Assembly (NCBI GenBank): GCA_048885535.1 | Contig: JBHLLO010000047.1 | Location: forward strand, 1 to 22,294 | DNA from: Candidatus Hermodarchaeota archaeon | GTDB taxonomy: Archaea; Asgardarchaeota; Lokiarchaeia; Sigyniarchaeales; SOKP01 | Direction of reading: 5' to 3' | DNA: 22,294 nucleotides | In this document: positions 1 through 22,294 of the stretch, piece after piece | How positions within the stretch are numbered: the first letter of the stretch is position 1 | Layout of the letters: the number at the start of each line of letters is the position of its first letter | Notes under the pieces: model-generated | The model's input: only the letters and a program-made list of their open reading frames with translations | Told to the model about the DNA's origin: nothing | Databases searched by the model: none | Program-made: the position numbers and the translations under genes

Positions 1-65
1 AAGAATTCTTTTTTTGCGGGTTCCCATCCAGCAGCTACAACCTTAATTTTAAATGAGCTAGACAT
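1..65 (-). CDS. 5' end of a gene running off the left edge (MSSSFKIKVVAAGWEPAKKEF...); possibly a small-GTPase-like fold with a degenerate P-loop
   Basis: ATG at 65-63 preceded by a G-rich SD (GGGGGG, 80-75); frame open to the edge. FKIKVVAAG resembles strand beta1 of Ras-like proteins but GxxxxGKT is absent. Confidence 0.5.
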   Translation of the reverse strand, partial: MSSSFKIKVVAAGWEPAKKEF

Positions 66-212
66 TGTTAAGTTCCCCCCGTATAAATTTTAATAATTAT
101 AATTCTTGATGAAAAAGAAAATCCACTAATATAAATCTAACTTTTCATTTAAAGAAGATTTAATTTTTTTTTTTATTATAAAAAGAAAAGAAATAGCGGT
201 TCTAGAGTTAAA

Positions 213-2150
213 TCAATTTAGTTCCTCTTGGTCTTCACCATTTAATCCGATTAGTTTCTTGAATTCTGGCAAATCTTTAATGTTTACCAGGAAGCGATCA
301 GTTTTCGCCCATTCTTTAAACTTCTTATCGATTTCGATTGCCTTTCTCAATAATTCTAAAGCTTTTTTACTATTTTTATTTACTGCTTCAATACAGGCGC
401 AATTATATATAATATCACCATTGGTGGGATAACCCTTTATAGCTTTATCAAAATACTGCTTAGCTTTTCCATAATTTCCCAAAAACAGGTTTGCATTTCC
501 AACATTATTCTGTACAACAGCTATATCTGCTTTATGAGCCTTTTTCTCTCTATAAGGTAATGCTTCGAGATCTTCTAAAGATTCTAGATACTTCTTTTCT
601 GCTTTAGCGTATTGGTAAGTGTTCAAGTAAAAATGTCCAACTTTATTTTGCGCTACCATATAATCAATAGAATATAGACTAGGATCTCGCTCTGAGAGTT
701 CTTTTTTGGTATTTAAGTGTTCAAGATACATCTCTTCTGCATCTCCAAGTCGTCGTAAATGAATATATAGGGTTGCTAGATCTTCTTGAATAATTGCGAG
801 ATAAGGAAGTTGTTTATCAGGGTATTGTTCGGCGAGCTTACTCCTAATTTTTAAAGCTTCAAGATACATCCGTTCAGCTTCATTAAGTTTATTCATTTCA
901 ACGTAATTCAATCCCAGATTGCTATAGGTTGTAGCCACATCAGCTAAGTGACCATCATAACATGTTTTTGCATACAATTTCTTTAATGTTGGCTCATCCA
1001 AAACAGTCCCTTTAGATTCTCCCAAAAGGTCTAGATCGATATAAACATGGCCAATTTCTTCCTGACTTTTATTAAGATCAGGTAAATAGATGTCATGAAA
1101 CTCCTTTAATGTCTCCCTGTAATCCTCAAAAGCTTCCTGACACAACTTCTCAGGATCCAAATCGATAGGTAAATCAACCTCTGGTTTCTTATAAATGGGA
1201 GTTTCTGGCTTTCCTTCGAATTTGATATCTTCCTCCTCAATTGTAAAAATATCCTTGTATTTTTCTTCTACTTCATTGTAAAGGTTCAGTGCTTTGAGAA
1301 AGATTTTTTCTGCTTCCTCAAATCTTTTGAGATCCGCATAGAGATTTCCCAGATGATTATGAACTGTTGCAACGTAAGGTAAGTAGATTTTGTAATAAGT
1401 TTTGGCTAATTCCTTATAAGTCTCTAATGCATCTAAATAAGCTTTTTCCGCTTCCTTCTGTCTTCCAGCATCAGCATAAAGATTCCCAAGCGCTACCAAG
1501 ATCGGAGCTTTATATTTATCTTCTAATCCAACCATCTTCTCGCCAATTACAATAAGCTCTGGGATTCCAAAACCAGCCACTCGCAGCATATTGTAAACTC
1601 CTAGGAATCCTATTGCAAGCTCGTCATTAATAGCAATTTGGGATTGATGATGCAAAATTTCTGTAACGTTGTAGTATTCTTCTGGGAAAATTTTACTCTT
1701 TTCTTCATAATAGGCTACAGCCTTTTCATGGCAGCTTTTATCGGCTAACTTTAGCATCGCTTTCTGAACGTACTCTGATGCAAAATCAAGAGTTCCTTCC
1801 TGCTCCCCCTTTTTAATTAATAATCCCGTTTCTACCAATTTGTTTATCTTATCTTGAACATTGCCCCCATTGTAGGATTTTTCGACGGTTTTACGGTCAA
1901 TATTAGTTTTTATTTTGGTATTCAATACGCTTAAATTTTTGAGCAATTCTATAGCCCCAGAAGAAGTAGAAAGAATTTTTTCTATGATTTTTGGATAAAG
2001 ATCGATTATAGCTTCCTTTTTCTTGAAATCAAAAGTCTCTAATTCATCCAAATGCAGAACTTGATAATTATTTTCTATAAGTTTTCTCAATATTTCATGG
2101 TTTTTGGGAATTTCTTTTATAATCTTTGCTAATTTTTCCGGTAGTGTTAT
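213..2150 (-). CDS. TPR protein with STAND-type helical/winged-helix N-terminus; effector-less, NTPase-less paralog of 18396..21653
   Basis: 625-aa ORF from TTG 2090; frame open to 2156 and homology continues upstream, so the start may be ATA 2150. Shares LSVLNT.(I/L).TNIDR, (C/S)HEKA..YYE, 46-aa YLP.VA....NLG.LY TPRs and C-terminal YN.AC...K.KALE.L.KAI..D with 18396..21653. Confidence 0.85.
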   Translation of the reverse strand: MTLPEKLAKIIKEIPKNHEILRKLIENNYQVLHLDELETFDFKKKEAIIDLYPKIIEKILSTSSGAIELLKNLSVLNTKIKTNIDRKTVEKSYNGGNVQDKINKLVETGLLIKKGEQEGTLDFASEYVQKAMLKLADKSCHEKAVAYYEEKSKIFPEEYYNVTEILHHQSQIAINDELAIGFLGVYNMLRVAGFGIPELIVIGEKMVGLEDKYKAPILVALGNLYADAGRQKEAEKAYLDALETYKELAKTYYKIYLPYVATVHNHLGNLYADLKRFEEAEKIFLKALNLYNEVEEKYKDIFTIEEEDIKFEGKPETPIYKKPEVDLPIDLDPEKLCQEAFEDYRETLKEFHDIYLPDLNKSQEEIGHVYIDLDLLGESKGTVLDEPTLKKLYAKTCYDGHLADVATTYSNLGLNYVEMNKLNEAERMYLEALKIRSKLAEQYPDKQLPYLAIIQEDLATLYIHLRRLGDAEEMYLEHLNTKKELSERDPSLYSIDYMVAQNKVGHFYLNTYQYAKAEKKYLESLEDLEALPYREKKAHKADIAVVQNNVGNANLFLGNYGKAKQYFDKAIKGYPTNGDIIYNCACIEAVNKNSKKALELLRKAIEIDKKFKEWAKTDRFLVNIKDLPEFKKLIGLNGEDQEELN

Positions 2151-2383
2151 ATTAATTCACTTCCAAATTGTTTTTATTTTATATCATTAATTGAAATTAT
2201 TTGTTCATTATTTCTTCTTTTGTTAAATAAGTATAATAATATTTTATTCATAATAAACTTAAAATTTTGATTCCTCATTATAAGAATTTTTTGTAACAAG
2301 AAAAAATTGTTATTTGAATAATATCTCAAAAGTGGTTTTAATAAACATTTTACAAGAGTGTATATCATTAAATTTACAACTTT

Positions 2384-2397
2384 GAAAAACTATAAAA
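2384..2397 (+). promoter_or_regulatory. Putative archaeal BRE/TATA box for the LRR-TIR gene, within a divergent intergenic region
   Basis: GAAAAACTATAAAA about 80 nt upstream of ATG 2475; resembles motifs at 11492, 14744 and 18341. AT-rich background limits certainty. Confidence 0.35.
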
Positions 2398-2474
2398 AAA
2401 AAAACATCTTAAATTTATCTGTTAAAAATTTTTATTCAATAATAAAATGAGATCTAATAAATAACGGTGTTAAT

Positions 2475-5400
2475 ATGAGTAGTGAATATGTCATTGTTGA
2501 CGATAAAAGGTATAATGTGGAAAATAACCTTTTAAATTTAAGCGGTTTAGGAATTTACGATATTTCGGAAATTGAAGGATTAGATCGCTTACCTAACCTT
2601 ATTGGATTAAACCTTAATAATAATAATCTTACACAGCTTAGAGGCATAAGTCATTTAACTCAACTTCAAATATTATCAGCTGAAAATAATCAGATAAGAA
2701 CAATTACAGGTTTAGAGAACTTAACTGATCTCTTTGCAATAGGGCTTGGTAATAACGAGATAACAGAAATCTATGGGTTAGAAAATCTGATTAAACTCCA
2801 AATTTTAACACTTTCTAGTAATCATATAAGAGAAATCAAGGGCTTGAATAGTCTCATCAACCTCCAGACTTTATACATCAATAACAATGAAATTAAAGAT
2901 ATTAAGAGTTTAGAAAACTTAAGGAATCTGCAAAGATTAAGACTTGATGGCAATCAAATTACAGAAATCAGAGGTTTAGAAAATCTAACCTATCTACAAG
3001 AATTACAACTTCATAATAATTTGATCAAAGAAATTAGAGGATTGAATAATCTCTCGAACCTTCAGACTTTATACATCAATAACAATGAAATTAAAGAAAT
3101 TAAGGGTTTAGAAAATTTAAGGAATCTACAGACTTTAACTCTTAATAATAATCAAATTGAAGAGTTTAAGGGGATAGGAAATTTAGTTTATCTACAACAA
3201 TTACAGCTCCATAATAATCAGATCAGAGAAATTAAAGGTGTAGAAAACCTGACTAACCTTCAGCTCTTGCATCTTGATGGGAACAGAATTGAAGACATAA
3301 GACCATTAGCAAAACTAATCAATCTCCAAGAATTATTCCTTTTTGATAATCAGATTAAGGATATAAGCAGCTTGACGAATTTAACTAATCTGGTAGATTT
3401 ACGCCTTTTCAATAATCAAATCATAGATATCAAAGCTATAGAAAAGATGCTTCAACTCGAAAAATTGGCACTTGATGGTAATCAAATTACAGAAATCAAA
3501 AGTTTGGATAAATTAACCAAAATTCAAATATTACAACTCCATAATAATCAGATCAAAGAAATCAAAGGTTTGGAAAATCTGACTCAAGTTCAGTTGTTAT
3601 ATCTTAATAACAATCAAATTAGGGAGATTAAAGGTTTACAAAATCTTAGTTCTTTACAAGAATTGTATCTCAATAACAATGAGATTAAAGAAATTAAGGA
3701 TTTAGAAAATATGGTTAATTTACAAAGGTTAACACTTGAAAATAATCATATCACTGAAATTAAGGGCTTGGAATTTTTAAATAATCTGCAAGATTTAAGA
3801 CTTTTTAATAATAATATCGCAGAGATCAAGGGTCTGGAAAATCTGACTAACCTTCAAATTTTATATCTCGATGATAATAAAATTGATGAAATAAAAGGTT
3901 TAAAAAATCTGAGAAATCTCCAAGAGTTATACCTATTTAATAATCAGATTAACGAAATTAGGGGTTTAGAAAGTTTAACTAATCTCAACGCATTGCATCT
4001 TTATAATAATCAAATTACAGAAATTAAAGGATTGGAACGTCTGACTAACCTTCAAATACTATTACTTGATAGTAATAAGATCAAGGAAATAAAAGGCTTA
4101 AGTAATTTGCACAATCTCCAACAATTATTCCTTTTTGGTAATGAGATCACGAATATGAATGGTCTAGAAAATTTAATTAATCTACAAGATTTACGCCTTT
4201 ATAATAATCAAATCACAGAAATTAAGGGCATGGAAAAAATGGTTTATCTCCAAAAATTAGCACTCGATGGTAATCAAATTACAGAAATCAAGGGCTTGGA
4301 AAACTCACCTGGTATTCAGATATTACAGCTCCATAGAAATCAAATCTCAGAGATTGAAGGTTTGGATCATCTTACTAACCTCCAAATTTTATATCTAAAT
4401 GAAAATAAAATTGAGGAAATAAAAGGTTTAGAAAATATGAGAAATCTTCAAGAATTATACCTTTTTAACAATCAAATTGGGGAAATAAAGAACTTAGATA
4501 ATTTAACCATGCTTAAGGCATTGCATCTTTATAATAATCAAATAACGGAGATTAAAGGGTTGGATAATCTTACTCAACTTCAAGTTTTGTATCTCGATGG
4601 CAATAGAATAGAAAAAATAGAAGGTTTAACAAATTTGATGAATTTACGAGATTTATCCCTTTTTGAAAATCAGATTAAGGAGATAAGGGGTCTAGAAAAC
4701 TCAGTTAATCTGGAAGATTTACGTATTTACAATAATGAAATTACACAAATCACGGGCTTAGAAAATCTGTTTAATCTCAAAAAATTAGCACTTGATGGTA
4801 ATCAGATTACAGAAGTTAAGGGCTTGGAAAATTCAACGAACATTCAAATTTTACAACTCCATAATAATCAAATAAGAGATATTAGTGGATTGCGAAATAT
4901 GATTAACCTTACGGTTTTACATCTTGATGGTAATCAAATTGAAAACATAGAAGCATTGAGAAGTTTGATCAATCTTGAACAATTATTCCTTTTTAATAAT
5001 CAAATTAAAGATACTAGTAGCTTAAGAAATTTAACTCGTTTAACAGATCTACGCCTATTTAATAACCAAATTACAGAAATCAGGGGTTTAGAGAACATGA
5101 TATATCTCCAAAAATTAGGACTCGATGGTAATCAAATTACTGAAATCAAGGGCTTGGAGAACTCACCTTACATCCAAATATTACAACTCCATAACAATCA
5201 AATTTCAGAGATTAAGGGTTTAGAAAATCTTACTAACCTTGAGGTATTGTATCTAAATAATAATAATATTAGGGAAATAAAAGGGTTAACAAATGCTGTC
5301 AATCTCCAAGAATTGTTTCTAAATAATAACCAGATTCAGGAAATTAAAGGGTTAGACCATTTGACTAATATGCAAAATTTATATCTTAATAACAATAATA

Positions 5401-7667
5401 TTACTGAAATAAAAGGTTTAGAAAACATGGTTAATCTTCAAAAATTGACACTAGAACATAATCAGATAACAGAAATCAAGGGTTTAGAGAGACAATTCAA
5501 TCTGCAGTTATTACAACTCCAGATCAATAATATCACACAGACCAAGGGCTTAGAAAATTTGACTAATCTTCAAACCTTAAATCTCAGTGATAACAAAGTT
5601 GAGGATGTAAAAGGGCTAGCAAACTTGAGGAATCTTCAAGAATTATTCCTATTTAGTAATCAAATTAAGGATACTAAAGGTTTAGAAAATTTAAGAAATC
5701 TTCAACAACTACAAATCTATTATAATCAGATCGTAGATATAAAGGGTTTAGAAAATTTGATCAAACTTCAGAAATTATTCCTTTTCGGGAACAAAATTAA
5801 AAACATCACACCATTAACAAATCTAAGTAATCTTGAAATATTAGCCCTAAATAATAATGAAATCGCAGAAATCAAGGCCTTAAGAAATTTGATTCGCCTA
5901 CAAGTATTATTTCTTGAAAATAATCAAATAGAAGAAATTAAGAGTTTAGAAAATTTAACTAATATGCAAGAGTTGTATCTTGATAGTAATATGATAAGAG
6001 AGATCAAGGGATTGGAAAACATGGTTTATCTCCAAAAATTGACTCTCACTAATAACCAGATCACAAAAACCAAAGGTTTGGAAAACTTACAGAATCTGCA
6101 GTTATTAGAACTACAGAATAATCAAATTACAGAAATCGAGGGTTTGGAAAAACTGAGTAACCTTCAGAAGTTAAATTTAGAGAATAATAAACTCTCAGAA
6201 ATTAAGGGATTAGAAAGGATGGTTAATCTTGAATATCTAAATCTGAGTAGAAACGAAATAGTAAAGATGAATAACTTGAATAATTTAAAAAATTTGCAAG
6301 AATTATATCTTATAGGCAATAAAATTGAGGAGATTACCAATTTAGACAATTTAATAAATCTTAGAAAATTATTTCTTAAAAACAATAATATTGTTGAGGT
6401 TAAGGGTTTAGAAAACCTTGAAAATCTTGAATTCGTGAGTTTATTCGGAAATCCAATTAAAATGGAGGAACAAGAATACGTTAGTAAAGACATTCCTACA
6501 ATCTTACAGTTTTGCAAAGAAAAAGTAAGGGGGGTCATAAAAGAGATTCCAAAAGAAGAAGAGAAAATTGAAGAAAGAGTAGCAAGAGTTATTGATTTTG
6601 AATTTCTAAGTCGGCGAGCTGTAGGTGTGGATGGGTTTAAAAAAGCCTTTAATATAGCTTTTGAAAGGTATCATGAATTACTAGATTCTCCAGAAGATTA
6701 TTCAGATCTTGACTCTTCATTTCTTATTTCTAAAAAAGATGAAGTAATGAATAAATATCAATTTCCGACATTATACGATTTAGTATTAATTATGAAATAT
6801 GATTTAAATTTAGCCAAAAAAGTCGGAAAGTATTTATTAGATGAAGGTGCTATACCAAAATTCCCTAGAATCCCTGATTTTGAAAAAGTCAAAGATTTCA
6901 TAATTACTTTATCAAAATATGAAAAATATTATCCAATAGATACACTATGCGAAGAAAAGGAGATTGATTGCATCCATCTTAAGGACTATATCAGAGAGTT
7001 GATTGATTCTCAAGAATTAAACGTAAAAATTGATGAGAATGAATCTAAAATTATCTTTCTTGGGCAAGAAGGAAAAGTAAAAGCACAAGAGACTGTTCCG
7101 AAATCGGAAGCTACTGCAATGGAGGACGAAAAGAAAGAAAAACGATTTGAAGAACGCACTGACAAAACAAAACCGGGTCCGCCAGAAGAACCTATTAGCC
7201 CTCCTGCTCCAAAACCTATTCCTCCTCCTCCTCCACCTGAGGGAAAGATAAAGATATTCTTAAGCTATTCAAGTTTAGATTCAACAATATTCAATATTGA
7301 GGAAATTGTAAAGGAACTAAAAACCAATATTTTAAATGTTCAAGTAGATTGGATGGATAACCCAAAAAATACGGAAAGAAAATGGATGGATTTTATGAAT
7401 GAAAAAGTACCTCAATGTGATATTTTATTGCTAATCTGTTCGCCTAATTCAAAAAACTCAGATATGGTAATAGAAGAATGGCAAATGGCTGTAAGAAAAA
7501 AGAAGGTTGTAATCCCTATCTTTTATGAGAACGAATACATTCCAGATATACTTGAAACTTATAAAGGTTTTAAGTTTAATATATTTGACCCTAGAACCTC
7601 TATTAAAGGACTAATAGACCATATTAGAGGAAGATTGGAAGGACAAGTTCTTGATCGAATGGTTTAG
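2475..7667 (+). CDS. Giant cytosolic LRR (SDS22-like) + PCI-like winged helix + polyproline linker + TIR domain protein
   Basis: 59 in-register 22-aa LxxLxxLxLxxNxIxxIxGLxx units plus an N-terminal partial one. C-terminal KIFLSYS...CDILLLICSPNSKNSDMVIEEW...VIPIF is a TIR (TIR_2-like) domain with conserved Glu. No signal peptide or TM segment. Confidence 0.93.
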   Translation: MSSEYVIVDDKRYNVENNLLNLSGLGIYDISEIEGLDRLPNLIGLNLNNNNLTQLRGISHLTQLQILSAENNQIRTITGLENLTDLFAIGLGNNEITEIYGLENLIKLQILTLSSNHIREIKGLNSLINLQTLYINNNEIKDIKSLENLRNLQRLRLDGNQITEIRGLENLTYLQELQLHNNLIKEIRGLNNLSNLQTLYINNNEIKEIKGLENLRNLQTLTLNNNQIEEFKGIGNLVYLQQLQLHNNQIREIKGVENLTNLQLLHLDGNRIEDIRPLAKLINLQELFLFDNQIKDISSLTNLTNLVDLRLFNNQIIDIKAIEKMLQLEKLALDGNQITEIKSLDKLTKIQILQLHNNQIKEIKGLENLTQVQLLYLNNNQIREIKGLQNLSSLQELYLNNNEIKEIKDLENMVNLQRLTLENNHITEIKGLEFLNNLQDLRLFNNNIAEIKGLENLTNLQILYLDDNKIDEIKGLKNLRNLQELYLFNNQINEIRGLESLTNLNALHLYNNQITEIKGLERLTNLQILLLDSNKIKEIKGLSNLHNLQQLFLFGNEITNMNGLENLINLQDLRLYNNQITEIKGMEKMVYLQKLALDGNQITEIKGLENSPGIQILQLHRNQISEIEGLDHLTNLQILYLNENKIEEIKGLENMRNLQELYLFNNQIGEIKNLDNLTMLKALHLYNNQITEIKGLDNLTQLQVLYLDGNRIEKIEGLTNLMNLRDLSLFENQIKEIRGLENSVNLEDLRIYNNEITQITGLENLFNLKKLALDGNQITEVKGLENSTNIQILQLHNNQIRDISGLRNMINLTVLHLDGNQIENIEALRSLINLEQLFLFNNQIKDTSSLRNLTRLTDLRLFNNQITEIRGLENMIYLQKLGLDGNQITEIKGLENSPYIQILQLHNNQISEIKGLENLTNLEVLYLNNNNIREIKGLTNAVNLQELFLNNNQIQEIKGLDHLTNMQNLYLNNNNITEIKGLENMVNLQKLTLEHNQITEIKGLERQFNLQLLQLQINNITQTKGLENLTNLQTLNLSDNKVEDVKGLANLRNLQELFLFSNQIKDTKGLENLRNLQQLQIYYNQIVDIKGLENLIKLQKLFLFGNKIKNITPLTNLSNLEILALNNNEIAEIKALRNLIRLQVLFLENNQIEEIKSLENLTNMQELYLDSNMIREIKGLENMVYLQKLTLTNNQITKTKGLENLQNLQLLELQNNQITEIEGLEKLSNLQKLNLENNKLSEIKGLERMVNLEYLNLSRNEIVKMNNLNNLKNLQELYLIGNKIEEITNLDNLINLRKLFLKNNNIVEVKGLENLENLEFVSLFGNPIKMEEQEYVSKDIPTILQFCKEKVRGVIKEIPKEEEKIEERVARVIDFEFLSRRAVGVDGFKKAFNIAFERYHELLDSPEDYSDLDSSFLISKKDEVMNKYQFPTLYDLVLIMKYDLNLAKKVGKYLLDEGAIPKFPRIPDFEKVKDFIITLSKYEKYYPIDTLCEEKEIDCIHLKDYIRELIDSQELNVKIDENESKIIFLGQEGKVKAQETVPKSEATAMEDEKKEKRFEERTDKTKPGPPEEPISPPAPKPIPPPPPPEGKIKIFLSYSSLDSTIFNIEEIVKELKTNILNVQVDWMDNPKNTERKWMDFMNEKVPQCDILLLICSPNSKNSDMVIEEWQMAVRKKKVVIPIFYENEYIPDILETYKGFKFNIFDPRTSIKGLIDHIRGRLEGQVLDRMV
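2589..6460 (+). repeat. Coding tandem repeat, 66-nt period, 59 LRR units
   Basis: Manual parsing of the translation into 22-aa units without indels. Confidence 0.92.
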
Positions 7668-7684
7668 ATTAAAATCTTTACTAA

Positions 7685-7694
7685 TTTTTTTTTT
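7685..7694 (+). terminator. Oligo-T archaeal terminator after the LRR-TIR gene
   Basis: Run of 10 T about 18 nt after stop 7667. Confidence 0.55.
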
Positions 7695-7781
7695 GAAATT
7701 ATTTACCAATCACACTTTACCTTCTATTTAAAAAATTACCTTATATTTTTTTTCTTTAAAATCCACTTTTGAGAAAAAGGG

Positions 7782-7805
7782 AACTGTTATTCTAACTGTT
7801 ATTCT
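7782..7805. repeat. Perfect 12-bp tandem duplication (AACTGTTATTCT x2)
   Basis: Directly visible at 7782-7793 and 7794-7805. Confidence 0.85.
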
Positions 7806-8252
7806 AAGTCCTTCTCGAATTGATTTATATCCGTCATTAACTCGATTCCAATTTGTTAATAACCTAAAAAGCCTTTTAGTTTATTAAGTAGAGGGGAACA
7901 AGAAATTTTAGCTTATAATTTAACTGATGCCGTACGTGATGCTTTTAAAAAAGATCGTGATCAACTTGAGATTAGATAGAATAAATCAAAAACTATAATT
8001 TAGTCAAGAAGGGAAGAGATGCATATATAACTTATATTAGAATTTTACGGGGTTTTATTTAAAAATAATAGATTACGATTTATCTCCTACTTCTTTATCC
8101 ACGGTGAAAATATTTAACTAGCAGACTCAGATTTCTAATTAAAAAAATATATTCTAAATTAAATTATTTTAAGATTTTTGACAAAAAAATAACTTTTTAA
8201 ATTTGATTAACTTAATTTTTAGTTACGTTAAAAATTGAGATAATTGATTATA

Positions 8253-8846
8253 ATGCCAGATTCAGAACAAAATGACAGAATGTATATAGAAAATTCAAAT
8301 GTGAAGGATTGGATTCAAATTGGTGGATTCTTAATTGCCGCGCAATTAACTATAATTGCACTTATTTGGCAGAGAGCACCAGATTATGGTATTTATACTG
8401 TAACATTATTATTGATGCTCTCATTTGCATTTTTAGTCAATTCAGTTTTTTCAAACTCCAAAGCTAATTTTCTCGTGAAATTAATACAGAATAAGGATGA
8501 GACTGAGAAAAATAAAGCCAAATATACTGAAAGATTTAAACGAGTAGAAAAATTTGGCTACTTAACTTTTAATATAGCTTATTCTTGCTCAATTTTTGGT
8601 TTTACACTATTAGCATATGAATACATGTTATATTTTATAGGGGAAGTATTAATTGTGGTTCTTCTGCCAATAATCTTTATAATTGTCATATGGTGTTTAT
8701 TAATAGTCTATACAATTGCCAAATCCCCAGGTAGAGTTATGAAGGAGTTATTCGAACCTCACAAAATTCTAGGCGTTTTAATTGAACTTGGTTGCTTAAT
8801 TCTAATTGTGTTTGACTTTTTCAATGCTGCATTTGTAATTCCTTAA
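8253..8846 (+). CDS. Hypothetical integral membrane protein, about 5 TM helices
   Basis: Five hydrophobic stretches (WIQIGGFLIAAQLTIIALIW; IYTVTLLLMLSFAFLVNSVF; LTFNIAYSCSIFGFTLLAY; VLIVVLLPIIFIIVIWCLLIVY; ILGVLIELGCLILIVFDFF). ATG 8253 preferred over TTG 8244. Confidence 0.8.
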   Translation: MPDSEQNDRMYIENSNVKDWIQIGGFLIAAQLTIIALIWQRAPDYGIYTVTLLLMLSFAFLVNSVFSNSKANFLVKLIQNKDETEKNKAKYTERFKRVEKFGYLTFNIAYSCSIFGFTLLAYEYMLYFIGEVLIVVLLPIIFIIVIWCLLIVYTIAKSPGRVMKELFEPHKILGVLIELGCLILIVFDFFNAAFVIP

Positions 8847-8886
8847 AAATCTAAAATTAATTTCTTTTCTTTTTAAAGATTCATAA

Positions 8887-11286
8887 TTATATTCTACTCT
8901 GTAAGATTTTGATGCCCTCTAAAATATCTTTAGCATCTGAAGATTCAGTGAGTCCTAACTCATTGAGAATTTCTAAGGCTTGTTTTAAATGCTTCATGGC
9001 TTCTTGATCGTTCTCTTGAATCATATAAGTTAGCCCAATGTTCTTAAAAGTTTCAGCTTTTAATTTTAAATCGACTAATTGATCAACAATATTTTTTGCT
9101 TCTTTAAAGTTCTTTAATGCTTCATCAAATTTACGTTGGTATAAATAAATAACTCCAATACTATTTAAACAGAGCACTTTTTTTGACTGATCTCCCAATT
9201 GATTAAGAATCTGAAGAGTTTCTTCATACTTTTCTAATGCTTTAGTGTAATTATTTTGACGCTCATAAATTGCTCCAACTTTACTAAGATAATATGCCAT
9301 TTGAGAATTGTCACCAATACTTTCAGCAAGTTTAAGAGCTTTATTATAGTAATTTATGGCTTCAGTTAGATTATTTTGCTTTTCATATACTTGAGCAATA
9401 TTATTTGTATAAATGGCTTTATATCTCATATCCCCTAGTTTTTCTACAATTTGATAAGCTTTTTCAAACATTTTTAGTGCTTCAGAATAGTTCCCCTGTT
9501 TGTTATAAATCCCTCCAATATTATTAAGGCATACAGATTTTCCTGCCAAATCTCCTAATTGTTCGATTATTTCAAGCGCTTTTTCATGATTGGTTAATGC
9601 TTCAGAAAAAAGCTTCTGTTTCTGATAAATTAATCCTATATCGTTAAGATTATGAGCTATAGTGGGTAAATTACCTAATTCTTCTGCAATTTTATGTGAT
9701 TCCTCATATCGTCTTAACGCTTCGGGATAGTTTCCCTGATCTCTGTATATTCCTCCAATGTTAGTAAGGCATGAAGATAAAGCTCCCAAATTTCCTAATT
9801 CTTTAGAAATCTTAAGCGTTTCCTCAAAGTTCTTTAAAGCTTCAGGATAGTTATGTTGATTGGCATAAAGGAGCCCAATACTGTTAAGGCATTTAGCTTT
9901 AATACCAAGATCTAAAAATTTAGAGAGTTTAAGTGCTTCTTCAAGCTTTTCTAACGCTTTAGAATACATTCCTTGTATATTATATATTGTTCCGATATCA
10001 ATATAACAATGGACTAATTTTTCGAAGTCTCCAAAATCTCCGAGCCAATTTAGGGATTCTTCATAATAGCCTAATGCTTTCGAATAGTCTCCCTTATAAT
10101 GAGCAATCTGCCCCATTTCATAGATTGCTGTTGCTCTCCAATAGTCTTCTCCTTTTTCTTTAGCGATTTCAATAATGGTTTCTAAACATCTTTCAGCATG
10201 GTCATATACATTAAGATCTTGGTATATTCGATATGAGGTATAATATTTCAATATCTGAATTGGCACAGGAATGTCTCTTTCTCTGAATTTAACCAAATCT
10301 AATTTTATGCTTTCTTTTAGCCAATCTCCTATATTAATAGAGAATTTATCAGAACTTAATGCTGGTTTTGTATCCAAAAGATCCTCTACAAGTCTAGAAG
10401 TATTTGTATCAACCCTGTAAACGTGAACTTTATTATTAAATCGCAAAATATCTCCTAATATTTGATTAACTTTATCAACTACTTCTCCTGGTTTTCCAAT
10501 AATATCTGCAGTGAGCTCGTAAATACTTTCCTTTCCTCCATCATCAGCAACGTAATTAATCCATATAATATTCTCAAGGTTTCTCAAAACTTTTAAAGTT
10601 GGAACAATATCAAAATCATCACTTCCAGAATAGCCCATTACCACTAGGGAGCGATTTTCTGTGAGGTTTGTAAATGCAGGTTGTTTAAATGATTCAAGTT
10701 GAAATACATTCTCCTCTTTCTTATTTGCTCCAAATGCTTGTAGGGTAGCAATCAATGAATCTCTTGTACTTTTATCCTGTATAATATTTTTAGTTGAGCC
10801 ATGTATTTTATAGAGAGTATACTTTCCTTTCTTTAATTGCTTATAAGGATTCTGGAAATCTATAAAATCTTGTTTTGTAATCACAGGAAGAATATCATTA
10901 AGAGAGACCCCAGACTGCTGCAAAGCATATTCAATTAAGAAATCAAAGTTGGTCGTAATAACAAAACTTCCATTCTTAATCATACTAGCAAGAAAAAAGT
11001 GCTGAATATTTGGTTTATCTGAAAGTTCATATAAATCTATAATTCTTAGATCCGGGTCCGATTGATCTCTAATGATTTCTACTAGCTGTTCAAATCGAAG
11101 GTCTTTTAACTCCTTAATCTTATCGATTTCTGTTTCAGCACACATATAATCGATAATTGCATCCATCATTGTTCTTCCTGCTGGCAAACAAGAGGGAGGA
11201 TCAACGGAGCATCCAGCTCCTATTAAGAAGGTCAATTTTGTGTCTGGAGTAATTAAGTCCTTAACGGTTAGATTAGTAAGTTTCAT
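8887..11286 (-). CDS. SIR2-like (SIR2_2, putative NADase) domain fused to 11 TPRs
   Basis: Sirtuin motifs FLIGAGCS...LP, VITTNFD, LYKIHGS, VVMGYSGSDDFDI, followed by 40-aa-period TPRs (CLNNIGGIYNKQGNYSEAL..FEKA). Confidence 0.92.
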   Translation of the reverse strand: MKLTNLTVKDLITPDTKLTFLIGAGCSVDPPSCLPAGRTMMDAIIDYMCAETEIDKIKELKDLRFEQLVEIIRDQSDPDLRIIDLYELSDKPNIQHFFLASMIKNGSFVITTNFDFLIEYALQQSGVSLNDILPVITKQDFIDFQNPYKQLKKGKYTLYKIHGSTKNIIQDKSTRDSLIATLQAFGANKKEENVFQLESFKQPAFTNLTENRSLVVMGYSGSDDFDIVPTLKVLRNLENIIWINYVADDGGKESIYELTADIIGKPGEVVDKVNQILGDILRFNNKVHVYRVDTNTSRLVEDLLDTKPALSSDKFSINIGDWLKESIKLDLVKFRERDIPVPIQILKYYTSYRIYQDLNVYDHAERCLETIIEIAKEKGEDYWRATAIYEMGQIAHYKGDYSKALGYYEESLNWLGDFGDFEKLVHCYIDIGTIYNIQGMYSKALEKLEEALKLSKFLDLGIKAKCLNSIGLLYANQHNYPEALKNFEETLKISKELGNLGALSSCLTNIGGIYRDQGNYPEALRRYEESHKIAEELGNLPTIAHNLNDIGLIYQKQKLFSEALTNHEKALEIIEQLGDLAGKSVCLNNIGGIYNKQGNYSEALKMFEKAYQIVEKLGDMRYKAIYTNNIAQVYEKQNNLTEAINYYNKALKLAESIGDNSQMAYYLSKVGAIYERQNNYTKALEKYEETLQILNQLGDQSKKVLCLNSIGVIYLYQRKFDEALKNFKEAKNIVDQLVDLKLKAETFKNIGLTYMIQENDQEAMKHLKQALEILNELGLTESSDAKDILEGIKILQSRI

Positions 11287-11491
11287 AATACGCCCTCTTA
11301 AAATTAATTATTAAATAATGTTATATCCGATATATTTGTATTTAACATTAATGTAGGAATGACCTAATATTAATTTTAAAATTTAACAATTATCTCTTTT
11401 AACATTTAAACTACCTTATAGATTTTCTAACTTTCTACTCAAGATAATTGAAAGTTTAGAGAAAATTCAAACGGAAATGATTGGATTTCTA

Positions 11492-11505
11492 GAAAACTTT
11501 ATAAA
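11492..11505 (+). promoter_or_regulatory. Putative BRE/TATA box for the receptor-TIR gene
   Basis: GAAAACTTTATAAA matches the archaeal purine-rich BRE + TTTATAWA consensus, 100 nt upstream of ATG 11606. Confidence 0.5.
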
Positions 11506-11605
11506 TTTAAGAATCAGTAATGTTATTGAAATCATACAATTATGTAAAAAGTTCCTTATATAGAGAAATTCAATAATTTCATTTATTATAAAGTGGTAAA
11601 AATCT

Positions 11606-14600
11606 ATGAAAAATATTCGAGTAAAAGTAAAATTAGTTTTATTACTAATTCTAGCTCTAATTGTAATCCCAAATTTAGTACTAACTAATCAGAGAGATAT
11701 AAAAGCCTCTTCTGATGAAAAAAAGCCTATGGAAGATATTACTCCACAGCCTCCAAAAGAAGCTGCTATTTATTATGAACCAACGACTGGATCTGCACAT
11801 GATGTTTTTGTGAGCGGAGATTATGCCTATGTAGGGGCTACGACCTCAGGATTGGCAGTTATTGATATTTCCGACCCAACAGATCCAGGAACGCCCGTCG
11901 ACCTAGCCTTGACTAGCTTTGCTTATGATGTTTTCGTAAGTGGAGATTATGCCTATGTTGCAGCTTATGGTTCTGGATTAGCGATCATCGATATTTCGGA
12001 TCCGACAAGCCCAGTACTAGTCACCTATGAGAGTACGACAGGAGCGGCTCATGGCGTTTTCGTTAGCGGAGATTATGCTTATGTAGGGACTACGAGCTCA
12101 GGTTTGGCGGTTATTGACATTTCTGATCCAACAAACCCGGGATTGCCCGTTTACGAAACTTTGACCGATTGGGCATATGGTGTTTATGTAAGTGGGGATT
12201 ATGCTTATGTGGGAGCTACGAGTTCAGGTTTGGCTGTCGTTGATATTTCCGATCCTACAAGTCCAGCATTGGTCACCTACGAAAACACAAGTGGTTTCTC
12301 ATATGATGTTTTTGTGAGCGGAGATTATGCATATGTAGCAGATGGAAACTATGGTTTAGCAGTTGTTGACATTTCCAACCCTGCAAACCCAGGAATCCCG
12401 ATCTACGAAGATACGAACGATTGGGCACATGATGTTTACGTTAGCGGAGATTACGCTTATGTAGGGGATGATACATCTGGATTAGCAGTGATTGACATTT
12501 CTGACCCTACAGACCCAAAAGTATCTATTTATGAAGATACGACCAGCTCTGTAGCTGGTGTTTACGTAAGTGGTGATCATGCTTATGTGGGAGCTGGAGG
12601 TTCGGGTTTAGCAGTTATCGATATTTCCAAGCCTACAAACCCAAGATTGCCTGTCTACGAGGACACATCTGGTACTGCATTTGGAGTTTATATAAGCGGA
12701 GATTATGCTTATGTAGCAGATCATAATACAGGATTAGCAGTTATCGATATCTCTGACCCTACAAACCCTGGAGCGCCCATCTACGAAGATACGAGTGGTT
12801 CAGCACGAGATGTTTATGTGAGTGGAGATTACGCTTATGTAGCGGATGATACATATGGCTTAGCGGTCATTGATATTTCCAACCCTACAAACCCAGGATT
12901 GCCTTTTTATGAAGATACAGATGGAGCCGCACGAGGTGTTTGTGTGAGCGGAGATTATGCTTATATATCAGATTACAATTATGGTTTAGCGGTCATTGAT
13001 ATTTCCGATCCTACAAACCCAGGAGCGCCCTTCAGTGAAAGTACAAATGGGTTTGCACGTAGTGTTTATGTTAGCGGAGATTATGCTTACCTAGGAGTGG
13101 GGAGCTATGGCTTAGCGGTCATCAATATTTCCAACCCTACAGATCCAGTAATAACAGCTTATGAAGATACTTCCGGTACTGCATATGGAGTCTACGTGAG
13201 CGGAGACTATGCCTACGTGGCAGATTATGGTTATGGGCTAGCAATCATCGACATTTCTGATCCTACCAATCCAGGAACACCCATCTATGAAACCAATGTT
13301 AATTCTGCATATGATGTTTACGTAAGCGGAGATTATGCTTATGTAGCTAGTTATGATGATGGTTTAGCAGTTATTGACATTTCCGACCCTACAAACCCGG
13401 GAGTACCCATCTACGAAGATATGGCCAATTGGGCGATGAGTGTTTACGTGAGCGGAGATTATGCTTATTTAGCGGATTATAATTCAGGTTTGGCAGTCAT
13501 TCAAGTTCGAGAGAGGTATGATATAGTAGATCCGCTAATTACAATACTTTATCCAAACGTTAATAATAATCTATTCGGAACAACTGCGCCAAGTTTTAAC
13601 GTTAAATTTAAAGATATATATCCTGGTTTAGATACTTTATGGTATACTATTGATGGAGGAATTAATAATAGAACTTTTGTTACAAATGGGTCAATAAATC
13701 AAAATTTATGGTTAAGTAGGGGAAATGGAACTGTAAATATTAGATTTTATGCAAATGATTCATCTGGAAATGTTAACTGGAAGGATATAATTGTTAGAAA
13801 GGATATTTTAGCTCCAAGTATTACAATCAACGCTCCCACTCCAAACCAAGAGTTCGAAACTACTCCGTCCTACGATCTTTCCATAATTGAAGGAAATTTA
13901 GATAAGATCTGGTATTCATTAGATAATGGTGCTACATATAAATTCATCACAAGTTTATCAGGAACGATAGATCAAGCAGTTTGGGATGGAATTTCGGAAG
14001 GATCTGTTACCATCCGATTTTATGCAAATGATACCTTAGGAAATTATGATTGGGAAGATGTTAATGTTATAAAAGTGGTAATACCATTTTGGAAAGAGAT
14101 ATGGTTCTGGGCTTTAGTTATTTCAGTATTAATACTTTCAGTTTTTATTATCCCAGTTGTAGTTAAACGTGCACGTTATAAGCGTAGACGTAAAGAAGTT
14201 AAAAAAATGATAGATAGCTATGTTCTTACCCATGATGTAAAACTTATGATATCATATTCCCATGAAGATGCTCCAAAATTCCAAATACCGAAAGTTTCAG
14301 AAATGTTAGGAAAGTACGATAAAATCAAACAAGTAATATACTCCCAAAAAGATACTAGGGATGATTTTATTCGATATATGGATAAAAATATTCGGGAATC
14401 AGATGCGCTGCTCTTATTTTGCAGTAAAAAGAGTCTTAATTCAGAATTTGTAATTGATGAATGGACCGCAGCAAGAGCATTGAAAAAACCAATCATCCCC
14501 ATATTCATCGATAAATCTTATATCCCATCTTTACTAAGTGCGAAATTAGGTGTTCCGTTCTATGAGAAGAAATTATCCGACACAGTTGAAGAAATCTATG

Positions 14601-14656
14601 CAGTCGTTAAAAAACGGCTTGGAGAACCCATTAAAGTTGAATTGAACAATAGGTAA
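11606..14656 (+). CDS. Single-pass membrane receptor: signal peptide, 14 LVIVD beta-propeller repeats, 2 Ig-like domains, TM helix, cytoplasmic TIR
   Basis: N-terminal MKNIRVKVKLVLLLILALIVIP; 14 x 42-aa VxVSGDYAYV....GLAVIDISDP; two WY(T/S)(I/L)DxG...IRFYANDxxGN modules; TM 14087-14164 followed by KRARYKRRRK; TIR LMISYSHED...SDALLLFCSKKSLNSEFVIDEW...IIPIF. Confidence 0.93.
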   Translation: MKNIRVKVKLVLLLILALIVIPNLVLTNQRDIKASSDEKKPMEDITPQPPKEAAIYYEPTTGSAHDVFVSGDYAYVGATTSGLAVIDISDPTDPGTPVDLALTSFAYDVFVSGDYAYVAAYGSGLAIIDISDPTSPVLVTYESTTGAAHGVFVSGDYAYVGTTSSGLAVIDISDPTNPGLPVYETLTDWAYGVYVSGDYAYVGATSSGLAVVDISDPTSPALVTYENTSGFSYDVFVSGDYAYVADGNYGLAVVDISNPANPGIPIYEDTNDWAHDVYVSGDYAYVGDDTSGLAVIDISDPTDPKVSIYEDTTSSVAGVYVSGDHAYVGAGGSGLAVIDISKPTNPRLPVYEDTSGTAFGVYISGDYAYVADHNTGLAVIDISDPTNPGAPIYEDTSGSARDVYVSGDYAYVADDTYGLAVIDISNPTNPGLPFYEDTDGAARGVCVSGDYAYISDYNYGLAVIDISDPTNPGAPFSESTNGFARSVYVSGDYAYLGVGSYGLAVINISNPTDPVITAYEDTSGTAYGVYVSGDYAYVADYGYGLAIIDISDPTNPGTPIYETNVNSAYDVYVSGDYAYVASYDDGLAVIDISDPTNPGVPIYEDMANWAMSVYVSGDYAYLADYNSGLAVIQVRERYDIVDPLITILYPNVNNNLFGTTAPSFNVKFKDIYPGLDTLWYTIDGGINNRTFVTNGSINQNLWLSRGNGTVNIRFYANDSSGNVNWKDIIVRKDILAPSITINAPTPNQEFETTPSYDLSIIEGNLDKIWYSLDNGATYKFITSLSGTIDQAVWDGISEGSVTIRFYANDTLGNYDWEDVNVIKVVIPFWKEIWFWALVISVLILSVFIIPVVVKRARYKRRRKEVKKMIDSYVLTHDVKLMISYSHEDAPKFQIPKVSEMLGKYDKIKQVIYSQKDTRDDFIRYMDKNIRESDALLLFCSKKSLNSEFVIDEWTAARALKKPIIPIFIDKSYIPSLLSAKLGVPFYEKKLSDTVEEIYAVVKKRLGEPIKVELNNR
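11774..13510 (+). repeat. Coding tandem repeat, 126-nt period, 14 LVIVD units
   Basis: Recurrent AGYGGAGATTATGC...GATATTTC at 126-nt spacing; 14 units counted in the translation. Confidence 0.92.
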
Positions 14657-14743
14657 GCTTAGATAGGACTTTTCATAAAATAATCTTTAAATTGTTTATC
14701 GAGAATTAGTATAAAGAATTCTGTTAAAGAAAATAACCAAAAA

Positions 14744-14760
14744 CCGTTAAACTTATAAAT
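14744..14760 (+). promoter_or_regulatory. Putative BRE/TATA box for the vWA gene
   Basis: CCGTTAAACTTATAAAT about 67 nt upstream of ATG 14827; SD-like GAGGG at 14816-14820. Confidence 0.45.
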
Positions 14761-14826
14761 AAATACGTTGCTTTTATAAAATGTATTAATACTACATTTA
14801 TGTCAAATTAGAAATGAGGGTTTAAA

Positions 14827-17088
14827 ATGCCTATTGAGGGTGAAACAATACCAAACATTTACTTGTCTGGAGAAGATTTTATGCATAATTATGAATCATT
14901 CCCTCCAGAGGATGATCTCTCTGGAAAGACTATTTTACTTTCTTTTCTAGATTATGAGGAAATCATTCCAGGTAATAGTACAATTCTTATAAATTGTCTA
15001 TTAAATTTATGTCAGCTGTATTCTACTCACTGCATTCAAATAGTTATAGTCTTTCCTGTATTAAATGGTACAACCGAACTAACTGTTAAGACATGGCTAG
15101 AAGGACTTGGTGTCAATTTTCCTGCTATCCACAGTTTTGATATTTGGAGAGATTTTATGACAGGTATAACAGATGGAACAGAGGAAGTGAGACCCCATTC
15201 TTTTATTCTCGAGAAGATCGATCCCGATAACTGGATTATTAGAAAACGATATTGTGTATTACCTCCAGTATGTAGTGATTTGGAAGATTTCTTATTAAGC
15301 TTCATAGATGTACGTGAGCCTATAGATTTAGAAATGGTTATGGATGTCTCTGGGAGTATGAACAGCATTCCTCCTAATGCGAATGAAACGAAGTACGAGA
15401 TGATGAAGAAAGCCATTACTATAGTTGGAACCTATTTAAAGGATAATGCGCATTGTGATGATAGAATGGGATTGATTTGGTTTACGGATGAGGCAAGTGA
15501 TTACTCAAGAAATAATCAAAAATTATTTCGAATTAAAACTAATTGGGATGAGTTAAGTGTTCAGGTTAATAACCATGGAACAGGTAACTGTACTGCTATG
15601 GGAGCAGGTTTACAGACAGCAATTAATACCTTATCTTCAAGTAACCAGAAATTTGTAATTTTATGTACCGATGGAATGCAAAATATAAACCCAATGGTAT
15701 TAGACCTTACAGCACCCGATGGTTCTGTATACTATGCAATTGTAAATGATGACGTACGATATCGCGAGTGTGGACCACATTCTCAGGTTGAACCTTCAGG
15801 TACAGATATTTCTAGCTACAATACTTGTGTTCATACTATTGGCATTGGGATTATAGAAGATTATGATTTAATTCTAGATGGTATAGCTACCGAAACACAA
15901 GGTTTTTACCAAGAAACGAATAATCCTGGAGACGATCTATTAGGGGATTATTTCGTAGCACTCCTTGATTGTTTGGGTAGAGGTTCTCCCTCAATTCTAT
16001 ATATTAATAACGGGAATTTATCTATAGAAGAGCATGAAAAATCAGAGATCTTCCATCTCAACAGCTCTGTTCGAAAAATAACTGTAATCATTTCTTGGAA
16101 AAAATCACAAGGGAGTAATTTCATGTTCTGGTTGTATACCCCTGATGGGGTGCTCTTAGATCTACATAATGAGATGAGAATCTATGAGCACCATTGTATG
16201 GCAACAATATATTTACCTAAACGACAAAATGGGGACAATTTGGAGTATATAGGTGAATGGCGTATGATGATTCGAGGCGAGATACCTAATAGTTCTGCTG
16301 ATTATAATGTAATTATCATTGGGGAGGATAAAGATATCAAATTGGTTTTTGATTTTCCAAGAAAACGATTTGAAGTTGGCGACCTACTCCCAATTAAAGT
16401 TTTTATTTTAAAGAAGAAAAAACCATTAGCTATTGAGCCTAAGGAGATCACTATAGAAAAGAAACTTTTACTTACACCGCTTCCTGAACTTATAGCTAAA
16501 TATAAAATATCTCCAAATGAGTTGTTAGAAAAAACGAAAACCATACCAGATAGAGCTCCTAAGAACCTTCTAAATCTGAAACTTAAAGTTATGACTTCTG
16601 ATCCAAAATTTCAAAAAAGTTTAATACCTGATATTAAACGATTCTCTCTTCAAAGAGGAAATCTTGAGTGTAAATTTGAAAAAGAGGAAGTTCTCATCCC
16701 TATTGCTCTGGAACAACCAGGGACACATAATTTTAAAATAAGAGTCCGATACGAGAGTCCTGAAGAGGGTCCTATATGTCGTACACATATGATTTCGATA
16801 ATAGTGGAACCTGGTAAAGTCGATCCTAAACAGTCTGATTTCAGAAAGAAAGGCAAGATGATTTATATTACTCCTCGTAATAAAAAGGGTCAATTATTTG
16901 GTCCAGGATATAGCCATAAGTTTAAACTGCAAGCTGGGGAAAAAGAATATGATATCGAATTCAAGGACTTATTGGACGGTACATACCAGATTGAACTTCC
17001 AGAGAAAGTAGTGGAAGAAATAAAAGAGAAAAAACTTGATGTTGACATCATATTCCGTAAGAATGTAATCTGGAGAAGAAAATTATAA
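14827..17088 (+). CDS. vWA domain protein with N-terminal redoxin/thioredoxin-like fold and C-terminal beta-sandwich/Ig-like domains
   Basis: Intact MIDAS: VMDVSGSM, GNCTAMGAGL, VILCTDG, VHTIGIG. N-terminus GETIP...LSGKTILLSF...IQIVIV...NFP...PHSFILE follows the AhpC/TSA-TlpA pattern without CxxC. C-terminal ISW...LYTPDG...GEW and ITPRNKKGQLFGPG...DLLDGTY motifs. Confidence 0.85.
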   Translation: MPIEGETIPNIYLSGEDFMHNYESFPPEDDLSGKTILLSFLDYEEIIPGNSTILINCLLNLCQLYSTHCIQIVIVFPVLNGTTELTVKTWLEGLGVNFPAIHSFDIWRDFMTGITDGTEEVRPHSFILEKIDPDNWIIRKRYCVLPPVCSDLEDFLLSFIDVREPIDLEMVMDVSGSMNSIPPNANETKYEMMKKAITIVGTYLKDNAHCDDRMGLIWFTDEASDYSRNNQKLFRIKTNWDELSVQVNNHGTGNCTAMGAGLQTAINTLSSSNQKFVILCTDGMQNINPMVLDLTAPDGSVYYAIVNDDVRYRECGPHSQVEPSGTDISSYNTCVHTIGIGIIEDYDLILDGIATETQGFYQETNNPGDDLLGDYFVALLDCLGRGSPSILYINNGNLSIEEHEKSEIFHLNSSVRKITVIISWKKSQGSNFMFWLYTPDGVLLDLHNEMRIYEHHCMATIYLPKRQNGDNLEYIGEWRMMIRGEIPNSSADYNVIIIGEDKDIKLVFDFPRKRFEVGDLLPIKVFILKKKKPLAIEPKEITIEKKLLLTPLPELIAKYKISPNELLEKTKTIPDRAPKNLLNLKLKVMTSDPKFQKSLIPDIKRFSLQRGNLECKFEKEEVLIPIALEQPGTHNFKIRVRYESPEEGPICRTHMISIIVEPGKVDPKQSDFRKKGKMIYITPRNKKGQLFGPGYSHKFKLQAGEKEYDIEFKDLLDGTYQIELPEKVVEEIKEKKLDVDIIFRKNVIWRRKL

Positions 17089-17099
17089 TAATAACTTTA

Positions 17100-17107
17100 T
17101 TTTTTTA
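17100..17107 (+). terminator. Oligo-T terminator after the vWA gene
   Basis: T run about 12 nt after stop 17088, in a convergent intergenic region. Confidence 0.5.
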
Positions 17108-17220
17108 TTAATTCCATGTTTTTAAGCTGTTTTAATAATAGAAAATGAATTAAGCTAATTGTATTTATAACAATTTAGCAACCTAGGAAAAGAGATTTTT
17201 ACATTTTTTCTCCCTAATTT

Positions 17221-17520
17221 TTACTCCTCTGAGGTTTGCTTTTCTCTATTTAAGCTCTCTAATGCATCCGCAGCAGAGCTTACAACAATCAGTATCTTCA
17301 ATGAAGCAGATTTGCATCCTTTCTCATTAAGTACAGTGGATAAGCGGAGTAATTCTAAGACGGCTTCAACTAGTTCTTTTTTTCCAAAATATTCACTAAG
17401 CATATCTTGTAATTGTTCAACGGCATAATCATCGAATTCTATTGGCTCAAATCCCTCATAAGCCATTTCTAATGCCTTTTCTATAAGAGGATGAAGTGGT
17501 CTTTTCTGATTTCCAGTCAT
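17221..17520 (-). CDS. Small acidic alpha-helical hypothetical protein, tandem paralog copy 2
   Basis: 99 aa; SD AAGGTGA 6 nt before ATG; about 74% identical (hand count) to 17616..17915. Confidence 0.88.
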   Translation of the reverse strand: MTGNQKRPLHPLIEKALEMAYEGFEPIEFDDYAVEQLQDMLSEYFGKKELVEAVLELLRLSTVLNEKGCKSASLKILIVVSSAADALESLNREKQTSEE

Positions 17521-17614
17521 TTTTATTCACCTTACTAGTTATTTTCTTTATAAGGTTGTTTAATGCTGCTGTAGCACGTTCCACAACCATTATCATTTCA
17601 TTTGATGCAGAATG
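17521..17614 (-). pseudogene. C-terminal remnant of a diverged paralog of the 99-aa family
   Basis: Translates HSASNEMIMVVERATAALNNLIKK, aligning to KSASLKILIVVSSAADALKEFEK; 5' part missing. Confidence 0.65.
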
Positions 17615-17615
17615 T

Positions 17616-17915
17616 CTAATCTTTTAATGTATTTTCTTCTTTTTCAAATTCCTTTAATGCATCGGCAGCAGAGCTTACAACAATCAGTATCTTCAATGAA
17701 GCAGATTTGCATCCTTGCTCATTTAGAACAGCGAATAAGCGAAGCAATTCCATAACGGCTTCAATTAGATCCTGCTTTCTATGATATTCTTTAAGCATAT
17801 CTTGCAGTTGTTCGACCGCATAATCATCGAATTCAATTGGCTCAAACCCTTCATAAGCCATTTTCAGTGCCCTTTCAACAATAGGGTGAAGTGGTCTTTC
17901 TTGATTTTCAGTCAT
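17616..17915 (-). CDS. Small acidic alpha-helical hypothetical protein, tandem paralog copy 1
   Basis: 99 aa; SD AGGTGA 6 nt before ATG; conserved with 17221..17520 including synonymous changes. Confidence 0.88.
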   Translation of the reverse strand: MTENQERPLHPIVERALKMAYEGFEPIEFDDYAVEQLQDMLKEYHRKQDLIEAVMELLRLFAVLNEQGCKSASLKILIVVSSAADALKEFEKEENTLKD

Positions 17916-18062
17916 TTTTACTCACCTGATTTTCGTTATATTGAAGATCCTTTAGTGATTCTTTAACAAATTCCACAACCTTTAATATTTTCTTTGATGC
18001 TGAATGACATCCTCATTTATCGAGAAAGTAAGCTAATTTTATCTTTCTTGATCTTCTGTCAT
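17916..18062 (-). pseudogene. Internally deleted pseudogene of the 99-aa family
   Basis: ATG 18062 gives MTEDQER* (cf. MTENQERP). In another frame it continues IKLAYFLDK*GCHSASKKILKVVEFVKESLKDLQ (cf. LRLFAVLNEQGCKSASLKILIVVSSAADALKEFE). Confidence 0.75.
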
Positions 18063-18336
18063 TCATACTTTTTTGATTTGTTTCTAAACAGATTTCTAGA
18101 TGAACATATATTTCGTACTTATAATTGTTGTGTTTAGTATGCAAACTAGACCAAAGATTTATTATTATGAATTTCTTTGAAATATATCCATTGAAATCTA
18201 GAAATCGAGCCTTCATAATTTAGAAAGATTAGAAATAAGAAAGATTTGGAAAAAGAAAGAATTAAAATTATTTATACGCCCTTTCACCACACTTCAGTAT
18301 TTTATCAATTTTTTTGTTTTCAGTTATGATTTGAAA

Positions 18337-18353
18337 GATAAAAACTTATATTA
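18337..18353 (+). promoter_or_regulatory. Putative BRE/TATA box for the DUF4062-STAND gene
   Basis: GATAAAAACTTATATTA about 43 nt upstream of ATG 18396; SD-like GATGTGA at 18385-18391. Confidence 0.45.
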
Positions 18354-18395
18354 TGAAGTTGAATTAATCCTTTCATTACATTATGATGTGATCTA

Positions 18396-21300
18396 ATGCT
18401 TAAAATTTTTTTAAGTTCTACCTATCGAGACTTAACAGATGCTCGCTCAAAAATTCTTCAACAGTTAAATTCTGCTTTTAAGGTGGTTGGGATGGAGGAA
18501 TTTATCCCAGATGGTTCTGATTCGCAAGAGGTTTGTATCGGTAATTTAAAAAAAGTGAAAGGAAATGGGATTGTAATTTTTCTAATTTCTCCATATTATG
18601 GTTCCCTCATGGAATCATGTTCGCTTAAAGAAGATTGTAAAGCGGAGTGCCCCATGAAAGGTGACGGTCATATTTCATATACTCATTGTGAGTATAAAAC
18701 AACTATAGCTGAGGGAATTTTGCATCAAACATATCTTGTCGCAAAGGGCTGGGACGCTCCTGATGTAAAGAAGGGGGCTTTGCAATTCAAGGAGGAAATT
18801 GGAAAAGAATATCTCGGGTTTGTTGATATCGAAGATCCTAACTTATTAGGGTTAATTTGCAGTAACTTGGCAACAAAAATTACTGAATGGCATGTGCAAA
18901 ATAAATTAGAGTTCCCTAAATTTGTTGATAGGGAGGAAAAACTTAATGAAATCATTGAAAATATCAACGGGAAAGTCGAAGTATGGGGTGTTGGTGGTGT
19001 GGGAAAAACTGCATTAATAGAAGTAGCCCTTCTTATTCAAAAGTTAAAGGGAAAAAGTATAATTACAATTGGAACACCGAAAACTTATGCAAGTGGTTCT
19101 GGATTTAAGGACTTTAGGGATAAGTCTGAAGAAGCTCAATATATAGCGGATTCACCAGATCAAATTACAATTTATGATGTTATAAATGCCTTAGTTAAGG
19201 TCAAATTAATATCTAATGTCGATGAGGTTATGAAAATGCCTTCCAATGAAAAGATCGCACTCTTATCTAAGATAGTTAGAAGAGAGAAAAATCTGATTCT
19301 ATTTATCGACGACTTTCATTTAGCAACTGAAGAGGTGGTGGAGATAGCAAAATCAGTAGATCATGTTATCCTTTCTTCTCGAAGGAATTCCTATATCGCA
19401 AAAGACATTTATTTAAGTGGCATTGATAAAGAAGAGAGAGAGAATCTGATAAATCTTTTTTCTATAGAGCCACTTCCTAAGGATGTTAAGAATTTGATTG
19501 CTAATATTACCGAGGGTCATCCTGTATCTACTGCAATACTTGTAAAGAATTATCAGAAGATCAACTTTAATAACCTCAAGGGTTTTGATCTTAAGAATGC
19601 TAACCAAGGGCAGATTAATGATTTTTTTAGAAGAGTGATTGAGGAAATATTCTCTTCAAACCCTAATGCATTACAATTGCTTGAAGATCTTTCTGTATTA
19701 AATACGGATTTAGAAACTAATATTGATCGAGAAAGTATTGAAAAAATATATTCCTCTGAAGATGTTTCTAATGATTTTAATGAGTTAATAGACGCGGGGA
19801 TGTTGAAAAAGAAGGAAGGCTCCCATAGCACATATGAATTTTCTTTCAAACATATTCAAGATGCTCTTGAAGATAAAGCATCTGCTGAGAGCCATGAAAA
19901 AGCGATCCTATATTATGAAACAAAAGAGAAACTCATGCAAGACAAATATATGATTGATGACGAGGTAGAGATTCTTTATCACAAAGTAAAATCAAATCCT
20001 ATAGAACAATTAGTGGATGAATTGCTTGAGATAAAAGAAAGACTATATCCTATCCATTATGGGTTCAAGCGTTTAATTCATGTAGGTGAAGAATTAAAGA
20101 CTTCAGTTAATGAAATAGATAAGGCATATATAGATTTGACGCTTGGACTTTTATTCAGAGATTTAAGGCGATTTAAAGAGGCTGAAACCATGTTTTTTAA
20201 CTCATTAAATGTTTATAAAAAGTTAGCAGAGCAGAATCCTGAAGACTATCTACCGGAAGTTGCCTTAACGCAGAATAACCTTGGAGCACTATATTATGAT
20301 TTAAAAAGATTTAAGGAAGCAGAAACGATGTATCTTGATGCTTTAAAGTTAAGAAAGGAGCTAGCAGAAAAGAATCCAGATACATATCTATCTGATTTTG
20401 CTTTAACTCAGAATAACCTTGGAGCTTTATACAATGATTTAAAGAGATTTGAGGAGGCAGAGACTATGTTTCTAGACGCATTAAAGTTAAGAAAGAAGTT
20501 AGCAGAGCAAACTCCCGAAGCATATCTACCCGATCTTGCCATCACGCAGAATAGCCTTGGAACTTTATATACTTATTTAAAGCGGTTTGAGCAGGCAGAA
20601 ACCATGTATCTTGATGCATTAAAACTAGGAATGAAGTTAGCAGAGCAGAATCCTGATGGCTATTTGCCCGATGTTGCTATGACAAAGAATAACCTTGGAG
20701 CTTTATATACTTATTTAAATCGATTTGAGGAGGCAGAGACCATGTATCTTGACACATTAAGCCTAAGAGTGAAGTTAGCAGAACAGAATCCAGAAACCTA
20801 TTTACCTGCTGTCGCTTTAGCTCAAAATAACCTTGGAACTTTATATGTTAATTTAAGGAGGTTTGAGGAGGCAGAAACCATGTATCTTAAAGCATTAAAT
20901 ATAAGAATTAAGTTAGCAGAAAAGAATCCTGATGTATATCTACTCGACATTGCCATGACTCAGAATAACCTTGGAAACTTATATATTTATCTAGAGCGAT
21001 ACCAGGATGCAGAGACCATGTATCTTAACTCATTAAACGCTTTTAAAGAATTAGCAAGTCAAAATCCTGATGCATATCTTTCTAACGTTGCTATGGCTCA
21101 GAATAATCTTGGAGTTTTATATAATGATTTAAATCGGTTTGAGGTGTCAGAGACCATGTATCTAAACTCATTAAATACTTATAAAGAGTTAGCAGAACGG
21201 AGTCCCGATGCCTATCTCCCCGCTCTCGCAGAGACTCAGAATAACCTTGGAAGCTTATATGCTGATTTAAGGCGGTTCAAAGCAGCAGAAACCATATATC

Positions 21301-21653
21301 TCGATGTATTAAACACGAGAATGAAGTTAGCAGATCAAAATCCCGATATATATCTCCCTGCTGTTGCAGATACTCAAAATAATCTTGGAATTTTATACAT
21401 TCAAATGAAAAGATACGAAGAAGCGGAGAATTATTTTAATAACATATTGGATAAATATCCTAATTACGGTTCTGCTTGGTATAATAAAGCGTGTCTTGCA
21501 TCCCTAAAGAATAATAAAGAAAAAGCTTTAGAATATCTTAATAAAGCAATCGATCTTGATCAAACTTATATTGATATGGCAAAATCTGATGAGGACTTTA
21601 ATAATTTACGAGGTTTAGAAGAATTCAAGAAATTATTGGGTGAATTAATTTAA
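18396..21653 (+). CDS. NLR/Avs-like protein: DUF4062 (TIR-like) + STAND P-loop NTPase + TPR sensor
   Basis: KIFLSSTYRDL...R, GMEEF, YGS, ISYTHCEY (DUF4062); FVDREE, Walker A VWGVGGVGKT, Walker B LILFIDD, GHP (GxP); nine 46-aa TPRs plus two canonical TPRs and a YNKAC...DEDFNNLR cap. Confidence 0.92.
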   Translation: MLKIFLSSTYRDLTDARSKILQQLNSAFKVVGMEEFIPDGSDSQEVCIGNLKKVKGNGIVIFLISPYYGSLMESCSLKEDCKAECPMKGDGHISYTHCEYKTTIAEGILHQTYLVAKGWDAPDVKKGALQFKEEIGKEYLGFVDIEDPNLLGLICSNLATKITEWHVQNKLEFPKFVDREEKLNEIIENINGKVEVWGVGGVGKTALIEVALLIQKLKGKSIITIGTPKTYASGSGFKDFRDKSEEAQYIADSPDQITIYDVINALVKVKLISNVDEVMKMPSNEKIALLSKIVRREKNLILFIDDFHLATEEVVEIAKSVDHVILSSRRNSYIAKDIYLSGIDKEERENLINLFSIEPLPKDVKNLIANITEGHPVSTAILVKNYQKINFNNLKGFDLKNANQGQINDFFRRVIEEIFSSNPNALQLLEDLSVLNTDLETNIDRESIEKIYSSEDVSNDFNELIDAGMLKKKEGSHSTYEFSFKHIQDALEDKASAESHEKAILYYETKEKLMQDKYMIDDEVEILYHKVKSNPIEQLVDELLEIKERLYPIHYGFKRLIHVGEELKTSVNEIDKAYIDLTLGLLFRDLRRFKEAETMFFNSLNVYKKLAEQNPEDYLPEVALTQNNLGALYYDLKRFKEAETMYLDALKLRKELAEKNPDTYLSDFALTQNNLGALYNDLKRFEEAETMFLDALKLRKKLAEQTPEAYLPDLAITQNSLGTLYTYLKRFEQAETMYLDALKLGMKLAEQNPDGYLPDVAMTKNNLGALYTYLNRFEEAETMYLDTLSLRVKLAEQNPETYLPAVALAQNNLGTLYVNLRRFEEAETMYLKALNIRIKLAEKNPDVYLLDIAMTQNNLGNLYIYLERYQDAETMYLNSLNAFKELASQNPDAYLSNVAMAQNNLGVLYNDLNRFEVSETMYLNSLNTYKELAERSPDAYLPALAETQNNLGSLYADLRRFKAAETIYLDVLNTRMKLADQNPDIYLPAVADTQNNLGILYIQMKRYEEAENYFNNILDKYPNYGSAWYNKACLASLKNNKEKALEYLNKAIDLDQTYIDMAKSDEDFNNLRGLEEFKKLLGELI
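20121..21362 (+). repeat. Coding tandem repeat, 138-nt period, nine 46-aa TPR units
   Basis: Recurrent CAGAATAACCTTGGA and GCAGA(A/G)ACCATGTATCT at 138-nt spacing. Confidence 0.9.
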
Positions 21654-21685
21654 AGAAGAAATTATAGAGACAAAATTAATGAAAA

Positions 21686-22294
21686 TTAGGTTTTATTTAT
21701 TGGTAAAAATATTTGATTTTTATAAGCTTCATAGACCATGAAATGAGCTTCCTGATCTGAAATATCTATTTCCCGGACGAGTGTTAAAGTGATTTCGGTG
21801 GGATAAAATCCTTCTGGTTTTGACTTAAAATCGTCTAAAATAGATTTAAATGATTCAGGAGCGTCATATTTTTTTAATTGTTCTACATTAATGATGCATT
21901 TCTTATTTATATTCATGTCGAGTCCCGTCTCAATTGCGTCCTTAAAATCATTGAAAACTTGCAGCTCACCATCAAAATTTATTAAATCATTAGCATGTTT
22001 AATTTCATAATCCCTTAAAACTTGTCCACACTGTTGTTTTATTAAATCTCCAAGACTTTGATAAGAAACTAACCCTAATCTAAGGTATTCACCATCCATG
22101 AGGGTTATTGTAAATTCATTATACATAATAGTATTATCTCCGCCTTCACCCCGAACTTGCAGACCCATTTGTTTAGCAAGTTCATTTTTAAAACTTCCTA
22201 TAGCAGATATAAAGCCAGTGAATAAATTTTCGTCTAATCCAATACCACCATGAAGGGCAATTTTAGATAGACATAAGCCTGATTCATTATGTAT
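21686..22294 (-). CDS. 3' part of a longin-like domain protein (5' end outside the window)
   Basis: Frame stays open upstream of the ATG at 22168 to the edge: IHNESGLCL...LDENLFTGFISAIGSFKNEL...IMYNEFTITLMDGEYLRLGLVS...YEIKHANDLINFDGELQVFNDF, the pattern of Asgard longin-like domains. Confidence 0.78.
   Translation of the reverse strand: MHNESGLCLSKIALHGGIGLDENLFTGFISAIGSFKNELAKQMGLQVRGEGGDNTIMYNEFTITLMDGEYLRLGLVSYQSLGDLIKQQCGQVLRDYEIKHANDLINFDGELQVFNDFKDAIETGLDMNINKKCIINVEQLKKYDAPESFKSILDDFKSKPEGFYPTEITLTLVREIDISDQEAHFMVYEAYKNQIFLPINKT

Follow-up and report, generated by a model that had tools for sequence, protein, structure and literature searches.

A 22-kb stretch of a Promethearchaeota genome that resembles an archaeal immune gene island

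Genes and domains of the locus

The window, i.e. the whole stretch of DNA that was analysed (22,294 nucleotides), is an entire contig of a 3.1-Mb Promethearchaeota (Asgard) genome, which is a metagenome-type assembly of 112 contigs. The initial annotation had proposed a probable Asgard archaeon, and 14 of the 16 close loci indeed come from Promethearchaeota or Promethearchaeia (the other two from an 'uncultured archaeon'). With its partly known and partly undescribed components, this stretch resembles an immune gene island of an archaeon. Open reading frames and Pfam matches retrieved all five architectures of that annotation where it had placed them: an LRR-TIR protein (gene B), a SIR2-TPR protein (D), a propeller-TM-TIR protein (E), a DUF4062-NTPase-TPR protein (I) and a TPR paralogue (A), the last with a correction given below. 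The genes encoding a 5-TM protein (C), a VWA protein (F) and two 99-aa paralogues (G and H) were not on its list.

Gene B (2475-7667, + strand) encodes an LRR-TIR protein of 1730 aa, predicted to be cytosolic, in which hydropathy revealed no hydrophobic segment. Its LRR array (nt 2532-6464) consists of about 59 units with a period of 22 aa and is matched by LRR_4 of Pfam in 33 stretches (E = 1.4e-211). An unannotated middle region follows (nt 6465-7154), without a Pfam match even at E 5, then a Pro-rich linker and a C-terminal TIR_2 domain (nt 7254-7580, aa 1594-1702; E = 1.1e-13, 52 bits against a Pfam cut-off of 28) carrying Glu1668. Middle region and TIR are common to WD40-TIR proteins of about 1230 aa found in six genomes of the same genus. 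In PADLOC, B showed a domain-level ThsB match alone (8.8e-6).

Gene E (11606-14656, + strand; 1016 aa) is receptor-like. Hydropathy identified two hydrophobic segments only: an N-terminal signal or anchor (aa 8-26) and a single TM helix (nt 14108-14164, aa 835-853), followed by RARYKRRRK. Between them lie an LVIVD beta-propeller (nt 11783-13525) of 14 repeats with a period of 42 aa (Pfam, 1.1e-151 in 14 stretches) and a pair of beta-sandwich-like repeats, each about 95 aa long (nt 13526-14101). The TIR_2 domain (nt 14246-14563, aa 881-986; Pfam, 1e-12), predicted to be cytoplasmic, carries Glu952 and also shows a weak Pfam match to ThsB_TIR. The region preceding the helix (aa 641-832) had been labelled Ig. 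It has no Pfam match and consists of a segment of about 95 aa duplicated within the protein (39% identity, E = 2e-18); its nearest language-model clusters (Atlas) are bacterial Ig-like families, at a score of 0.90 that serves as a lead only. The same Ig-like module is found in giant surface proteins. Two proteins (P0001 and P0002) share the Ig-TM-TIR part of E at 81-90% identity and have a different ectodomain, and a homologue with the same module carries a Peripla_BP_6 solute-binding ectodomain. Such ectodomain-TM-TIR receptors, in fused and split forms, appear undescribed in the literature searched.

Gene F (14827-17088, +; 753 aa) follows E on the same strand after 170 bp. It lacks a hydrophobic segment and has a VWA_2 domain (Pfam, 5.3e-8) with a MIDAS-like DVSGS at position 173. 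No further family was found in its N- and C-terminal parts, and Atlas returned VWA clusters only, with scores below 0.9. Homologues of F are absent from the 40 relatives; the sole match among the 41 genomes is in its own genome.

Gene D (8887-11286, − strand; 799 aa) combines an N-terminal SIR2-like domain of the SIRim type (nt 10297-11286), with the motifs GAGCS23, TTNFD111-115 and HGS162-164, and a TPR array (nt 8917-10254). Pfam matched SIR2_2 at aa 109-224 (6.1e-12) and TPR_12 (5.6e-71), and PADLOC returned SIR2-type domain matches (1e-5 to 3e-8) and no system. The repeat periods proposed initially, 40 aa in D and 46 aa in I, are correct. All 10 family members compared keep residues G23, A24, G25, N113, D115 and H162, and the family profile matches the solved Sir2 proteins 8in8 (8.6e-4) and 8w9l (2e-3) with the motifs aligned. 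The SIR2-TPR family gave 596 database matches and is present in all 41 genomes searched, in many copies, with eight in the source genome; individual orthologues turn over despite this universality. The phrase 'SIR2-TPR' is absent from the literature searched, where the family appears undescribed. Convergent with D across a gap of 40 bp, gene C (8244-8846, + strand; 200 aa) has about five hydrophobic segments by hydropathy, as in a membrane protein. It matches no family in Pfam, PADLOC or NCBIfam, and no homologue of it was found beside SIR2-TPR relatives.

Gene I (18396-21653, + strand; 1085 aa) is NLR-like. Its DUF4062/NIR domain (nt 18402-18701, aa 3-102; Pfam, 2.6e-11), with a Cys/His insert and Glu99, precedes an NTPase of the P-loop STAND type (about nt 18921-19565), whose Walker A motif (GVGGVGKT) is at 198 and whose Walker B motif (ILFIDD) is at 301. 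A region that is helical or winged-helix extends to nt 20075, about nine TPR units of 46 aa span nt 20076-21470, and a TPR end domain follows. Matches of the NTPase to ATPase_2 and AAA_16 fall below Pfam cut-offs; the family profile matches PH0952, a solved archaeal STAND TPR sensor, at 1.1e-9. In 26 of 26 family members C75, C81, C85, H97, C98 and E99 are invariant, as are the Walker A residues G198, G200, G203, K204 and T205 and the pair D305/D306. We found at least 109 homologues with the same architecture, mostly in Promethearchaeota. The 46-aa array was recently amplified and its length varies among orthologues.

Gene A (213-2090, − strand; 625 aa) had been taken for an effector-less STAND-TPR protein. 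It comprises a winged-helix-like linker, TPR with a period of 46 aa and a TPR end-of-group domain; Pfam detected TPR families only and NCBIfam detected TPR_END_plus (1.5e-15). No NTPase, P-loop motif or effector was found, and A aligns only with residues 385-1082 of I (33% identity, E = 9e-97). We therefore rejected its description as a STAND protein. A is a paralogue of the C-terminal 700 residues of I. Full-length orthologues in two genomes of the same genus (72-74% identity) mark it as a genuine gene rather than a fragment.

Genes G (17221-17520) and H (17616-17915), both on the − strand and 99 aa long, are tandem paralogues (76% identical) with no family in Pfam, PADLOC or NCBIfam. Homologues occur in 5 of 24 genomes of the same genus and copies in 2 of 36 metagenome loci selected for SIR2-TPR; in the loci of the five relatives none adjoins TIR or SIR2. 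The partial ORF J (21686-22294, − strand; 202 aa read) runs off the contig end and has no family match in Pfam. Read depth over the final 650 bp is about 6-fold higher (135 versus 16-30, run X2), hence the contig probably ends in repeated or shared sequence.

Candidate catalytic residues and relation to known systems

The TIR, SIR2 and DUF4062 domains keep what alignments point to as candidate catalytic residues, in agreement with the proposed coupling of repeat sensors to these effectors. All 12 TIRs compared have the TIR Glu, which is nearly invariant among 51 representatives of the subfamily and lines up with that of TIR-1/SARM1 and Cat1. Profile matches of the source-genome TIRs include 9m0n (1.1e-11), TIR-1/SARM1 (9.3e-6) and Cat1 (1e-5), with this Glu aligned. 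In the available passages of a recent preprint, the DUF4062 of KpSwz acts as an NADase, E97 being its catalytic residue (10.64898/2026.05.01.722283). The family profile of I matches it at 4.5e-5 in an alignment that ends at residue 71; E99 lies beyond the aligned part, so that its equivalence to the proven catalytic Glu is not demonstrated by this alignment.

Gene I is of the NIR-STAND-TPR kind, which was proven only recently. According to the available passages of 2026 preprints, the NIR/Avs2-type mechanism is NAD+ depletion upon phage-protein sensing, and PsAvs2 (DUF4062-STAND-TPR) depletes NAD+ and protects against phage via its Glu (10.64898/2026.09.04.749371). With Avs2-type proteins (PsAvs2), Swarozyc and Evangelion, as these passages present them, I shares the order of DUF4062, P-loop STAND with Walker A/B and TPR, as well as a conserved Glu and the KpSwz profile match. 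It differs by being archaeal, within a mostly Promethearchaeota family, by having no PADLOC Avs model match, by an NTPase nearest to archaeal PH0952 and by the variable 46-aa TPR array. It also differs by the invariant Cys/His insert directly before the Glu, of which we found no description in the literature searched. The initial annotation did not recognise the combination as a named system, and PADLOC called none in the window (domain-level matches only). Yet the DUF4062-STAND-TPR architecture no longer lacks a name, being of the NIR/Avs2 type.

The other three proteins show looser likenesses. D resembles the single-protein SIR2 defence NADases DSR1/DSR2 and the SIRim subfamily (FAM118B) in that an N-terminal SIR2_2 domain with the NAD-pocket motifs GAGxS, TTNFD and HGS comes before a large sensor of helical repeats, and it has weak matches to FAM118B and to Sir2 proteins of the SIR2-HerA/SIR2-APAZ type. 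DSR2 works via a C-terminal helical sensor. In contrast to DSR1/DSR2, D has a canonical 40-aa TPR sensor, no PADLOC DSR model match and a family hugely expanded in Promethearchaeota. B, like SARM1/TIR-1, Cat1 and 9m0n, joins sensor repeats to a TIR without an NTPase, but its sensor of LRRs is N-terminal, its TIR is C-terminal and its middle domain is unannotated. 9m0n is a solved TIR-TPR protein for which no associated paper was found in the literature searched, and BcTir/Tpr is, in the passages available, a two-gene system of a TIR gene and a TPR gene. E has the signal or anchor, repeat ectodomain, single TM helix and cytoplasmic TIR of animal Toll-like receptors, and the split forms, in which a small TIR protein is encoded separately, are reminiscent of their receptor-plus-adaptor logic. 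However, its ectodomain is made of an LVIVD propeller and Ig-like repeats instead of LRR, and its TIR is of the TIR_2 type with the NADase Glu kept. Homology was shown for the TIR fold only, and no descent is implied. Hence, the suggested mirroring of the TLR/NLR division of eukaryotes survives as a topological analogy, with one surface-receptor topology and one NLR-like protein.

As a whole, the window shares clustered modular sensor-effector genes with the defence islands and NTP-dependent conflict systems of multicellular prokaryotes, as described in the available passages of Kaur et al. (2020, 2021). The common parts are TIR, STAND, TPR/LRR/WD40 and vWA. F differs from the vWA systems in that the window holds no MoxR partner, and those passages include few archaea and no Asgard lineage.

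Clustering, distribution and module swapping

The genome has 9 TIR_2, 8 SIR2_2 and 1 DUF4062 matches in a total of 17 genes, and eight TIR genes. Four of the 17 lie in the window, i.e. in 0.7% of the genome, where 0.12 would be expected, and they fall within 11.1 kb. When the 17 genes were placed at random across the genome 200,000 times, at least four occurred within 12 kb with P = 3.7e-4. The local density of effector genes is thus far above genome background. Mixed clusters also recur elsewhere. The initial annotation was to be refuted if the genes never co-occurred in other genomes and were locally no denser than the background, and both results speak against this. On another contig of the source genome (C9), a SIR2-TPR gene adjoins a TIR-nSTAND3-LRR gene. 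Other loci carry the series SIR2, TIR, NUDIX, TIR (G030:C17), a SIR2-TPR gene together with a DUF4062-TPR-SIR2-TPR fusion and a fragment of a TIR (L097), and an orthologue of I adjoining a TIR gene (G019:C81).

By their coordinates, A|B, D|E and H|I are divergently oriented pairs, and C|D and F|G convergent ones. B, D, E and I are separate transcription units, and island synteny is conserved in none of the 40 relatives, contrary to the idea of one 'system'. The distributions of the four genes are patchy or multi-paralogue. For example, TIR_2 varies from 0 to 15 copies across 24 genomes of the same genus, DUF4062 is present in 11 of 41 genomes, and only two of the 40 relatives (G015 and G019) have orthologues of I across the entire N-terminal 560 aa. 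Modules are exchanged between proteins: the STAND core of I also occurs with TIR (P0060), SIR2 (P0108) or LRR (P0045), and the same TIR module with WD40, a periplasmic binding domain, PCI or a Zn-ribbon. Such swapping of effectors and sensors is typical of immune receptors.

Alternative readings and proposed function

A rather unlikely reading is that the genes serve general signal transduction or cell-cell recognition, the TIR, SIR2 and DUF4062 domains being outputs of sensory receptors and not antiviral. A syntrophic, contact-dependent archaeon would thereby sense solutes, partner cells or kin, and respond via nucleotides derived from NAD or by controlled dormancy or death. The periplasmic solute-binding domain on the homologue of E suggests small-molecule sensing, and thus signalling rather than virus sensing. 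The sharing of E's Ig-like module with giant surface proteins is in line with this, as are the Ras/Roc GTPase-TIR fusions in the genus, the extracellular-type beta-helix/NosD domains in 8 of 51 long representatives of the TIR subfamily and the strongly hydrophobic segment in 46 of its 148 top representatives. The universal, multi-copy SIR2-TPR family does not look like the usual sporadic defence gene. However, patchy orthologues, copy-number variation, effector swapping and the co-clustering of three NAD-consuming domains form an immune-gene pattern, and the anti-phage role of DUF4062-STAND-TPR is proven in bacteria. Moreover, no domain reading a TIR signal (SLOG, Macro or STING-type) was seen by Pfam in the window.

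It is improbable that the cluster is one coupled network akin to Thoeris (ThsB TIR and ThsA SIR2-SLOG), in which a nucleotide signal from B and E would activate D as executioner. TIR and SIR2 do lie side by side, with a domain-level ThsB match, and do so twice in the genome (D|E and C9); two of eight SIR2 genes with a TIR within 3 kb gives P of about 0.008, by arithmetic from the SIR2 and TIR counts of the genome. SIR2 followed by TIR recurs in G030:C17 and L097, the former with a NUDIX protein between TIR genes. Yet D has TPR only, without SLOG, Macro or another nucleotide sensor, the TIR proteins have their own large sensors, and both pairs are divergent, form no operons and involve TIR partners of different architecture. 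Nor is the adjacency conserved. A TIR gene is near only 2 of 52 SIR2-TPR loci (0/16 and 2/36), and within 10 kb among the 40 relatives only in G030:C17 and perhaps G037:C178, in neighbourhood counts whose home-made TIR HMM missed at least one divergent TIR.

That the TIRs of B and E are non-enzymatic homotypic adaptors recruiting other TIR proteins, as in animal TLR/MyD88, is very improbable. The eight TIR genes include small soluble TIRs encoded 4 nt after receptor genes (C29 and C95), and one protein has tandem TIRs (C26), but the invariance of the NADase-catalytic Glu argues against this. Enzyme and scaffold roles are not mutually exclusive. Finally, it is hardly credible that the genes are together by chance, or that faulty assembly or binning joined unrelated repeat-rich genes: despite the 112 contigs, the repeat arrays visible at the DNA level and the many short joints within the LRR and LVIVD arrays of aligned contigs, run X2 contigs tile 3068-20888 with 0 differences, those of run X4 (a further sample from the same study, not flagged as source) span the B-C-D, D|E, E-F and H-I junctions with 0-3 differences, depth is flat (16-30), GC is 0.32 against 0.30 for the genome, and the random-placement test and comparable clusters in other assemblies point away from chance. 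The contig is, as far as can be seen, no assembly chimera.

We thus favour, as reasonably probable, a variable, defence-island-like cluster of independent one-protein sensor-NADases. This is supported by domains above Pfam cut-offs, catalytic-type residues, the published activity of PsAvs2 and KpSwz, clustering, separate transcription units, accessory behaviour, module swapping and recurring mixed clusters; that the proteins are active enzymes, what they bind and that they serve immunity are inferred. Speaking against it are the universal SIR2-TPR family and the solute-binding homologue of E, and the window yielded neither a PADLOC system nor any of the mobile-element marks looked for (virus, integrase, tRNA, other). 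A would be a sensor-only relative of I, probably a partner or regulator, and F, G, H and C would be passengers. The four independently transcribed proteins would each unite a sensor and an executioner. Their repeat modules, i.e. the cytosolic LRR of B, the TPR of D and I and the surface LVIVD propeller of E, would bind a non-self or danger ligand. Binding would lead to self-association, through an ATP-dependent STAND switch in I and ligand-driven clustering in B, D and E. This may turn on the TIR, SIR2 or DUF4062 domain, which would hydrolyse NAD+ or make an NAD-derived nucleotide, and the infected cell would arrest or die before the invader finishes its cycle.

Gene content of the window

The window takes up the full length of contig C47 (22,294 bp), and we found ten sizeable ORFs in it, named A to J in their order. 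The GC content of the window is 0.32, and that of the genome assembly (3,093,598 bp in 112 contigs, 91.6% complete) is 0.30. The host lineage is Archaea; Promethearchaeati; Promethearchaeota, the kingdom Promethearchaeati being the Asgard group. Close relatives of gene D occur at 16 loci assigned to Promethearchaeota (12), Promethearchaeia (two) and uncultured archaeon (two), which bears out the Asgard host proposed by the initial annotation.

Four genes encode a sensor-effector architecture, and Pfam retrieved all four as they had been described from the sequence. Gene B (2475-7667, + strand) encodes a protein of 1730 aa with LRR in 33 stretches and a TIR_2 domain at aa 1594-1702 (E 1.1e-13). 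Gene D (8887-11286, - strand, 799 aa) has SIR2_2 (6.1e-12) and TPR. Gene E (11606-14656, + strand, 1016 aa) has 14 LVIVD repeats and TIR_2 at aa 881-986 (1e-12). Gene I (18396-21653, + strand, 1085 aa) has DUF4062 at aa 3-102 (2.6e-11), sub-threshold ATPase_2/AAA_16 matches and TPR. As had been claimed, the TPR period of D is 40 aa and that of I 46 aa, while LRR repeat every 22 aa in B and LVIVD every 42 aa in E. At the DNA level, tandem repeats with 64-78% matches lie at 2819-5488 (LRR), 11792-13501 (LVIVD) and 20160-21397 (TPR), and the number of TPR units varies among orthologs of I (764 aa in the relative G015 vs 1085 aa here). The sensor arrays gain and lose units quickly.

Gene A (213-2090, - strand, 625 aa) matches only TPR in Pfam, F (14827-17088, + strand, 753 aa) matches VWA_2, and C (8244-8846, + strand, 200 aa) has no Pfam family and about five hydrophobic segments. 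G and H (17221-17915, - strand) are two 99-aa paralogs without a family, as is the partial gene J (21686-22294, - strand). No hydrophobic segment was found in A, B, D, F or I. Sub-threshold NCBIfam names (internalins, FimS) were dismissed as repeat-driven matches. Scans of the window returned no tRNA and no Rfam family, and the sigma-70 promoter and terminator scan, whose model is not applicable to an archaeon, did not exceed the level of shuffled sequence.

Effector domains and their relatives

We aligned 12 TIR domains from this genome and its relatives and found S15, D20, L69, S78, E84 and P97 to be invariant. The TIR profile matches the solved TIR-TPR structure 9m0n (1.1e-11), TIR-1/SARM1 (9.3e-6) and Cat1 (1e-5), and the invariant Glu, E1668 in B and E952 in E, aligns to the Glu of all three. 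A profile was required, as a search against solved structures with the TIR of E as a single sequence found none. At the sequence level, both proteins have the attributes of TIR NADases, namely a TIR_2 match above the cut-off and a conserved Glu in the alphaC region. The literature searched contained no paper for structure 9M0N. TIR genes of other builds also occur: contig C26 of this genome encodes a 582-aa protein with TIR_2 at each end (L002:5990-7735, +), and four to seven TIR stretches are present in the top database representatives P0236, P0247, P0254 and P0258.

D has the sequence attributes of a SIR2-type defence NADase such as SIRim, DSR and ThsA: SIR2_2, a Rossmann GxG, the Asn and Asp of TTNFD and a catalytic-type His. 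In the SIR2 alignment G23, A24, G25, N113, D115 and H162 are invariant in 10/10 sequences, and in solved Sir2 proteins and FAM118B the positions aligned with them fall in the motifs GAGxS, TTNFD and HG. Members of this SIR2-TPR family are labelled just 'tetratricopeptide repeat protein' in public records. One subgroup of 725-740 aa is followed on the same strand, some 60 bp away, by a conserved ORF of about 107-116 aa at six loci (L041, L042, L046, L049, L050 and L051). At four of them (L041, L046, L050 and L051) a further ORF of about 401 aa comes next; D has neither. The neighbours of SIR2-TPR genes are inconsistent, and we dismissed the idea of a conserved membrane partner.

Gene I has the tripartite build of Avs and NLR-like STAND immune proteins (effector at the N-terminus, STAND NTPase in the centre, repeat sensor at the C-terminus) in the form of DUF4062, P-loop region and TPR, an order shared by 109 of its homologs. 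Its DUF4062 is the sole copy in the genome and scores 44 bits (Pfam PF13271 cut-off 24.7). The Walker A (GVGGVGKT at 198) and Walker B (ILFIDD at 301) motifs are intact, and this NTPase belongs to the STAND clade, with Pfam ATPase_2/AAA_16 below their cut-offs. The I-family profile matches the NTPase region of the archaeal STAND protein PH0952 at 1.1e-9 and the DUF4062 of the solved Swarozyc protein KpSwz at 4.5e-5; a single-sequence search with the N-terminal 468 aa found no solved structure, and here too a profile was required. All 26 family members aligned keep E99, C75, C81, C85, H97 and C98, along with D305/D306 and the residues of Walker A. In database homologs, the same STAND core is joined to TIR (P0060, 49% identity) or to SIR2_2 (P0108), and LRR replace the TPR in P0045.

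Three preprints of 2026, on PsAvs2, KpSwz and Evangelion, show that DUF4062 is a TIR-like NADase. PsAvs2 is a DUF4062-STAND-TPR protein that senses a phage terminase and depletes NAD+ via E108 (10.64898/2026.09.04.749371), and the catalytic residue of KpSwz is E97 (10.64898/2026.05.01.722283). I is hence a new archaeal member of the already known DUF4062-STAND-TPR kind. E99 is the putative equivalent of E97 and E108; it is found where the Pfam match ends, and the alignment of KpSwz to I stops earlier, at residue 71. The invariant Cys/His cluster of C75, C81, C85, H97 and C98 (aa 70-100, window 18396-18701) stands right before Glu99 in I and in all 25 relatives compared. It may bind a metal or serve as a redox switch, and it is not mentioned in the available text of the DUF4062 preprints. 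No curated Avs1-5 model matches I, for which PADLOC-DB 2.0 yields only TPR and a spurious DndE. The initial annotation had recognised no named system in the window. PADLOC, run over the 10 proteins, likewise called no complete system and no validated defence system among the neighbours, but the preprints make the architecture of I a known one.

Gene A had been described as an effector-less STAND-TPR paralog, and this did not hold. It aligns just to residues 385-1082 of I (33% identity) and has no P-loop; it is a linker-plus-TPR protein and not a STAND. Full-length orthologs with 72-74% identity are present in two same-genus genomes, which rules out a decayed fragment and makes A a real gene. 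A gene for a Ras/Roc-type small GTPase stands ahead of these orthologs (L056:7906-9846, -; L055:729-2669, -), in the same orientation. The one in genome G021 (L056:9859-11667, -) encodes a fusion of GTPase and TIR of 603 aa and is just 13 bp upstream; its counterpart in G019 (L055:2825-3940, -) encodes a GTPase of 372 aa, and two TIR genes lie close by. TPR proteins of type A are thus likely to be partnered by GTPases or GTPase-TIR proteins. The window has no such gene, and the 53 Ras-like matches in the genome all lack a TIR part.

Clustering and recurrence of effector genes

The genome contains 17 effector genes: eight TIR_2 genes (nine matches), eight SIR2_2 genes and one DUF4062 gene. Four of them lie in the window, within a stretch of 11.1 kb, where 0.12 would be expected. 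When 17 genes were placed at random in 200,000 runs, four or more fell within 12 kb with P = 3.7e-4. The local density hence exceeds the genome background, as had been proposed, and is that of a defence island; further pairs of effector genes are found on contigs C9 and C70. Transcription diverges at the junctions A|B, D|E and H|I and converges at C|D and F|G, and only E and F follow each other on the same strand. This order argues for several systems rather than one.

The whole island was not seen in any of 40 relatives. D-type genes are present in 41/41 genomes, with many paralogs, TIR_2 in 33/41 (0-15 copies within the genus) and DUF4062 in 11/41. Orthologs of I over the full N-terminal 560 aa were found in 2/40 relatives (G015 and G019), homologs of F in 0/40, and the G/H family in 5/24 same-genus genomes. 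Across 52 loci (L001-L052), which include the 16 loci of SIR2-TPR relatives, there are no homologs of C, F, G, H or J beyond the window's own copies. MoxR-vWA ternary conflict systems associate MoxR, vWA and a third component, whereas F has VWA_2 only and is unpaired: the window has no MoxR AAA+ ATPase.

Mixed clusters of the same kinds of genes recur elsewhere. On contig C9 of this genome, a SIR2-TPR gene (L001:5352-7760, -, 802 aa, 35% identical to D) is divergent from a gene for a 1114-aa protein with TIR_2, a weak nSTAND3 NTPase and LRR (L001:8608-11952, +), and small membrane proteins (a DUF973-like one of 261 aa and one of 152 aa) flank the pair. The latter protein has the order of plant TNLs (TIR-NBS-LRR), from which B differs in having LRR then TIR and no NTPase. 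G030, a genome from another family within this taxonomic order, has on contig C17 (L058, 2-5457) a SIR2 gene truncated by the contig end, then genes for a TIR protein of 255 aa, for a protein of 634 aa with NUDIX at its C-terminus and for a Zn-ribbon-TIR protein of 326 aa. The presence of NUDIX next to TIR is in keeping with NAD/ADP-ribose chemistry. On the 8.6-kb contig L097, a SIR2-TPR gene, a TIR fragment and a DUF4062-SIR2 fusion lie side by side; the fusion (L097:4104-8402, +) joins DUF4062, TPR, SIR2_2 and TPR in one chain of 1433 aa, and P0114, a protein of 1477 aa labelled Thorarchaeota, has the same families. In G019 (contig C81), the ortholog of I adjoins a TIR gene.

The kinds of neighbours thus recur without fixed order, as in defence islands. 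The co-occurrence expected by the initial annotation is found for mixed clusters and not for the island as a whole. Its immune-island interpretation is partly supported overall: clustering and recurrence speak for it, while the gene order favours several systems.

The small G and H genes have copies at two of 36 metagenome loci picked for SIR2-TPR alone (L091:16124-16411 and L099:362-682). At the first of these, genes for an isochorismatase-family protein and a WD40 protein (L091:14839-15876, +) lie between the SIR2-TPR gene and the G/H-like gene; the isochorismatase family includes nicotinamidases. No TIR or SIR2 was found near G/H copies at the loci of five relatives. The G/H family may be loosely associated with SIR2-TPR islands.

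Possible surface TIR receptors and the role of the cluster

We consider it probable that the window is a cluster of independent one-protein sensor-NADases, which would act by abortive infection. The main rival holds that these proteins are sensory or cell-contact receptors with NAD-based outputs. It would account for a solute-binding ectodomain on a TIR receptor, for GTPase-TIR fusions and for a SIR2-TPR family that is universal in the genomes searched; we regard it as possible, if rather doubtful.

The only hydrophobic segments of E are at aa 8-26 and 835-853. The second is followed by RARYKRRRK, which by the positive-inside rule should put the propeller on the outside and the TIR on the inside. 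The part of E that had been called Ig consists of a module of some 95 aa that is duplicated, and Pfam finds nothing in it. Its nearest language-model clusters are bacterial Ig-like families (score 0.90), no more than a lead. Toll-like receptors have an LRR ectodomain, a single TM and a cytoplasmic TIR. E shares with them the TM helix and the cytoplasmic TIR, but its ectodomain is made of LVIVD and Ig-like repeats. B, in turn, has LRR and TIR but lacks a TM segment.

Related receptors differ in their ectodomains. In P0001 and P0002 the Ig-TM-TIR part of E is found at 90% and 81% identity, with an ectodomain of another propeller-like kind. Contigs C29 and C95 of this genome each encode a receptor (L060:6305-10282, -; L061:3941-7810, -) and a soluble TIR protein (L060:5685-6308, -; L061:3294-3944, -), and these pairs are a split form of E. 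The receptors, of about 1300 aa, have propeller-like repeats, Ig-like repeats, a TM helix and a conserved cytoplasmic tail of 67 aa; the TIR proteins have 207-216 aa, and their genes overlap the receptor genes by 4 nt. The C95 tail matches positions 3-36 of Swt1-like HEPN below the cut-off (E 0.01). Conceivably, the receptor tail and the N-terminus of the TIR protein form one Swt1-like HEPN domain, or the two proteins are joined by a frameshift. Elsewhere the TIR module comes after 18 WD40 repeats and the middle region of B (L087), after a periplasmic binding domain and Ig-TM (L059), after PCI or after a Zn-ribbon. The TIR subfamily has 436 representatives at E<=1e-30, and 46 of the top 148 have a strongly hydrophobic segment. 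Among the 51 representatives of at least 420 aa, eight have beta-helix/NosD, six LRR, four WD40 and four PCI.

A more novel reading, possible if rather doubtful, is that a family of single-pass receptors at the cell surface of this genus relies on TIR for its cytoplasmic output. A real receptor family is favoured by the interchangeable ectodomains (the LVIVD propeller of E, the propeller-like repeat of P0001, P0002 and C29, the solute-binding domain of G013), by the fused (E) and split (C29, C95) forms and by the retention of the enzyme-type Glu. At the cell surface, such receptors could perceive virions, partner cells or solutes, with NAD+ cleavage as their signal. If so, the closest prokaryotic relatives of eukaryotes would have an outside-in receptor/adaptor logic of TLR type, and surface TIR receptors would exist alongside cytosolic sensors of LRR-TIR and NLR-like build and an apparently undescribed, large SIR2-TPR family.

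A Thoeris-like coupling of D with TIR genes is unlikely. The ThsA of Thoeris has SIR2 fused to SLOG or Macro, whereas D has SIR2_2 and TPR only. Thoeris is also a conserved thsA-thsB pair, whereas D and E are divergent. TIR genes are found near relatives of D at 0/16 loci in one set and 2/36 in another, on which grounds we rejected a conserved D/E module. The counts are lower bounds, since our home-made TIR model overlooked one or more divergent TIR genes.

An artefact is very unlikely: contigs from run X2 cover positions 3068-20888 with zero differences, and those from run X4 (a further sample from the same study) span B-C-D, E-F, H-I and the spacer between D and E, showing 0-3 differences. 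Outside the final 650 bp, depth is even. At 21638-22294 it rises about 6-fold (135 vs 16-30 in X2; 198 in X4), and variant letters are numerous. Sequence common to several genomes or copies contains the partial gene J and probably caused the break in the assembly.

A survey of Asgard defence lists NLR and a type called TIR-NLR in its available text; 'SIR2' has no occurrence in the main text, and the supplements, like those of the NIR/DUF4062 preprints, may list such genes (PMC11291487). The literature searched gave no description of a 'SIR2-TPR' family and no text with 'TIR domain' together with 'Lokiarchae', and the papers it gave for LVIVD and TIR are apparently unrelated. In that literature we found no prior description of the SIR2-TPR family, of the sensor-middle-TIR proteins or, above all, of ectodomain-TM-TIR receptors in fused and split forms.

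The cluster itself does not imply descent of TLR or NLR from these genes. TIR, SIR2/SIRim and DUF4062/NIR modules link bacterial anti-phage defence with the innate immunity of animals and plants, and here these NAD-consuming modules occur in the archaea most closely related to eukaryotes. Provided that the proteins are active, the cytosolic LRR-TIR protein, the NLR-like NIR protein and the surface TIR receptor would be candidate archaeal immune sensors, and the window would point to a SIR2-TPR family of very large size. Receptor-TIR proteins in their fused and split versions would then offer a direct way to ask about outside-in TIR signalling in prokaryotes.

Follow-up and report, generated by a model that had tools for sequence, protein, structure and literature searches.

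A 60-repeat leucine-rich repeat protein with a C-terminal TIR domain, from a family of archaeal sensor-module-TIR proteins

The gene and its neighbours

The window analysed here is a contig of 22,294 nucleotides from a Promethearchaeota (Lokiarchaeia-type Asgard) MAG. On its forward strand, positions 2475..7667 form one intact open reading frame (ORF) that translates into 1730 amino acids with zero internal stops; an in-frame stop lies upstream at 2448-2450, and the earliest ATG thereafter is the one at 2475. Because the host genome is AT-rich (30% GC), an open frame of 5.2 kb is not a product of chance. The features of the encoded protein are collected in Table 1. The initial annotation had described a giant protein of about 60 leucine-rich repeats (LRRs) ending in a TIR domain, with a charged/poly-Pro linker, a Glu within the TIR at 7476-7478, and no transmembrane (TM) segment, NTPase or Roc domain. 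This anatomy stands on closer analysis, and the Glu is invariant in two family alignments. Only the helical domains, put at about 200 residues, are shorter than was claimed: a structured helical and winged-helix region is present, and by pLDDT it spans about 170 residues. No TM segment is predicted in the 1730-residue protein, where the highest 19-residue Kyte-Doolittle mean is 0.85; a Walker A motif, strict or loose, is absent, and Pfam returns no match to Roc, NACHT, NB-ARC, nSTAND or Roc-COR at E ≤ 0.01.

Table 1. Features of the LRR-TIR gene; positions are nucleotides of the window
Feature	Residues	Position	Strand	Basis or remark
Start codon and N-terminal LRR cap, MSSEYVIVDDKRYNVENNL	1-19	2475..2531	+	Cap pattern xEYxGxxY..., which also opens the LRR domains of P0151 and P0070
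60 LRRs of exactly 22 residues, consensus LQILYLFNNQITEIKGLENLTN; last unit bears the GNP start of the C-cap	20-1339	2532..6491	+	Pfam LRR_4/LRR_8/LRR_9; Logan contigs
C-cap helix and low-confidence charged helix	1340-1363	6492..6563	+	pLDDT 43-58 (model residues 1-30); cap pattern GNPI...C common to P0151 and P0070
Lineage-specific helical module	~1364-1466	6564..6872	+	Motif PTLYDL..YDL..AKKxGKYL..G.I..FP; pLDDT 76-97
Winged-helix domain, apparently of PCI type	1467-1532	6873..7070	+	VIA-align fold matches
Disordered linker: charged stretch, then poly-Pro PGPPEEPISPPAPKPIPPPPPP	1533-1588	7071..7238	+	pLDDT 36-48; TRF: 24-nt repeat at 7189-7235
TIR domain	1589-1725	7239..7649	+	Pfam TIR_2; fold matches
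Codon of Glu1668, putative catalytic glutamate	1668	7476..7478	+	Invariant in two family alignments; aligned with the TIR-1 Glu

The same contig encodes proteins that Pfam resolves as SIR2_2-TPR, LVIVD-propeller-TIR, vWA and DUF4062(TIR-like)-ATPase-TPR. An NAD-type effector is fused to repeats in four of the eight large ORFs of the contig, and the LRR-TIR gene sits in an island of SIR2/TIR/STAND repeat proteins. PADLOC recognised no known defence system and gave only a weak match to a ThsB-like TIR (23.3 bits). The Thoeris arrangement, a ThsB-type TIR beside ThsA, was not found either; the models listed for the SIR2_2-TPR neighbour are generic SIR2 and Aga ones, with no ThsA model among them. 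We also considered whether the LRR-TIR gene is linked to a downstream ORF with five TM segments (8244-8846), and rejected this. The family of this ORF occurs in 86 of the 135 genomes of the taxonomic family, a second copy lies in genome G000, and its closest homologue (genome G197, 56% identity) is found beside thermosome and WD40 genes, not beside a TIR gene.

The repeat array

Searched as a regular expression, LxxLxLxxNxI gives 58 matches at an exact spacing of 22 residues, with one 44-residue gap, between residues 42 and 1318. The two units that fail the expression, at residues 20 and 64, are still in register, which brings the count to 60 units without insertion or deletion; the earlier description of some 1300 residues of uninterrupted 22-residue LRRs is borne out. 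The full period, LxxLxLxxNxIxxIxxLxxLxx, belongs to a class that we take to be the SDS22/internalin type; Pfam LRR_4 matches the array at E 1.4e-211, and LRR_9 matches too. The array is the longest regular run among the 121 long LRR proteins compared, and an indel-free solenoid of this length is of structural interest. Across units, repeat positions 3, 5 and 7, i.e., the exposed β-strand positions of LxxLxLxxN, have an entropy of 3.1-3.4 bits, compared with 0.1-0.7 bits at the core positions and 1.2-1.9 bits at most convex-side positions. The variable positions of the repeats are those of the concave LRR face.

Repeats are a classic source of misassembly. At one spot of the array, units 6 and 9, which have 94% identity and a 35-mer in common, the Logan contigs break, at 2865-2899 and 3068-3092. 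The mean identity between units is 59.5%, and the longest exact repeats stay below 40 nt. Single contigs contain most of the array, and likewise the junction between the LRRs and the C-terminal part, since contig X1 spans 3068-7800 and X2 spans 3068-6926, both with no differences, and X4, from a sample not flagged as a source, spans 3316-6770 with one. A 223-nt piece that bridges units 6-9 has a depth of 16.8, no higher than its flanks at 18.4 and 17.3 (X1), and no indels are reported in the Logan contigs. The gene was recovered in independent contigs from three samples of one study, and identical pieces occur in a second study; none of the seven runs listed with it is an RNA run. The array is not an assembly expansion, a possibility raised at the outset and countered by the divergence of the units and the contigs from three samples; at worst, the repeat count is uncertain by three units, at 2862-3125. 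An artefactual gene, whether expanded from a shorter LRR gene or joined chimerically from LRR and TIR genes, is already largely refuted by these data and highly improbable. The Logan contigs also contain many short joints (sides of 20-30 nt), which we attribute to further LRR genes or to other organisms rather than to variation in copy number.

The C-terminal region and the family that shares it

Structure prediction in segments, applied to the C-terminal part, recovered a winged helix and a TIR fold. Between the array and the TIR domain lie a module of about 100 residues absent from Pfam and NCBIfam and, behind it, a winged helix that appears to be of PCI type; this arrangement is a new result. 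Neither resource matches the helical module with a family, residues 1335-1560 meet no Pfam family at E ≤ 10, PCI (PF01399) included, and the ESM Atlas gave no usable match for the same residues (the sequence is present without a model). Lys1449 (K115 of family alignment A1) is the sole invariant residue of the module, where it belongs to helix three of an HTH-like unit. On its own, the module has weak fold matches, with 97-109 residues aligned at an rmsd of 9-10. The winged helix, by comparison, is matched by VIA-align to DDRGK1 (8c0d_E, Z 10.2, rmsd 1.8, 62 aligned), a CSN3-type subunit (4d18_C, Z 8.8), eIF3 (7a09_C, Z 8.6) and the PCI domain of 1ufm (Z 7.5); generic DNA-binding winged helices stand in the same list at Z 6.6-8.3. 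With Foldseek, the winged-helix region gave a weak list, nearly all of it CSN and proteasome-lid PCI subunits and none at E ≤ 0.001. The PCI domain first proposed between LRR and TIR is matched in this protein as a PCI-like element at the level of fold only, with no Pfam match. A homodimer prediction with two copies of residues 1335-1532 scored 0.09 and 0.02 (mark 0.42), which speaks neither for nor against a dimer.

In the TIR domain, Pfam TIR_2 (PF13676) scores 52.2 bits over residues 1594-1702 (cut-off 28) and 55.2 bits with the C-terminal fragment alone; it is the sole TIR family for the protein at E ≤ 0.01, and the animal-type PF01582 is absent. The TIR model has a pLDDT of about 90 across the domain, and its fold matches are led by the TIR domains of MAL (Z 14.4, rmsd 2.9, 129 aligned), RPS4 (Z 14.2) and SARM1 (Z 13.6). 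Foldseek returned 47 matches at E ≤ 0.001 with TIR chains foremost, among which SPARTA TIR-APAZ, TIR-1 and SARM1 appear at E 1e-4. The TIR_2 score and the MAL, RPS4 and SARM1 matches remove the initial reservation that the domain might not be a TIR. A PDB sequence search with the TIR alone gave only chance-level matches (E 0.6). In PDB profile searches, the A1 profile was swamped by TPR rows, while the TIR-only A2 profile gave an alignment with C. elegans TIR-1 (8p2m), in which Glu1668 is aligned with the E of VHKE. This Glu is the catalytic glutamate in SARM1 and TIR-1. Glu1668 is invariant in both family alignments (E334 of A1, E82 of A2), and in a set of 150 relatives its conservation reaches at least 90%. 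Related folds, SEFIR and nucleoside 2-deoxyribosyltransferases, are also among the matches; therefore, the conserved Glu does not prove NADase activity.

The protein fits a lokiarchaeial sensor-module-TIR family defined here by the PTLYDL..AKKxGKYL module directly upstream of TIR_2, and it matches the family model over positions 143-468. The module is present in 18 of the 150 TIR relatives listed and, across the phylum, in 26 of 400 genomes; phmmer links it to 17 relatives at E 1e-20 to 1e-8, with a weaker, tail-only match to P0070. In related archaea, it precedes the TIR domain in proteins that begin with WD40, TPR, coiled-coil or TM parts. The commonest architecture is WD40-module-TIR of about 1228 aa, which 15 genomes have in open frames 1221-1232 aa long. 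Proteins that lack a TIR domain carry the module as well, in the forms SIR2-TPR-module and LRR-module-LRR. From domain architecture, this recurrence behind varied front ends appears as a pattern of a constant, putatively signalling end with interchangeable sensors. The 60-LRR protein is the largest known member of this archaeal family, of which no description was found in the literature searched.

The closest comparison is with WD40-module-TIR (P0154, from the same-genus genome G261) and TPR-module-TIR proteins (P0004, P0009), which carry the same module directly upstream of TIR_2 with the same invariant residues. Like the LRR-TIR protein, they are cytoplasmic, NTPase-free and from the same archaeal class. 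They differ in having a WD40 multi-propeller or TPR array as the sensor, in most of them the additional PCI-type winged helix and the poly-Pro tether are missing, and their modules are 28-42% identical to that of the LRR-TIR protein. These proteins are unnamed, and no description of them was found in the literature searched. The LRR-before-TIR order without a P-loop is found in short Asgard proteins, i.e., P0070 (460 aa), P0116 (295 aa, Promethearchaeota) and P0068 (730 aa, Hermodarchaeota), with 5-8 LRR motif matches by regular expression against 60 repeats here. More broadly, short NTPase-free LRR and TIR proteins occur in Promethearchaeota and Hermodarchaeota MAGs, 17 of 18 being without a P-loop-like motif. 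P0070 has the same N-cap and C-cap, a TIR that is 31% identical and a Pfam PCI domain (28 bits) between LRR and TIR, and so supplies the LRR-PCI-TIR architecture that had been proposed as a search; its module tail lies upstream of the LRRs, whereas the module of the 60-LRR protein lies downstream. Pfam PCI is also found in a paralogue, the own-genome protein C11 (26.2 bits), and in PCI-TIR cassettes in 5 of 130 TIR relatives.

A word-index search with residues 1335-1730 against proteins of 951-3028 aa, which has limited sensitivity, gave 3945 candidates and none at E ≤ 0.001; a full HMMER scan recovered relatives that it had missed. Among contigs, a single C-terminal query gave 412 pattern matches with no relative among them, and a query taken from the same-genus WD40-module-TIR gene gave eight loci. 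No orthologue of the whole LRR-TIR protein was found in the word-index and HMMER searches, so conservation of the exact 60-LRR architecture cannot be shown. In a TIR tree of 152 rows and 136 columns, with 69 of 149 inner branches open, the module label requires 13 changes; shuffled labels require 17.3 on average, and one shuffle in 500 is as low. Inheritance of the module and TIR as a cassette is nevertheless not demonstrated, because the tree is unresolved and the rows nearest to the TIR of the LRR-TIR protein (P0003, P0021, P0019, P0020, P0042) are without the module.

Functional interpretation and known analogues

Bacteria, plants and animals all have fusions of a TIR domain with a repeat sensor. 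Those of the cytosol that have been well studied depend on an NTPase switch, as in NLR and Roco proteins, or on SAM assembly, as in SARM1, and LRR-before-TIR is regarded as a hallmark of membrane TLRs. The family described here, from the archaea most closely related to eukaryotes, links LRR, WD40 or TPR sensors to a TIR domain whose putative catalytic Glu is intact; the link is an unannotated module and, in the present protein, a PCI-like winged helix, with no NTPase. The reading that we favour, with moderate confidence and from the predicted anatomy, is a cytoplasmic single-chain sensor-effector of immune function, in which an LRR solenoid would be coupled to a TIR NADase independently of any NTPase; the protein would then probably sense invaders without the usual ATP-driven switch. 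We infer that the 60-repeat solenoid, whose concave-face residues vary between repeats, would be the ligand-binding part. The helical module and winged helix would serve as a transducing or assembly platform, common to relatives with WD40, TPR, coiled-coil or TM sensors, and the flexible 56-residue charged/poly-Pro tether would carry the TIR. When the solenoid binds a non-self ligand that is large or multivalent, such as a viral structural protein or polymer, the TIRs may be released or clustered. Clustered TIRs may form an inter-TIR active site and cleave NAD+, leading to depletion or to ADPR-type signals, and the infected cell would be arrested or die, with no NTPase switch in the scheme. 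The cytosolic pattern receptor first proposed fits with the absence of TM and NTPase domains, the variable concave face, the exchanged WD40 and TPR front ends and the SIR2/TIR/STAND neighbours; its analogy with TLRs does not extend beyond domain order.

LRR, WD40 and TPR proteins abound in Asgard genomes and may have roles outside immunity. The foremost alternative, which we hold to be unlikely, is a scaffold or regulator in which the solenoid arranges some structure of the host cell (cytoskeleton, membrane-remodelling or ubiquitin-like machinery), the winged helix docks into a PCI-type complex, and the TIR acts as an adaptor or a local regulator of NAD+ or nucleotides. The top winged-helix matches are indeed subunits of assembly platforms (DDRGK1/UFL1, CSN, eIF3, proteasome lid), the PCI domains of P0070, C11 and the PCI-TIR cassettes point the same way, and the WD40-module-TIR frames shared by 15 genomes resemble a conserved part of the cell's equipment more than a defence gene with fast turnover. 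However, the family as a whole conserves the catalytic Glu and the TIR motif around it, the neighbouring genes encode effector-repeat fusions of the sort typical of conflict islands, the module is patchily distributed in the phylum, and the 60-LRR form has no orthologue. Less probable still is that the constant helical and winged-helix module is itself the sensor, binding nucleic acid or nucleotide via the basic helix AKKxGKYL, with the repeats only multimerising or localising the protein. Such a role would suit the invariant Lys1449, the SelB tandem winged helices and DNA/Z-DNA-binding winged helices among the fold matches of the middle region, and the occurrence of the module without TIR; the module's own fold matches are weak, though, a pure scaffold would not readily account for the variation of the concave face, and PCI-type winged helices usually bind proteins.

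If the favoured immune sensor-effector reading holds for the family, it would represent a new activation logic for prokaryotic TIR immunity and add to the Asgard defences catalogued so far; the C-terminal cassette, some 400 residues long, is tractable for NADase assays. A bolder extension, possible but rather doubtful, is that Lokiarchaeia-type Asgards possess an undescribed NTPase-independent receptor class of LRR/WD40/TPR sensor, platform and TIR NADase, of which the 60-LRR protein would be the extreme member, its multi-turn solenoid recognising an extended or polymeric viral target that templates TIR clustering. Such a class would be a prokaryotic cytosolic counterpart of the TLR LRR-to-TIR logic in eukaryotes' closest archaeal relatives. 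Prokaryotic or Asgard LRR-TIR proteins, or the module, are not described in the available portions of the literature searched, including PMC11249213, PMC7159879, PMC8195603 and bioRxiv 10.1101/2024.10.26.620412. The available text on Asgard defence systems names argonaute, viperin and NLR systems, among others, and does not mention LRR-TIR, while its supplementary tables could list TIR-bearing systems (Leao et al., 2024; PMC11291487).

Among characterised systems, SARM1/TIR-1 is the closest working analogue known: without an NTPase, its chain runs from a sensor made of repeats through an assembly domain to a TIR at the C-terminus. In SARM1, an ARM repeat sensor, octamerisation through SAM and a TIR NADase make up the mechanism. 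The SARM1/TIR-1 TIR domains match that of the 60-LRR protein at Z 13.4-13.6, with their catalytic Glu aligned with Glu1668, and no sequence relation is detectable outside the TIR; ARM stands in place of LRR, and SAM octamerisation in place of the winged-helix module. By this analogy, the logic of the 60-LRR protein would be closer to SARM1 than to NLRs or TLRs. The likeness to TLRs that had been noted is confined to LRRs standing N-terminal of the TIR. TLRs have a signal peptide, a TM helix between LRR and TIR, and an animal-type PF01582 TIR, whereas the protein here has an acidic N-terminus, 22-residue internalin/SDS22-type repeats, a winged-helix region and charged/Pro linker between LRR and TIR, and a TIR_2 domain with the enzymatic Glu. 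TLR repeat numbers are also far fewer than 60.

LRR and TIR are combined in the cytoplasm by Roco LRR-Roc-COR-TIR proteins (P0179, for which the source names Emticicia fontis, and P0265) and by a TIR-STAND-LRR protein of the own genome (C9, 1123 aa). Unlike the 60-LRR protein, these carry a Roc-COR GTPase or STAND NTPase between the parts. P0179 has the most similar long TIR-bearing LRR array, with 45% identity and a run of 33 exact 22-residue units. Finally, the Listeria internalins InlA and InlH share the 22-residue repeat type, the NCBIfam models internalin_A and internalin_H scoring 688 and 639 bits, below their curated cut-offs of 1600 and 1050. Internalins differ in having a signal peptide, an inter-repeat Ig-like domain and a cell-wall anchor, all absent here, and the repeat number of InlA is about one quarter of that of the 60-repeat array.

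Architecture of the LRR-TIR protein

The LRR-TIR gene is one open frame of 1730 codons, with an in-frame stop 24 nt 5′ of its ATG, in a genome of 30.1% G+C, a composition at which chance stop codons are common. A regular-expression search of its protein returned 58 matches to LxxLxLxxNxI, spaced 22 residues apart throughout except for a single 44-residue step, and the units at residues 20 and 64 that fail the expression are still in register. Thus, the array comprises 60 units of exactly 22 residues (20–1339) with no indel, bearing out the giant protein of about 60 LRRs proposed in the initial annotation. The unit consensus is LQILYLFNNQITEIKGLENLTN. Pfam LRR_4 matches at E 1.4e-211, and LRR_8, LRR_9, and others also match; the NCBIfam internalin A and H repeat models give strong matches under their cut-offs, which is consistent with a 22-residue repeat of the internalin/SDS22 type. 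By a crude run count, the run of 59–60 units is the longest among 121 long LRR proteins compared, followed by runs of 44 units (any spacing) and 33 (exact 22).

Entropy is 0.1–0.7 bits at the repeat core positions 1, 4, 6, 9, 11, and 17 and 1.2–1.9 bits at most convex-side positions. Positions 3, 5, and 7, the exposed β-strand residues of the concave face, reach 3.1–3.4 bits and are rich in Y/F/H/N/D. The array is a scaffold of regular build whose inner surface does not repeat, the pattern expected of a binding surface for an extended, non-periodic or large ligand. Neither a Walker A motif nor a TM segment was found in the protein (best 19-residue hydropathy mean just 0.85), and Pfam reported no Roc, COR, NACHT, NB-ARC, or other NTPase family for it, in keeping with the earlier claim that it lacks TM, NTPase, and Roc domains.

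Two structure models, one of the C-terminal region, for which 15 relatives were aligned (mean pLDDT 77.8), and one of residues 1335–1532 (pLDDT 85.0, pTM 0.77), show a helical region at model residues 30–130, a winged helix of three helices and two to three strands at 133–198, and a 56-residue disordered stretch followed by a flavodoxin-like domain. TIR_2 matches residues 1594–1702 with 52.2 bits (cut-off 28), and the best fold matches are the TIR of MAL (Z 14.4, rmsd 2.9, 129 aligned), RPS4 (Z 14.2), and SARM1 (Z 13.6); Foldseek returned the SPARTA TIR-APAZ, TIR-1, and SARM1 at E ~1e-4. The last domain is thus a TIR. The Glu codon singled out previously at 7476–7478 encodes E1668, which is invariant in alignments of 15 and 14 rows and shows conservation of 90% or more in a set of 150 relatives; these results uphold the assignment of a C-terminal TIR with this Glu. 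In a profile-to-PDB alignment, the residue of C. elegans TIR-1 opposite E1668 is the Glu in its VHKE motif, which is the catalytic Glu in NADases of the SARM1 type.

The winged helix best matches PCI-type domains, namely DDRGK1 (Z 10.2), the COP9 signalosome (8.8), eIF3 (8.6), and the PCI structure 1ufm (7.5). Foldseek gave a weak list of nearly all CSN and proteasome-lid subunits, none reaching E 0.001, and Pfam PCI does not match the protein. Therefore, the PCI domain placed between LRR and TIR by the initial annotation was right in spirit: fold and relatives support it, though not as a member of the family by sequence.

A helical module and its archaeal family

Between the array and the winged helix lies a helical module of ~100 residues with the signature PTLYDL..YDL..AKKxGKYL..G.I..FP, which matches no Pfam or NCBIfam family and has no paralogue found in the same genome. 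A scan of the last 396 residues against 1.84 billion representatives gave 928 matches, nearly all via the TIR; because the best is 34% identical, there is no orthologue among these representatives, and the exact sequence is not in a 15-billion collection. Of the 150 matches listed, 18 also align to residues 1340–1480. In these relatives the module follows TPR (P0004, P0009, P0039), WD40 (P0012, P0029, P0120), a coiled coil (P0046), or TM segments with a PCI-like winged helix (P0014), and P0151 combines LRRs, two modules, and a zinc ribbon.

A search of 400 genomes of the phylum detected the module in 26: the family to which the window belongs accounts for 23 (of 134 genomes), a second family in its class for two (of three), and the rest for none. 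Of 28 non-self matches, 15 fall within open frames of 1221–1232 aa, one of which, when translated, reads WD40(multi-propeller)-coiled coil-module-TIR. Other loci encode SIR2-TPR-module proteins of 1260–1322 aa with the module at the C-terminal end (L021, L022, in related genomes), LRR-module-LRR (L019, L020, L023), and TPR-module-TIR (L026). Given these varied contexts, the module is a domain of mobile, adaptor-like character within this archaeal class, located most commonly between a sensor made of repeats and a TIR. P0151 and the product of a gene in another genome (L027:3270-4847, G168) are proteins of ~500–526 aa with the same LRR N-cap, few LRRs, two tandem modules, and no TIR; P0151 terminates in a Cys-rich zinc-ribbon/RING-like motif. 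Two metagenomic relatives carry tandem TIRs: P0002 (604 aa, four), the top match of the C-terminus (E 1.9e-51), and P0098 (2023 aa, at least seven, with a WD40 propeller).

Only two of the 120 top-scoring long LRR relatives contain a TIR, each with Roc-COR between LRR and TIR. From the TIR side, 130 relatives include LRR_8 in 16, Roc in five, and Pfam PCI in five, and 18 of the 150 listed have at least four LRR motifs by regular expression. In 17 LRR-motif relatives with a TIR, the TIR comes first in 12 and the LRRs in four or five (P0068, P0070, P0077, P0116, and perhaps P0097). None of the 17 exceeds 985 aa, and a P-loop-like motif occurs in one alone. The architecture search for LRR-PCI-TIR suggested earlier was answered by P0070, which has this order (PCI 28 bits) with the same N-cap and C-cap. 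The named LRR-TIR relatives, like those of the TIR and LRR parts separately, come from Promethearchaeota or Hermodarchaeota (MAGs for the latter set). Thus, LRR plus TIR without an NTPase is a recurring, unstudied Asgard theme, with the present protein as its giant. The parts of the literature surveyed describe neither LRR-TIR proteins from Asgard archaea or other prokaryotes nor the module.

A sensor-effector reading and its rivals

The protein belongs to a known kind, in which a repeat sensor carries a TIR effector. Its constant module-TIR end, swappable front ends, long flexible tether, and intact catalytic Glu suggest that it may work as a single-chain sensor-effector. TIRs need self-association to form their active site, as in SARM1 and in plant and bacterial TIRs; once a ligand is bound, the TIR domains would be set free or clustered, and cleavage of NAD+ would follow. 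On balance we lean towards this scheme, whose every step beyond the domain anatomy we infer. Among working systems, the nearest parallel is SARM1, which has a repeat sensor, an assembly domain, and a C-terminal TIR but no NTPase, rather than TLRs or NLRs. The initial observation stands, and its interpretation as a pattern receptor is supported in part. Three features make the protein notable: its LRRs precede the TIR with no NTPase, in an Asgard archaeon; its adaptor module is undescribed and common to a family specific to the lineage; and its LRR array is exceptionally long and perfectly regular.

The idea of a non-immune scaffold that docks into an assembly of the PCI type could draw on the fold matches of the winged helix and would have to accommodate the conserved Glu; we think it possible, if unlikely. 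Sensing by the module's basic helix would place recognition in the part shared by the family and not in the variable concave face of the LRRs, and seems improbable.

An assembly artefact can be dismissed almost entirely. Mean DNA identity of the 66-nt units is 59.5% (closest pair 6 and 9, 94%), the array holds just one exact repeat of 35 nt and none of 40 nt, and Tandem Repeats Finder reports periods of 66, 132, 198, and 264 nt at merely 64–78% match. Seven public runs contain words of the window, and four from one sediment study contain 97–100% of them. Single Logan contigs span 3068–7800 in run X1 and 3068–6926 in X2 with 0 differences, and 3316–6770 with 1 difference in X4, a sample not flagged as source; no indels against the window were reported in the Logan contigs. 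An expansion of the array during assembly, the earlier caveat, is thereby contradicted. Because the LRR/C-terminal junction (~6490) lies inside single contigs of three samples, the gene is not a chimera. Logan contig breaks are confined to 2865–2899 and 3068–3092, which coincide with the 35-mer common to units 6 and 9; since a 223-nt bridging contig has a depth not above its flanks, the loop at units 6–9 is passed once. The repeat count is uncertain by three units at most, at 2862–3125. A mangrove run from a different study (X5) holds identical pieces of 161–249 nt at low depth. In X2, a further contig of 123 nt, with roughly one quarter of the depth, differs by seven substitutions in the module coding region (6927–6989), which indicates strain-level variation within the sample.

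Genomic setting

The genome (3.09 Mb, 112 contigs, 91.6% complete, 1.9% contaminated) has nine TIR_2 matches and, by ARAGORN, just 13 tRNA genes; the window is one entire contig of 22,294 bases.

Main features of the contig
Feature	Coordinates	Strand	Basis or description
TPR protein	213-2090	-	Pfam
LRR-TIR gene	2475-7667	+	Pfam
5-TM ORF	8244-8846	+	200 aa, about five hydrophobic segments
SIR2_2-TPR	8887-11286	-	799 aa; PADLOC generic SIR2 and Aga-SIR2 matches
LVIVD-propeller-TIR	11606-14656	+	1016 aa; 14 LVIVD repeats, E 1e-151; TIR_2 at residues 881-986
vWA protein	14827-17088		Pfam
DUF4062-ATPase-TPR	18396-21653	+	1085 aa
Tandem 99-aa ORFs	17221-17520, 17616-17915	-	paralogous; MTxNQxRPLHP..EGFEPIEFDDYAVEQLQDML...

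Spacers of 384 nt upstream, towards a divergent neighbour, and 577 nt downstream make the LRR-TIR gene look monocistronic. Four of the eight large ORFs combine a repeat array with an effector domain of the NAD type, which is how bacterial conflict islands are composed according to two published accounts (PMC7159879, PMC8195603).

In the LVIVD-propeller protein, too, a TIR follows repeats, which makes it the second such protein on the contig, though the helical module is absent. The DUF4062 protein begins with this TIR-like domain, followed by a P-loop (GVGGVGKT) and many TPRs, with weak ATPase_2/AAA_16 matches under Pfam cut-offs; its architecture is that of an NLR-like STAND protein. The 99-aa ORFs, clearly paralogous, occupy the 1.3 kb that separates the vWA and STAND genes. 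The 5-TM ORF is a second, divergent copy of a membrane protein present in 86 of 135 genomes of the archaeal family (46% identity to G000:C3:23479-23985, in the same genome), and its top homologue elsewhere is not beside a TIR gene. The nine TIR_2 matches of the genome include a 548-aa protein whose TIR is immediately preceded by Pfam PCI (26.2 bits), and a 1123-aa TIR-nSTAND3-LRR protein (G000:C9:30580-33948, L043; nSTAND3 weak at 23.7 bits, under cut-off) with the domain order of a plant TNL, here in an Asgard archaeon.

What the first reader, a model, noticed from the sequence alone, without database searches (positions are those of the whole stretch)
11606..14656. Toll/IL-1 receptor-like topology in a prokaryote: propeller + Ig ectodomain, one TM helix, cytoplasmic TIR
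Seen: signal peptide, 14 LVIVD blades (consistent with two 7-bladed propellers), two Ig-like stalk modules, a TM helix with a positive-inside KRARYKRRRK, and a TIR with putative catalytic Glu (14459-14461). Established: ectodomain-TM-TIR is the architecture of animal TLR/IL-1R, whereas characterised prokaryotic TIR effectors are mostly cytosolic. Inference: ligand-induced clustering of this receptor activates the TIR, sensing viruses or partner cells from outside.
Basis: partly seen in the sequence, partly recalled or inferred. Interest (0 to 1): 0.9.

Follow-up and report, generated by a model that had tools for sequence, protein, structure and literature searches.

The report
Archaeal surface receptor with TIR tail
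An Asgard archaeon encodes a membrane protein with a large outside sensor part and an inside TIR domain, the layout of animal Toll-like receptors, and its relatives carry whole families of such proteins with different outside parts.

Summary
ORF 11606-14656 (+) encodes 1016 aa: a signal-like N-terminus, 14 LVIVD repeats of exactly 42 residues, two Ig-like stalk modules, one TM helix followed by KRARYKRRRK, and a C-terminal TIR_2 domain. Its Glu952 is kept in 151 of 152 relatives and aligns with the Glu of the WVHKE motif of the NAD hydrolase TIR-1.

It is not an assembly chimera. An independent metagenome contig carries an ungapped 84%-identical ortholog, and all domains are under purifying selection.

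The host is an Asgard archaeon. Two TM-TIR cassettes recur there behind interchangeable ectodomains: LVIVD and other propellers, beta-helix, and solute-binding proteins. Related genomes hold five or six such genes. In this genome two paralogous stalk-TM surface proteins are translationally coupled to small TIR proteins, and relatives encode the same pair as one ORF.

Best reading (0.55): an outside-in, single-pass receptor whose output is a catalytically competent TIR. It resembles TLR/IL-1R in layout, not by descent; the TIR is of the TIR_2/SARM1 type.

Ligand, activation by clustering and NADase activity are untested. Both structure-prediction jobs failed, so the folds rest on sequence profiles only. 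I found no paper describing this family.

The parts
11487..11550 (+). Conserved promoter-like block upstream of the gene (contains AAACTTTATAAAT)
   Evidence: Nearly identical between the window and the orthologous contig L047, while the flanking intergenic DNA is not alignable. A promoter function is inferred.
11606..11695 (+). Signal-peptide-like N-terminus (basic n-region MKNIRVKVK, hydrophobic 8-26)
   Evidence: Hydropathy 2.82 over residues 8-26. Conserved in the ortholog. Whether it is cleaved or acts as an anchor was not tested.
11780..13543 (+). 14 LVIVD repeats (residues 59-646), the acidic ectodomain
   Evidence: Pfam LVIVD 14 stretches, E 1.1e-151. Exact 42-aa spacing. 126-nt tandem period. 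D+E 81 against K+R 8. dN/dS 0.13-0.17 against the ortholog.
13544..13810 (+). Stalk module 1 (residues 647-735), Ig-like by sequence
   Evidence: A repeated module found in 566 proteins, those with a source name being Asgard. Four N-X-S/T sequons. No Pfam hit on its own.
13811..14083 (+). Stalk module 2 (residues 736-826), Ig-like (Big_13/Y_Y_Y-like)
   Evidence: Big_13 E 0.029 and Big_7 E 0.08, both sub-threshold. Multi-copy relatives pass the Y_Y_Y and Big_13 thresholds.
14084..14164 (+). Juxtamembrane PFWKEIWFW motif and TM helix (residues 827-853)
   Evidence: Hydropathy 2.9 over 835-853. The same nine residues stand at the TM entry of two bacterial sensor histidine kinases.
14165..14194 (+). 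Positive-inside stretch KRARYKRRRK (residues 854-863)
   Evidence: Read directly from the sequence. K+R is 2 before and 10 after the TM. All 13 single-pass relatives show the same bias.
14237..14623 (+). TIR_2 domain (residues 878-1006)
   Evidence: Pfam TIR_2 49.1 bits, cut-off 28. A TIR-core profile matches solved TIR structures: 9m0n 6.5e-6, TIR-1 0.0036, Hydra TRR-2 0.0077. dN/dS 0.24.
14459..14461 (+). Glu952, putative catalytic glutamate
   Evidence: E in 151 of 152 relatives. Aligns with the E of WVHKE in C. elegans TIR-1, chain 8p2m. That this is the catalytic Glu of SARM1/TIR-1 is recalled, not taken from a call.
14728..14807 (+). Conserved promoter-like block between the TIR gene and the VWA gene
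   Evidence: About 80 nt nearly identical to L047, with two TATA-like boxes and an ATGTA..TACAT inverted repeat. Function is inferred.
14827..17088 (+). Conserved neighbour: 753-aa cytosolic VWA_2 protein
   Evidence: VWA_2 E 5e-8. The 73%-identical ortholog lies directly downstream of the receptor ortholog in L047. In G125 it lies next to the N-terminus of an LVIVD protein. Found in only 2 of 121 genomes of the order, G000 included.

Best explanation
This is a type-I, single-pass membrane protein of an Asgard archaeon. An acidic LVIVD beta-propeller-type ectodomain on a two-module Ig-like stalk faces outward. One helix crosses the membrane. About 25 residues later a TIR_2 domain with the NADase-type glutamate sits in the cytoplasm.

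It belongs to a lineage-specific, expanded family in which TM-TIR cassettes are combined with interchangeable extracellular modules.

The most likely mechanism is as follows. Engagement or cross-linking of the ectodomain brings the membrane-proximal TIR domains together. The ligand could be a glycan, a surface of a virus or of a partner cell, or envelope damage. The assembled TIRs then cleave NAD+, either depleting it or making an ADPR-derived signal.

Shown: the architecture, its conservation, the purifying selection, the domain swapping, the split/fused equivalence in paralogues, and the conserved Glu.

Inferred: the orientation (hydropathy and the positive-inside rule), the folds, the enzymatic activity, activation by clustering, and the nature of the ligand.
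For: - Domains and topology.
- A full-length ortholog on an independent contig is 850/1012 identical with 0 gaps. dN/dS is 0.13-0.27 in every domain.
- P0066 and P0074 share stalk, TM and TIR (64-67% identity over 98% of residues 640-1016) behind a different N-terminal repeat. P0061 has the same LVIVD ectodomain and stalk but a non-TIR tail.
- 13 of 152 TIR relatives are single-pass with a large ectodomain, and all 13 have a positive-inside bias. Their ectodomains include Peripla_BP_6, SBP_bac_5, NosD beta-helix, SBBP propeller, TSP3 and Kre9-like Ig. Every one that carries a source name is Asgard.
- On the tree they fall mainly into two membrane-linked clades, with support 94 and 97*.
- In G204, 5 of 11 TIR-clade genes are large ORFs with a TM upstream of the TIR. 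In G328 this holds for 6 of the 7 examined. Their ectodomains are named.
- In this genome 3 of 9 stalk-bearing proteins are linked to a TIR: one fused, and two followed by a small TIR gene with a 4-nt overlap. The same pair is one ORF in G144, G328, G204 and G216.
- Glu952 is conserved in 151 of 152 and aligns with the WVHKE Glu of TIR-1, whereas Hydra TRR-2 has T at that position.
- PFWKEIWFW plus the TM helix is shared with Reg_prop/Y_Y_Y sensor kinases.
Against: - There is no structure. Both prediction jobs failed, so the TIR, Ig and propeller folds rest on profiles.
- No topology predictor was run.
- The match to known defence-system models is weak: PADLOC gives only bSEFIR at E 0.002, and ThsB_TIR is below its cut-off.
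- A conserved Glu does not prove activity. [quoted passage not shown]
- No downstream signal receptor was identified. The adjacent SIR2-TPR gene is not conserved in the orthologous locus.
- The ectodomain shows no sign of diversifying selection in the one ortholog pair.
- The bacterial kinase matches were found by an exact-motif scan, so their E-values overstate the case.
- The tree is FastTree on 131 columns and needs at least 3 changes of the single-pass label.
Confidence: 0.55

Rival explanations
1. Scaffold rather than enzyme. As in animal TLRs, the membrane-tethered TIR works by TIR-TIR contacts. It recruits cytosolic TIR proteins, such as the LRR-TIR encoded 4 kb upstream or the small TIR proteins, and these carry the signal or the effector activity.
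For: - The genome holds 9 TIR_2 matches, among them a cytosolic 33-LRR TIR protein in the same window.
- The orthologous locus also has a second TIR protein nearby, a Ras-GTPase-TIR fusion.
- In the paralogous systems the TIR is a separate, translationally coupled protein.
- PMC7075850 notes that the conserved Glu also occurs in groups without reported activity (passages read).
Against: - The Glu is kept in 151 of 152 relatives, and the domain is of the TIR_2 type that aligns with TIR-1/SARM1.
- The two neighbouring cytosolic TIRs are not orthologous: 19% identity.
Confidence: 0.15
2. Not a ligand-gated receptor. The protein is mainly a structural or adhesive envelope protein of the kind that is abundant in Asgard archaea. 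The TIR is a tethered suicide or stress module set off by envelope damage or by cytoplasmic cues. Alternatively it is a general environmental (nutrient) signalling output unrelated to immunity.
For: - The stalk module occurs in 566 detected proteins, most without a TIR, and in 9 proteins of this genome.
- P0061 has the same ectodomain with a non-TIR tail.
- LVIVD / choice-of-anchor B is a generic surface module.
- The solute-binding ectodomains of relatives would also fit nutrient sensing.
- There is no diversifying selection.
Against: - The same TM-TIR cassette is recombined with ligand-binding modules, and the fusion is maintained or translationally coupled in many genomes.
- The window is dense in conflict-type domains: two TIR domains, DUF4062, SIR2, a STAND ATPase and TPR repeats.
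Confidence: 0.2
3. Artefact: a chimeric assembly joining an LVIVD surface gene to an unrelated TM-TIR gene through the repeated stalk modules.
For: The stalk modules are repeated across many genes. In run X4 the Logan contigs break inside stalk module 2 (13952-13981), where the two contigs overlap by 30 nt.
Against: - Contig L047, from a separate JGI metagenome record, carries the same full-length gene (84% identity, no gaps) followed by the same VWA gene.
- A 4681-nt contig of run X1 spans 13400-14900 without a difference, although X1 may be the source sample.
- The Ig-TM-TIR junction is also present in P0066 and P0074.
Confidence: 0.01

Closest known systems
Animal Toll-like receptors and IL-1 receptors
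   Same: A signal peptide, a large repeat or Ig-type ectodomain, one TM helix, a short juxtamembrane linker and a C-terminal cytoplasmic TIR. Paralogues with different ectodomains are numerous.
   Different: - The ectodomain is LVIVD plus bacterial-type Ig modules, not LRR or C2-set Ig.
- The TIR scores as TIR_2 (PF13676), with no PF01582 hit at E <= 0.01.
- It keeps the NADase-type Glu, which the Hydra TLR-type TIR lacks in the alignment.
- No MyD88-like partner was identified (no search for one was made).
- The resemblance is one of layout and is most simply explained by independent domain shuffling.
SARM1/TIR-1 and bacterial TIR NADases (Thoeris ThsB and others)
   Same: TIR_2-type domain. 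Glu952 aligns with the WVHKE Glu of TIR-1. ESM-Atlas feature neighbours are ThsB/TIR_2 clusters with a score of 0.93. Activation by self-association is the rule in this group (recalled).
   Different: Those proteins are cytosolic (SARM1 sits on the mitochondrial surface). Here the TIR is tethered about 25 residues below a TM helix, under an ectodomain of more than 800 aa. ThsB_TIR scores 18.8 bits, below its 21.2 cut-off. No ThsA-type partner was identified; none was searched for.
Bacterial propeller-type sensor histidine kinases (Reg_prop / Y_Y_Y - TM - kinase)
   Same: A beta-propeller repeat ectodomain, a membrane-proximal Ig-like module, the identical PFWKEIWFW entry into the TM helix, and basic residues after it. 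These kinases are accepted transmembrane signalling receptors.
   Different: The output is a TIR instead of a kinase. The propeller repeats are LVIVD, not Reg_prop. The Y_Y_Y model does not hit this protein itself. The bacterial examples were found by an exact-motif scan.
Receptor-like single-TM immune proteins predicted in bacteria (PCTM and TIR-ParA receptor-like subtype); Rst_2TM_1TM_TIR
   Same: The idea of an extracellular or periplasmic sensor coupled through one TM helix to a cytoplasmic immune module, described in preprint 10.64898/2026.10.19.760177 (passages read). A TIR associated with membrane proteins occurs in Rst_2TM_1TM_TIR, which is listed as enriched in Asgard in PMC11291487 (passages read).
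   Different: In those systems the cytoplasmic domain fused to the TM helix is ParA, the topology is type II, and the hosts are bacteria. Rst_2TM_1TM_TIR is a multi-gene system. PADLOC gave no such match for this protein.

Membership tests
TIR_2 (PF13676) domain family | Profile score above the curated cut-off | tested here: met
   49.1 bits against a cut-off of 28, residues 881-986.
TIR_2 (PF13676) domain family | TIR (flavodoxin-like) fold | tested here: inconclusive
   A TIR-core profile matches solved TIR chains over nearly its whole length: 9m0n 6.5e-6, 8p2m 0.0036, 4w8g 0.0077. Both structure-prediction jobs failed.
Enzymatic (NADase) TIRs such as SARM1/TIR-1, ThsB, AbTir | Conserved catalytic glutamate | tested here: met
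   E952 is conserved in 151 of 152 relatives and aligns with the E of WVHKE in TIR-1 chain 8p2m. The catalytic role of that residue is recalled.
Enzymatic (NADase) TIRs such as SARM1/TIR-1, ThsB, AbTir | NAD+ cleavage on oligomerisation | not testable with these tools
   This needs biochemistry. The self-association job (complex prediction) never ran.
Toll-like receptors | LRR ectodomain | tested here: not met
   The ectodomain is 14 LVIVD repeats, with no LRR hit.
Toll-like receptors | Animal-type TIR (PF01582) | tested here: not met
   No PF01582 hit at E <= 0.01. TIR_2 is the best family.
Toll-like receptors / IL-1R | Single TM helix with a cytoplasmic C-terminal TIR | tested here: met
   Hydropathy and positive-inside bias. 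No dedicated predictor was run.
Thoeris (ThsB + ThsA) | ThsB_TIR profile above its cut-off, with an adjacent ThsA (SIR2 or Macro with a signal-binding domain) | tested here: not met
   ThsB_TIR scores 18.8 bits, below 21.2. The adjacent SIR2_2 protein carries TPR repeats, and no signal-binding family (SLOG or Macro) appears among its 25 best Pfam rows of 28. It is absent from the orthologous locus.
LVIVD / choice-of-anchor B surface proteins | LVIVD repeats and the TIGR04312 domain above their cut-offs | tested here: met
   492.4 bits and 117.8 bits against a cut-off of 100.
Reg_prop / Y_Y_Y sensor kinases | Y_Y_Y profile and a cytoplasmic histidine kinase | tested here: not met
   No Y_Y_Y hit on this protein even at E <= 10, and no kinase domain. 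Only the juxtamembrane motif and the layout are shared.

The most novel reading that the evidence does not exclude
Asgard archaea have a true receptor-type TIR signalling system. It would be a family of single-pass surface receptors, five or six per genome in the two relatives examined, with swapped ligand-binding ectodomains: propellers, beta-helices and solute-binding proteins. Their common output would be a catalytically active, membrane-tethered TIR. Sensing outside the cell through a TIR would then not be an animal invention; it would exist, independently assembled, in the archaeal lineage closest to eukaryotes. Direct ancestry of eukaryotic TIR receptors from this family is a further step that I rate at only about 0.03.
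Probability: 0.45. Interest if true: 0.85.

Novelty: new variant of a known kind. Interest (0 to 1): 0.72.

Why it matters
Prokaryotic TIR proteins studied so far act inside the cell as sensors or effectors of abortive infection. Sensing the outside world through a TIR is known from animal TLR and IL-1 receptors.

A conserved, expanded family of ectodomain-TM-TIR proteins in Asgard archaea would change that picture in three ways:
- Cell-surface sensing coupled to TIR chemistry would be shown to have arisen in prokaryotes.
- It would provide a simple system for asking how ectodomain engagement switches on a TIR enzyme across a membrane.
- It would open the question of what these archaea, which live in close contact with partner cells and viruses, recognise at their surface.

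The swapped ectodomains, some of them solute-binding proteins, make ligand hunting and chimeric-receptor experiments directly feasible.

Tried and rejected
- Structure prediction. The tool answered that it was not ready. It accepted jobs at (TIR, alignment A1; full length, alignment A4). Both jobs failed and the cap then closed the tool. No model and no fold search were possible.
- Complex prediction (TIR x 2 copies) never ran. The queue was full, and there was no usable answer. No verdict.
- The second protein-atlas search failed.
- The genome-contig scan with the TM-TIR query found no archaeal ortholog. It found only two bacterial kinases and one bacterial TIR.
- phmmer against PDB found nothing for the TIR alone or for the LVIVD region.
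- PADLOC gave no defence-system assignment.
- No RNA holder was listed among the sequencing runs.
- Rfam and tRNA scans of the window were empty.
- A conserved partnership with SIR2-TPR was rejected. It is not in the orthologous locus, and only 2 of 8 paralogues in this genome lie next to a TIR gene.
- A VWA gene downstream of the split TIR operons was rejected. Those neighbours are aIF5B and an FG-GAP protein.
- Orthology of the neighbouring cytosolic TIRs was rejected (19% identity).
- Chimeric assembly was rejected.
- Literature. Searches found no paper describing ectodomain-TM-TIR proteins in Asgard or other archaea. The library lacks most subscription journals, and supplements were closed, so defence-system tables of PMC13700489 and PMC11291487 could hold such genes unseen.
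Full report
**The gene.** The window is a whole 22,294-nt contig (C47) of a 3.09-Mb genome in 112 contigs. The genome has 30% G+C and is 91.6% complete. ORF 11606..14656 on the + strand encodes 1016 residues.

Pfam finds 14 LVIVD stretches (E 1.1e-151) and a TIR_2 domain at residues 881-986 (E 1e-12; 49.1 bits against a cut-off of 28). The LVIVD array shows at the DNA level as a 126-nt period with 13.4 copies. At the protein level it shows as 14 GD[YH]AY motifs spaced exactly 42 residues apart. NCBIfam adds the choice-of-anchor B domain above its cut-off.

Between the array and the membrane lie two ~90-residue modules, 647-735 and 736-826. In this protein they give only sub-threshold Big_13/Big_7 matches. 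Relatives that carry many tandem copies of the module pass the thresholds of both Big_13 and Y_Y_Y.

Hydropathy finds two hydrophobic segments, 8-26 and 835-853. The second is followed by KRARYKRRRK. K+R is 2 in the 15 residues before it and 10 in the 15 after. The ectodomain is very acidic (81 D+E against 8 K+R in the LVIVD part). It holds all 7 N-X-S/T sequons; the 190 residues from the juxtamembrane motif to the C-terminus hold none. Two reservations remain: the orientation rests on hydropathy and the positive-inside rule, and the folds rest on sequence profiles.

**The TIR domain.** In an alignment with 59 short relatives, Glu952 (nt 14459-14461) is one of five invariant positions. Among 152 TIR cores it is E in 151 and D in one.

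A TIR-core profile built from 37 sequences matches solved TIR chains:
- the N-terminal TIR of the TPR protein 9m0n (E 6.5e-6);
- a bacterial SEFIR domain (E 0.002);
- the C. elegans NAD hydrolase TIR-1 (E 0.0036);
- Hydra Toll-receptor-related 2 (E 0.0077);
- a SARM1/TIR-1 chimera (E 0.019).

In the printed alignment Glu952 falls on the E of WVHKE in TIR-1, and Hydra TRR-2 has T at that place. That this E is the catalytic residue of SARM1/TIR-1 is my recollection. ThsB_TIR is below its cut-off and PF01582 gives no hit. PADLOC gives only a weak bSEFIR match. ESM-Atlas feature neighbours are TIR_2/ThsB-like clusters. The domain is thus a TIR_2-type TIR with the NADase-type Glu and belongs to no named defence system.

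**Not a chimera.** A JGI metagenome contig (L047) carries a 1045-aa ortholog that is 850/1012 identical without a single gap. Directly after it comes a 73%-identical ortholog of the downstream VWA gene. dN/dS between the two receptor genes is 0.13-0.27 in every domain.

In public runs, one contig of X1 (possibly the source sample) spans 13400-14900 with no difference. In X4, another sample of the same study, two contigs overlap by 30 nt inside stalk module 2, and the second runs through the TM helix and TIR into the intergenic region. The stalk-TM-TIR junction also stands in P0066 and P0074, and the LVIVD-stalk junction in P0061 and P0088.

**Who has it.** Homologues of the stalk number 566 detected proteins. 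Those with a source name are Asgard archaea: Promethearchaeota, Thor-, Hod-, Hermod- and Heimdallarchaeota.

The TM-TIR query finds 709 representative proteins. I classified the best 150 together with P0001 and P0066:
- 108 are soluble;
- 13 are single-pass with an ectodomain of at least 150 residues;
- 6 are short with one or two TM segments;
- 12 are polytopic;
- 13 have TM segments elsewhere.

All 13 single-pass proteins have 0-2 K+R before the helix and 6-10 after it. Their ectodomains are diverse: LVIVD, another propeller-like repeat, SBBP propeller, NosD beta-helix, Peripla_BP_6, SBP_bac_5, TSP3 and Kre9-like Ig. Those with a source name are Hod-, Loki-, Sigyn- and Thorarchaeota.

On a FastTree of the TIR cores (131 columns, so weakly resolved) the single-pass proteins are clustered. 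They need 7 changes against a shuffled mean of 12.7, and 0 of 500 shuffles were as low. They lie mainly in two clades. One (support 94) holds this protein together with P0066, P0074, P0123, P0125 and P0124. The other (97*) holds eight proteins, seven of which have a hydrophobic segment close upstream of the TIR; P0169 has further ones and was classed polytopic. Starred branches force at least 3 changes, so more than one origin is likely.

In a sample of 301 genomes of the phylum, the TIR clade was found in 46 (G000 among them). In the window's own family it was found in 39 of 68 genomes, G000 not counted.

**Split and fused forms.** Nine ORFs of this genome carry the stalk module. One is the protein in hand. 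Two others (C29 and C95) end in a TM helix and a short cytoplasmic tail. Each is followed on the same strand, with a 4-nt overlap, by a 207- or 216-aa cytosolic TIR_2 protein.

I searched with that small TIR protein in 101 genomes of the family (G000 among them) and found matches in 48. The best matches outside G000 are the C-termini of ORFs of 1001-1697 residues. These read signal, beta-helix ectodomain, TM helix, the same tail motif, the same helical linker and the TIR, all in one frame. They occur in G144, G328, G204 and G216. A cytosolic LRR protein of G094 carries the same tail-linker-TIR module.

In G204 (100% complete), 5 of 11 TIR-clade ORFs are large proteins with a TM helix 32-259 residues upstream of the TIR and a positive-inside bias. 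In G328 the same holds for 6 of the 7 examined, out of 8 matches. The ectodomains are NosD beta-helix, SBP_bac_5, Peripla_BP_6 with beta-helix, and a WD40-like propeller with beta-helix. The link between surface proteins and TIR domains is therefore recurrent, and it is kept whether the two are fused or translationally coupled.

**A lead to bona fide receptors.** The scan of bacterial and archaeal genomes with motifs of the TM-TIR query returned two bacterial proteins with the identical nine residues PFWKEIWFW at the entry of their TM helix. Pfam shows that both are sensor histidine kinases. One has Reg_prop repeats, an Ig-like module, a TM helix and His_kinase/HATPase_c. The other has Y_Y_Y, a TM helix and HisKA_3/HATPase_c. 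BLASTP of stalk module 2 plus the TM helix gives E 3e-10 and 2e-6. Because the hits were found through the exact motif, these values overstate the case. Even so, the layout of propeller repeats, a membrane-proximal Ig-like module and the same juxtamembrane element matches that of accepted transmembrane sensors, with the kinase replaced by a TIR.

**Context.** The window is dense in conflict-type domains:
- a TPR protein;
- a cytosolic protein with 33 LRR_4 stretches (Pfam) and a TIR_2 domain;
- a small polytopic membrane protein;
- a divergently transcribed SIR2_2-TPR protein;
- the receptor and the VWA protein;
- a DUF4062-ATPase-TPR protein.

Only the VWA gene is conserved next to the receptor. 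In L047 the upstream genes are instead a Ras-GTPase-TIR fusion, a small membrane protein that is not detectably related to the window's one (best BLASTP E 0.52), and a DUF2207_C-NUDIX membrane protein. The VWA protein is rare, found in 2 of 121 genomes of the order, G000 among them. In the other genome, G125, it lies next to the N-terminus of an LVIVD protein that is cut by the contig end. Both the receptor gene and the VWA gene are preceded by conserved TATA-like blocks.

**Mechanism.** I commit to an outside-in receptor. Ectodomain engagement or cross-linking brings the membrane-proximal TIRs together, and they then cleave NAD+. Activation of TIR enzymes by self-association is established knowledge for SARM1, plant TIRs and bacterial TIRs (recalled). 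The layout, the conservation and the Glu are shown. Activity, trigger and ligand are inferred.

The rivals are:
- a non-enzymatic scaffold TIR that recruits cytosolic TIR proteins;
- an envelope protein with a tethered suicide or stress module, or a nutrient sensor;
- a chimeric assembly, which the evidence above rules out as far as these data go.

**Novelty.** Eight full-text searches found no description of ectodomain-TM-TIR proteins in archaea. So did reading passages of PMC13700489, PMC11291487, PMC11249213, PMC7075850 and two preprints. The nearest idea in print is a 2026 preprint that predicts receptor-like single-TM ParA and TIR-ParA systems in bacteria. NCBI already labels some family members 'TIR domain-containing protein'. 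Subscription journals and supplements were out of reach.

I rate this a new variant of a known kind. The parts are known and the layout is known from animals. What I did not find described is a conserved, expanded archaeal family with that layout.

**What could not be done.** As a result, four points are open: the two-propeller reading of the 14 blades, the Ig fold of the stalk, the TIR fold by structure, and TIR self-association.

Noticed in passing
window 2475-7667 (+): A 1730-aa protein with 33 LRR_4 stretches and a C-terminal TIR_2 domain (residues 1594-1702). It has no hydrophobic segment, so it is a cytosolic LRR-TIR: the TLR domain pair without the membrane.
   Followed up: partly
window 8887-11286 (-): A SIR2_2 + TPR protein transcribed divergently from the receptor gene. 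It is one of 8 paralogues in the genome. Two of the 8 lie next to a TIR gene (this one, and the one on contig C9 beside a TIR gene with a 1123-aa open frame whose held part ends in LRR-like repeats). It is not conserved in the orthologous locus L047.
   Followed up: partly
window 18396-21653 (+): A 1085-aa protein with DUF4062, weak sub-threshold ATPase matches (ATPase_2, AAA_16) and many TPR repeats. Together with the other genes it makes the contig look like a conflict/immunity island.
   Followed up: no
L010 5685-10282 (-) and L011 3294-7810 (-) (G000 contigs C29 and C95): Two paralogous two-gene units. Each has a 1289- or 1325-aa stalk-bearing surface protein with a TM helix and a cytoplasmic tail, overlapped by 4 nt with a 207- or 216-aa TIR_2 protein. 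Relatives (G144, G328, G204, G216) encode the same parts as one ORF. The tail matches the PADLOC candidate PDC-M34B (E 2e-5).
   Followed up: yes
L047 1123-2934 (+) and 4517-6310 (+): Next to the receptor ortholog lie a Ras-family small GTPase fused to a TIR_2 domain (603 aa) and a membrane protein with DUF2207_C and a C-terminal NUDIX domain (597 aa).
   Followed up: partly
P0198, P0200, P0214, P0144, P0142, P0152, P0162 (C-termini after the TIR): The second clade of membrane-linked TIR proteins carries a conserved extension after the TIR. It is about 190-235 aa long (373 aa in P0162) and has no Pfam family. It is mutually alignable (E down to 1e-101) and absent from the window's genome.
   Followed up: partly
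L014 5862-8792 (+), L016 1329-3200 (+): Two bacterial sensor histidine kinases, from a Chitinophaga MAG and a Verrucomicrobiota MAG. Both share the exact PFWKEIWFW motif at the start of their TM helix with the archaeal receptor.
   Followed up: partly
P0061 (1209 aa): It has the same signal peptide, LVIVD array and stalk modules as the receptor. After the TM helix, however, it ends in a lysine-rich helical tail instead of a TIR. The cytoplasmic tails of these surface proteins are as interchangeable as their ectodomains.
   Followed up: no
window 11487-11550 and 14728-14807: Intergenic blocks conserved with L047 upstream of both the receptor gene and the VWA gene. Each contains an AAACTT(T)ATAAAT element. 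The second also has an ATGTA..TACAT inverted repeat. They may mark separate but similar promoters.
   Followed up: partly
L107 (G071 contig C31) 2-8000 (+): Two tandem paralogous receptor-TIR genes (1405 aa, and at least 1262 aa up to the end of the fetched stretch) lie head to tail on one short contig. This suggests local duplication of these receptors.
   Followed up: no
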